From: Saprospiraceae bacterium
GTDB taxonomy: Bacteria > Bacteroidota > Bacteroidia > Chitinophagales > Saprospiraceae
NCBI GenBank assembly: GCA_027011385.1
Contig: JALVAD010000148.1
Coordinates: forward strand, 1 to 34,875
Direction: 5' to 3'
Length of the DNA: 34,875 nucleotides
In this document: positions 1 through 34,875 of the stretch, in pieces
Numbering within the stretch: the stretch's first letter is position 1
Layout of the letters: every line of letters begins with the position of its first letter
Notes under the pieces: model-generated
Told to the model about the DNA's origin: nothing
The model's input: only the letters and a program-made list of their open reading frames with translations
Databases searched by the model: none
Made by a program: the position numbers and the translations under genes

Positions 1-1839
1 CCCGGTATATAAAGCAAAACTGGCATCTGCTAAATCGGTAACTATATCTGCAATTTCAGCATTTGCATCTGTACTAAACATATACCATACACTACTCATC
101 GCATTGTCATTAAAATCGCAACCTCCATCATTGAAATTATCCGAACATGCTCCAGTATTCTCTCCCTGATTATCCACCTGCTGACAACTGGATGCTATTT
201 CTCCAAAGTCTCCTGCTCCTGCACATACATCATTCACAACACTAGTGACAGTTTCCGTCGCAGTGATACTAAAATCTCCTTCTTCTCCCTCTATACTTCC
301 TACCGCTAGTATAATAGTCTCTCCAGGATCAATACAGCCGATATCAAATGAATTATCGAGAATGTTACAACCCGGACCGGAAGCTATTCCATTAAAAGGA
401 GCGCCTGAACAATCACTTACATATGCTGCAACACTTATCTGAACAGCAGAAGTAGTATTATTTGTAGCTGTGCTACTTGCTATTGCCACATTAAGATCAA
501 TTGTATTCGCATTATTATTGGTATAAGAATAATATACCTCATGAGATGTGGCATCCAATGTACAATATACCAATTCTCCATTTGCACAAAATGTTGATCC
601 TTCAACTGCTGTTCCTGACACTAAAGCCACAGCATCTGCACATAAATCATTAGCCGGAACACTCGCATCTGAAGTAGCGGTAAAACTACCACTTCCATAA
701 ACCATTACCCAATATATGGTCGTAGGATCTGCCAATACATCAGTCAAAGCTGCATCTCCTGCACATCCCAACTCGGTCAAAGTAGCACAATCAGGACCTG
801 TCCACACTCTAAATTCAGACCCTGTAAAATCAAAAGTATTAACGGCTGAGGATGCTACAAAATGATACCATACTCCATCAACATCAGCCCCTGTGCAATC
901 TTGTTCTCCTCCACAGGCATTGGCATCTGCTGCACCTGTGACTGTCGCTGAACAAGTTAGCGTTCCTCTATCCTCTGCATCTATACAATCATCATTAGCT
1001 ACATCTAAAACCCCTTGATCAATATGAACTGTATAACCACCATAAAGAGGTGCACTATTTCCCGATTCTATATATAAAACATCGCCAACATTCAGACATG
1101 TTGCATTTGCAGTAACATCATCACCTGAGCAATCGTTTAATAAGACTTGATAAATAAATGCAGGATTCAATGAACCTGTAACAACAGCTGTAATATCAAC
1201 AGTCAAATGGTCTGTCTCTCCTCCTGCTCCGGCAACTACAGTATAAGTTGTCCAAATCGTACCTGATGTTCCGGGTGAAGGCGGATTTGAAGAGCAACTG
1301 TTGTCCAAAACATTATCTCCTTGAAAAATTTCCTGCAAAGCACCTTCACAAACATCTTCTCCTTTATCTATAGTGATAGTAAAACTTCCCTCATGTCCAT
1401 TTTCCAGTGCCATAGATATATAATAAGTTGTCCCGGCAGTAAGATTGACACAATCCGAAGTAATGTCAAAGCCGGTCGTAATATCCCCAACATCTGTTTG
1501 AGCTCCCGGACAAGTTCCGGATGTAGGATCCCAACCTACACTAAGATCACCTGTAGCACCACTTCCACTAGCTTCAAAATGAATATTGTAGTATCCATTA
1601 TTGGCAACTGTAAATGCATAAAATCCTGTTTTATAAGTCCCCGCAGCAAATGACGCTGTAGCATCGTATGAGCCATCATCAGTAAATGTAGTTGGAATTG
1701 ATCCGGAAATACTATATGGTATCGCACCTGCTGCAATATTATCAATATTTGATCCTGCTGTTGCACAATCATCATAAAACTGCCCAAAAGCATTAAAGGT
1801 TAAAAAAGAAAAAATAGCAATAAGTATAAAATTCTTCAT
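1..1839 (-). CDS. Secreted Cys/Gly/Thr/Asp-rich repetitive surface protein, N-terminal 613 codons (3' end lies beyond the left window edge)
   Basis: Absent from the ORF track because it has no in-window stop. I read plus-strand frame 1 from 1 to 1839 triplet by triplet and found no tta/cta/tca, so the minus frame is open throughout. ATG at 1839-1837. The N-terminus MKNFILIAIFSFLTFNAFGQ looks like a signal peptide. It is followed by repeated modules that each open with a D-x-C-x-x-A motif (DDCATAG, EDVCEGA, DDCIDAE, NDLCADA, NDVCAGA). Confidence 0.8.
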   Translation of the reverse strand, partial: MKNFILIAIFSFLTFNAFGQFYDDCATAGSNIDNIAAGAIPYSISGSIPTTFTDDGSYDATASFAAGTYKTGFYAFTVANNGYYNIHFEASGSGATGDLSVGWDPTSGTCPGAQTDVGDITTGFDITSDCVNLTAGTTYYISMALENGHEGSFTITIDKGEDVCEGALQEIFQGDNVLDNSCSSNPPSPGTSGTIWTTYTVVAGAGGETDHLTVDITAVVTGSLNPAFIYQVLLNDCSGDDVTANATCLNVGDVLYIESGNSAPLYGGYTVHIDQGVLDVANDDCIDAEDRGTLTCSATVTGAADANACGGEQDCTGADVDGVWYHFVASSAVNTFDFTGSEFRVWTGPDCATLTELGCAGDAALTDVLADPTTIYWVMVYGSGSFTATSDASVPANDLCADAVALVSGTAVEGSTFCANGELVYCTLDATSHEVYYSYTNNNANTIDLNVAIASSTATNNTTSAVQISVAAYVSDCSGAPFNGIASGPGCNILDNSFDIGCIDPGETIILAVGSIEGEEGDFSITATETVTSVVNDVCAGAGDFGEIASSCQQVDNQGENTGACSDNFNDGGCDFNDNAMSSVWYMFSTDANAEIADIVTDLADASFALYTG

Positions 1840-2196
1840 TTTATAAGTTTTTAATATATTACAAAAATTGTAAATGGGAGCAGTGTAACGATATCCTAAA
1901 TAACTTTGGGAGATATAAAAAACAAGGATACCCACTCACTTCAACGCAAAAGTAAAACAAACTATCCACAATTCCAACAAATTTAATAATAAAAAATAAT
2001 TACATTATAAAGGCAAAAAGCACTTAACAAGCAGTTCGCGAAATATATTGTTTTATTATAATTTTTAACAATATTATATTTCATAGATAGCATTAATAGC
2101 GACTAAATACGAAATTATATTCTTAGCAAAATGACATCAAAGATATCAAAAAAGATTAAAAATATTTTAACTAAACCCAAGACTCGGAAGCTCGAA

Positions 2197-2383
2197 GAGA
2201 TTCCGAAGCTGATTTAGTATTTAATCCGGCTTCACAATCTTCCTGCGTCAGCTTGCGAGTCCTACGCTTCGTGTTTAAAAGAGATTCCGAAGCTGATTTA
2301 GTATTCATTCCGGCTTCACAATCTTCCTGCGTCAGCTTGCGAGTCCTACGCTTCGTGTTTAAAAGAGATTCCGAAGCTGATTT
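2197..2383. repeat. 84-bp tandem repeat, 2.2 copies (2197-2280, 2281-2364, partial 2365-2383)
   Basis: The two full units differ at only 2 positions (tatttaatcc vs tattcattcc). The motif GAyTCnGAAGCTsA occurs 5 times (about 2182, 2199, 2283, 2367, 2398). aaacccaaga is repeated on both flanks (2174, 2391). Lies between a divergent gene pair. Confidence 0.9.
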
Positions 2384-2616
2384 TTGAAGCCAAACCCAAG
2401 ATTCTGAAGCTGACAAAAATTAAACTAATGACTTCTAAAGAGAATTTTATTCTTAATAAAGCCAGCTGTTAAAACTATCTTTGTTTAAAATATTATTTGG
2501 TTACATTCTAAATACTTAATCTTCAAATGTTAATTTATATCAAAAACATTGAAAATAAATATAAAATTTTGTATTTTTGCAGAATTGTATCGAACTTTAA
2601 CACAAACATTAATATT

Positions 2617-3090
2617 ATGAAGAATAAACTTGACAAAATAGATTTGCAGATTCTTAAAATTTTACAAGAGAATAGTAAAATTACTAACCTCGATTTATCC
2701 AAAAGCATTGGACTATCACCGGCTCCAACATTGGAAAGAGTAAAAAAACTTGAAAAGACCGGAGTCATAAACAGTTACCATGCTAAACTCGATCAAGGTA
2801 TCTTGGGATTAAATGTCAGAACTTTTGTTTTGATTAACTTGCTTTGGAAAAAACCCAATGCACTTGAAAATTTTATTGAAAAAATCAACAAAATTGACGA
2901 GGTTGTAGAAGCATATATCATCACAGGCGACGCTGATTTGCTATTAAAAATAGTTGCAAAAGACATCCCTACTTACGAAAGACTGATGTTTAACACACTA
3001 TCACAAATAGATGAGGTGGCTCATATCAAAACATTGATGACTTTGTCAAATGTAAAGGATAGTGACTTATTGCCATACGACTACGAATAA
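2617..3090 (+). CDS. Lrp/AsnC-family transcriptional regulator (157 aa)
   Basis: MKNKLDKIDLQILKILQENSKITNLDLSKSIGLSPAPTLERVKKLEKTGVI is the family HTH, followed by an ACT-like ligand domain. I prefer the internal ATG at 2617 to the track start at 2527, because the extra 30 aa are low-complexity and family members are about 155 aa. A TATTTTTG box lies about 40 nt upstream. Confidence 0.85.
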   Translation: MKNKLDKIDLQILKILQENSKITNLDLSKSIGLSPAPTLERVKKLEKTGVINSYHAKLDQGILGLNVRTFVLINLLWKKPNALENFIEKINKIDEVVEAYIITGDADLLLKIVAKDIPTYERLMFNTLSQIDEVAHIKTLMTLSNVKDSDLLPYDYE

Positions 3091-3111
3091 TTAGTCAATA
3101 CTTTTTTATAA

Positions 3112-3156
3112 AAACACCTTTAGGAATTTATTAAAATCCTAAAGGTGTTTTATTAT
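3112..3156 (+). terminator. Rho-independent terminator after the Lrp/AsnC gene
   Basis: Perfect 14-bp inverted repeat aaacacctttagga (3112-3125) / tcctaaaggtgttt (3137-3150) with an 11-nt loop, followed by a T-rich tail. Confidence 0.75.
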
Positions 3157-3203
3157 ATGTGTATCAGACCCCATCCCCTGTAGTGATTGCCTTTTAAACT
3201 TAT

Positions 3204-3273
3204 GCAACTCTTTATAAATCAATAAACCTACTTAGCGCCACTTAGCGGTATCCTTAGCGTCCTCAGCGGGAAA
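3204..3273 (+). repeat. 70-bp interspersed repeat, family H5, copy a (gcaactctttataaatcaataa ... atccttagcgtcctcagcgggaaa)
   Basis: The first 22 bp and last 24 bp are identical to the copy at 8823-8892 and the total length is the same. The centre is a degenerate run of TTAGCG-like units. Confidence 0.8.
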
Positions 3274-3287
3274 CCAGTTGCAGATTA

Positions 3288-3326
3288 GAACCCATCCCCG
3301 ACCCTTCCATTAGCAAGGGAAGGGGG
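3288..3326 (+). repeat. GC-rich hairpin module, family H3 (gaacccatcccc leader plus cccttcc/ggaaggg stem)
   Basis: gaacccatccccgacccttccattagcaagggaaggggg. The same leader and stem recur at 8631, at 11465 (split by the MITE) and inside both MITE copies. Confidence 0.75.
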
Positions 3327-3411
3327 AAGTTTGCTGCTTAATATATATTATTCCCCATGACTTAAAAAAAAATAAATTTATCGTAAATATCAAAATCCTG
3401 ATTGGTTTGAG

Positions 3412-3419
3412 TATATTTG
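3412..3419 (+). promoter_or_regulatory. Candidate Bacteroidota -7 promoter box TATATTTG (TAnnTTTG) upstream of xseB
   Basis: Exact match to the TAnnTTTG consensus, 17 nt upstream of the ATG at 3436. Confidence 0.4.
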
Positions 3420-3435
3420 TAAAAAAAATAAGCTG

Positions 3436-3624
3436 ATGGCTAAATCAATTACATATAAAGACGCTTTTGAGGAATTGAATAAAATTGCTCAAAGCCTTGA
3501 ACATGATGAACTGGAGATAGATTCTTTAGCAAAAAAAATCAAAAGAGCTAACGAATTGGTGACGATATGCAAAGAGAAATTAAGAGAGATTGAGCAAGAC
3601 GTTAATAATCAGCTTCAAAAATAA
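3436..3624 (+). CDS. xseB: Exodeoxyribonuclease VII small subunit
   Basis: 62 aa. YKDAFEELNKIAQSLEHDELEIDSLAKKIKRANELVTICKEKLREIE matches the XseB helical-hairpin pattern and size. Confidence 0.8.
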   Translation: MAKSITYKDAFEELNKIAQSLEHDELEIDSLAKKIKRANELVTICKEKLREIEQDVNNQLQK

Positions 3625-3628
3625 TTAT

Positions 3629-4597
3629 ATGAATAGCTTTGGTAGAAAATTCAGGGTTTCAATTTTTGGTGAATCTCATGGCAATTCAATAGGTATTACT
3701 ATTGACGGTTGTCCACCGGGAATAGATATTTCTGAGCATGATATGCTTGATGATTTGGAAAGGCGAAAAAGCGGAAAGCGTGGTACAACCCCAAGGAAAG
3801 AAAGTGATTTGCCCATTATAATATCAGGAGTATTCAATAATAAGACCACCGGCTCCCCTATTACTATAATATTTGAAAACAATAATACAAAATCAAAAGA
3901 TTACTCTTTTATAAAAGATACTCCTCGACCGGGACATGCAGATTTTGTAGCAGAAAAAAAATATAAAGGATATCAAGATTATAGAGGAGGAGGACATTTT
4001 AGCGGTAGATTGACACTTGGATTGGTAGTAGCAGGAGTTTTGGCAAAAAAAATAATCAATCCAATGAAACCGGTTGCCAATATTGTAGAAATTGGTGGGA
4101 GCACTGATTTTGACACTGCAATTAATAAAGCGATGAAGAAGAAAGATTCAATCGGGGGGATAATTGAATGCAGCGTCGTCAATATACCGATAGGTTTGGG
4201 AGAACCTTTCTTTGATTCCGTAGAATCCGTTATATCGCATTTGGCTTTCTCAGTCCCTGCCGTGAAAGGCATAGAATTCGGTCTTGGTTTTGAAAGTGCA
4301 AAAAGATACGGAAGTGAAGTCAATGATACATTTGTAGATAAAACAGGAAAAACTACGAGCAATAATAGTGGTGGAATAAACGGTGGCATCACAAATGGCA
4401 ATGATTTATTTTTTAAAGTTGCGATAAAGCCAACATCAAGCATTGGTTTAGGACAAGAAACATTTAATTTCAATACCGGCAAAAAAGAATTATTGCAAAT
4501 AGGCGGAAGACATGATACTTGCATCGCACTGAGAGTCCCTCCGGTAATTGAAGCTATCACGGCAATAGCACTAGCAGATTTACTATTGATTGATTAA
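3629..4597 (+). CDS. aroC: Chorismate synthase
   Basis: MNSFGRKFRVSIFGESHGNSIGITIDGCPPG, RPGHADF and GGGHFSGR are chorismate synthase signatures. The start is moved to the ATG at 3629, 4 nt after the xseB stop; the track start at 3590 overlaps xseB and adds non-conserved residues. Confidence 0.9.
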   Translation: MNSFGRKFRVSIFGESHGNSIGITIDGCPPGIDISEHDMLDDLERRKSGKRGTTPRKESDLPIIISGVFNNKTTGSPITIIFENNNTKSKDYSFIKDTPRPGHADFVAEKKYKGYQDYRGGGHFSGRLTLGLVVAGVLAKKIINPMKPVANIVEIGGSTDFDTAINKAMKKKDSIGGIIECSVVNIPIGLGEPFFDSVESVISHLAFSVPAVKGIEFGLGFESAKRYGSEVNDTFVDKTGKTTSNNSGGINGGITNGNDLFFKVAIKPTSSIGLGQETFNFNTGKKELLQIGGRHDTCIALRVPPVIEAITAIALADLLLID

Positions 4598-4645
4598 TCC
4601 TATAAATAGAGTATTTTATTTTTTAAAACATCTTTTAACCATGAT

Positions 4646-5002
4646 ATGAATATTGAAGAATTCCGAGAATTTTGCCTACAACTGAAGGGAGCACATGAGA
4701 GTTTTCCTTTCGATGAATCCACCTTGGTTTTTAAGGTAGGTAATAAAATGTTTGCCTTAATGGGCTTGGATAATATCGACTCACCTACGGCTAATATCAA
4801 AGGTGATCCTGAGAGAAACATTCAACTCAGAGAAGAATATGAAGGTATAAACCCCGGTTTTCATATGAACAAAAAGCACTGGAATACTATCACCTTAGAT
4901 TCTGATGTAAAAGACAGCTTAATCCGTGAACTTACCCGGGAATCTTATAATCTGGTCGTAAAAAGCTTAACAAAAAAAATAAGAACTGAATCGGGCTTGT
5001 AA
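4646..5002 (+). CDS. yjbR: MmcQ/YjbR-family protein
   Basis: 118 aa. FPFDESTLVFKVGNKMFALM and HMNKKHWNTI are typical of the YjbR fold family. Confidence 0.7.
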   Translation: MNIEEFREFCLQLKGAHESFPFDESTLVFKVGNKMFALMGLDNIDSPTANIKGDPERNIQLREEYEGINPGFHMNKKHWNTITLDSDVKDSLIRELTRESYNLVVKSLTKKIRTESGL

Positions 5003-5005
5003 ACT

Positions 5006-5656
5006 ATGGAAATAATAGACTCATATAGAACTATTGCCGCTCCCACAACAGGAGTTTATAAAGAAAAAGGAAGCAAATTTATTGCATATGCTTTTGAAAT
5101 TAATTCAGAGGAAGAATTTAAAACCCGGTTAGAGGAAGTAAAAAAGGAGCATTTCAAAGCCAGACACCATTGCTATGCATATGCTATTGGAACTACACGT
5201 GAAAATTACAGATACAATGATGATGGCGAACCCGGAGGAACAGCAGGGCTTCCTATTTTTAATCAAATAAAAAGTTTTGACTTAACAAATATTGGAATTA
5301 TTGTGGTTAGATATTTTGGAGGAACCAAACTGGGCGTACCGGGATTGATCAGAGCATATAAATCATCTACAAAAGATGCATTGGAATCAGCCCAGGTAAT
5401 TGTCAGATTGATTGTTGACAAGATTAAAATAGAATATGATTATTCATTTATGGGAAATATTATGAGGATTGCTAATCAATTTGATATTAAAATATTGGAA
5501 AATACTTTCAACAAATTGCCCGGATTGATTATTGAAGTGAGAAAATCAAAAACTCAAGAATTTATTAAGAGCATTTATTCCGCTATCCTCAATAGAGATA
5601 TAAAGGATATCAAAGAGGATGAAAAAGTAGATGGATTAAAAATAGAAATATGTTGA
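5006..5656 (+). CDS. yigZ: YigZ / IMPACT-family (UPF0029) protein
   Basis: KGSKFIAYAF, HHCYAY, DDGEPGGTAGLPI and VVRYFGGTKLGVPGLIRAY match the family core. Confidence 0.8.
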   Translation: MEIIDSYRTIAAPTTGVYKEKGSKFIAYAFEINSEEEFKTRLEEVKKEHFKARHHCYAYAIGTTRENYRYNDDGEPGGTAGLPIFNQIKSFDLTNIGIIVVRYFGGTKLGVPGLIRAYKSSTKDALESAQVIVRLIVDKIKIEYDYSFMGNIMRIANQFDIKILENTFNKLPGLIIEVRKSKTQEFIKSIYSAILNRDIKDIKEDEKVDGLKIEIC

Positions 5657-6252
5657 AAATCGGCGTAACAGGAGGTATTGGTAGTGGCAAAACCACAGTT
5701 TGCAAGATTTTCGAGGTCTTGGACATCCCCGTATATTATGCTGACCCAAGAGCTAAGCTATTGATGATTGAAGACTCTAAATTAGTTAAAGAAATCAAAA
5801 AACTACTTGGAGATAAGAGTTACAACAAAGACAAATCATTGAACAGGAAATACATCGCTAATATTATTTTCAATGATAAAAACAAACTAAATGCTTTAAA
5901 CGCATTGGTTCATCCGGCAGTAAAAAATGATTTTGATAAATGGTGTGATTCACAAAATTCACCATATGTATTGAAGGAAGCTGCATTGTTGTTTGAGAAT
6001 GGCAGTTACAAAAGTTTGGACAAGACCATACTTGTGTCAGCCCCCTTGGAATTGAGGGTACTGAGAGTAATGAAGCGCGACAATCACACAAGGGAAAGTA
6101 TTTTATCGCGAGTTAGAAATCAAATGCCGGAATCCGAAAAAGAAAAACTCGCTAATATAATAATTAAAAATGACAATGATATATCTTTGATTTCACAGAT
6201 TATTGAGATTCACCGCCAACTAGTAAAAGATTCAAATGCGAAAATACACTAA
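5650..6252 (+). CDS. coaE: Dephospho-CoA kinase
   Basis: IGVTGGIGSGKTTV P-loop at the N-terminus, about 200 aa, with VHPAV and LLFE motifs. Overlaps the end of yigZ by 7 nt. Confidence 0.85.
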   Translation: MLKIGVTGGIGSGKTTVCKIFEVLDIPVYYADPRAKLLMIEDSKLVKEIKKLLGDKSYNKDKSLNRKYIANIIFNDKNKLNALNALVHPAVKNDFDKWCDSQNSPYVLKEAALLFENGSYKSLDKTILVSAPLELRVLRVMKRDNHTRESILSRVRNQMPESEKEKLANIIIKNDNDISLISQIIEIHRQLVKDSNAKIH

Positions 6253-7468
6253 TTTTGAATTTGAGAAACCATTGATTACCGCCCCACCCCCAACTAATCT
6301 TGAGGTAATCATTGCAATACCGGCATTTTTTGAGAAAGACCTATTATTAACATTAAATTCATTATTGGATAATAAGGGATATAATACAAATATTGAAGCA
6401 ATAATAGTCTTGAATGAAAGCGAAGAGGTATCAGATGACGTCACTGCATTTCACAAAAAACAATACAGTGAATTAATAGATTGGTCTAGTAAGATTAACT
6501 CACAAAAAATATCCTTCTACCCTATTTATGTAAAAAATATAAAGAAAAAAATTGCCGGAGCAGGAATGGCGAGAAAAATTGCAATGGACGAAGCCTATAT
6601 TAGGTTTGAAAAAGCCAATAATCCGGATGGGATTATAAGCAATTTGGATGCCGATACTATAGTTGACGACAATTATTTATTGGAATTGGAAAAAGAAGCG
6701 CTTAAAAGAAATAAAATCAAAGCTTACAGTATTCATTTTGAACATTTACTTCACAAAGGTCTTTCAGAAGAAAATAAATTGGCAATCATCAGTTACGAAC
6801 TGCATTTGAGATATTTTATCAATATGCAGAAAATGTTAAAATTGCCTTATGCCTATCAAGTAATGGGAAGTGCAATGGCGGTAAAAGCATTTGCTTATGC
6901 AGAGGCTTTTGGAATGAATAAAAGACAGGCAGGAGAAGACTTCTATTTTCTTCAAAAATTCATCAATACCGGATATTTTAGCAATATCAACAGTACTACT
7001 GTTTATCCATCTGCAAGAATTTCTCAACGCGTTCCATTTGGAACAGGAAGAGCATTATACGATATTCTTACATTGGGCAAAATACCTGAAACGTACAATT
7101 ACAAATCATTTATCGCTTTGCGAACGTTTACTGATAAGCTAGAGGTGTTTTATAATGACTATTCCAAAGGTATAGAATTATTGACAAATCCTATTTTAGA
7201 ATATTTGGAGTCTAAAAGCTTTGAAAAAATACATTTTGAAATAAAAAAACACACAAAAGACTTTCAAGGATATAGAAAAAGACTATTTCGGTGGTTTGAT
7301 GCCTTTTTGTTGATGAAATACCTGCATTACGCAAGGGACAAATATTTCCCAAATATACCGATAGATATTGCTACAGATTATCTTTTTGAGCAATTAAAAA
7401 TAGACAATGAAATATCATTGGAGCAAAAACTCAATATTCTCCGAAAGCTAGATAAAAAAGGATATTAA
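6236..7468 (+). CDS. Family 2 glycosyltransferase-like protein
   Basis: VIIAIPAFFEKDLLLTLNSLL N-terminal GT-A strand-helix, NLDADTIVDD DxD motif, GEDFYF. Overlaps coaE by 17 nt. Confidence 0.65.
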   Translation: MRKYTNFEFEKPLITAPPPTNLEVIIAIPAFFEKDLLLTLNSLLDNKGYNTNIEAIIVLNESEEVSDDVTAFHKKQYSELIDWSSKINSQKISFYPIYVKNIKKKIAGAGMARKIAMDEAYIRFEKANNPDGIISNLDADTIVDDNYLLELEKEALKRNKIKAYSIHFEHLLHKGLSEENKLAIISYELHLRYFINMQKMLKLPYAYQVMGSAMAVKAFAYAEAFGMNKRQAGEDFYFLQKFINTGYFSNINSTTVYPSARISQRVPFGTGRALYDILTLGKIPETYNYKSFIALRTFTDKLEVFYNDYSKGIELLTNPILEYLESKSFEKIHFEIKKHTKDFQGYRKRLFRWFDAFLLMKYLHYARDKYFPNIPIDIATDYLFEQLKIDNEISLEQKLNILRKLDKKGY

Positions 7469-7513
7469 AAGTAGGTGTATTTCATTTTTTTACTACGGTT
7501 CGCCACACAGCTA

Positions 7514-7560
7514 CCCCCTCATCAATCCCACAAAATGATAGGGGGATGTAGCAACGCTGC
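7514..7560 (+). repeat. GC-rich hairpin module, family H4 (CCCCC stem ... GGGGG followed by a tgtagcaacgctgc tail)
   Basis: ccccctcatcaatcccacaaaatgatagggggatgtagcaacgctgc. The same flanks with a different stem sequence occur at 25730-25787 and, inverted, inside the MITE. Confidence 0.6.
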
Positions 7561-7625
7561 ATATCACATCAATAAAAAATAAACTACCAGAAAATGCTAA
7601 AAAACAAAAGGTAAAGACAACTTCA

Positions 7626-8537
7626 CTACCATAGTTTTGCAGGATATACTCCTTCCACGATCAAGCTTTTGATTCTTTCCATCACAAATGGTTTATCTTT
7701 TTGGTAAGTAACACCAAACCAATCGCTATCAGAACTAAGCACTTTAATTATCGCTTTGTCCTCATTTATTAACCAATCGATTAAATCAGGAATATAATAT
7801 TCTGAAGTTTTTTCATTTCCGTGTTTTTCAAGAAATTCTTTGAATCTGGCATCAAAATACTCAAAATAGCTTGGATAAAATCCCCACATATTCATTGAAA
7901 CAAGGGTTTCGTTATCCAATTCCGTTTTGCCATCAGCTTCAGGGTATCTAATGACTCCATCTGCTTCTCTAGCTATTTTTTTACATTCTTTTATCTTAAT
8001 CAGATTACCATTTTCATCAGCTTCACAAACTCCTCTATTAACATCACCATGATCGGACAATGTATTTTTAAGTTTATATCCCATTACAAAATACTCGTCT
8101 TTACCGTCTTTTTTACCATCAGGATTAGTTTTGAAATAATCAGCTGCTACGAAATAAGCATCTTTACCGTAATAATCATCAGCATTTATCACAAGAAAAG
8201 GCTCATTCACAACTTCAGCAGCCATATGCACAGCATGACCTGTACCCCAAGGTTTTTTGCGATCAAAAGGACCATAACCTTCAGGAATTTTATCCAATTC
8301 TTGAGTAACAAACTCGACATCGATTTTATCCTCAAATTTACCTTTGAAAAAATCTTTAAAAGAATCCAGAAATGATTCCCTGATAATAAATACTACCTTG
8401 CCAAAGCCGGCTTTTATAGCATCATATATCGAATAATCAAGGATTGTCTCACCATTAGGTCCAAAAGCATCCATTTGCTTTAATCCTCCATATCTGCTAC
8501 CCATTCCGGCAGCTAAAACAACTAAAGTAGGTTTCAT
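7626..8537 (-). CDS. Sugar-phosphate nucleotidyltransferase family protein
   Basis: The N-terminal VVLAAGMGSRYGGLKQ motif is the nucleotidyltransferase G-loop. 303 aa. Confidence 0.7.
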   Translation of the reverse strand: MKPTLVVLAAGMGSRYGGLKQMDAFGPNGETILDYSIYDAIKAGFGKVVFIIRESFLDSFKDFFKGKFEDKIDVEFVTQELDKIPEGYGPFDRKKPWGTGHAVHMAAEVVNEPFLVINADDYYGKDAYFVAADYFKTNPDGKKDGKDEYFVMGYKLKNTLSDHGDVNRGVCEADENGNLIKIKECKKIAREADGVIRYPEADGKTELDNETLVSMNMWGFYPSYFEYFDARFKEFLEKHGNEKTSEYYIPDLIDWLINEDKAIIKVLSSDSDWFGVTYQKDKPFVMERIKSLIVEGVYPAKLW

Positions 8538-8573
8538 AAAAGATTTCTTTATAATAAATAAAATAATGAGTGC

Positions 8574-8581
8574 AAAAGTAA
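8574..8581 (-). promoter_or_regulatory. Candidate -7 box TACTTTTG for the nucleotidyltransferase gene
   Basis: Plus-strand caaaagta is TACTTTTG on the minus strand, an exact TAnnTTTG match 37 nt upstream of the ATG at 8537. Confidence 0.4.
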
Positions 8582-8630
8582 CACTTATTTATTAAATAAA
8601 AAATCTAGTTCGCACAATTAATTAAATCAG

Positions 8631-8747
8631 AACCTATCCCCGACCTTTCTTTTTCAATAAGCGAGGTCAGAGACACTCGCTTATCAGTAGAATTACAGAA
8701 GAAATGCGGGTTGTGGTTTTCCCGATTTCGGAATGCAATGGAGAAAC
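8631..8747 (+). repeat. Mosaic of palindromic modules: H3 leader (8631-8649), H1 (8657-8686), H2 (8701-8747)
   Basis: H1 is ataagcgag gtcagagaca ctcgcttat (9-bp stem). H2 is gaaatgcgggttgtggttttcccgatttcggaatgcaatggagaaac. The same H1-H2 pair recurs at 11282-11374, and as H2-H1 at 25805-25893. Confidence 0.8.
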
Positions 8748-8822
8748 GGGGAGTTAGAGGGCAGTTGTGCCAGAAAAAAAAGATAATGAGGAGTATCGCC
8801 AAGGATTGAGTTAGATAAACAG

Positions 8823-8892
8823 GCAACTCTTTATAAATCAATAACATTCCTTAGTACTACGTAGTGGCATCCTTAGCGTCCTCAGCGGGAAA
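8823..8892 (+). repeat. 70-bp interspersed repeat, family H5, copy b
   Basis: gcaactctttataaatcaataa ... atccttagcgtcctcagcgggaaa. The ends are identical to 3204-3273 and the centre is diverged. Confidence 0.8.
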
Positions 8893-8946
8893 TTAAGCAG
8901 CTTATTTGGTTTAAAATACTGGAAATCTTAGAAAAAGCATGGTTTA

Positions 8947-10605
8947 TTATAGAGAAATAGACTTACTTACTCCCAATCTAAATTCACCACAAGATAACAA
9001 ATCCTTATTTGGTCCAAATTCACTAAATGTATAGTTGTATTGTGGTTCGATATAAATTGACAATCCATTTTTAAATTTCCTTTTGACACCAACACCTACA
9101 TTAGCTGACACAAATAATTTATCTTTGATTTTAGCTCCATCATGTACTCCTTTAGGATAATTCTTTTTACCATAAAGAGTATTGTGAAAATCGAAATCAT
9201 CTTTCAATTCCTCTGCATATTTTTTCAAAGTATGTGTCTTACCTTCGGCATCTGTCTTGGTTTCAACAAATTCATAATCCGCATTGTAAAGGGCATTAGC
9301 GGAAACACCGGCGACAGTATATAAATCCCATTTGGAGTTTTCCACAAAATGATATTTATGGACAAGAGGAATCTTTATTTGAAGATATTTTATTCCATCT
9401 AAATAAAATGAGGAGGATTCATTACCATGTACAATCTTTTTAGGAGAATATCTCAAGCTAGCGACATTGATTCCTGATTCAATCTCGTGTTTATTCTTTT
9501 TATAAGAGAGTGCTACACCTACACCAAAACCGGTTTTAGTCTGACTATAACCGGGAGTATTTAGCACTTTATCATTTGGCGTTTGTATTAGATTAATTGT
9601 TGGAGAAACATATGTCTTGGCAAAAAATCCATTAGAGACTTGTTTATTATTTTCTTTGTTTACCAAAGCTAACTCTTTAGCTCCCTCTCCGATATAATCC
9701 AGAGTAACAAATTGATTTGCTTCCCCACTATCTTTATTATCCTTTTTTGCTTTCCTCATGGCGATATTGTTATCTGGTGTAAAACTATTGGATACCACTT
9801 TTTCGCTATTTTGTATTTCTATAGAATTATTTCCAAGATATGATTGTGGTTCTATATTAATTGGAAATAATTGCTCTCCAAACTCAATAGTATAACCCTC
9901 AATAGTATACCCCATAGTAAAATTATTTGGAATCAAATCACTATAAGCTCTTTGAGACTGACTTAAAAGAGATTGATAATAAGGATTATCACCAATTAAT
10001 TTCATTCCATAATTTGGATTTAGTCTATTGGCATAAGTATTTGACACTATCACATCTCCAACATATTTAGATTTAGGCTTTATAGTAAGCTGTTTATTCT
10101 GATTTTGTTTGTGCACGATATTCATGCTTTGATTTATATCTTTAGTAGATATACCATCAATAACAGCTATAGAAACAATACTTGTGTTTTCTTTATAAAA
10201 ATCTGCTTCGGGTTGTGCCGCAACAATTTGTCCGGATTTACCCTTTATATTTACTGATTTTTTAGTCTTAGTTTCTACTATATCTTTAGAGGTATCATTT
10301 TCAATATAAAAATAGCCAAAAATCAGTAATAATACTGCTGCTGCAATACCTACAAACAATCTAAAACCACTAGCTCCTTTGGCTGTAGACCTATCAAGTT
10401 TTGTCTCAAATCTATCAAATGAATTAGTGACAAGAGGAACTGAAAAAGCCTTCAATTTATCTGCAATCACTTGATCAAAGATCACATCTTCTCCGTCATT
10501 TTCATTCAATTTCTTTTCCAGACGATTCCATGACTCCACCTCATAGGGGATTTTCATATCCCTAAGAATCTTTGCCATCTCTTTATCAAAATTATTATTG
10601 GTCAT
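8947..10605 (-). CDS. ECF-sigma-associated membrane protein (anti-sigma-like N-terminus, one TM helix, C-terminal beta-barrel-like domain)
   Basis: Its start overlaps the sigma gene stop by 11 nt. The cytoplasmic N-terminus of about 80 aa is followed by a TM segment FRLFVGIAAAVLLLIFGYFYI. The C-terminal 200 aa or so show alternating beta-strand patterns (GFGVGVALSY, VSANVGVGVKRKF, IYIEPQYNYTF) typical of OMP barrel domains. Confidence 0.6.
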   Translation of the reverse strand: MTNNNFDKEMAKILRDMKIPYEVESWNRLEKKLNENDGEDVIFDQVIADKLKAFSVPLVTNSFDRFETKLDRSTAKGASGFRLFVGIAAAVLLLIFGYFYIENDTSKDIVETKTKKSVNIKGKSGQIVAAQPEADFYKENTSIVSIAVIDGISTKDINQSMNIVHKQNQNKQLTIKPKSKYVGDVIVSNTYANRLNPNYGMKLIGDNPYYQSLLSQSQRAYSDLIPNNFTMGYTIEGYTIEFGEQLFPINIEPQSYLGNNSIEIQNSEKVVSNSFTPDNNIAMRKAKKDNKDSGEANQFVTLDYIGEGAKELALVNKENNKQVSNGFFAKTYVSPTINLIQTPNDKVLNTPGYSQTKTGFGVGVALSYKKNKHEIESGINVASLRYSPKKIVHGNESSSFYLDGIKYLQIKIPLVHKYHFVENSKWDLYTVAGVSANALYNADYEFVETKTDAEGKTHTLKKYAEELKDDFDFHNTLYGKKNYPKGVHDGAKIKDKLFVSANVGVGVKRKFKNGLSIYIEPQYNYTFSEFGPNKDLLSCGEFRLGVSKSISL

Positions 10606-11158
10606 AAAATTTATCTTTAGATAAAAGTAATTCTTTTAATTTTTTCCTAGCTTTAACCAAATTACTCCTTGAAGTACTTTCACTGATATTTAGTTTTTGA
10701 GCTATTTCTTTATGAGGGTATCCCTCTACGACAAACATATTAAAAATGGTTCTATAAATATAGGACAACTGATGCAATGCATTTAATATTTCCTCTACCG
10801 ATAAAGATTGGAGCGCACTAGCTTCTTTTGTTTTCAAATGGTAAACATTATCCAATTCAATAGTTTTCTTTTTAACCCTTTTTCTATAATGGTCAATTGA
10901 AGTATTTACAACGATTCTACTCATCCAACCTTTCAGAGATGTACCAGGTTTATATTTTCCAATATTTTTAAATATCTTAATAAAACTTTCGTGCAGAACA
11001 TCTTCTGCTTCCTCTTTTGTTCCCGCATACCTCAAACATATAGGCATAAGCACCTCGAAGTATTCTTCATACAGTTGTTTTTGAGCCCATCTTTTCTCCT
11101 TTAGGATACCTTCGATAAGTCCTTCTTCATTTCCCCATATTTTAAAAGAATAATCCAT
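10595..11158 (-). CDS. RNA polymerase ECF-type sigma-70 factor
   Basis: Region 2 (DVLHESFIKIF, GWMSRIVVNTSIDHYRK) and a region 4 HTH (GYPHKEIAQKLNISESTSRSNLVKARKKL). 187 aa. Confidence 0.9.
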   Translation of the reverse strand: MDYSFKIWGNEEGLIEGILKEKRWAQKQLYEEYFEVLMPICLRYAGTKEEAEDVLHESFIKIFKNIGKYKPGTSLKGWMSRIVVNTSIDHYRKRVKKKTIELDNVYHLKTKEASALQSLSVEEILNALHQLSYIYRTIFNMFVVEGYPHKEIAQKLNISESTSRSNLVKARKKLKELLLSKDKFYDQ

Positions 11159-11180
11159 GTTTTTTGTTTCTCTAATTCTT

Positions 11181-11188
11181 CAAACGTA
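11181..11188 (-). promoter_or_regulatory. Candidate -7 box TACGTTTG for the sigma operon
   Basis: Plus-strand caaacgta is TACGTTTG on the minus strand, 23 nt upstream of the ATG at 11158. Confidence 0.35.
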
Positions 11189-11281
11189 TATAAATATAAA
11201 ATGCTGCCTAAAATTACAATTATTTTCTGTTTTTTTTCAATTATCCTGTGTATCAGCACCGGAGTAGTACATTTTTGTAAG

Positions 11282-11374
11282 AAGCGAGGTCAGAGACACT
11301 CGCTTATCAAGCTAATTTTGAGGGAAATGCGGGTTATGGTTCTCTCTGTTTCGAAATCAGGGTTTTCGATTCCC
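11282..11374 (+). repeat. Mosaic of palindromic modules: H1 (11282-11309) and H2 (11324-11374)
   Basis: aagcgaggtcagagacactcgcttatca is identical to the 8659-8686 core. It is followed by gaaatgcgggttatggttctctctgtttcgaaat. Confidence 0.8.
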
Positions 11375-11496
11375 TTTACTACTACCATTTTGAACTCACA
11401 CTAATAAACCAAGAAAACAATTCCATCTGACAAAACCACTAAGTTTTTGATAATTTACATAAGAGAACCCATCCCCAAACCTTCCCTTTGTGAGGG

Positions 11497-11824
11497 CTTA
11501 CGTTATGACACATCTTTTAGCAAATATTTTTATTTAGAACCCACCTCAATCCTCCCTTACAAGGGAGGAAGCTGCAACCCCCTGTGAAATACTTCGTTGA
11601 TTTCACAGGGTAAACCGCAATAGCAACGCTTTTTTCACAAAAAAAATACCATTTAGTTATAAAACAAGATGATTCTCAAATAGCTATTTTTATTAATCAA
11701 GCACCTCCACTTCTCCCTTCCCTTTGTGAGGGAAGGGTTGGGGATGGGTGCTAAAACCGGAATCAAATCTCTCAAGAGAAAGCTATCGTTATCACACTTA
11801 TTAAAAGATGTGTCATAACGAAAG
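11497..11824 (+). mobile_element. MITE-like non-autonomous element, copy L (328 bp)
   Basis: Termini are cttacgttatgacacatctttta and taaaagatgtgtcataacgaaag; 22 of the 24 terminal positions are inverse-complementary. An identical 12-mer cctttgtgaggg abuts both ends (11485-11496 and 11825-11836). Removing the element restores an H3 hairpin. No credible ORF inside. The interior is about 97% identical, in inverted orientation, to 26023-26316. Confidence 0.75.
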
Positions 11825-12222
11825 CCTTTGTGAGGGAAGGGGCGTACCTGCTCTTAATCTGCAATATTTTCTCAGGCTTTTGCTTCTACGAGCCAAAGTT
11901 AGCTTTTTGGTTTTACTTTAACAAAGTCTCGAAGTACAGGCAAAGAAAAAATCAAATTTTTGTTAAAAATACAACTCTTTCTGTATTTCACCACAATGAT
12001 GAAAAAACGATGAAAAATTTTTTATTTTTTTTTCAATACCAATAAATGTATTTAATATTAGATTCCAAATCAAAACAGATTATATAAAAACATCATATCA
12101 CAACACATTAAAAATAAAGATAATATCAATATTTTTTTGGTATGTTTATTGAAAATATTGAAGTAATGAAAGAAGAATCATGGTGTATTGCCGTGATATA
12201 ATCTTATTATTAAAACAATAAT

Positions 12223-15200
12223 ATGAAATTAAATTTTAAGCTGATGAGAGAACCATTACAAGATGCTAAAAAGAGGTTATCCGGGGTTTACAAAAAACCT
12301 TTTATGACCGTTTTTGCCATTATTATTATGGCATTTAATTTGTCTGCCCAAGCTCCTAGCGGATCCGTGGTAGAAGATTGCACTTGCCTGAGCAATCAAA
12401 CACATTGTGGAGATGGACAGTATTCTACACTGCTGAGAATCGTGAACGGAGGACTTAACAATACTTGGTATGTCGCCGAAGATTCGATTCAAGGACTGTA
12501 TGATATCAATAGTCCTGCACCTCCGACACCACCGACTGAATTTGTAACCGGACCGGCAGGTGTAACAATGACAGATATGGGAGGCGAGACCTATGAGTTA
12601 ACTGCTATCCATGTTGATAGCCTCGGCTATTGGGTGAATTTAACTGACGGCACGGATACTGTCAAGCTGCTTGTTTCCCCTGGAACTTGCAAATACCCCC
12701 GGACTAAGATAGTCGGGGATCCTTTCGTTTGTGAAGGTCAAGTTTCTGACTATTCAACTGCTAATAATGCCACAAGCAATTATCTATGGACATTGAATAA
12801 TGATGGAACTCATGGTGGAACGATGACCTCTGCCAATACTGCCAATCCAATAACCATAGAATGGGATGATGATTCTGATGGCAAGTATCATCAAGTCAAA
12901 GTTCAAGAGACCGATGCAAATGGATGTGTAGTATCAGATTCAATGTTAGTTCAAATTGAGGATACCATAACCATGGCTTGTACACATGATGTACAAATAT
13001 CTTTGGATGCCAATTGTGCAGGAGCATTAACTGCTGACATGTTTCTAGAAGGTCAGGTCTATAATGATAGTTCTTATGCGATAATAATCCAAGATTCTAA
13101 TGGTAATCTTGTGAAGCAAGACACTTTAAGCAAAGATATGGTTAATAAGGTATACACAATTACCGTACAACATTTGTGCAGTGGCAATATGTGTTGGTCT
13201 TATATGCTTGTTCTTGACAAATCAGCACCGGATTTGAATTGTCATACAGATACAATAAAATGTTCAGATAGTGTAAAACCAGAAGATTTGGTTGATGGAT
13301 TCCCTCTATTGTACTATACTAATATACAAAAAACATCAAATCCTTTTAAATATATTGCAACAGGGACAAGCGGTTGTAGTGATGCGACTTTGGTATATAA
13401 TGATAAAGTTACTGAAGAGCCTTGTTCTTCTCCTTTCACTTCTACAATAATAAGAAAATGGAGAGTTAATGATGCTTCATTAAACTCAAGTGTTTGTATA
13501 GACACTATCAGAGTTGAAAGAACAGGATTGGCAGATATAAACTATCCTAAAAATTGGGATGGATTACCTTTTAACAATCCTTTCATTCAAGCTTGTAGCA
13601 AATATCCTACTGATGCAAATGGAAATCCTGATCCGAGCAAAACAGGTTCTCCCTCAGGTCCATTCTGTGGTAATCTGATGGTAAACTACTCAGATAAGAG
13701 GCTTTATTTATGTGACGATATTGGAGGCGAATCATATAAAGTCCTAAGAAATTGGACTGTAATGGATATGTGTACAGGAGATGCATTTGATACTCTTCAA
13801 ATCATTGCAATAATGGATACTCGTAAACCAACAATTTTAATACCCGGGCTTACAGGAGGCAATACATTTGTTGTAAACACTGAATATTATAACTGTGGTG
13901 CCAATGTCGAATTACCTGTAGCAACTGTTAGAGATTGTAGTATTGACAATCCACATGATTATACTGTTAGTTATCAACTAGCGGATGACGATGGGAATTA
14001 TCCTGACCCAACATTTCCATATACGACATTACATAAGGTAGGTGGAAAGTTTATATTACCAAATATTCCATATGGTTTTGCCAAAGTAAAATATACAGCT
14101 ACAGATCCTTGCGGCAATACAAAGGAAAGAATAATCTATGTAAAAGTGATAGATAACTTGCCTCCTCAAGCCGTTTGTGACAAGCATACAACTGTTACAT
14201 TAAGCGATTTGGGCATTGCATATTTAAGCAAATATTCATTTGATGACGGTTCATTTGACAATTGTTCTGATGTCACATTAGATGTAAGAAGAATGTCAGG
14301 AGTATGTGACCCATCCGATTTAATTTATGGTGAAGGGGTACATTTTTGTTGTATTGATTCAGGTCAAGACTCTGTTGGAGTAGAACTAAGAGTTACGGAT
14401 AGTAAGGGGTTTACAAATAGCTGTATGGCATGGGTTATAGTTAGTGATAATCAAAAACCGACAATTACTTGTCCTTCTAATGGTGAAGTAAGCTGTAAGT
14501 TTGATTACTCAGATTTATCAGTTTTCGGAACGATTAGAAATGACGAAAGTTTAGTTGAAAAAATATACATAAACGATCCTGAGCACGGTGGAAATCATCA
14601 TTACTTTGGCAAGGATGGATTTGCTACCGACAATTGTGATGTAACTGCCAAGATGATTTCAAAAACAGTATCAATCAATAATTGTGGAACTGGTGTTATA
14701 AGAAGAGTATTCCAAGCAACAGATAGTTATGGAAATAAATCAAATACTTGTACTCAGACTATTCAGGTAATAGATTTCAAGCCTTTTAATGCTAATAATC
14801 CGGCAGACTTAAGATGGCCTAATGATTATACATTCACCGGGTGTCTAGGAGAGAATATACTCCCTGACAATTTACCTGATGCTTATGGTTGGCCAAAAAT
14901 ACTGGGAGATGATAAATGCAGTACAATTGCAATGGACTATGACGACCTGATTTTTGAGCATGTAGAAGGAACTTGTTACAAGATAATAAGAACATGGAGA
15001 GTTGTAGATTGGTGCGTTTATGAACAAAACAAACCCGGAACACCATTGGGATATTGGGAACATGTACAAACTATAATGGTAACAGATGACACCAACCCAA
15101 CTGTGGAATCCGGATGTACTCCTGTTGACATTACTGCTTTGGGTAACTGTGATTATAGATACCACTTCAAAGCAATAGGTGATGATAACTGTACAGCCCC

Positions 15201-16971
15201 CAATCAACTAAGATGGTCATACAAAGTAAATATCAATAATTCTCCAACTGACATTGTTGAGGGGAATACAGATGAATTCAATATAGTATTATCAAAAGGT
15301 ACTCATAAGATTACTTGGTATGTTGAAGACAATTGTGGAAATATTGGTCAATGTTCAAAAACATTTACCGTAAAGGACGAAAAAGCACCAACTCCACAAT
15401 GTATAGACGGACTTGTCACTGTTGTTCTGCCTGAAAGTGGTAAAATAACTATACATGCTGCCGACTTTAACAGACACAGTACCGATGATTGTACAAGAAG
15501 CAATTACGGATCATGTGGATGTTTGACTGATTTGACATTCTCATTTTCCGACGACAGGTCTGAAAAAGACTTGGAATTATCTTGTGCTGATATTGAGAAT
15601 GGCATCATAGACACTATCCCATTGACAATTTGGGTTTGGGACGAATCACACAATGGTGATTTCTGTAACACATTTATAGTATTGCAAGACAATAATGATG
15701 CATGTGAAGATGTAGTACCACTACATGATACCATATTCTATAATTTGACTGGAATTGTCCAAAAACCAAATGAGTCTCCGGTAGAAGACATCAAAGTAGT
15801 ATTGACAAATGAGGACACTGAATTCAGCAGTGAAATGAATACAAATGCAAACGGTGAATATGTCTTTGAGCATTTGGCTGACAACTCAAATTATAAACTT
15901 GCTGCTAATAGAAATGGAGATTATTTGAATGGAGTTTCAACATTAGATATTGTTTTATTGCAAAAACATTTGCTCGGAATAAAGAAATTCAAAAATCCAT
16001 ATGATTATATCGCAGCTGATGTAAACGATTCAAAGAGCATTACTGCTTCTGATATTTTGGAAATAAGGAAACTGATTTTAGGTAGATTTAATAAATTCTC
16101 AAAGTCCAACTCTTGGAAATTTATTGATAAGGATATGCAATTTGAAAATAGTCAAAAACCATTTGATTTTAATGAAATAGTGGATTTAGGATCTTCAACA
16201 GTTGATATAAACAAAAACTTGCTTGCAATAAAGGTAGGTGATATAAATCAATCTGCATTGACCGGTGACGAAATAGCTTCCAGAAGTGCTAATACAATCG
16301 CTTTGGAAACAGATAATATATCTTTTGAGCAAGGAGATCAATTGGAAATCAAATTTGCGCCTAAAACTGCAATCGCGACAGTTGGATCACAATTCACTAT
16401 TGAGTTTAATTCTGACAAATTGAGGTTTAACGGTATTGAAAGTGATTATTTCAAAATTAGTGATGAGAATATCAACCAATCCAAATCTAAAGAAGGTTTA
16501 ATAATGATATCTATCAATGAATCAATAGCAAAAGTGATAGAAAAAGGAAAAGACATATTCACTTTCAATTTTACTGCAAAAGAAAATGGGGTATTGGACA
16601 ACTCAATAAAAATAAGTTCAAAAATCACCAAAGCTGAAATTTACACACTTGAAGATAAAGAATTGACGGAAAACAATATCAAATTAGAGTTTAGAAATTC
16701 TGATAACTATACATTCAAGGTATTCCAGAATATTCCAAATCCATTTAGTTCAAAAACTGTAATAGGATTTGAGATTCCTGGCGAAGAAACTGTTTCATTA
16801 GAAGTGTATGATATGACAGGAAAAGTATTATATCAAGTCGAAAAAGATTACGACAAAGGATATAATGAAATAAAACTGACAAATGATAATCTTAATGTTA
16901 CAGGGCTTTTGTATTACAAACTAGAAGCAGGAGAATATTCAGCAATTAGAAAAATGATTTTAATAAAATAG
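12223..16971 (+). CDS. Giant T9SS-sorted surface protein (1582 aa): PKD-like and HYR-like repeats, CarboxypepD_reg-like, dockerin-like, cohesin-like modules and a Por/T9SS C-terminal sorting domain
   Basis: Signal peptide KKPFMTVFAIIIMAFNLSAQA. Repeated HYR-like signatures (VKYTATDPCGNTKERIIYVKVIDNLPP, ITWYVEDNCGNIGQCSKTFTVKDEKAP, RTWRVVDWC). Dockerin-type Ca loops GDYLNGVSTLDIVLLQKHLLG and DVNDSKSITASDILEIRKLILG (nt about 15916-16083). Cohesin-like block at nt about 16291-16695. CTD FQNIPNPFSSKTVIGFEIP...YYKLEAGEYSAIRKMILIK (nt about 16714-16968). The true start may be an internal Met (12244 or 12304). Confidence 0.85.
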   Translation: MKLNFKLMREPLQDAKKRLSGVYKKPFMTVFAIIIMAFNLSAQAPSGSVVEDCTCLSNQTHCGDGQYSTLLRIVNGGLNNTWYVAEDSIQGLYDINSPAPPTPPTEFVTGPAGVTMTDMGGETYELTAIHVDSLGYWVNLTDGTDTVKLLVSPGTCKYPRTKIVGDPFVCEGQVSDYSTANNATSNYLWTLNNDGTHGGTMTSANTANPITIEWDDDSDGKYHQVKVQETDANGCVVSDSMLVQIEDTITMACTHDVQISLDANCAGALTADMFLEGQVYNDSSYAIIIQDSNGNLVKQDTLSKDMVNKVYTITVQHLCSGNMCWSYMLVLDKSAPDLNCHTDTIKCSDSVKPEDLVDGFPLLYYTNIQKTSNPFKYIATGTSGCSDATLVYNDKVTEEPCSSPFTSTIIRKWRVNDASLNSSVCIDTIRVERTGLADINYPKNWDGLPFNNPFIQACSKYPTDANGNPDPSKTGSPSGPFCGNLMVNYSDKRLYLCDDIGGESYKVLRNWTVMDMCTGDAFDTLQIIAIMDTRKPTILIPGLTGGNTFVVNTEYYNCGANVELPVATVRDCSIDNPHDYTVSYQLADDDGNYPDPTFPYTTLHKVGGKFILPNIPYGFAKVKYTATDPCGNTKERIIYVKVIDNLPPQAVCDKHTTVTLSDLGIAYLSKYSFDDGSFDNCSDVTLDVRRMSGVCDPSDLIYGEGVHFCCIDSGQDSVGVELRVTDSKGFTNSCMAWVIVSDNQKPTITCPSNGEVSCKFDYSDLSVFGTIRNDESLVEKIYINDPEHGGNHHYFGKDGFATDNCDVTAKMISKTVSINNCGTGVIRRVFQATDSYGNKSNTCTQTIQVIDFKPFNANNPADLRWPNDYTFTGCLGENILPDNLPDAYGWPKILGDDKCSTIAMDYDDLIFEHVEGTCYKIIRTWRVVDWCVYEQNKPGTPLGYWEHVQTIMVTDDTNPTVESGCTPVDITALGNCDYRYHFKAIGDDNCTAPNQLRWSYKVNINNSPTDIVEGNTDEFNIVLSKGTHKITWYVEDNCGNIGQCSKTFTVKDEKAPTPQCIDGLVTVVLPESGKITIHAADFNRHSTDDCTRSNYGSCGCLTDLTFSFSDDRSEKDLELSCADIENGIIDTIPLTIWVWDESHNGDFCNTFIVLQDNNDACEDVVPLHDTIFYNLTGIVQKPNESPVEDIKVVLTNEDTEFSSEMNTNANGEYVFEHLADNSNYKLAANRNGDYLNGVSTLDIVLLQKHLLGIKKFKNPYDYIAADVNDSKSITASDILEIRKLILGRFNKFSKSNSWKFIDKDMQFENSQKPFDFNEIVDLGSSTVDINKNLLAIKVGDINQSALTGDEIASRSANTIALETDNISFEQGDQLEIKFAPKTAIATVGSQFTIEFNSDKLRFNGIESDYFKISDENINQSKSKEGLIMISINESIAKVIEKGKDIFTFNFTAKENGVLDNSIKISSKITKAEIYTLEDKELTENNIKLEFRNSDNYTFKVFQNIPNPFSSKTVIGFEIPGEETVSLEVYDMTGKVLYQVEKDYDKGYNEIKLTNDNLNVTGLLYYKLEAGEYSAIRKMILIK

Positions 16972-17055
16972 AACCGATTTATAAGGAGTGTTAATCTATT
17001 AAAGGGTTAATGCTCCTAAAATCCCAATCTATTAAAATAAATAAAATTATAAAAA

Positions 17056-20000
17056 ATGAAAAATTATTTACAAATTAAAAGCAAAGTGTTCAAATCTGCA
17101 CTTACTTTAATAGCATTCTTACTGTTTGCAATATCAATGCAAGCTCAGTGTGATGCAAAAATCACGGATGCTGATCATGACGGCAAAGATTATGTTTGTG
17201 CAGAATCAACTACATACTATCAAGCAGTACGATCAGCAGCTACCGGTAGTACCATTTCTTGGACTCTATGTGGTGGTGGAACAATACTATCTACTAATGA
17301 TGACAATATTCTTTCAAGTGTTTCCATTCAATGGGACAGCTTACCGGGAACTGGACCATACTGCATTAAAATGACAGAAACAAATGGGGCCTGCTCCAAT
17401 ACGGAAATACTAGATGTTTATATTGAACAAAACAATTTAGTAATGGCGTGTAATCGATTAGTTCTTGTAGCTTTGGACAATAACTGCAGGGACACAATAG
17501 GTGCAGATCAAATAATAGAAGCTCCATTGTATCCGGATGAAAGTTACGATGTCAATGTATTCAACACTGACAATTCGATAAGACCGGAACCGATAGTAAC
17601 ACTTCAAGATTTAGGAGATACCTTAATGGTTGTTGTTACACACGAATGCTCCGGCTTGTCCTGTATGGGTAGAATTGCATTCCAAGATAATCTTGCTACG
17701 ATGCTTTCATGTAGAGCAGATACAATCAAGCTGGAATGCGATGAATCAACTGACCCTGAGAATACACATGTTGGATTTCCGCTTGTAGCCGGTTCAACAG
17801 TCCATAAGGTTGACCAAAGAAGATATCAAGCTACCATTCCGGGAGATTGTGGTGGACAATTTACCTTGGTATTTTCAGATGAAGTACTAGACCAAACTTG
17901 TGGATTAAATGACTATCAATTTATAATACATAGGACATGGACTGCAATCGATGCATCAGGTAATGGTTGGTCCTGTACCGAAATTATTGCTCAAAAATGG
18001 GGTGATTTTGATACAATGACATTGCCTAATAATTATGATGGGATGAACGGAAATTTATTTTTTCAATGTAACGATAATCATCCAAATGCCAATGAATCTA
18101 TTTATTGGTCTTATAAAGATTCAATTCCTACACCTGCGATAACAGGCTATCCTCAATATGCTTCATGTAGTAATATACAGTTTTTATACGAAGATTTGAC
18201 TATTCCGGGTTGTGGATACAATAGAAAAGTACTCAGACATTGGACTATTTTAGACTGGTGTACAGGAAGACAAAAGCAATATGACCAAGTATTAGCATTT
18301 GTAGATGATACCCCTCCGATTATGGCATTGAGAACAGATACTCTTGAATTTGATGCAACCATAGGTAAGTGCTCCGGTAATGCATATCCATTACCTGATC
18401 CTTTAGTATTGGAAGATTGTTCCGATGTGACGGTTGAAGTTATAGGATACAAATTGTGTTCACAAGCTTTTGATAGTACAGATGGCATATACAAAAAATC
18501 AGGAAAATATGGAATCAAAGATTTACCGGTAGATTCCGTAATCTGTGTGAGATACAAAGCTACTGACGAATGTGGATTGTGGAGTGTTGCAAACATGAGA
18601 GTAGTAATTCGAGACAGACAAAAACCAACAGCTGCATGCGACGCTCATACAGTAGTGACAGTAGGTGTTAATGCAAAACTTTACGCAACTGCTCTTGACA
18701 ATCACAGCTGGGACAATTGTGGAATCAGCAAATTAGAGATTAAAAGGACATCCAATAAATGCGGTAATTATCAAGATTTGATATATGGTGAATCTGTAGA
18801 TATGTGTTGCGCTGATGTTGGTACGGATGTAGTAGTTAAATTAAAGGTTTATGATATTCATGGATTAACAAGTGAATGTACGGGAATAGTTCATGTTCAG
18901 GATAAAGAAAGACCTGTATTGACTTATTGCCCACCAAACTTCACCGTTGATTGTGAGCAAAATTACAGCAATTATTTCCCTGGAGGAAAACCAACAGCTA
19001 CCGATAATTGTACTATACTACCCCCTACTAAAACAGATAAAGCTAATCTAAATGATTGTGGTTTTGGAACTGTAAGAAGGACTTGGGTATTGAAAGATAA
19101 AGCAGGATTGGAGACCCTTCACAAATGTGTTCAAATCATTACAGTTGAAGACAAACATCCATTGACTGATTCTGATATCAATTGGCCTACAAACAAAACA
19201 CTTTATGGATGTTGGCCCGGAGTTGATTACAGTGAATCTGTGACAGGTATTCCAACAATAAATAATACAACTTGCAAGCAACTTGGCATTGCACATACAG
19301 ATAAAATAATACATAACCCTGCTACTTCAGATGCATGTGTAGTAATAGAAAGAACATTCACTGTAGGTGATTGGTGTAACACTAATGCTGCTTATATAAC
19401 ACATTTGCAATACATCTATATTCAAGATGGTGGTGCACCATATTTCACATATTGTAAGCATGATACGACGATATCAAGTGGAACTGCCTGTTCAGTAAAT
19501 ACCACAATAAGAGCAGAAGCAGAAGATGATTGTACTCCTGCTGATGATTTGGTATATACTTACAAAGTTGACTTGGACGATGACGGAACTATTGATTTCA
19601 CCGGAAACGGAAACGTAATAAACAGGACATTTGATAGCGGCAGGCATAAAATTGTATTTACTGTAACTGATGGTTGTGACAATACTGCGACTTGCACAAG
19701 ATACATAAGAATCAAAGACACCAAGCCCCCTACTCCATTGTGCTTAAGAAAAATCACAACAACACTTGGAATAGACGGAACTACTACAGTAGATGCTAAA
19801 ATATTTAACCACGGAAGTATCGATAATTGTACTCCTAGCAACTATGGAACATGCGGTTGTGGAACAGATTTAAGATTTTCTTTCTCTCAAAATGTGAATG
19901 ACAAAACCAGGACTTATACCTGTGATAGTTTGGACAATGGAGTTGGAAAGAAATTTGATTTGGATGTATGGGTAACTGACTTAGATGGAAACAAAGATTT

Positions 20001-21303
20001 TTGTAAAGTTATTCTCAATATTATGGATAGTCAAGATGTCTGTCCTGATGCTCCAAATCCTACAGTAGTAGTAAAAGGAACTATTGTAGATGCCAATTTG
20101 AATGGAATAGAAGGATTTAAGGTAAGTGGTATGACTTTGGATCAAGTGGTAGAAGATGCCGCTGAAACCAATGTAGATGGACAATACTATTTGGATGGTC
20201 TTGGAGCATACAAAAAGTATAAAGTTGCACCTAGCAAGACTGACAATGTCTTGGATGGAGTCACTACATTAGATATAGTATATATCCAAAAACACTTACT
20301 AGGTATAAACAAATTCGATGATCCATATAGTTATATAGCAGCAGATGCTAATGAATCCAAATCAGTCTCAGCAAGTGATATATTACAACTAAGAAAATTG
20401 ATTTTAGGAGTAACTACTGAATTACCGGGAAAGAAATCTTGGAAATTTATTCAGGCTAAAACTGAATTCAACAATCCTTCACATCCATGGGATTATGATG
20501 ACAAGTATATTACAGATAGCTTATTCTTTGAACAAGACAGTTTGGATTTCATTGCGGTAAAACTTGGAGACATAAATCACTCTGCTCAAGGATACAATTC
20601 AAGTTCTGTTCTAGAGAATAGATCCGAGGATAAATACTTTGAAACAGAAAATATATCTTTCAATAATTCCGATATTGTACCTGTTGTTTTCAAGGCAGAA
20701 GAAAGTGATTTAATCTCAGGATTCCAATTTACCTTGGAATACGACAGTAATAATTTAGAGTTTTTGAGTATTGAAGATGGAAAAATAGTATTGCAACAGA
20801 ATAATTACCATATTGTGAATAACAAAAATGGAATCATCACTTTCAGTTGGAATAGTTCAGACGCCTTAAATTTAGAGGAAATGAACAAATTATTTACGAT
20901 CAACTTCAAAGCTAAATCAGAAGGATTATTGAGTGATAATTTAAAAATATCATCAAAAATAACAAGTGCAGAGTTATATTCAGACAATTTGGAAGTTTCA
21001 AATCTAAATTTGAGATTTGATGGTAATAGTATTAAGAGCAATGAGATTGTCATTAATCAAAATATTCCAAATCCATTTTCAAATACAACAGAAGTTATAA
21101 TAAACTTACCTGAAGAAACCGATTTAGAATTTAGGATTTTGGATTCGACAGGAAGAATAATTAAGAGCACACACAGGCATTACTCAAAAGGACAAAACTC
21201 AATCTCAATTTTAAGTGCAGAACTTGGAAAACCAGGATTGTACTTCTATGAAATAACAACAGAAAAATCTTCAACCATCAAAAGAATGGTCTATATAAAA
21301 TAA
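17056..21303 (+). CDS. Giant T9SS-sorted surface protein (1415 aa), collinear paralog of the upstream gene
   Basis: Signal peptide ALTLIAFLLFAISMQAQ. Same module order as the upstream gene. IVFTVTDGCDNTATCTRYIRIKDTKPP (HYR-like). Dockerin-like GVTTLDIVYIQKHLLG and DANESKSVSASDILQLRKLILG (nt about 20251-20409). Cohesin-like block. CTD NQNIPNPFSNTTEVIINLP...YFYEITTEKSSTIKRMVYIK. Confidence 0.85.
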   Translation: MKNYLQIKSKVFKSALTLIAFLLFAISMQAQCDAKITDADHDGKDYVCAESTTYYQAVRSAATGSTISWTLCGGGTILSTNDDNILSSVSIQWDSLPGTGPYCIKMTETNGACSNTEILDVYIEQNNLVMACNRLVLVALDNNCRDTIGADQIIEAPLYPDESYDVNVFNTDNSIRPEPIVTLQDLGDTLMVVVTHECSGLSCMGRIAFQDNLATMLSCRADTIKLECDESTDPENTHVGFPLVAGSTVHKVDQRRYQATIPGDCGGQFTLVFSDEVLDQTCGLNDYQFIIHRTWTAIDASGNGWSCTEIIAQKWGDFDTMTLPNNYDGMNGNLFFQCNDNHPNANESIYWSYKDSIPTPAITGYPQYASCSNIQFLYEDLTIPGCGYNRKVLRHWTILDWCTGRQKQYDQVLAFVDDTPPIMALRTDTLEFDATIGKCSGNAYPLPDPLVLEDCSDVTVEVIGYKLCSQAFDSTDGIYKKSGKYGIKDLPVDSVICVRYKATDECGLWSVANMRVVIRDRQKPTAACDAHTVVTVGVNAKLYATALDNHSWDNCGISKLEIKRTSNKCGNYQDLIYGESVDMCCADVGTDVVVKLKVYDIHGLTSECTGIVHVQDKERPVLTYCPPNFTVDCEQNYSNYFPGGKPTATDNCTILPPTKTDKANLNDCGFGTVRRTWVLKDKAGLETLHKCVQIITVEDKHPLTDSDINWPTNKTLYGCWPGVDYSESVTGIPTINNTTCKQLGIAHTDKIIHNPATSDACVVIERTFTVGDWCNTNAAYITHLQYIYIQDGGAPYFTYCKHDTTISSGTACSVNTTIRAEAEDDCTPADDLVYTYKVDLDDDGTIDFTGNGNVINRTFDSGRHKIVFTVTDGCDNTATCTRYIRIKDTKPPTPLCLRKITTTLGIDGTTTVDAKIFNHGSIDNCTPSNYGTCGCGTDLRFSFSQNVNDKTRTYTCDSLDNGVGKKFDLDVWVTDLDGNKDFCKVILNIMDSQDVCPDAPNPTVVVKGTIVDANLNGIEGFKVSGMTLDQVVEDAAETNVDGQYYLDGLGAYKKYKVAPSKTDNVLDGVTTLDIVYIQKHLLGINKFDDPYSYIAADANESKSVSASDILQLRKLILGVTTELPGKKSWKFIQAKTEFNNPSHPWDYDDKYITDSLFFEQDSLDFIAVKLGDINHSAQGYNSSSVLENRSEDKYFETENISFNNSDIVPVVFKAEESDLISGFQFTLEYDSNNLEFLSIEDGKIVLQQNNYHIVNNKNGIITFSWNSSDALNLEEMNKLFTINFKAKSEGLLSDNLKISSKITSAELYSDNLEVSNLNLRFDGNSIKSNEIVINQNIPNPFSNTTEVIINLPEETDLEFRILDSTGRIIKSTHRHYSKGQNSISILSAELGKPGLYFYEITTEKSSTIKRMVYIK

Positions 21304-21330
21304 CAGCATCTTAATTTCATAGGTATTTAG

Positions 21331-21363
21331 AAGCCGGGTAATTCATTTATCCGGCTTTTTTTA
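21331..21363 (+). terminator. Rho-independent terminator after the second giant gene
   Basis: aagccgg (21331-21337) / ccggctt (21351-21357) stem with a 13-nt loop, followed by a T5+ run. Confidence 0.7.
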
Positions 21364-21387
21364 TTACCTTAGTTTTAAATTTGAAAT

Positions 21388-21708
21388 ATGGAAATAAAAA
21401 ATATTTATTTGCAAAAAAATAAAAATAGCAAATCGGAAATAATCGAAGATATTATTTTCACAAAATCGTTTAGACTCGAAAAGATCAGTTCTTTTGGATA
21501 TCCTACTCCTAATAATAAATGGTACAATCAAGACAAAAATGAATGGGTCTTACTATTAAAGGGGCAAGCGACACTGAAATTTAAAAAAGATGATTCTAGA
21601 ATTAATTTGACTGAAGGTGATTATATATTTTTAGAAAAACATTTAGAACACAGAGTTGAATATGTAAGCAAAGATGCTATTTGGTTATGCATTCATTATA
21701 AGAAATAA
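21388..21708 (+). CDS. Small cupin-domain protein
   Basis: 106 aa. EWVLLLKGQATLKF ... GDYIFLEKHLEHRVE fits the two-motif cupin barrel. Confidence 0.7.
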   Translation: MEIKNIYLQKNKNSKSEIIEDIIFTKSFRLEKISSFGYPTPNNKWYNQDKNEWVLLLKGQATLKFKKDDSRINLTEGDYIFLEKHLEHRVEYVSKDAIWLCIHYKK

Positions 21709-21723
21709 ATAAAACTATAAAAA

Positions 21724-24711
21724 ATGGCTCAAAACAATAACAATAACAATAATATTGTACAGGTATTTATAAACCGGGCGAATAAGCACAGAGATATCTA
21801 CCATGATTTAATGCCCTTTAAAGTAAAGGAGATTTTACTTGTTTCGCACCTTTATGATGCATATCTAATCGAAGGGGAAGGTCGTTTTTCCGAGATAATG
21901 CTATATGAATATGGGCATTTGAATTTATCTTCATTACCGAGAATTACCGGAGCTTCATTTGATGAAGACGTCTGCAAGTACTTTAAGAAAAGGAGTATTG
22001 ATCTTGTCATTCTGATGGTTGGCTTAGATAAAGACCAGCCATTGGTATTAGCAAAACAAATAAAGGAAAAATATCCTGACAAGCCTATATTTTTTCTTTT
22101 ACATGATAGAACCTATGAAAAATATTTTATAAGAAAATTACCAACAGGATATTTTGATATGATATTTGAGTGGAATGGAGAAACCAAGATATTTTTTGCA
22201 ATGATTAAGTATCTTGAAGATAAGATGAATGCGCAGAACGATACAAAGATAGGTTCAGTCAGACTAATACTATTGGTCGAAGATAAACCAATATATTATT
22301 CTGCATTTTTATCTAGTATTTATAAGATTATTTTTGACCAAACCAACAAAGTAATAGAAGAAATATCAACAGACAATGCATTTAAAGTATTGAAATTAAG
22401 GATAAGACCAAAGGTAATTCTTGCAAGAAATTATGAAGATGCTATTGCTTTATTCCACAAGTACAAAGACTATTTGTACTGTTTATTAACAGATGTGAGA
22501 TTTGAAAAAAACAATAAAATTGAGCTAAATGCGGGTTTTGAATTGATTGAAGAAATCAAAAAAGAGAAAAATGATTTGCCAATAATCGTAATTTCTTCCG
22601 AAAACCGTGCTAGAGACAAAGCGAAAGAATTAAATGTTCAATTTATTCATAAGTATACAGAATTTCTAAATAAGGAACTCAGGAAGAAAGTAGTCCAAAA
22701 TCTAAATTTTGGAGATTTTATTTTCAGAGATAAAGACGGTGTTAAAATCGATAAAGCAAATTCAATTAAAGCATTTAAAGAATTGATAAACTCTGTTTCG
22801 GATGAAACGATAATGTATCATGCAAAAAAGGATGATTTCTCTCAGTGGCTATTAGCAAGAAGTGAAATTTTACTTGCAAAAATTCTAAACTTAAAAAAAA
22901 CATCAGACTTCACTTCTCCATTGGAGATACGGGAATTTTTGTTGAATACAATAAAGAATTACCAAGACGAAAAATCACAAGGAAATGTTATACCTATTGG
23001 AGATGAACAATGCAATTCTGAGGGGAATATCATTTCTCTTTTCAATGGAGCTTACGGAGGAAAAGGAAGAGGACTAACCTTTGCTAATTCACTTTTCAAT
23101 CAATTCAAACTGGAAAATAAATTTTCTGATATTGTTATCAAGCTACCTAAAACAGCCGTGATAGGAGTTAAAGAATTTGAAGAATTTATTACAAATATCG
23201 ATTTGGATATAAGCAATAACCATATTCCAACATACAAGTCTATCAAAAAGAAATTCCTTGCTAACGAATTAAGTGAGCTATTACAATCAAGGTTGAGAAA
23301 ATTAATCAAATGCTTCAAAAAACCATTAGCTATCAGATCATCAGGATCATTTGAAGATAGTCTTTCCAGACCATTTGCCGGGATTTTTGAGACCTATGTG
23401 ATACCAAACAATCACGAAGACGAAGATATTAGATTCAAACAAATCCAAGACGCCATCAAATTGGTTTTTGCATCAGTATTTTCAGAAAAAGCATTAAACT
23501 ATGCCAAAGCTCTAGACCAAAGAATAGAGGAGCAGCAAATGGCAATTGTTATTCAAGAATTGGTTGGAAATGAATATGAGGGTTTGTATTACCCGCATTT
23601 CAGTGGAGTTGCCCAATCTTACAATTTTTATCCTTTTGCAAATATGCAACCCGAAGATGGATTTTCGGTAATCGCTTTTGGGCTTGGAATGTATGTAGTA
23701 AATGGAGAGAATGCATATCGTTTTTCACCCAAGTTTCCTCAGATACAAGTGCTCTCTTTTGAAGATCAAATAAAATATACTCAAACTTATTTCTATGCTC
23801 TTGATATAACCAAAAAAGAATTTGATTTGACAAAAGGAGCGATGGAAACTATAAAAAAGGTAGATATTTATAATGCTAAAAAGCACAATACGCTCACACA
23901 TTGCGTTTCCGTTTATGATGTCGATAATCTAAGATTATATCCGGGAGCACATAGACAAGGTCCAATAGTTGTTAATTTCCCAAGCATATTGAAGACTGAA
24001 TATATCCCCTTGGCAAAAGTATTGAATTATTTACTTGGAGTATTTGAAAAATCTTTTGGAACACCGGTAGAAATCGAATTTGCTGTTGACTTAAAACCTA
24101 AGCCTACTTTCTATCTTTTGCAGGTAAAACCTTTGATAAAAGCCGTAAAAGATTATTCTATTGATGAGGAGAAATTGAATAAAGAAAATACAATTCTCTA
24201 TTCTGAGAAAATAATGGGAAATGGTAAAATAGATTACCTGAAAGATATCATTATTGTGAAACCTGATACCTTTGACAATACAAAAACGAACCAGATGGCT
24301 GAAGAGATCAGCAAACTCAATGATAAAATGATCGAAGAAGGAAAGCAGTATGTATTGATTGGTCCGGGACGTTGGGGTACAAGAGATAGATTTTTAGGCA
24401 TCCCTGTTACTTGGCCGCAAATAAGTGGTGCGAAGGTTATAGTTGAAACAGATTTGGATGGTTTTCCTTTAGATGCATCTTATGGCTCTCATTTTTTTCA
24501 TAATCTTACCAGTCTTAATATCGCATATTTCTCGATAGTTACGGGGGATAATAGTTTTCTTAATCTTGGCATGCTTGAGAATGCAGAAATAATTCAGGAA
24601 ACAAAATATTTCAAACATGTAAGATTCAAAAAACCTTTTGTAATCAAAATGGATGGTAAAAAAAGACTGGCTTTAATCGAAATTAATAATAATCAGAAAA
24701 CTAATAACTAG
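21724..24711 (+). CDS. Two receiver-like domains fused to a PEP/pyruvate-binding (PPDK_N, ATP-grasp type) domain and a conserved C-terminal domain (995 aa)
   Basis: Second REC: RLILLVEDKPIYY ... CLLTDVRF ... PIIVISS. PPDK_N signatures GGKGRGL and AIRSSGSFEDSLSRPFAGIFETY. C-terminal GPGRWGTRDRFLGIPVTWPQISGAKVIVE. No recognisable phosphohistidine TSH swivel motif. N-terminal Asn7 run. Confidence 0.7.
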   Translation: MAQNNNNNNNIVQVFINRANKHRDIYHDLMPFKVKEILLVSHLYDAYLIEGEGRFSEIMLYEYGHLNLSSLPRITGASFDEDVCKYFKKRSIDLVILMVGLDKDQPLVLAKQIKEKYPDKPIFFLLHDRTYEKYFIRKLPTGYFDMIFEWNGETKIFFAMIKYLEDKMNAQNDTKIGSVRLILLVEDKPIYYSAFLSSIYKIIFDQTNKVIEEISTDNAFKVLKLRIRPKVILARNYEDAIALFHKYKDYLYCLLTDVRFEKNNKIELNAGFELIEEIKKEKNDLPIIVISSENRARDKAKELNVQFIHKYTEFLNKELRKKVVQNLNFGDFIFRDKDGVKIDKANSIKAFKELINSVSDETIMYHAKKDDFSQWLLARSEILLAKILNLKKTSDFTSPLEIREFLLNTIKNYQDEKSQGNVIPIGDEQCNSEGNIISLFNGAYGGKGRGLTFANSLFNQFKLENKFSDIVIKLPKTAVIGVKEFEEFITNIDLDISNNHIPTYKSIKKKFLANELSELLQSRLRKLIKCFKKPLAIRSSGSFEDSLSRPFAGIFETYVIPNNHEDEDIRFKQIQDAIKLVFASVFSEKALNYAKALDQRIEEQQMAIVIQELVGNEYEGLYYPHFSGVAQSYNFYPFANMQPEDGFSVIAFGLGMYVVNGENAYRFSPKFPQIQVLSFEDQIKYTQTYFYALDITKKEFDLTKGAMETIKKVDIYNAKKHNTLTHCVSVYDVDNLRLYPGAHRQGPIVVNFPSILKTEYIPLAKVLNYLLGVFEKSFGTPVEIEFAVDLKPKPTFYLLQVKPLIKAVKDYSIDEEKLNKENTILYSEKIMGNGKIDYLKDIIIVKPDTFDNTKTNQMAEEISKLNDKMIEEGKQYVLIGPGRWGTRDRFLGIPVTWPQISGAKVIVETDLDGFPLDASYGSHFFHNLTSLNIAYFSIVTGDNSFLNLGMLENAEIIQETKYFKHVRFKKPFVIKMDGKKRLALIEINNNQKTNN

Positions 24712-24713
24712 TT

Positions 24714-25682
24714 ATGAAAGCAATCGTATTAAAGAAAGAGAATACTCCTCCTGTTTATGAGGATTTCAAATTGGATGATAAAAAAGACGAGGTGAAGGTT
24801 AAATTATTAGCTTCTGCTATTAATCACAGGGATCTTTGGATAATCAAAGGTATGTATGCCGGCATCAAATATCCAATTATTCTAGGGTCAGATGGTCTTG
24901 GTCTTTTTGAAGGTAAAAAAGTCATAATCAATCCCGGGCAAAATTGGGGTAACGATGAAAATGTACAATCTTCTAAATTCAAAATATTGGGCTTACCTGA
25001 TCATGGCACTTTTGCAGAATTTGTATATACACCTAAGCAATATCTCTTCCCTGCCCCTGAGCATTTAACAGACTTTGAATCCGCTGCATTACCTCTTGGA
25101 GGACTAACAGCGTATAGAGCTCTATTTTCAAAAGCAAAAATAAAAAAGAATGAGAAGGTATTAATCGCAGGAATAGGAGGTGGAGTCGCTTTATTCGCAA
25201 TGCAATTTGCACTTGCGGCAGGATTGGAGGTATATGTAAGTTCAAGCAGTGATAAAAAAATCAAAAAAGCTGTAGATTTGGGTGCAAATGGTGGAATCAA
25301 TTACACAAAGAAAGATTGGCACAGAGAACTTAAAGCGATTTCAGGTGGAATTGATATAATAATAGATAGCGCAGCCGGCTCAGGGTTTAGTACTTATTTG
25401 AAATTGATTAATCCGGGAGGAAGAATCGTAGTTTACGGTGGTACAAGAGGAAATATACAGGATTTAAGCCCGCAGATATTGTTCTGGAAACAGATATCTA
25501 TATTGGGCTCTACGATGGGTTCCGACCGGGATTTTAGTGATATGTTGCAATTTGTAAATAAACACAAAATCAAACCTGTATTGGATTCACTTTATAAGCT
25601 AGAGGATTTCAATATTGCTATTAAGAGAATGGAAGAAGGAAAACAATTTGGTAAAATAGTGCTTAAAAACGTGTATACTTAG
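24714..25682 (+). CDS. Medium-chain dehydrogenase/reductase (quinone oxidoreductase / Zn-ADH family)
   Basis: GroES-like N-terminal domain, Rossmann motif AGIGGGVALFAMQFA, C-terminal GKIVL. Starts 3 nt after the upstream stop. Confidence 0.8.
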   Translation: MKAIVLKKENTPPVYEDFKLDDKKDEVKVKLLASAINHRDLWIIKGMYAGIKYPIILGSDGLGLFEGKKVIINPGQNWGNDENVQSSKFKILGLPDHGTFAEFVYTPKQYLFPAPEHLTDFESAALPLGGLTAYRALFSKAKIKKNEKVLIAGIGGGVALFAMQFALAAGLEVYVSSSSDKKIKKAVDLGANGGINYTKKDWHRELKAISGGIDIIIDSAAGSGFSTYLKLINPGGRIVVYGGTRGNIQDLSPQILFWKQISILGSTMGSDRDFSDMLQFVNKHKIKPVLDSLYKLEDFNIAIKRMEEGKQFGKIVLKNVYT

Positions 25683-25729
25683 TGTCTGGCACAACAGCCC
25701 CCTCTGCCATAACGCAAAAACACCTCTCT

Positions 25730-25787
25730 CCCCCTTGTAGTTTTGCTCCACTACGTTACGTAAAACTACAGGGGGAAGCAGCAACCC
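25730..25787 (+). repeat. GC-rich hairpin module, family H4
   Basis: cccccttgtagtttt (25730-25744) pairs with aaaactacaggggg (25762-25775), followed by an aagcagcaac tail. Confidence 0.65.
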
Positions 25788-25804
25788 GCGACTTCTTGGA
25801 CTGA

Positions 25805-25893
25805 GAATTGTAGGTTGGGGTTCTCCCGGTTTCGGAATAAAATGGAGAAACAGAGCTTGATATAAAAGCGAAGTCAGAGATATTCGCTTATCA
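25805..25893 (+). repeat. Mosaic of palindromic modules: H2 (25805-25851) then H1 (25866-25893)
   Basis: gaattgtaggttggggttctcccggtttcggaataaaatggagaaac, then aagcgaagtcagagatattcgcttatca. The module order is reversed relative to the 8.6 kb and 11.3 kb loci but the strand is the same. Confidence 0.8.
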
Positions 25894-26022
25894 GGGATAC
25901 AAAAAAAGCTTCACATGGAGATTGTTATATTTCCGATTTTGAAAGATACTGAATATCGAACACTGAATAAGGATTGGAGATTTTAGAAGGTTTGCAATGA
26001 GATTAGGAAACCTTTTGCGGGG
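25866..26022 (+). repeat. About 125-bp direct repeat unit (H1 + gggatac + 90-bp AT-rich segment), copy 1, carrying a 32-bp internal insertion (25901-25932)
   Basis: 25933-26022 and 26613-26702 differ at 2 positions in my manual alignment (ccgattttgaaagatactgaatatcgaacactgaataaggattggagattttagaaggtttgcaatgagattagga...). Confidence 0.85.
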
Positions 26023-26503
26023 CTTACGTTATGACACATCTTTTAATAAGTGTAATAACGATAGCTTTCTCTTGAGAGATTTGATTCCGGTTTTAGCACC
26101 CATCCCCAGCTCTTCCCTCACAAAGGGAAGGGAGAAGTGGAGGTGCTTGATTAATAAAAATAGCTATTTGAGAATCATCTTGTTTTATAACTAAATGGTA
26201 TTTTTTTTTGAAAAAAGCGTTGCTATTGCGGTTTACCCTGTGAAATCAACGAAGTATTTCACTGGGGGTTGCAGCTTCCTCCCTTGTAAGGGAGGATTGA
26301 GGTGGGTTCTAAATAAAAAATCATGCAAATATTATTACACAAATATGGAGTTTTAACGTATTTCACTTTATTTGTACCAAATATCTAACTTGTGTAGTTG
26401 CTATATATGTACAAAAACAGACAACTTTTGACCAAAATATAAATATAGCTTCCGTTATGATAAATCTTATTTTTTTTTGCTTTAAGATGTGTCATAACGA
26501 AAG
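26023..26503 (-). mobile_element. MITE-like non-autonomous element, copy R (481 bp), inverted relative to copy L
   Basis: Same termini (cttacgttatgacacatctttt ... aagatgtgtcataacgaaag). An identical 11-mer cttttgcgggg abuts both ends (26012-26022 and 26504-26514). 26023-26316 is the reverse complement of 11532-11824, with about 7-8 differences by eye. It carries about 155 bp more AT-rich sequence (about 26317-26475) than copy L. Confidence 0.75.
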
Positions 26504-26514
26504 CTTTTGCGGGG

Positions 26515-26737
26515 ATAGAGAGACATTCGCTTATCAGGAGAGTGTAAACGAAATCATAGACCTTTTGCAGGGAGATAAAGCGAAGTCAGCGATATTCGCT
26601 TATCAGGGATACCCGATTTTGAAAGATACTGAATATCGAACACTGAATAAGGATTGGAGATTTTAGAAGGTTTGCAATGAGATTAGGAGACCTTTTGCAG
26701 GGAGAAGGAAAGCGAAGTCAGAGACATTCGCTTATCA
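26515..26737 (+). repeat. Three further H1 palindromic units (26515-26536 5'-truncated, 26578-26605, 26710-26737), including copy 2 of the 125-bp unit (26578-26702)
   Basis: The core aagcgaagtcag[a/c]ga[c/t]attcgcttatca is repeated. Each unit is preceded by accttttgcaggga. Confidence 0.85.
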
Positions 26738-26845
26738 AGGACAAAGAATCGAAGATTTTAATTTTATCTACTAATAGTGTTTAAAAAAAACTTTATTGAA
26801 ACTAATACGTTAAAATCTTACACCACATAATAAATATATCACTAA

Positions 26846-27994
26846 ATGCACTTCAAGGATTTCAAGTTCTCACAAAATTTATTAAAGTTAATCGAAAAGG
26901 AAGGGTATAAGTCTGTCTATCCAATTCAAGAAAAAGTTATCCCTGCCATAATGGACAAAAGAGATATACTCGGTATTGCCAAAACAGGTTCAGGTAAAAC
27001 AGCAGGATTTGTACTGCCCATAATATCAAATTTCAGAAAGCAAAACCCGGAAGCTAAAGATAGAAATATTCAGATTTTGGTTTTAGTTCCAACCAGAGAG
27101 CTCGCGATTCAAATTTCAGATGTATTCCATTTATTCAAAAATGGTTCAAGAGAAGAGATCATTATTAAATCTGTGTATGGTGGAGTATCCATCAATCCGC
27201 AAATGAAGGCGATGCATGGAGTGGATATATTGGTCGCTACTCCAGGAAGACTATTAGATTTGGTTCAGAGCAATGCTTTAAGTCTGTCCAAAGTCAAAAT
27301 ATTGGTTCTTGATGAAGCTGATAAAATGTTGAATTTGGGATTTGCTGAAGAGATGAACAAAATCCTGTCCCTTTTGCCAACAAACAGGCAAAATTTACTA
27401 TTTTCAGCTACTTTAAGCAAGAATATCGACAGTATTTCAAAAATATTTTTGAGTGATCCATTAGTAATAAAAATCAATGAAGAGAATGAGGATAATACGC
27501 AAAATATAAAGCAATATGGCTATTTTGTAAATGAAGAAAAAAAAGGATCACTACTCAGATATTTGATTAAAGAGAAAAATATGCAGCGAGTATTGATATT
27601 TACTTCATCGATCTATCAAACAAATAATGTTACCAATAAACTAAATAAAAATGGAATTCAAGCAATTGCTTTTCACAGTAAAAAAAGTCAAAATGCCAGA
27701 ATTAATGCATTGAAAAAATTTAAGGAAGGAGAAATTCAGGCTTTAGTAACGACAAATTTATTATCGAGAGGTATTGACATTGAAAAACTACCTTATGTGA
27801 TAAACTACGAATTACCTAGATCGCCCAAGGACTATATACACCGGATTGGCAGAACAGGAAGAGCAGAATCTACGGGGGAAGCAATCTCATTGGTTTCTCC
27901 AAGTGAATTAGCCCATTTTAAAGTTATCCTAAAAAAAATGAACTTATGGGTAGATATGATTGATAGTGATTCAATAAACTTAAAAGGATATTAA
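26846..27994 (+). CDS. DEAD-box ATP-dependent RNA helicase
   Basis: Q motif (PIQEKVIP), AKTGSGKT, PTRELA, DEAD, SAT, HRIGRTGRA. Confidence 0.9.
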   Translation: MHFKDFKFSQNLLKLIEKEGYKSVYPIQEKVIPAIMDKRDILGIAKTGSGKTAGFVLPIISNFRKQNPEAKDRNIQILVLVPTRELAIQISDVFHLFKNGSREEIIIKSVYGGVSINPQMKAMHGVDILVATPGRLLDLVQSNALSLSKVKILVLDEADKMLNLGFAEEMNKILSLLPTNRQNLLFSATLSKNIDSISKIFLSDPLVIKINEENEDNTQNIKQYGYFVNEEKKGSLLRYLIKEKNMQRVLIFTSSIYQTNNVTNKLNKNGIQAIAFHSKKSQNARINALKKFKEGEIQALVTTNLLSRGIDIEKLPYVINYELPRSPKDYIHRIGRTGRAESTGEAISLVSPSELAHFKVILKKMNLWVDMIDSDSINLKGY

Positions 27995-28003
27995 AATATA
28001 ATT

Positions 28004-29353
28004 ATGAATACTTTTAGAGATTTAAAAATATCAAAGCAACTAGCTAATGCAATGGATGATTTAGGATTTGAATCCCCTACTCCCATTCAGCAAGAGACTT
28101 TTTCGATAATCAGAGCGGGGAAAAACATAATTGGTATTGCTCAAACCGGAACAGGAAAGACTTTAGCTTATGCATTGCCAATATTGCAAGATCATAAGTT
28201 TTCAAAACAAATCAATCCAAAAGTTATTGTGTTAGTTCCAACCAGAGAACTTGTACTTCAAGTGGTAGAACAGTTTGAGTCTTACGCAAAATATATCAAT
28301 ATAAGAATAGTAGGAGTTTATGGTGGAACCAATATAAACACTCAAAAAATAGCAGTATCTCAAGGTGTTGATATTTTGGTTGGTACTCCTGGCAGATTAT
28401 ATGATTTAGTCTTAAATGGAGCGTTGAAAATAAAAGAAGTGAAAAAATTGGTTATCGACGAAGTTGATGTTATGCTTGACTTGGGATTTAGATATCAAAT
28501 AAATAATATTTTTGAACTATTGCCCGGCAAAAGACAAAATATCATGTTCTCAGCAACTATGACTGAGGAAATTGAAAAACTTATAACAGATTTTTTCATA
28601 GCTCATGTAAAAGTATCTATTGCCGTTAGTGGTACACCTTTGGAAAATATAGAACAATCTTGTTATTCTGTTAAAAATTTCTATACTAAGGTAAATCTTT
28701 TATCTTTCCTTCTTCAGGATGTAGAGACATATAATAAAGTGTTGGTTTTTGCCCCAAATAAAAAAAGTACAGATAAAATATTTGAGTTATTAAGTGAGGA
28801 ATATGAGTCTGAGATAGGAGTGATACATTCTAATAAATCTCAAAATTATAGAATTAGATCCATTACTCAATTTAGCGATAGGTCAAAAAGAATTTTGGTC
28901 TCAACAGATGTGATGGCAAGAGGTTTGGACATAAATGATATCAGCCATGTCATCAATTTTGACGTACCGGCATTCCCTGAAAACTATATGCACCGTATAG
29001 GAAGAACAGGAAGAGCTGAGAAAAAAGGGAAATCAATCTTGTTTTACACTGAAAAAGAAAGGGAGTATAAACAAGCAATCGAAAATTTGATGAAATTTAC
29101 TATACCGGAAAAAGATTTTCCTGAAGAAGTCACAATATCGTCGGAGTTGACACCGGACGAGCGACCAAAAGAAAAGTACAAAAAAAACCACAATAGAAAT
29201 ACAAAAATACAAGAGTCAGGTCCTGCATTTCATGAAAAGAAAGAAAAGAATAAGAAAATAAATCAAGGTGGGTCTTATCGCAGAAAACTTGCAGCAAAGT
29301 ACAAAAAGCCTAAAACAAGAGGAGATAAAATCGCAAACAGAAAGAAGCGATAG
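28004..29353 (+). CDS. DEAD-box-family RNA helicase (DEVD variant) with a basic C-terminal tail
   Basis: PIQQETF, AQTGTGKT, PTRELV, DEVD, SAT, HRIGRTGRA. The last 80 aa or so are Lys/Arg-rich. Confidence 0.9.
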   Translation: MNTFRDLKISKQLANAMDDLGFESPTPIQQETFSIIRAGKNIIGIAQTGTGKTLAYALPILQDHKFSKQINPKVIVLVPTRELVLQVVEQFESYAKYINIRIVGVYGGTNINTQKIAVSQGVDILVGTPGRLYDLVLNGALKIKEVKKLVIDEVDVMLDLGFRYQINNIFELLPGKRQNIMFSATMTEEIEKLITDFFIAHVKVSIAVSGTPLENIEQSCYSVKNFYTKVNLLSFLLQDVETYNKVLVFAPNKKSTDKIFELLSEEYESEIGVIHSNKSQNYRIRSITQFSDRSKRILVSTDVMARGLDINDISHVINFDVPAFPENYMHRIGRTGRAEKKGKSILFYTEKEREYKQAIENLMKFTIPEKDFPEEVTISSELTPDERPKEKYKKNHNRNTKIQESGPAFHEKKEKNKKINQGGSYRRKLAAKYKKPKTRGDKIANRKKR

Positions 29354-29355
29354 AT

Positions 29356-31011
29356 CTATAATCCTAAATTAAAGCCAAAAGAAAATGTGTGATTTTTCCC
29401 TTGGTAAAAGTCAGGTGTAAAAAGCTTCACATCTGCTCCGCTTGCATTATTGAATTGATAAGTAAGTCGCAAATGGCTATTAAATGCAAATTCATAGGAG
29501 GCATTTAAAGAAATTACTTCATTAGTCCATCTAACTTCCTGCATAAATGGGTAAGTGACTGCAATATTCCCATTTATATATTCATAAGATCTACCATGAC
29601 GAGCCTTGGTGTATTCTCCTTTAATCAATAATCTCGCTAAAGGTTTATATGCAATGGAAAAATAAAGCTCATCTGAATTTGATCTTAAGTAATGGCCTAT
29701 ATTATAATCATTACTTTGGAAGGTAGTAGTGCTGATATAGTGTTCATAAACTATAGGTCTAGTATGAGTGAACTCTGCAATTACGAATAGATTCTGTAGG
29801 AAACCATTTGAATTTTTTACACCGACTTTGTATCCGATTGGATTGTATTTGCCTTTCTCTTTTATTCTACCTATTTTTAATTCATCAAAAAATACCGTAG
29901 TGTATAGATTAAAATGCTTTAATCTTTTAATACTTAAATTTAGGAACATTTGTGAATTTTGTCCAACCGCTACTCCTGCTTTATCGGTAGAATTGAGCCA
30001 ATGATCAACAGATTTAAAAAACATAAAAGGAATCATATATCCGGGATTGGGACTCATATCCGAATAGATAATGGAATTACCAAATGAGAAATATACTTTT
30101 TCAAAAGGTATGAAGCTAAACATATTTGCCGCTATATATTTAGGACGCATAACATCACGTCTATTTCCATTAGCAGTAGTAAATGATCTTGATGAATCGA
30201 TCACATTGGATACAAGCCATCCGTGCATATAATTAAAATCAAACCATTTCGCAGGCTTTAGATGCAATTTCAATTGAGCATAAGAAGGAGCTTTAGATGA
30301 CAAAATATTAGCTCCGTGATAATTAGTCCCCCACTCTACATGATCTTTAACCATACTAATACTTCCCCAATTCCAAGAATAGCCAATACCACCCCTCATC
30401 TCACTAAAATCACCACCTCCGCTCTTACTTCCCTTAAAATTCCCTCCTCTCTCAAGAGTCAAGTACTCTTTACGGTTAAATAATTCGGTCAGATTATTAT
30501 CTCTAAGGCTTGCCCATCCGGATAGATGCATACCTATGCTCATCTTTAATGATCCTCCACCCCATCTATGATAGTTATTCCTCTTAGCATTATTATAATA
30601 GTTCATACCCCAAATAGGTCTCAATTCAAGATAAAATAAAGAGTCTCTGTATCGATAACCCGGAGGTAATAAAGTCAGATTGTATTTGCTCATTAATTTG
30701 CCAATAACAGGTATTTTTACTTCTGATTCATGTAAAGAAGTCGAAAAATAAGAATATTCGCTAAGATAAAATTCCAATTCTTTCAGTTGTCTTGAATTTA
30801 ATGATCCCGTTTGGCGTTTTGCCTTTTTTAAACTCAAATAGATATCCTTATCTGAATATGGTTTTACTACATCATTCAAATCAATAATCCCTGATAATGA
30901 CAATTCGTCCATAAATTCATATATCCCCGTGCTGGAAATATGTTCAGGTATTTCCTGAGAAAATACTTTTAAATTTATTAAGAATAGTGTTATTAGTATT
31001 TTATATTTCAT
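29356..31011 (-). CDS. wzi: Outer-membrane beta-barrel protein, probably capsule-assembly Wzi family
   Basis: Signal peptide MKYKILITLFLINLKVFSQ. The N-terminal helical motif IYEFMDELSLSGIIDL..VKPYSDKDIYLSL resembles the Wzi N-terminus. The rest is long aromatic-rich beta-strand sequence ending in FSFGFNLGL. Located near a Wzc-like gene. Confidence 0.55.
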   Translation of the reverse strand: MKYKILITLFLINLKVFSQEIPEHISSTGIYEFMDELSLSGIIDLNDVVKPYSDKDIYLSLKKAKRQTGSLNSRQLKELEFYLSEYSYFSTSLHESEVKIPVIGKLMSKYNLTLLPPGYRYRDSLFYLELRPIWGMNYYNNAKRNNYHRWGGGSLKMSIGMHLSGWASLRDNNLTELFNRKEYLTLERGGNFKGSKSGGGDFSEMRGGIGYSWNWGSISMVKDHVEWGTNYHGANILSSKAPSYAQLKLHLKPAKWFDFNYMHGWLVSNVIDSSRSFTTANGNRRDVMRPKYIAANMFSFIPFEKVYFSFGNSIIYSDMSPNPGYMIPFMFFKSVDHWLNSTDKAGVAVGQNSQMFLNLSIKRLKHFNLYTTVFFDELKIGRIKEKGKYNPIGYKVGVKNSNGFLQNLFVIAEFTHTRPIVYEHYISTTTFQSNDYNIGHYLRSNSDELYFSIAYKPLARLLIKGEYTKARHGRSYEYINGNIAVTYPFMQEVRWTNEVISLNASYEFAFNSHLRLTYQFNNASGADVKLFTPDFYQGKNHTFSFGFNLGL

Positions 31012-31140
31012 ATTTTTTATTTATATTTCACTTACAAGTGTTTGTAACGTAGTCTGGTGTTGAGCGGCTATACTGTCATAAACAAAATTTAATTTCTTAT
31101 GCAAAAAAAGTAAAAATGAGTTTTTTTTATTTAAACCAAC

Positions 31141-31172
31141 TTTCGTTTTTTGTCTTGATACAAAAAACGAAA
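31141..31172. other. Perfect 13-bp-stem hairpin (tttcgttttttgt / acaaaaaacgaaa, 6-nt loop)
   Basis: Seen directly. The stem is AT-rich and has no U-tract on the minus (transcribed) strand, so it is not a canonical terminator. Confidence 0.5.
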
Positions 31173-31342
31173 CAAAAAAAATCAAGGCTGTATTCTTTTT
31201 TTAACGCTCCAAAATCACTCAAAATTCTAAACGTCTTAAAACTCACCCGACTTCGTCAGGGCTTAAACAATAATCCGTTTTTAACGAATTTTGACCGATT
31301 TTTCCACTAAAAAGAATAATGCCAATTTAACTACTACCAAAT

Positions 31343-31597
31343 TTAAAATAGCTGCGATCTTGATTCTCCAATACTTGCTTTTGCAATGCTAAGAAACTGG
31401 ATAAACTCTCTATTTCCGCCCCTTTCATAGCCCTCTGCAATATTATCCATAGTACTTCCCGATGATCCATTAATCTGATCTTTCAAACGAAAATCTTTAG
31501 CTAACTCAGTCTCTTTTATTAAAAGGTAAATATCTTGACAGAACGCTCTGGCTAATTGCCAAGCCTCAATATCTTCAAATGTAACCCATGTTGCCAT
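31343..31597 (-). pseudogene. Four-helix-bundle protein (23S rRNA intervening-sequence protein family), C-terminally truncated (84 aa)
   Basis: FEDIEAWQLARAF, STMDNIAEGYERGGNREFIQFLSIAKASIGESRSQL match helices 1-3 of the family. Family members are about 115-125 aa, and here the frame stops just after the start of helix 4. Confidence 0.65.
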
Positions 31598-31610
31598 TAT
31601 AGTATTCTTT

Positions 31611-31889
31611 TATGTGGTTTCAGTTTTTATTTGTTTCAGGTTTCAGGTTTTATTTGTTCCATGTTCCAATTTTTTTTGTTTCAGGTTTCAGGTTTTTTTG
31701 AACTTTGAACATTGAACTTTGAACCTTGAACATTGAACCTTTGAACCTTGAACCTTGAACCTTGAACATGAAACATTGAACTTTGAACATTGAACTTTGA
31801 ACCTTGAACCTTGAACCTTGAACATGAAACATTGAACCTTGAACCTTGAACATGAAACATTGAACATAGAACATGAAACATTGAACCTT
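31611..31889. repeat. Bipartite heptanucleotide microsatellite: T-rich GTTTCAG tract (31611-31699) plus 27 tandem GAACNTT units (31700-31889)
   Basis: I parsed the units by hand (GAACCTT, GAACATT, GAACTTT, GAACATG-AAACATT), with one 8-mer. There is a higher-order repeat of 78 and 56 bp. The last unit overlaps the HAD stop codon (31888-31890). Confidence 0.9.
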
Positions 31890-32304
31890 ATTTCCCAAAC
31901 AATTTACCGATTACTCCTTTTTTCTTTTGAAACATCTTCTGAACCGTCTCAACATCCTCACCATTTAAAATCTGATATATCCTACCCCATCCTATGAAAC
32001 CACCTATATTTCGATCATCTATAAAAATATCTGCTTTAAGTTTTCTTGGCACATCCGGAGTATAATCTTCTTCAACAAAATTTTTATTTACAGCATAAAA
32101 CTCAATTCCGTTTTTCTTACAAAACTCAACTGCTTCATCTAGTCTTTTACCCTTTCTATATGTCCATAAAACAAGTCTATGTCCATCCTCTTGCATCTTT
32201 TTCATAGTTTCAAATGCAAATATTAGCGGTTTACCAATATCAGGATATTTATCCTCTACTATAGTACCATCAAAGTCTATTGCTATAAGTTTACTACTGT
32301 TCAT
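31888..32304 (-). CDS. Small HAD-superfamily phosphatase-like protein
   Basis: IAIDFDGTIV (DxDGT motif I), VLWTYR (motif II-like), IFIDDRN (motif IV). 138 aa. Confidence 0.65.
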   Translation of the reverse strand: MNSSKLIAIDFDGTIVEDKYPDIGKPLIFAFETMKKMQEDGHRLVLWTYRKGKRLDEAVEFCKKNGIEFYAVNKNFVEEDYTPDVPRKLKADIFIDDRNIGGFIGWGRIYQILNGEDVETVQKMFQKKKGVIGKLFGK

Positions 32305-32465
32305 TTATTTCTTATCTGTGTTCTTTTGTTTCATTTTGTTTGTTTCAGGTTATTTTGTTTCAAGTTAATTTGTTTCAGGTTTTAAGTTTAAATTGAACAT
32401 GGAACTTTGAACCTTGAACATGAAACATAAAACCTTATACATGGAACATGAGACCTTAAACATTA
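32305..32465. repeat. Second bipartite heptamer element: GTTTCA(G/A) tract (32305-32394) plus about 10 degenerate GAACNTT units (32395-32464)
   Basis: Same two-part layout and orientation as 31611-31889. The last unit overlaps the Wzc stop codon (32463-32465). Confidence 0.85.
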
Positions 32466-34847
32466 AAAGAATCGCCACCAAGGTTTCTTCTTCTCCTGTC
32501 CATAGCCATAACCATATCCGTAGCCATATCCGTAGCCGTAGCCATAGCCTTTCTTGATATCGGATCCATTCAATAGTATTCCCATATTCGGTAATCTATT
32601 TTCTTTATAAAGAGAGTCCGGAACATTCAGCATACGCTTATCTAAGTATCCTGCTTTAGTAACAAATATGGTCATATCTGCGTATTCGCTTAGCAACAAG
32701 GTATCAGTAACCATTCCTGTCGGGGCAGTGTCAACAATGATATAATCATAAAATGGTTTTAGCTCATCAAACAGTTGTTTTACACTACTACGCATAAGGA
32801 TCTCTGATGGATTGGGGGGGATATCACCTGAAGGCAACACATGCATATTTGGTATTTCTTTCAATTTAATTATAGCTTGATTAATATCATAATCAGTATC
32901 GATCAAATAATTTGTAACCCCTTTGTCTCCTTCAATTCCTAAATATTGTATAACTTTAGGTACTCTTAAGTCCATTCCTATCAACAGAACCTTTTTACCG
33001 GAAATCGCCAGCGATGCGGCAAGGTTAATAGCTACAAATGTTTTTCCTTCCTTATTAATCGTGGAAGTAACTAAGATAGTTTTTGCTTTATCGTGCTCTC
33101 CTTTTAGCATAAAGCCAATATTAGTTCTTAGCAGTCTAAAAGCCTCTGACACATTCGTGTTTTTCTCTAATGCTACTAAATACTTGTTCTCTTTTACCTC
33201 CGGTATAGAACCAAGAAACGGTACTGCAATTTTTTCCAAATCCTTTTTAGTATGCACTTTTACATCCAATAAATCCTTTAAATAAAGAAGAAGTATTGGA
33301 AATAACAGTCCAAGTAGCAAGCCAATGATATATATAATTTTCTTCTTGGGACTTATGGGCAACCCGGAATCATACGCAGGATCTAATATCTTGGAATTTG
33401 ATACTGTTACTGCTTTAGCGATAGCTGTTTCCTCTCTTTTCTGTAATAAGTACAAGTAGAGATTTTCTATAATTTTTCTTCTCCTTTCTATTACAAGAAA
33501 TCTTCTCTCTTGTTTTGGAATGGCTTTGATACGGGATTTGAAACGATTGGCATCCTTCTCAAGATCTGCTATATTTATTTCAATAGAGTTTTTAATATTA
33601 TCCAAACTTTGCTTCAAGCTCTCTCGCATATTGACAATTTGCTCCTCAAAATTAAGAAATACAGGACTTTTCTTCGTAGATGACTTAAGGACTCTATTTC
33701 TTTGCAACACGAGTTTGTTATAGCTATTAATCGAAGATTCAACAGAAGAATAGGTGATTCCTAGATTAGCAGGAATCAAACTTGAATTATCCTTTTGGTT
33801 TTTTAAATAATCAATGATATATTCAACAAGATTCAATTGAGTATTGAGTTCACTCAATTTTTTTGTGGACTCCGCCATATTATTTAGAAAAATATTCGAT
33901 TCGGAAGCTAAATCTGTTAGACTATTTGAACTCTTAAAATGCTCAACATTACCATCCAATTTATCCAATTCTTCTTTGATTAATACTAATCTATCATTTA
34001 TAAAATCAAGAGTATTTTTTGATACTTTATTTTTATCTTCTATTGCATCCATTTTATGTTCCGCTAACAGGGTATTTAATATATCCACTGCTCTCTTTCT
34101 ATTGGAATCCTTTATACTCAGATTTAACACTTTTGATAACTGACTAGCCCTTTCAATATTAATTCTGGATTTCAGGCTATTCACAACAGACTCTACCGGC
34201 TTAATAACAATTTTTATTTCTTTGTTAATAAAACCACTTATTTTTTTATTTGGTACAAACACTACATCCCCGAATGACAGCTTTACTCTTTCTCCAAAAC
34301 CAGCATGCAAAAATACTGAATCTGTCTTTGTCATCAAGTCAAATGAAGATTCAGAAACAATCTTCATTTTAAAAACAGTATCAACTCTATCAAATAATGA
34401 ATCACCTATAAAATAATCCATTTTTACCGGTGAGTCTATGTACATATCTTCTTCTCTTAATTTCAGATATTTCCTTAGTGTACCCAAATTTTTATAAGAT
34501 ATATTAATTTTTAGATCTTTGACTACCCTAGTTAACAAAATAGAAGATTTCAATATATAAATATGATTTTCAGAGTTGTCTCCAAGTTTTGGTATTACTC
34601 CCAAATCTTGAAAAGCCGAAACTTCTGTTCCCATACCATCGGCATCTTGAACTTTTATCAATACAGATGCATTTACTTGATAAATAGGTGTAGTATACCT
34701 TAAGTACATAAAAGTTCCTATCAGAAAAACTATCAAACTTAGCACAAACCATGGCCAATATCTCAAGTATTTTTCGATTAACTCTCTTATATTTATCTCT
34801 TCCTCCATACTCTCTTCCAGAGGATTTTTACCAATCTCAAATTCCAT
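32463..34847 (-). CDS. wzc: Polysaccharide co-polymerase / BY-kinase (Wzc/GumC type) with a C-terminal (GY)n tyrosine cluster
   Basis: N-terminal Wzz-like domain with TM helix WPWFVLSLIVFLIGTFMYL and a coiled-coil periplasmic region, then a second TM. Walker A VTSTINKEGKT, Walker A'/B (IIVDTAP), and the tail GYGYGYGYGYGYGYGYG. Confidence 0.85.
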   Translation of the reverse strand: MEFEIGKNPLEESMEEEINIRELIEKYLRYWPWFVLSLIVFLIGTFMYLRYTTPIYQVNASVLIKVQDADGMGTEVSAFQDLGVIPKLGDNSENHIYILKSSILLTRVVKDLKINISYKNLGTLRKYLKLREEDMYIDSPVKMDYFIGDSLFDRVDTVFKMKIVSESSFDLMTKTDSVFLHAGFGERVKLSFGDVVFVPNKKISGFINKEIKIVIKPVESVVNSLKSRINIERASQLSKVLNLSIKDSNRKRAVDILNTLLAEHKMDAIEDKNKVSKNTLDFINDRLVLIKEELDKLDGNVEHFKSSNSLTDLASESNIFLNNMAESTKKLSELNTQLNLVEYIIDYLKNQKDNSSLIPANLGITYSSVESSINSYNKLVLQRNRVLKSSTKKSPVFLNFEEQIVNMRESLKQSLDNIKNSIEINIADLEKDANRFKSRIKAIPKQERRFLVIERRRKIIENLYLYLLQKREETAIAKAVTVSNSKILDPAYDSGLPISPKKKIIYIIGLLLGLLFPILLLYLKDLLDVKVHTKKDLEKIAVPFLGSIPEVKENKYLVALEKNTNVSEAFRLLRTNIGFMLKGEHDKAKTILVTSTINKEGKTFVAINLAASLAISGKKVLLIGMDLRVPKVIQYLGIEGDKGVTNYLIDTDYDINQAIIKLKEIPNMHVLPSGDIPPNPSEILMRSSVKQLFDELKPFYDYIIVDTAPTGMVTDTLLLSEYADMTIFVTKAGYLDKRMLNVPDSLYKENRLPNMGILLNGSDIKKGYGYGYGYGYGYGYGYGQEKKKPWWRFF

Positions 34848-34875
34848 TTATTAAAATTTATATTAATATTAAAAC

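Follow-up and report, generated by a model that had tools for sequence, protein, structure and literature searches.

Intergenic repeat mosaics in an uncultured Saprospiraceae bacterium as probable patchworks of nested and broken MITEs and a 28-nt hairpin

Five intergenic regions in a 34,875-nt stretch of Saprospiraceae DNA (hereafter, the window) are occupied by short recurring modules, which raises the question whether these are independent REP-like units shuffled in the fashion of BIMEs, as originally predicted, or parts of some other kind of repeat. Repeat finding and direct reading place the five clusters at about 3170-3330, 7514-7560, 8631-8892, 11282-11842 and 25690-26737. We consider it likely that the clusters are patchworks of selfish non-coding DNA specific to this lineage, comprising two MITE families and a few short hairpin repeats. 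A few small non-coding transposons, in broken or nested copies, account for most of the repeats in the window, together with a 28-base hairpin.

The modules named in the original prediction were all recovered in intergenic DNA at the positions given for them, by repeat finding and direct reading, and none of the named motifs occurred in shuffled sequence (expectation 0-0.3). The clusters are, as claimed, GC-rich in AT-rich DNA (38-52% GC vs 33.9% for the window), and the recurring modules do form mosaics there, with H1 preceding H2 at 8.6 and 11.3 kb and following it at 25.8 kb. The anticipated three copies of H2 (starts 8700, 11323 and ~25804) and two free copies of H4 (7514-7556 and 25730-25786) are present; of the six copies expected for H1 (AAGCGARGTCAGMGAYAYTCGCTTATCA), five are complete (starts 8659, 11282, 25866, 26578 and 26710) and the sixth, at 26519, consists of the 3' half only. 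A motif scan located the H3 core (GAACCCATCCCC) at ~3167, 3288, 8630 and 11465 and, within MITE-B, at 11740 (minus strand) and 26096, and the two H5 copies (3185-3273 vs 8804-8892) share 79% identity across 89 nt. The description of the modules as palindromic applies to H1 and H4 (fold z = -5.2 for H1, -3.0 and -4.3 for H4) but not to H2, H3, H5 or D6: H2 and H3 fold at shuffle level (z about -1 and -0.8), H5 consists of directly repeated CTTAGCG heptamers (z = +0.4), and folding of the 90-nt D6 unit revealed no hairpin. H3, H5 and D6 are additional small repeat units. No terminator-like site was found in any module. The only strong terminator-like site in the window lies at 21329-21359. The repeat features of the window are as follows.

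3167-3178 (+): H3 5' core fragment (GACCCCATCCCC), from motif scan and sequence.
3185-3273 (+): H5 copy 1 (repeat family D9), direct heptamers with the end ATCCTTAGCGTCCTCAGCGGGAAA, non-hairpin.
3287-3342 (+): complete H3 unit, with core, CCCTTCC/GGAAGGG hairpin and tail GCTGCTTAAT (repeat finding, sequence, motif scan).
7473-7565 (+): MITE-A 5' fragment, with the outer TIR AGGTGTATTTCATTTTTTT from 7473, an H6-like motif and the H4 hairpin at 7514-7556 (z = -3.0); nhmmer HMM positions 1-79, E = 1.2e-4.
8628-8650 (+): H3 5' fragment (GAACCTATCCCCGACCTTTC), from repeat finding and motif scan.
8650-8786 (+): 3' part of a long-form MITE-A, with H1 8659-8686, H2 8700-8747 and the inner inverted repeat H6rc 8755-8775; nhmmer HMM positions 228-362, E = 2e-30.
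8804-8892 (+): H5 copy 2 (repeat family D9).
8893-8901 (-): TTAAGCAGC, a remnant of the H3 tail in reverse complement, read from the sequence.
11243-11358 (+): middle of a long-form MITE-A, with the HP0 hairpin 11245-11262, H1 11282-11309 and H2 11323-11358; nhmmer HMM positions 198-314, E = 2e-29, and alignment.
11463-11495 (+): H3 unit interrupted by MITE-B, left half, with duplication copy 1 (CTTTGTGAGG) at 11486-11495.
11496-11825 (+): MITE-B copy 1, 330 bp, with the ends GCTTACGTTATGACACATCTTTTA and its inverted copy, and an interior of H3- and H4-type hairpins (internal hairpin z = -5.2).
11826-11860 (+): right half of this interrupted H3 unit, with duplication copy 2 (CTTTGTGAGG) at 11826-11835.
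25686-25855 (+): short-form MITE-A without outer TIRs, with H6 25687-25704, H4 25730-25786 and H2 25801-25855; nhmmer HMM positions 46-138 and 276-329; kept in the sister species (L014/L084), with the same architecture as the 294-bp form in L071.
25866-25893 (+): H1a, also in the sister species.
25898-26708 (+): 811-bp stretch between H1a and H1c, containing D6a, MITE-B copy 2, a half H1, H1b and D6b; missing from the sister species, whose contig L014 joins window position 25897 directly to 26709.
25933-26021 (+): D6 copy a (repeat family D6), ~90 nt, GAATATCGAA...GATTTTAGAAG...CCTTTTGCGGG, its end broken by MITE-B.
26022-26504 (-): MITE-B copy 2, 483 bp, reversed relative to copy 1 and with an interior ~160 bp longer; the 9-bp duplication TTTTGCGGG lies on either side (26013-26021 and 26505-26513).
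26519-26543 (+): partial H1, 3' half (repeat family D11, nhmmer).
26578-26605 (+): H1b, from repeat finding.
26613-26702 (+): D6 copy b (repeat family D6), 98% identical to copy a.
26710-26737 (+): H1c, from repeat finding.

H1, H2 and H4, together with an additional motif (H6), form colinear stretches of a single TIR-bounded family, MITE-A. Both ends of this element consist of the terminal inverted repeat AGGTGCATTTCATTTTTTCGCG, with AT-rich target duplications of 8-9 bp, and very different hairpin cargo is carried between the same ends, in a mini form of 90 bp, a short form of 294 bp (H6-H4-H2-H6rc), a long form of ~372 bp that adds HPx-HP0-H1, and a variant in locus L058. Among the sampled loci, full copies with TIRs are found in L070 (1604-1975), L045, L068, L071 and L072, and perfect 8-9 bp direct repeats surround the copies in L048 (8183-8272), L050 (4548-4637), L069 (2146-2236) and L072. 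Furthermore, L070 has a 566-bp insertion with a full MITE-A that is missing from its ortholog L050 (94.6% identity). In total, 52 MITE-A ends were detected in the sampled DNA, and MITE copies differ from one another by 1-2 nt indels. Window clusters B, C, D and E contain truncated MITE-A copies only (these start at 7473, 8650, 11243 and 25686), with nine segments matching sub-ranges of the MITE-A HMM in nhmmer, on the plus strand throughout; because every copy is incomplete, the window holds only relics of this family. Thus, the proposed shuffling of independent REP-like units, BIME-fashion, gives way to truncated copies of one backbone, and the H2-H1 order at 25.8 kb is that of a natural short-form MITE-A (H6-H4-H2) followed by a separate H1. 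The possibility raised against the original prediction, that the modules are fragments of one known IS or rRNA-linked element, is about half right, the element in question being a new MITE and not a known IS.

The second family, MITE-B, has 24-nt inverted ends (GCTTWCGTTATGACACATCTTTTA), target duplications of 9-10 bp and an interior of H3- and H4-type hairpins, and both copies in the window retain exact flanking duplications, of 10 bp (CTTTGTGAGG) and 9 bp (TTTTGCGGG). Copy 1 occupies an H3 hairpin loop, with the loop duplicated, and the target of copy 2 is a similar C-TTTTGCGGG-G sequence. This hairpin-loop pattern was seen at 4 of 6 sites, with both ends visible in the two window copies only. 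Additional copies are found in L055, L070, L086 and L087, with the one in L055 missing from the ortholog L080 (90% identity), and the sampled DNA contains 11 MITE-B ends. A third MITE differs in presence between L084 and the window. Across both families, these elements are small (90-483 bp), non-coding and multi-copy. Existing repeats and their hairpin loops would be preferred or tolerated landing sites, and therefore the elements would nest. Insertion sequences that target REPs, such as IS1397 and ISKpn1, are known (survey PMC1525189); MITE-B resembles them in that copy 1 occupies the loop of a repeated hairpin (H3) and three other copies adjoin such sequence, but it is itself non-autonomous, and its preference is judged from few sites.

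Given that the window comes from a metagenome assembly, in which repeats are classic break and join points, such mosaics could be chimeric joins or collapsed repeats. This explanation is hardly credible here, because the window's own species is also represented in an independent ENA assembly (L034), which is 99.1% identical over clusters C and D, including MITE-B, a sister contig (L014/L084) is colinear with the left part of cluster E and its flanking genes, and the modules turn up again in 90+ contigs of separate samples.

Dispersal beyond the window, which the original prediction required, was borne out by a collection scan that recovered the H1 pattern in 33 loci from three Saprospiraceae MAG species and in 63 loci from two JGI metagenomes only. 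H1 reaches ~13-22 copies per incomplete MAG, although the copy counts are biased because the sampled loci were picked by the presence of H1. All 41 copies in the loci of the MAG species are intergenic, and the repeats cover 32% of non-coding bases vs 1.5% of coding ones. Sister species contain different sets of copies, and the modules are missing from the orthologous spacers of three relatives (76-79% protein identity), in which spacer C measures 272, 225 and 62 bp vs 409 bp in the window, and spacer D 430, 761 and 348 bp vs 1064 bp. The range of the repeats is limited to a narrow set of uncultured Saprospiraceae.

No transposase Pfam domain was found in the scanned ORFs of the window (a set that leaves out the minus-strand ORF 1-1935, which runs off the left end), in agreement with the original prediction, and ~0.9 Mb of related DNA likewise yielded no transposase. 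Nor did the sampled loci contain a pair of TIRs 0.9-4.5 kb apart, as expected for an autonomous parent IS, and the 135 ORFs neighbouring H1 included no recurring transposase or other recurrent family. Presumably, DDE-type transposases with genes at other sites in the genome would act on the MITEs in trans; with no transposase found, this is an inference. No match to the modules was found among Rfam, plasmid or phage records either; Rfam covariance models gave nothing relevant at E <= 1 for the window and four repeat-rich loci, and MITE-A and MITE-B have no relative in the Rfam, plasmid, phage or viral collections.

H1 differs from the remainder of MITE-A in its abundance, with its positions in the model matched 80 times vs 15-27 for the others; ~30% of the copies reside within long MITE-A and ~70% outside. 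It is a sharply bounded 28-nt hairpin with a 7-bp stem, followed by a GG tail (DNA fold -7.7 kcal/mol). Conservation begins and ends abruptly at the 28-mer plus GG in 73 distinct copies, all with the start AAGC and the end TATCA(GG), and the element is nearly invariant, with 57 of 91 copies exact and 17 of 91 with one mismatch. At stem pair 7-18, 44 copies have G-C, 25 have A-T, 3 have G-T and 1 has A-C. H1 is found at the 3' ends of gene runs, in sense orientation: the spacers involved are convergent in 22 cases vs 5 divergent, co-directional spacers contain 21 sense vs 5 antisense copies, and the ratio of genes co-oriented with H1 to genes opposed to it is 42:10, 25:10, 23:4 and 17:5 for the four nearest positions upstream, vs about 50:50 for genes downstream. 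H1-H1 recombination or slippage would duplicate or delete sequence locally, the 811 bp by which the window and the sister species differ being one example.

These properties invite comparison with a true REP/BIME system, in which H1, and perhaps H3 and H4, would be REPs copied by a REP-associated tyrosine (HUH/Y1) transposase on single-stranded hairpins and the mosaics would be BIME-like clusters. Like enterobacterial REP/BIME and the RAYT-dependent REPINs of Pseudomonas, H1 is short, GC-rich and imperfectly palindromic, folds stably, is extragenic with a preference for the 3' ends of transcription units, and is clustered among other motifs; it lacks a target duplication, flanking direct repeats being no commoner than in re-paired controls, forms head-to-tail arrays and 3'-half duplications, and lies on a single strand in 17 of 17 multi-copy contigs (5 of 5 copies in the window). 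There is also precedent in the phylum, given a report of CGTC-type REPs from some Bacteroidetes (PMC3733652). However, one hallmark of REPs is a conserved tetranucleotide tag, GTAG or CGTC, at one palindrome end (PMC3733652), and this tag is missing from both feet of the H1 stem, on both strands, in the 73 copies. Moreover, H1 copies are direct only, never inverted pairs or alternating in orientation, apparently number tens per MAG and not hundreds, and in ~30% of cases ride in a TIR-bounded MITE; a heuristic search of ~0.9 Mb of loci yielded no ORF with an HUH...Y motif, and no RAYT gene, which REPs typically flank, was seen. The asymmetry of gene orientation, limited to upstream genes, points to transcription-unit ends and not to the replication strand. 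We thus regard a true REP/BIME system as improbable, and the predicted resemblance is a loose one only.

Alternatively, H1 could function at the RNA level, as a sense 3'-end hairpin at operon ends (a stabiliser, processing site or unconventional terminator) that the MITEs merely distribute. The strong sense bias after runs of co-oriented genes, the nearly invariant loop and tail over at least three species with a covarying stem pair, and the identity of the orthologous H1 in the sister species despite flanks only 88% identical are all consistent with such a role. Nevertheless, we find it unlikely: the modules lack a T-run or canonical terminator, H1 has no Rfam match, and the covariation involves one pair in two states and thus possibly reflects a single historical event. 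H1 is also missing from the orthologous spacers of slightly more distant relatives, whose genes therefore do not need it; 10 of 52 copies are opposite to the upstream gene, five copies lie in divergent spacers, and the bias is equally explicable by selection purging harmful insertions. Within the preferred reading of the clusters as selfish DNA, copies would persist mainly downstream of transcription units, the site of least harm. Still, the near-invariance of H1 and its 3'-end sense bias could reflect function over selfish spread.

Among known systems, bacterial MITEs (such as Correia/NEMIS of Neisseria, a Porphyromonas gingivalis MITE (PMC4596501) and cyanobacterial Nezha) are similar to MITE-A and MITE-B in having TIRs and target duplications, a non-coding length of 90-480 bp, many intergenic copies, and presence/absence differences between close relatives. 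The two families differ from these in having no sequence kin in the collections searched and no parent IS found, and MITE-A in carrying varied hairpin cargo between constant ends. The window mosaics also resemble pneumococcal BOX elements in being intergenic and composite, built of short units with a module content that varies, but here the modules are ordered along the MITE-A backbone, subject to truncations, nesting and separate free H1. Pneumococcal BOX elements have a fixed boxA-boxB(n)-boxC order and no scaffold of TIRs and target duplications.

To conclude, MITE-A, MITE-B and H1 are new, whereas the type of selfish DNA that they represent is already familiar. It is doubtful, but conceivable, that H1 is a self-contained 28-nt REP-like element of a new kind and no MITE relic, one that lacks the tag, the RAYT and the target duplication and is locally confined to one strand. 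If so, H1 would be a Bacteroidota-specific transcript-end or protein-binding hairpin, selected in sense orientation at operon 3' ends, and would spread by a mechanism not yet known, with MITEs as a vehicle.

The repeats that occupy five intergenic regions of the window (clusters A–E) are genuine and have solid statistical support; they constitute new sequence families of kinds that are already known, namely MITEs and a REP-like hairpin. All modules named in the original prediction were found where it had placed them, including three copies of H2 and two apiece of H4 and H5, and none of the motifs occurs in shuffled sequence. Five of the six reported H1 copies are complete and the sixth is only a 3' half; H3 lies inside a MITE as described (two cores), with four free cores rather than three. 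The GC content of the clusters is 38–52%, compared with 33.9% for the window. The description of the modules as palindromic held for H1 (z = −5.2) and H4 (z = −3.0 and −4.3) only: the folds of H2 and H3 are no better than those of shuffled sequences, H5 is a direct run of the heptamer CTTAGCG, and D6, a further 90-nt unit, is non-palindromic. An independent ENA assembly (L034) matches window positions 7876–11889 with 99.1% identity over 4 kb.

Alignment of the H1 flanks revealed a recurrent composite, which lies within a 566-bp insertion in locus L070 relative to its 94.6%-identical ortholog L050. The composite, denoted MITE-A, is bounded by an outer inverted repeat, AGGTGCATTTCATTTTTTCGCG, with 52 such ends in the fetched DNA. 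The mini form of the element (90 bp) consists of the two ends and a single CTCCTTTAGGAG hairpin, and was found in the following copies:

L048 8183–8272, mini copy with a perfect 8–9 bp flanking duplication
L050 4548–4637, mini copy with a perfect 8–9 bp flanking duplication
L069 2146–2236, mini copy with a perfect 8–9 bp flanking duplication
L077 602–691, mini copy with only approximate flanking repeats
L095 5846–5935, mini copy with only approximate flanking repeats

The short form (294 bp) has the order TIR-H6-H4-H2-H6rc-TIR, where TIR is the terminal inverted repeat and H6rc an inverted H6 copy, and the long forms (372–376 bp) additionally contain H1 and the hairpins HPx and HP0. In a 351-bp variant (L058 9839–10189), the same ends enclose an entirely different hairpin cargo, and thus the MITE-A scaffold seems to gather such cargo. 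A small protein encoded by the recurrent short ORFs of MITE-A was ruled out by indels of 1–2 nt between copies. In most MITE-A copies, the inner inverted repeat H6 (window 8755–8775 and 25687–25704, and H6rc) reads GGCAGTGTTGCAAA, one base away from the terminal repeat of IS26, GGCACTGTTGCAAA; this likeness is probably a coincidence, because GGCAGTGTTGCAAA points outward, not inward.

A hidden Markov model (HMM) built from the long form matched the window in partial segments, all on the plus strand:

7473–7535, plus strand, MITE-A HMM positions 1–79
8650–8786, plus strand, MITE-A HMM positions 228–362
11243–11358, plus strand, MITE-A HMM positions 198–314
25686–25778, plus strand, MITE-A HMM positions 46–138
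25801–25855, plus strand, MITE-A HMM positions 276–329
25865–25941, plus strand, MITE-A HMM positions 235–309
26519–26543, plus strand, MITE-A HMM positions 247–271 (H1 only)
26563–26608, plus strand, MITE-A HMM positions 228–267 (H1 only)
26693–26740, plus strand, MITE-A HMM positions 228–267 (H1 only)

The colinearity of these segments with the model indicates that H1, H2, H4 and H6 all belong to a single element, contrary to the original prediction of shuffled module families. Cluster B is a truncated MITE-A copy, as are the matching portions of clusters C, D and E, and the 'H2-H1' order noted in cluster E is that of the short form with a separate H1 behind it.

The second family, MITE-B, has 24-nt inverted ends, GCTTACGTTATGACACATC, and is present twice in the window:

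11496–11825, MITE-B copy 1
26022–26504, MITE-B copy 2, inverted relative to copy 1, with about 160 extra bases

These two copies have exact flanking duplications (CTTTGTGAGG and TTTTGCGGG), and a copy in L055 is missing from the 90%-identical ortholog L080. Copy 1 splits an H3 hairpin of the CCCTTCCC type within its loop, and three of four further copies lie directly beside a similar sequence or an H1. The interior of MITE-B is itself composed of H3- and H4-type hairpins, and this is why these modules are seen free as well as within the MITE. A third MITE, with ends TAGTGTCTGATCGAAAACA, a length of about 170 bp and a long internal palindrome, occupies the position of window 21705 in the sister species (L084 4223–4394); the window has no copy, and a related one is found in L079.

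In every structural respect, the MITEs fit elements that a transposase moves in trans, and MITE-A and MITE-B show the defining features of MITEs, except for a parent IS, for which the sampled DNA yielded no candidate. In agreement with the original prediction, no transposase domain was detected in any scanned ORF of the window. No recurrent transposase was found among 135 H1-neighboring ORFs, which are housekeeping genes, or by recurrent-ORF clustering; the fetched DNA contained no matched ends 0.9–4.5 kb apart, as expected of an autonomous IS, and a heuristic search yielded no ORF with an HUH...Y motif. Because IS copies are routinely lost from MAGs, the failure to find an enzyme carries little weight. 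The present arrangement might have been produced by nesting of MITEs into hairpin loops, survival of copies downstream of operons and, in cluster E, local duplication through recombination between copies of H1 or through slippage between them.

H1 is not just a piece of a MITE. Across 561 kb of metagenome loci, the MITE-A model was matched 80 times at the H1 positions, compared with 15–27 times elsewhere, and among 73 distinct copies, conservation is confined to the 28-mer plus GG, with sharp limits and flanks that are unrelated. Stem pair 7–18 is G-C in 44 copies, A-T in 25, G-T in 3 and A-C in 1, and 74 of 91 copies differ from a consensus at no more than one position. No target duplication was detected for H1; H1-only head-to-tail arrays and duplications of the 3' half occur. 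H1 was found in 22 convergent but only 5 divergent spacers, and in co-directional spacers it is in sense 21 times and antisense 5 times. Among upstream genes, the four nearest share the orientation of H1 at ratios of 42:10, 25:10, 23:4 and 17:5, whereas downstream genes are divided about 50:50. Thus, H1 marks, in sense, the 3' end of co-oriented gene runs. All H1 copies within a contig lie on one strand, which could reflect a replication-strand bias as in IS200/IS605, a possibility weakened by the restriction of co-orientation to upstream genes. Terminator analysis ruled out a canonical terminator, and the unrelated housekeeping genes flanking H1 ruled out a cis-regulatory leader of one gene family. 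A dif/Xer-like 11-6-11 site was rejected on reading the sequence, in which the center of symmetry is off the center of the 28-mer.

An exact-pattern scan of 185,579 species genomes recovered 33 H1 loci, all within three Saprospiraceae MAGs of one sample, and a scan of 241 million metagenome records recovered 63, only in the JGI samples Ga0256831 and Ga0256832. H1 is therefore dispersed well beyond the window, as the original prediction expected, yet confined to a very narrow clade. Plasmids and phages gave no blastn match to the repeats, and scans of viral contigs for H1 and the MITE-B end were both empty. In the species-genome set, 41 of 41 H1 copies are intergenic, and repeats cover 32% of non-coding versus 1.5% of coding bases.

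The modules are lineage-specific, with turnover. Three more distant relatives (76–79% protein identity in the neighboring NTP-transferase) keep the gene order, and their spacers are short, AT-rich and free of any module: spacer C, 409 bp in the window, measures 272, 225 and 62 bp, and spacer D, 1064 bp in the window, 430, 761 and 348 bp. The sister species (L014/L084; 87–89% nucleotide identity) retains H6-H4-H2-H1 of cluster E and lacks the 811 bp between H1a and H1c (window 25898–26708). For the close relative L041 (91% protein identity), the contig is too short and the synteny too poor to provide empty sites of clusters B and C. The cluster B spacer (window 7469–7625) is a synteny breakpoint, with a MITE-A fragment exactly at the junction: in three relatives, scpA and a polyphosphate kinase gene come after the NTP-transferase gene, which faces a glycosyltransferase gene in the window and yet another gene in L041.

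The genes of the window are ordinary for Bacteroidota and encode T9SS-sorted giant surface proteins, an ECF sigma factor, chorismate synthase, CoaE, two DEAD-box helicases and a Wzz-type tyrosine kinase. The helicases (26846–27994 and 28004–29353) form a tandem paralog pair, as do two giant T9SS-sorted proteins with dockerin and cohesin domains (12223–16971 and 17056–21303), whose genes share a 147-nt segment of 71% identity (at 15888 and 20214). The tRNA scan found no tRNA genes in the window, and Rfam yielded nothing relevant there or in four repeat-rich loci; a weak L20_leader match (27.5 bits; gathering score, 58.7) is spurious and due to a strong hairpin followed by a T-run (21329–21359), which lies after a 1415-aa gene and is kept in the sister species. 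An 84-bp unit in 2.3 tandem copies (2195–2383; 98–100% identity) occupies the spacer between the left-edge gene (1–1935, minus strand) and an AsnC-family regulator gene (2527–3090). Long arrays of 7-nt units (31598–31890 and 32305–32462; TTGAACC, TTGAACA and TGAAACA on the plus strand, or NGTTCAA and TGTTTCA on the coding minus strand) fill the spacers immediately upstream of the start codons of the minus-strand genes 31343–31597 and 31888–32304, and the sister species (L014) has a different number of copies. The arrays resemble the direct heptamer repeats reported before start codons in Beggiatoaceae, cyanobacteria and some Bacteroidetes (PMC4679880; only a few of the latter), but the heptamer is a different one.

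Our literature search turned up no description of these repeats for Saprospiraceae. The BIME analogy of the original prediction describes the arrangement rather than a mechanism. H1 resembles REP/BIME elements in size, hairpin structure and extragenic 3' location but has no terminal tag, no inverted pairing and, so far, no RAYT found with it, and, unlike REPs known from some Bacteroidetes (PMC3733652), is not of the CGTC type. MITE-B, inserted in a repeated hairpin, is reminiscent of REP-targeting IS elements (PMC1525189).

To conclude, uncultured Saprospiraceae carry a dense repeat system confined to a narrow clade, with at least three MITE families and small hairpin units, in which apparent module shuffling can arise from truncation and nesting of a few MITEs, a useful caution for the annotation of repeats in MAGs. 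The repeat elements account for differences in spacer length and for assembly breaks and, as they differ between sister species, could serve as strain markers. The wider interest lies in H1, a nearly invariant hairpin that sits in sense at the ends of operons and has no known hallmark of REPs; if functional, it would bear on the marking of transcript 3' ends in Bacteroidota.

Follow-up and report, generated by a model that had tools for sequence, protein, structure and literature searches.

The window analysed here is a stretch of 34,875 nucleotides from a Saprospiraceae bacterium. At positions 11497-11824, in the 1064-bp divergent intergenic region between an ECF sigma factor gene and a T9SS-cargo gene, lies a noncoding sequence of 328 bp (copy 1), the ends of which form 23-nt terminal inverted repeats (TIRs) that are complementary at 22 of 23 positions. 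The nearest named relatives of the ECF sigma factor belong to the Saprospiraceae. A preliminary description had delimited this element and the 12-bp sequence CCTTTGTGAGGG repeated outside both of its ends, and we found both as described, the duplication (11485-11496 and 11825-11836) being perfect. The inverted arms reach 25 nt at 96% identity in a repeat search because the palindromic target contributes GG/CC, and four matches to the 22-nt terminus are present in the window versus 0.00 expected from shuffles. Only two ORFs, of 40 and 46 amino acids, overlap copy 1, in agreement with the earlier view that the element has no coding capacity and is non-autonomous. The features of the locus, together with an unoccupied hairpin unit located elsewhere in the window, are as follows.

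3278-3326, plus strand: free-standing H3 hairpin unit, intact and unoccupied (repeat-family match)
11464-11496, plus strand: left half of the interrupted target hairpin ("H3"), agaacccatccccaaaccttccc plus loop; repeat family of 3278-3326
11485-11496, no strand: left 12-bp target-site duplication of copy 1, CCTTTGTGAGGG
11497-11824, minus strand: MITE copy 1, 328 bp, short variant; strand according to the family alignment, end A (..AATAAGTGTGATAACG) first
11497-11519, plus strand: left end of copy 1, TIR end B, CTTACGTTATGACACATCTTTTA
11537-11581, plus strand: GC-rich internal hairpin unit of H3-like build (gaacccacctcaatCCTCCCttacaaGGGAGGaagctgcaaccc)
11580-11615, minus strand: internal hairpin module of ~36 bp, GTTTACCCTGTGAAATCAACGAAGTATTTCACAGG, variably present among family members
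11711-11752, minus strand: internal H3-type hairpin, CCCTTCCC tttgtga GGGAAGGG plus ttggggatgggtgc; serves as target in L010, L024, and L027
11802-11824, minus strand: right end of copy 1, TIR end A, TAAAAGATGTGTCATAACGAAAG on the forward strand and CTTTCGTTATGACACATCTTTTA on the minus strand
11825-11836, no strand: right 12-bp target-site duplication of copy 1, CCTTTGTGAGGG
11825-11842, plus strand: right half of the interrupted target hairpin, loop plus gggaagggg

The duplicated 12-mer corresponds to the loop and stem top of the GC-rich hairpin that copy 1 interrupts. In silico excision of copy 1 together with one 12-mer yields gaacccatccccaaaccttccctttgtgagggaagggg, a sequence of the repeat type found at 3288-3326, in which the restored hairpin, ccttccc-tttgtga-gggaagg, is preceded by gaacccatcccc; the allele predicted without copy 1 reads ..ccttccctttgtgagggaagggg... 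The reconstruction of an H3 hairpin, as put forward earlier, is borne out, and the hairpin belongs to the repeat family of 3278-3326. The internal hairpin at 11711-11752 is of the kind that the element family prefers as a target, and it contains a third CCTTTGTGAGGG 12-mer (11721-11732). This third 12-mer had been missed in the preliminary description, as had a second copy of the element, which lies in the opposite orientation further along the window.

26012-26022, no strand: left 11-bp target-site duplication of copy 2 (CTTTTGCGGGG)
26023-26503, plus strand: MITE copy 2, 481 bp, long variant, opposite in orientation to copy 1
26504-26514, no strand: right 11-bp target-site duplication of copy 2 (CTTTTGCGGGG)
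26613-26750, plus strand: uninterrupted paralogue of the unit split by copy 2 (..GGAGACCTTTTGCAGGGAGA..), a paralogous empty site

Copy 2 is bounded by the other two matches to the terminus. Over 298 bp, its sequence matches that of copy 1 at 98% identity, and it contains an extra segment of ~150 bp beside end B. It splits a repeat unit of ~130 bp, an uninterrupted paralogue of which is found 680 bp downstream, and after in silico excision of copy 2 its unit aligns with this paralogue through the junction. Since the duplication around copy 2 differs from that around copy 1, the flanking repeat arises from the target upon insertion and does not belong to the element itself.

A scan of one genome per GTDB species with the 20-mer terminus CTTWCGTTATGACACATCT T as the query identified 21 further loci, nearly all of them in three Saprospiraceae MAGs (at least 12 in JALVEE, 8 in JALVEG, and 1 in JALVEF); one locus is a 1.5-kb contig binned outside these MAGs. 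Complete copies, 342 to 497 bp long, are present at 8 of the further loci, so that the family, including the window, spans 328 to 497 bp. Other loci are cut short by contig ends, as repeats would be, and a small number consist of a solo or truncated end. One of these, L022, was considered as a candidate insertion sequence (IS) and rejected, being a solo end that adjoins OmpH-like genes. Copies at separate loci share 97 to 99% identity, which suggests that the family spread recently. Their neighboring genes are unrelated, and both orientations occur.

Perfect duplications of 12, 11, 12, and 10 bp surround four MITE copies, and near-perfect ones, with one or two mismatches, of 10, 12, 10, 11, and 11 bp surround five others. 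The reservation expressed earlier that the duplication at copy 1 might be 1 to 2 bp shorter than 12 bp was a fair one, given the range of 10 to 12 bp among copies. The preliminary description had also considered that every copy might carry the same 12-mer, or that neither other copies nor empty sites might exist. The duplications differ in sequence at every site (for instance CTTTTGCGGGG, CCCTTAGCAAGG, and CTTCAGGGAT), which identifies them as target-site duplications; copies are numerous, and the window itself holds unoccupied paralogous sites at 3288-3326 and 26690-26750. At two loci, L006 and L023, the left and right flanks do not match, which fits either a chimeric metagenome assembly over a repeat or an exchange among copies by recombination.

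When ten complete MITE copies were aligned, a modular architecture emerged in which TIR-A and an adjoining degenerate inverted copy of the TIR are followed by an H3-type hairpin, an AT-rich stretch, an optional hairpin module of 36 to 52 bp, a second H3-like hairpin, an optional segment of ~150 bp ending in a degenerate inverted TIR copy, and TIR-B. The terminus is kept in every copy, and copy 1 is the short form without the ~150-bp segment.

The 36- to 52-bp hairpin module, GTTTACCCCGTGAAA…TTTCACNGGGG, is in or out at one position of the MITE and is also found, in both orientations, in H3 units, where it separates the stem from the GGGATGGGT flank. This distribution suggests a BIME-like mosaic or, possibly, a very small mobile hairpin.

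We also searched for orthologous sites lacking the element. The ECF sigma factor gene next to copy 1 has orthologues in L028 (96% identity) and L031 (88% identity), where synteny with the large T9SS-type gene is kept. The MITE is absent from both orthologous loci, as are the hairpin and the neighboring modules; because the intergenic core is replaced or missing in these relatives, the comparison establishes absence of the element rather than a base-precise empty allele, and no base-precise orthologous empty site was recovered for copy 1 in the two related strains. The spacer at the copy 1 locus turns over rapidly. For copy 2, a search based on exact matches to both flanking proteins gave nothing but the same strain and contigs joined in assembly across the repeat. 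GCA_026991075.1 (L042), which is 100% identical to part of the window, is so at copy 2, and the L040 sequence ends within the MITE. L041 was dropped as evidence of an empty site, as it follows the MITE to a different locus and is without the 31 bp at 26232-26262; it most likely represents an assembly join via another MITE copy.

The preliminary description had proposed to look for a longer element with the same termini and a transposase gene, and such an element exists. One genome match (L003) consists of the terminus followed by unrelated sequence that reads as the C terminus of a protein, and from this junction a metagenome scan led to L023, an element of 1518 bp (1076-2593) with one long ORF and with CTTACGTTATGACACAT at both ends. 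Together with L026 and L027, it represents a single IS from three independent assemblies, in which the transposase is 100% identical and the first 17 to 23 nt are the same as the MITE termini. The L026 contig comes from ERZ27262679, an assembly that also holds the MITE locus of the window with a single mismatch (L001); the window itself contains no copy of the IS. A 65%-identical IS within a 72-kb contig (L025) ends with CTGTCGTTATGACACATCT and is bordered by a perfect 10-bp duplication, GGCTTTGGCC. We did not use L023 to demonstrate a duplication flanking the IS, since its flanks are two different H3 loops, and we treat this element as chimeric or recombinant. Duplications of 10 bp at L025 and of 10 to 12 bp at the MITEs agree with the value of "about 10 bp" given for the IS4 family (PMC2266710).

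The L023 ORF matches the NCBIfam model NF033590, "IS4 family transposase," with 262 bits (cutoff, 160) as well as Pfam DDE_Tnp_1 (PF01609), and it contains the Y-(2)-R-(3)-E-(6)-K signature (..CYVERWKVEEFFKLLK..) as defined for IS4 elements (PMC2266710). The Tn5-type N-terminal DNA-binding domain PF14706 is present in in-frame relatives of this transposase, one of which, P0024 (51% identical), matches Tn5 transposase structures over ~400 residues (E = 4e-25), Tn5 being its sole family match in the PDB. By these sequence matches, the partner is a Tn5-like insertion sequence of 1.5 kb belonging to the IS4 family. Its best annotated plasmid match is ISSysp3, at 31.6% identity, and it therefore constitutes an unnamed IS. 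The preliminary description did not recognize the termini as those of any named IS family; the partner places them in IS4. Similarity between IS and MITE is confined to ~17 to 25 bp at each end, with no internal likeness, so that their pairing rests on the termini and on co-occurrence; for the same reason, we rejected an origin of the MITE by internal deletion of this IS.

To define the target, we superimposed the outward flanks of 35 ends on their junctions. In the resulting logo, the favored bases are C (-12 to -10), T (-9 and -8), A (-4 and -3), and G (-2 and -1), which make up a symmetric consensus, CC(C)TT-N3-4-AAGG(G), covering the duplicated bases. The simple consensus CCx..GG is found at 14 of 33 ends versus 0.32% of background positions (P~1e-26), and an H3-type stem lies within 17 nt of 16 of 33 ends versus 1.4% of the background (P~1e-21); the two ends of each element are non-independent, but the excess is far too large to be affected. 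Duplications at H3 sites comprise the 7-nt loop plus 1 to 3 bp of each stem arm, and this composition, loop and stem tops, indicates that integration is centered on the dyad. Each of the four close IS copies is flanked by H3-type sequence. Insertion also recurs at a second target, CACCTCCTTTAGGAGG, a small palindrome or hairpin that is occupied at L020 and L024 and intact in L028. Insertion sites without an extended stem still have the CC…GG clamp.

The element carries this target itself. Several H3 copies, both free-standing and MITE-internal, have in common the arrangement ACCCATCCCC-RA-CCCTTCCC-loop-GGGAAGGG, and the loop of the MITE-internal H3 is that of the interrupted H3. At L010, a second MITE sits within the internal H3 loop of a first one, and its insertion point (between …cccttccctcacaaagg and CTTTCG…) matches the position of copy 1 in its free-standing hairpin. 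The sequences bordering two IS copies, L024 and L027, are likewise of the MITE-internal H3 type (…cacctccacttctcccttccc…). The internal H3 and the nesting indicate that the MITE disseminates sites into which both it and its partner IS can insert.

Target choice leaves room for the reading that the element is a MITE whose transposase recognizes DNA structure, be it an extruded hairpin or cruciform or a hairpin in single-stranded DNA. Such a reading draws on the fact that about half of the insertion sites, and four of four close IS copies, lie in hairpins with GC stems of 7 to 8 bp, centered on the dyad, and that the second recurrent target is also a hairpin. However, the stemless sites (copy 2, L011, L013, L017, and L019) have only the CC(C)...GG(G) clamp in the duplicated 10 to 12 bp, and whereas the sequence consensus covers both classes of sites, structure does not account for the stemless class. 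We consider structure reading to be a serious but rather doubtful option and, on this analysis, favor recognition of the sequence of a GC-clamped palindrome. For Tn5, a preference has been described for palindromic targets in which G/C pairs close the duplication at either end (PMC1525189).

The partner transposase gene is split in all six distinct elements examined (L023, L026, and L027 being counted as one IS), down to 49% protein identity. An ORF of 21 to 33 codons, ending in ..DKRLEK(R/K)G, is followed by the remainder of the gene in the -1 frame, so that a full-length transposase requires a -1 frameshift. The junction falls in a run, GGAAAAAAGGGGGC, GGAAAAAAAAGGGC, or GCAAAAAGGGGGC (A6G5, A8G3, or A5G5), of which the A8G3 form includes a canonical A-AAA-AAA heptamer, and the predicted trans-frame peptide is ..DKRLEKKGASLES.. 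or ..DKRLEKRGASLES... At the same point, the in-frame relatives P0024 and P0029 read ..DKRLEKRQTILE.. or ..DKRLQKRGLQLEE.., and many database proteins begin just past it. Sequencing error or decay is a less likely explanation, because the protein sequence is kept on both sides of the junction across independent assemblies; the conservation points to a putative recoding site under selection rather than to decay. No conserved or unusually stable RNA fold was detected downstream of the frameshift (z scores of -0.5 to +0.8), and unstimulated ribosomal slippage or transcriptional slippage is possible at the site. "Absence of frameshift" is listed as a hallmark of the IS4 family (PMC2266710), and the partner gene departs from it; if this is a genuine recoding site, it would revise that textbook hallmark.

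Because its transposase gene requires a -1 frameshift, activity of the partner IS is not guaranteed, and one may ask whether the family is an extinct relic, composed of fossil copies from past activity or duplication that nothing mobilizes at present. We judge this unlikely: the ORF is indeed frameshifted in every close copy, solo or truncated ends exist at L020, L021, and L022, and some duplications have one or two mismatches, but the frameshift site is conserved along with the protein sequence on either side down to 49% identity, copies at different loci remain 97 to 99% identical, and the IS with its identical transposase recurs in three independent assemblies.

Two further readings deny that the sequence is a transposable element. 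In the first, the flanking 12-mers would be the loops of two H3 hairpins, and the "element" would be a spacer brought in by recombination between hairpin repeats. The third 12-mer within the internal H3 hairpin, the mosaic of small repeats in the region, and the unmatched flanks at L023 and L006 would suit this reading, yet clean duplications are found outside H3 (copy 2, CTTTTGCGGGG; L013, CTTCAGGGAT; L017, CCCTAAATCC), the duplications invariably adjoin the same inverted termini, and copy 1 is flanked by the stem sequence of one hairpin only; the site-specific duplications already largely refute it, and we regard it as highly improbable. Equally hard to credit is a structured regulatory RNA or a protein-binding module of the divergent ECF-sigma/T9SS-cargo promoter region, since, despite the location in a 1064-bp divergent intergenic region and the presence of three stable hairpins, an Rfam scan of 11100-12300 at E<=1 gave no match, promoter- and terminator-like sites do not exceed shuffles (6 promoter-like sites versus 4.9 expected; 0 terminators), copies stand beside unrelated genes in both orientations, their internal modules vary, and the sequence is absent from the orthologous regions of relatives. 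We accordingly set aside both a structured RNA and a promoter or terminator role.

The sequence at 11497-11824 is thus, with little doubt, a MITE of a multicopy family of Saprospiraceae (Bacteroidota) that is probably mobilized in trans by an IS4-family, Tn5-like transposase, and the MITE-like interpretation of the preliminary description is supported by a multicopy family, by site-specific duplications, and by a partner IS. Its size, its lack of a transposase gene, its TIRs and duplications, its dispersed copies, and an autonomous IS with matching termini are all what is expected of a MITE at the sequence level. What the data show directly is the anatomy of the element, its copy number, the variation among duplications, which IS is the partner and to what family it belongs, the preferred target sequence, and the nesting; from these observations, we infer that the partner transposase acts on the MITE ends by cut-and-paste chemistry and does so today. 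By analogy with Tn5, IS10, and IS231, the transposase would bind the ends of ~19 to 23 bp and cut the element out. Cuts staggered by 10 to 12 bp would open the target, and gap repair would then produce the flanking duplication. The target is chosen nonrandomly: integration centers on a short palindrome with a GC clamp, CC(C)TT-N3-4-AAGG(G), a pattern fitted well by the loop and stem top of the REP-like H3 (CCCTTCCC-loop-GGGAAGGG), so that insertion occurs symmetrically in the loop. By carrying an H3 hairpin of its own, the MITE propagates a preferred landing site, giving rise to nested insertions.

A more speculative proposal, which we advance only tentatively, is that hairpin, MITE, and IS make up one self-reinforcing system, in which a Tn5-like transposase would be tuned to the loop of a REP-like hairpin, possibly by reading structure, the MITE would multiply its own harmless landing pads and in this way build up nested arrays, and the supply of transposase would be throttled by a conserved -1 recoding site. 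If true, this would be the first -1 recoding site in the IS4 family, and recoding would lead mostly to an N-terminally truncated protein resembling the Tn5 inhibitor and rarely to the full-length enzyme.

For genome annotation, the MITE family accounts for a repeated intergenic sequence of ~330 to 500 bp in Saprospiraceae genomes and MAGs and for the contig breaks that result from it, and this sequence is now linked to a previously unnamed Tn5-like IS. The family adds a case from the Bacteroidota of an IS4-family element and its MITE homing to GC-rich extragenic hairpins, and it offers a simple natural system in which to ask whether Tn5-like transposases read palindromic sequence or DNA structure.

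A close parallel is IS231 with MIC231 in the Bacillus cereus group, where MITE-like derivatives of an IS4-family element generate duplications of 10 to 12 bp. In 1994, Hallet et al. reportedly described the variable 10- to 12-bp duplication and a preference of IS231A for a GC-clamped palindrome, GGG(N)5CCC. There, as proposed here, an IS4-family DDE transposase works in trans on short elements that retain only the IS ends. The present family differs in its host (Bacteroidota, not Bacillota), in a transposase on the Tn5-like branch (PF14706 N terminus in relatives and the Tn5 match in the PDB) instead of an IS231-like one, in a clamp of CCC...GGG rather than GGG...CCC, and in a MITE that carries its own target hairpin. 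The papers on MIC231 and on modular IS231-MIC231 elements are among the references of PMC2266710.

A second parallel is provided by ISs that target REP-type palindromes, a preference established for members of the IS3, IS110, IS4 (ISRm22), IS256, and IS5 families (PMC1525189). All 10 copies of ISRm22 lie in REP elements, and this preference has been related to that of Tn5 for palindromic, GC-ended targets (PMC1525189). Insertion into short GC-rich extragenic palindromes, whether preferential or exclusive, is a trait that the family described here shares with ISRm22, with IS1397 and ISKpn1 (IS3), and with ISPpu9, ISPpu10, ISPa11, and IS621 (IS110). Its own preference is strong but non-exclusive, with roughly half of the MITE insertions at such sites; what inserts is in most cases the MITE and not an IS; the hairpin family belongs to the Saprospiraceae; and the target repeat is located inside the MITE, which leads to self-nesting.

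With IS50/Tn5, the partner shares a homologous transposase over ~400 residues (E = 4e-25, via P0024) and the YREK motif. In its end sequence, CTGTCTCTTATACACATCT, it is similar to the 19-bp mosaic end of Tn5, CTTACGTTATGACACATCT, with identity at 12 of 19 positions, the last 8 included; the end of the L025 relative, CTGTCGTTATGACACATCT, agrees with the Tn5 end at 14 of 19. A partner product without the N terminus would resemble the Tn5 inhibitor protein (PDB 1b7e, among the P0024 matches). Tn5 makes a 9-bp duplication, whereas that observed here is 10 to 12 bp; a conserved -1 frameshift divides the partner gene, and named IS4 elements have only ~30% identity to the partner transposase.

Finally, the interior of the MITE and its surroundings, made of small GC-rich hairpin modules in varied combinations, orientations, and positions, recall the BIMEs of Escherichia coli, which are mosaics of REP units, and the small dispersed repeats of cyanobacteria, as reportedly described by Elhai et al. 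in 2008; the modules found here measure ~36 to 52 bp and have a consensus of their own, GTTTACCCCGTGAAA..TTTCACNGGGG. Set against these systems, the family is ordinary in kind, a MITE in the standard sense and a new family of a known type, and what is particular to it is the Bacteroidota host, the CCC…GGG clamp, and a MITE that contains its own target.

Next to each terminus of the MITE, the core of its terminal inverted repeat (TIR) recurs as a degenerate copy in inverted orientation, so that each MITE end is itself a small palindrome; CTTCCGTTATGATAAATCTTA, for example, faces the end-B TIR and AAGTGTGATAACG faces the end-A TIR. The degenerate copies were found in all aligned long copies of the element and, in the window, at the following positions:

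26449-26471, paired with 26481-26503, in the long copy (copy 2)
11786-11824, in the short copy (copy 1)

The ends of the partner IS lack a small palindrome of this type.

A further inversion concerns the loop of the H3 hairpin, a REP-like preferred target of the MITE. Read with ACCCATCCCC upstream, the 7-nt loop of the free-standing hairpin interrupted by copy 1 is TTTGTGA (window 11487-11493), whereas the loops of the MITE-internal hairpins, in the same reading, are TCACAAA (11723-11729 and 26118-26124). Since the two are reverse complements, the loop is inverted relative to the asymmetric flanks of the hairpin.

Some MITE copies also carry a 36-52-bp hairpin module, GTTTACCCCGTGAAA..TTTCACNGGGG, which others cleanly lack at the same position, where their junction reads GCTATTGC|GGGTTGCAGC. 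Elsewhere, in H3 units, the module separates the stem from the GGGATGGGT flank, and both orientations are seen. It looks like either part of a BIME-like mosaic or a mobile hairpin of very small size, and occurs at:

Window 11580-11615 and 26231-26266
L019:6283, L020:6694, L005:1710, L011:4263, L004:7835 and L007:805, in loci retrieved from other genomes or metagenomes

The spacer surrounding copy 1, between the divergent genes for an ECF sigma factor and a 1582-aa T9SS-type protein, is hypervariable among close relatives. It measures 1064 bp in the window (11159-12222), about 860 bp with largely different repeat modules in the relative whose sigma factor is 96% identical (L028:1-965), and 431 bp in the 88% relative (L031:2070-2500); conservation is limited to the ~100-350 bp nearest the genes.

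Several other small repeats are present in the window:

8658-8693, 11281-11316, 25865-25900, 26577-26612 and 26709-26744: small hairpin repeat AAGCGAAGTCAGAGAYATTCGCTTATCAGG, dispersed in 5-6 copies, with the stem AAGCGA/TCGCTT
3185-3273 and 8804-8892: 89-nt dispersed repeat, 79% identity, with reiterated CTTAGCG/CTCAGCG motifs
2195-2383: tandem repeat, 2.25 copies of an 84-bp unit, 98-100% identity
31600-31915 and 32312-32481: long repeat arrays with a 7-nt period (TTGAACN/GTTTCAG variants), flanking both sides of a 138-aa ORF (31888-32304)

Around 25865-26750, AAGCGAAGTCAGAGAYATTCGCTTATCAGG belongs to a tandemly repeated unit of ~130 bp, within which copy 2 of the MITE is inserted. The first 89-nt repeat lies immediately upstream of an intact H3 unit (3278-3326) and the second ~140 bp downstream of a degenerate unit (8620-8661).

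One metagenomic contig, L041 (ERZ27262679 k141_191169), matches window 25600-26363 through copy 2, except that the 31 bp at 26232-26262 are missing; it then passes into another locus. Beyond the MITE it carries an MS-channel gene, as found beside the truncated MITE in L020. This contig is probably an assembly join via two MITE copies, which calls for caution regarding MAG contiguity in these genomes.

Finally, the partner IS and its relatives, down to 49% identity, share a conserved -1 frameshift site in their transposase genes:

L023:2440-2480, minus strand
L024, L025, L026, L027, L034, L035 and L036, in each case shortly before the start of the called transposase gene

A short ORF ends in ..DKRLEK(R/K)G, and the remaining transposase continues in the -1 frame, the junction falling within A6G5, A8G3 or A5G5 runs. 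No conserved stimulatory structure was found downstream of the site, and relatives with an in-frame transposase also exist. The partner IS is Tn5-like and belongs to the IS4 family, for which the "absence of frameshift" is stated as a hallmark (PMC2266710).

Follow-up and report, generated by a model that had tools for sequence, protein, structure and literature searches.

Gaps between co-directional genes in a capsule operon of a Saprospiraceae bacterium were found to be filled by arrays of short tandem units followed by partly complementary tracts, and arms of this kind bracket many genes of the four-helix-bundle family (4HB; S23p, PF05635) elsewhere: complementary upstream and downstream flanks (score ≥15) were detected for 62% of 73 such genes, as opposed to only 4% of 327 control ORFs. 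On balance, the arms in the analyzed stretch of DNA (34,875 nt, referred to here as the window) may best be interpreted as a repeat-built hairpin element residing in an operon gap, which would be transcribed, prone to slippage and, by analogy with known systems, processed by RNase III as an imperfect hairpin.

In Bacteroidota and Cyanobacteria, proteins of the PF05635 family rank with the more common small proteins that await an explanation. Heptamer arrays in intergenic DNA have long been noted as a curiosity, one for which we know of no accepted role. A hairpin cassette would tie both to the intervening sequences (IVS) of rRNA genes and to the leader of the hmw genes, the sole heptamer hairpin of known mechanism, in which RNase III is involved. 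This link allows direct tests in cultured bacteria. It would also explain a practical nuisance, as assemblies are interrupted at such arrays and false ORFs arise from them in capsule and housekeeping loci.

Organization of the Array and Its Partner Tract

The genes and repeats of the locus are located on the minus strand. The upstream operon gene wzc (32463–34847) encodes a Wzc-type tyrosine autokinase according to Pfam and NCBIfam and is followed by the gene of a BT0820-family HAD phosphatase (31888–32304; NCBIfam NF046079, 191.5 bits vs. a cut-off of 165), whose best named homologues are found in Flavobacteriaceae (65–72% identity). Downstream are a truncated 4HB gene (31343–31597; 84 aa; Pfam E-value 3.9e-23; TIGR02436), a dispersed repeat of about 205 bp (31140–31346), recognized from contig word depth and fold, and the gene of a 551-aa secreted protein (29356–31011), which in relatives lies directly after the HAD gene at a distance of 10–13 nt. 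The window represents chromosomal DNA of Bacteroidota; proteins encoded in it carry type IX secretion sorting tails, and DNA near-identical to the window is present in hydrothermal-vent metagenomes.

The left arm in the HAD|551-aa gap, Lb, occupies positions 31698–31889 of the minus strand and consists of 27 tandem units, which read GTTCAAN/GTTTCAT on the transcribed strand. TRF reported a single array over this interval (period 7, 27.3 copies, 82% matches, 1% indels, score 200), and the two-unit pattern GAACNTTGAACNTT (at most one mismatch) yielded 22 matches in the window vs. 0.28 expected from shuffles, in agreement with the original prediction of 27 heptamers fused to a GTTTCAG tract. The self-match of Lb amounts to 0.81 at lag 7 and to 0.07–0.42 at the remaining lags from 1 to 13. 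The periodicity, which had been described as strict with three unit variants, is near-strict, and the number of variants is larger: split into units, the array contains nine copies of GAACCTT and a tenth adjoining the stop codon, four of GAACTTT, three of GAACATT, four GAACAT|GAAACATT pairs, one GAACATA and one unit of 8 nt, GAACCTTT. A proposed higher-order repeat of 78 and 56 bp was recovered in part, as a 32-nt block is repeated at an offset of 78 and blocks at an offset of 56 are 89% alike, but autocorrelation of Lb, inspected for such a super-repeat, revealed no peak exceeding the multiples-of-7 baseline.

As predicted, the array starts at the HAD stop codon, with the terminal Lb unit (31883–31889) sharing 2 nt with this codon (31888–31890). 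The right arm, Rb (31616–31697, minus strand), is composed of paired CCTGAAAC and TGGAAC units with A-rich spacers between them and a super-period of about 22–23 nt. The GTTTCAG tract extends over 31616–31700 with a period of about 23 (TRF: 23 × 3.8), and the distance between its end and the 4HB start codon at 31597 was measured as 19 nt. Stop-free false ORFs traverse the Lb array, as had been foreseen for an array of this type.

A second, degenerate bipartite array (32320–32462), which the original prediction did not include, fills the wzc|HAD gap in the same order and orientation as Lb/Rb and begins at the wzc stop codon. Its left arm, La (32393–32462, minus strand; family D1), comprises about 10 degenerate GTTNNNN units directly after this codon (TRF period 7, 10.9 copies), and its right arm, Ra (32320–32392, minus strand; family D2), contains YTGAAAC units with A-rich spacers and ends 15 nt before the HAD start codon (TRF period 15, 4.2 copies). 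In both pairs, Lb/Rb and La/Ra, tandem GTT… units are followed by …AAC-type units on the same strand. One low-depth contig of run X1 joins position 31643 to 32350, thereby omitting HAD and the 27-unit array and fusing both right-arm tracts, which suggests a rare deletion through recombination between two direct copies. Within wzc, a CCATAG hexamer repeat (32499–32549) corresponds to the (Gly-Tyr)n tail of the kinase; it is slippage-prone, lies 35 nt from the heptamer array, and variant contigs join inside it.

Turnover of Gap Sequences in Related Genomes

Orthologous loci were reached through HAD homologues, and the wza-wzc-HAD-551aa synteny is common to L001, L213, and L214. In L214/L215 (HAD identity 72%), the wzc|HAD and HAD|551aa gaps measure 20 nt and 10 nt, respectively. 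In L211 (81%), 12 nt separate HAD from the 551-aa gene, and the upstream gap amounts to 27 nt, the upstream gene being cut at the contig end and unnamed. Neither repeats nor 4HB genes are present at these loci. L213/L212 (78%) exhibit a HAD|551aa gap of 13 nt and a wzc|HAD gap of 520/611 nt, which contains (GTTACGAAG)n followed by (CTTCGTAAC)n without an ORF. In this gap (L213 2480–3000; L212 2389–3000), about 40–50 GTTACGAAG units of 9–10 nt precede about 10 complementary units, and the gap is 91 nt longer in the L212 assembly than in that of L213. In L209/L210 (94–95%), the wzc|HAD gap of 192 nt carries a different, ORF-less GTT…/…AAC element, and the HAD|551aa gap measures 543 nt; the locus has the 205-bp repeat but no 4HB gene, and in L209 this repeat is joined to another left flank; the corresponding gaps of the window measure 158 nt and 876 nt.

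The gaps of these orthologous loci lead to the conclusion that HAD is native, that both of its gaps were invaded and that gap content is quickly exchanged. HAD itself is ruled out as cassette cargo, and the suggested mobile-cassette boundary around it is not supported, since relatives have HAD between wzc and the 551-aa gene without repeats, at distances of 10–27 nt. Between the window and L209, coding DNA is 86–89% identical, as opposed to 62.5% for the gap. In comparison with strain L001, HAD is 99.0% identical and the array region 84%, with indels of 7 nt and 22 nt, which bears out the expectation of slippage-type length variation. Three of five near-identical contigs terminate inside the array. 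In the vent metagenomes, array words reach 5–40 times the flank depth and continue into other sequences, indicating similar arrays at other loci.

Lb shares with long heptanucleotide simple sequence repeats (SSRs) a length beyond chance, an intergenic position, and length polymorphism. Intergenic heptanucleotide arrays have been described in Bacteroidetes, where contigs end in such arrays (PMC4679880), and, according to Mrazek (2007), as cited in PMC4679880, no class of long SSRs is more common in bacteria than heptamers. The arrays might be viewed as neutral microsatellites, i.e., functionless products of replication slippage in slack intergenic DNA, with arm complementarity maintained by template switching between neighboring inverted repeats (quasi-palindrome correction). 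Rapid turnover between close relatives, assemblies that break at the array, adjacent arrays that intergrade by single-base unit changes, and a lack of strand bias in G-U-type mismatches (see below) would all fit this explanation. It is nevertheless considered unlikely, as the complementarity of an arm is specific to its own partner, cassettes are kept at one site across genera with both arms changed, the tie to one gene family is strong, a GTT-then-AAC order predominates, and gaps are filled exactly from stop to start codon. The window arrays resemble long SSRs, the cyanobacterial STRR and the TAACTGA repeats of Beggiatoaceae in being intergenic tandem heptamers with mixed units and strain-specific indels in 7-nt steps, but those arrays are described as direct repeats without a paired inverted arm or a link to PF05635 (PMC4679880).

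The 4HB gene of the window covers profile positions 1–76 of 106 and misses about 45 C-terminal residues compared with 130-aa homologues. It breaks off at 31346, at the border of the 205-bp repeat, whose first bases provide the premature stop codon, and strain L001 as well as one X4 contig carry a further 63-bp internal deletion. Being truncated by the repeat and further deleted in these sequences, the gene is regarded as decaying; as it is broken, the window locus has no active partner, and no further 4HB gene was found elsewhere in the window. A distal arm able to pair with the 27-unit array was probably lost to the 205-bp repeat. This repeat exhibits a word depth of 500–2200x vs. 15–36x in its flanks, folds well (z −4.2) and shows a weak full-length match to Rfam RF02998 IS605-orfB-II (23.4 bits, below gathering); no tnpB was detected near it in the window. 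A TATTTCA-type repeat is located across the start codon of the 551-aa gene (30997–31030), where the 95% relative L209 has three copies of GAAATATAAATGAAAAACATAT (3895–3975).

Interpreted as hairpin elements of operon gaps, such insertions would be composed of a left arm of GTTNNNN units and a right arm of NNNNAAC units between co-directional genes, spanning the interval from the upstream stop codon to just before the next start codon, very often with a PF05635 gene between or beside the arms. Two of them would have invaded the originally tight wza-wzc-HAD-551aa capsule operon, the wzc|HAD gap taking an ORF-less element and the HAD|551aa gap a 4HB-bearing one. The 205-bp dispersed repeat would later have destroyed the 4HB gene and the distal arm in the latter gap.

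Four-Helix-Bundle Genes Between Complementary Arms

The association introduced above was obtained from 80 metagenome loci that were picked solely by 4HB protein similarity, using a 3-sequence alignment as query (a 7-sequence alignment proved too diverse). With flanks of 200 nt, 57 of 76 4HB genes exhibit arms scoring ≥15. The lag-7 self-match of the flanks is 18/28, compared with about 13 at lags 5, 6, 8, and 9 and in controls. Where a period is clear, it is 7 in 25 flanks, 8 in eight, 9 in two, and 10 in one. Neighboring genes are mostly co-directional with the 4HB gene (56/68 upstream, 59/68 downstream).

Pairing is specific to the locus. Arms score a median of 20 with their own partner vs. 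9 across loci, and in 30 loci the own partner outranks every other member of a set of 73 candidates. Unit sequences vary between loci and covary within them, as exemplified by GTTTCAG/CTGAAAC, GTCCAAA/TTTGGAC, GATTTAAA/TTTAAATC, and GTTGCTG/CAGCAAC. In sufB|sufC cassettes of several genomes, pairing is kept despite changes in both arms, e.g., from GTTTAAA/TTTAAAC to ATTTAAR/YTTAAAT. Cultured examples are Riemerella anatipestifer, with the arrangement sufA|4HB|sufB (NZ_CP081938.1, around 100,260–100,900) and arms of GGTTYAA/CCTTRAA, and Nostoc sp. ATCC 53789, with arms of GGGAAAA/TTTTCCC. Flavobacterium columnare is a further cultured carrier, with the arrangement gmk|4HB|nadD. The Rb layout, with a tract upstream of the 4HB gene, recurs in L140, L141, L154, L158, and L160, and in several cassettes, as in the window, short, A-rich AAC-type units follow the left arm and precede the 4HB start codon. 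Two 4HB cassettes have a Flavo-1 RNA gene (RF01705) at a distance of no more than about 2 kb (L148 4338–4413 and L160 2735–2816), a proximity that is probably coincidental.

A scan of genomes for (GAACNTT)×4 identified at least 120 stretches in many phyla. Together with the wzc|HAD copy and the over-deep array words of the metagenomes, they confirm that the window array is not unique, as the original prediction had anticipated. Only 29% of GAACNTT arrays are located inside long ORFs vs. 82% of random segments, and they are often fused to other heptamer arrays, adjacent arrays passing into each other by single-base changes of the unit. One example is L015 (1–4000), where five GAACTTT arrays in 4 kb each adjoin (AGAAAAC)n within larger repeated units ending in GGAGTGCGCCCCTTTTCATGC. 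The anticipated co-occurrence of arrays and 4HB genes is strong when approached from the 4HB side but not from the side of the GAACNTT unit: among the matches listed, six 4HB genes were found in 4 of 120 8-kb blocks, and GAACNTT arrays therefore do not imply a 4HB gene. All six genes are flanked by heptamer arrays, and five of them are positioned between inverted arrays; for the sixth, the second copy in L015, the fetched block reaches the upstream (GTTTTCT)n array only. The flanking arrays are GTTCAAR/YTTGAAC in L114 and L071, GTTATGN/NCATAAC for the second L114 copy, GGTTTTC/GAAAACC in L015, and GAACATT/AATGTTC in L108. Their neighbors are unremarkable genes, e.g., ABC permease/ATPase, radC/rpmB, and serC/serA. 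ORF-less left-plus-right pairs are common as well, with a partner at a distance of 120 nt or less for 23 of 133 GAACNTT arrays, and the GTT-type then AAC-type order outnumbers the reverse by 32 to 4.

At the serC|serA site represented by L108 (437–870), three alleles were identified in rumen metatranscriptome contigs: a full cassette, a fusion of the two arms that lacks the ORF, and an empty site in which a spacer of 30–38 nt replaces 434 nt. In L108, the first heptamer provides the serC stop codon. Presence/absence alleles with clean borders, the ORF-less left-right allele, empty sites in relatives, and strand-symmetric mismatches are compatible with a cassette that moves at the DNA level, in which the arms would act as structure-specific sites for recombination or insertion (hairpin or cruciform, similar to attC) and would carry a 4HB gene, or nothing, into gaps. 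The position of GTT… upstream and …AAC downstream of the ORF recalls the 7-bp core sites of integrons, GTTRRRY/RYYYAAC, and can serve as a lead only. In an integron attC site, RYYYAAC precedes GTTRRRY within 57–141 bp, and an integrase is encoded nearby. The window elements are similar to attC sites and gene cassettes in having imperfect inverted repeats between ORFs of the same strand, in conserving structure over sequence and in their 7-bp GTT…/…AAC motifs, but adjacent arms are arranged in the reversed order (GTT-type, then AAC-type), the arms are tandem arrays and the units deviate from the core consensus. Identity with attC was rejected on the grounds of this order, the misfit of GTTCAAG/CTGAAAC with RRRY/RYYY and the lack of a recombinase among the larger ORFs of the 35-kb window that were scanned against Pfam, a scan that covered all but a few ORFs. 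Moreover, target-site duplications were not seen, and 4HB paralogues on one contig are only 15–60% identical, hence giving no sign of recent transposition. Movement as a DNA cassette is thus regarded as decidedly unlikely.

Pairing Potential and Comparison With Known Systems

Arms of the window consist of unlike unit types. Between GTTTCAG and CTTGAAC, 6 of 7 positions pair on the plus strand, including one G-U, and 5 of 7 on the minus, i.e., sense, strand. The duplex of Lb and Rb reaches z-scores of −1.8 (sense) and −2.6 (antisense), so that the earlier estimate of partial complementarity holds. La and Ra yield −2.1/−3.2 and La with Rb −3.9; the complementarity of Rb, which is partial with Lb, is thus greater with La. 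Cassette arms have medians of −2.45 and −2.9 vs. −0.24 for controls, and the window arms fall within the cassette range. A stable structure of the whole region was not recovered on the transcribed strand, where the fold (z −0.82) is no better than those of shuffled sequences; the antisense fold (z −2.27) is unconvincing alone.

Across cassettes, the two strands pair equally well. The sense strand shows the better pairing in only 33 of 75 cassettes, and G-U-compatible mismatches, counted in 57 cassettes, are not more common on the sense strand (91 vs. 111 on the antisense strand). Together with the unlike arms of the window, the equal pairing of the strands and the missing strand bias argue against a purely RNA-based reading and allow for DNA-level maintenance, i.e., template switching, or mobility; maintenance at the DNA level would give precisely such an absence of bias.

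Two known systems provide precedents for processing by RNase III. In the hmw leader of Haemophilus influenzae, an (ATCTTTC)n array and a partly complementary tract form a long imperfect hairpin that is cut by RNase III, and analyses of rnc and hairpin mutants revealed that cleavage is required for expression and for changes of the repeat number (PMC12721329). The window element matches this 5'-UTR in anatomy alone, i.e., in a heptamer array of variable repeat number that is accompanied, shortly before a gene, by a partly complementary tract and could form a long imperfect hairpin with it. It differs from hmw, whose function has been proven by mutants, in that the hmw system belongs to another phylum, uses another unit, lacks a 4HB gene, and has a right arm rich in G. 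In the Coxiella IVS, an S23p ORF is located in the loop of an intervening sequence of the 23S rRNA that is excised by RNase III, and two or three heptamers, variable between strains, are found upstream of the decaying ORF (PMC4990558). The window element resembles the 23S rRNA IVS of Coxiella burnetii and Leptospira in the presence of one protein family inside a stem of flanking complementary sequence within a host transcript, which for the window is presumed, in tandem heptamers of strain-variable number upstream of the ORF, and in ORF decay. Unlike these, it is located between protein-coding genes (wzc, HAD, and the 551-aa gene), and its arms are long tandem arrays; an actual 23S rRNA IVS (helix 25 or 45) was rejected, as the window contains no rRNA match.

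In a set of rumen RNA contigs, for which only contigs are available, a serC|4HB|serA cassette was found to be transcribed. These transcript contigs and the precedents of Coxiella and hmw are the reasons why a transcribed hairpin processed by RNase III is favored. In this model, the arms would be transcribed as part of the operon mRNA and fold into a long imperfect stem, which would be cut by RNase III; cleavage would enable the host to tolerate the insert and would set the expression of the downstream gene, while the A/C-rich right arm would also serve as the leader of the next gene. As the stem is built from tandem units, slippage could alter its length with pairing kept, resulting in fast evolution of the element. 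In addition to the pairing data above, the transcribed-strand fold of the whole region, the broken state of the 4HB gene in the window, and the small share of GAACNTT blocks that contain a 4HB gene weigh against this model.

The hmw precedent also raises the idea of a phase-variation dial, in which unit number would tune or switch the expression of HAD and downstream genes in the manner of the hmw 7-bp repeats. A location in a wza-wzc capsule operon and unit numbers that differ between strains would suit such a dial, which overlaps with the RNase III-processed hairpin and does not exclude it. The same elements are, however, present in housekeeping operons (suf, serC-serA, radC-rpmB, and ABC transporter), and a dedicated dial is viewed as extremely unlikely.

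Members of the 4HB family form a pentameric ring (2GSC; PMC4990558), and the relative Avd acts within a retroelement (PMC10053308). Combined with the tight linkage of gene and arrays, this could point to a protein-binding array, with the pentamer putatively binding the units as RNA or DNA and regulating or propagating its own cassette. Such a role appears very unlikely, given that ORF-less arrays are common, including in the window, and that units diverge widely while the proteins remain 50–77% identical. Somewhat less doubtful, yet still speculative, is a broader proposal in which PF05635 genes and complementary arms would represent one widespread class of self-propagating, IVS-like cassettes in operon and rRNA gaps of many phyla, an Avd-like pentamer acting on the arm hairpin, as RNA or via a copied intermediate, so that the cassette is spread or maintained.

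A literature search, with most subscription journals outside its reach, yielded, the Coxiella IVS apart, no report in which complementary repeat arms are linked to PF05635 genes of protein-coding operons. Both heptamer arrays and intervening sequences with an S23p ORF are already known; we could not find a description of a link between such arrays and 4HB genes in operon gaps.

Other Repeats and Genes of the Window

Neither the window nor the arms of 40 cassettes reached the gathering score of any Rfam family, rRNA was absent from the window and from the surroundings of these cassettes, and an E-value scan of the arrays returned chance matches of microRNA type only. A CRISPR array, which has repeats of 23–50 nt and unique spacers, was rejected for the window, as its 7-nt units are arranged head-to-tail without spacers.

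Further short-repeat families are located in intergenic regions at 3185–3320, 8620–8900, 11273–11830, and 25800–26750, and these families look like miniature transposable elements. The regions 11527–11826 and 26021–26319 contain inverted copies of 196 nt and 119 nt that are 96–98% alike, and a 25-nt terminal inverted repeat, GGCTTACGTTATGACACATCTTTTA, likewise belongs to these families. Upstream of a gene for an AsnC-family regulator, an 84-bp unit is repeated 2.2 times with 98% identity (2195–2383). Two very large secreted proteins of 1582 aa and 1415 aa, which carry dockerin and cohesin domains and type IX secretion tails, are encoded at 12223–21303.
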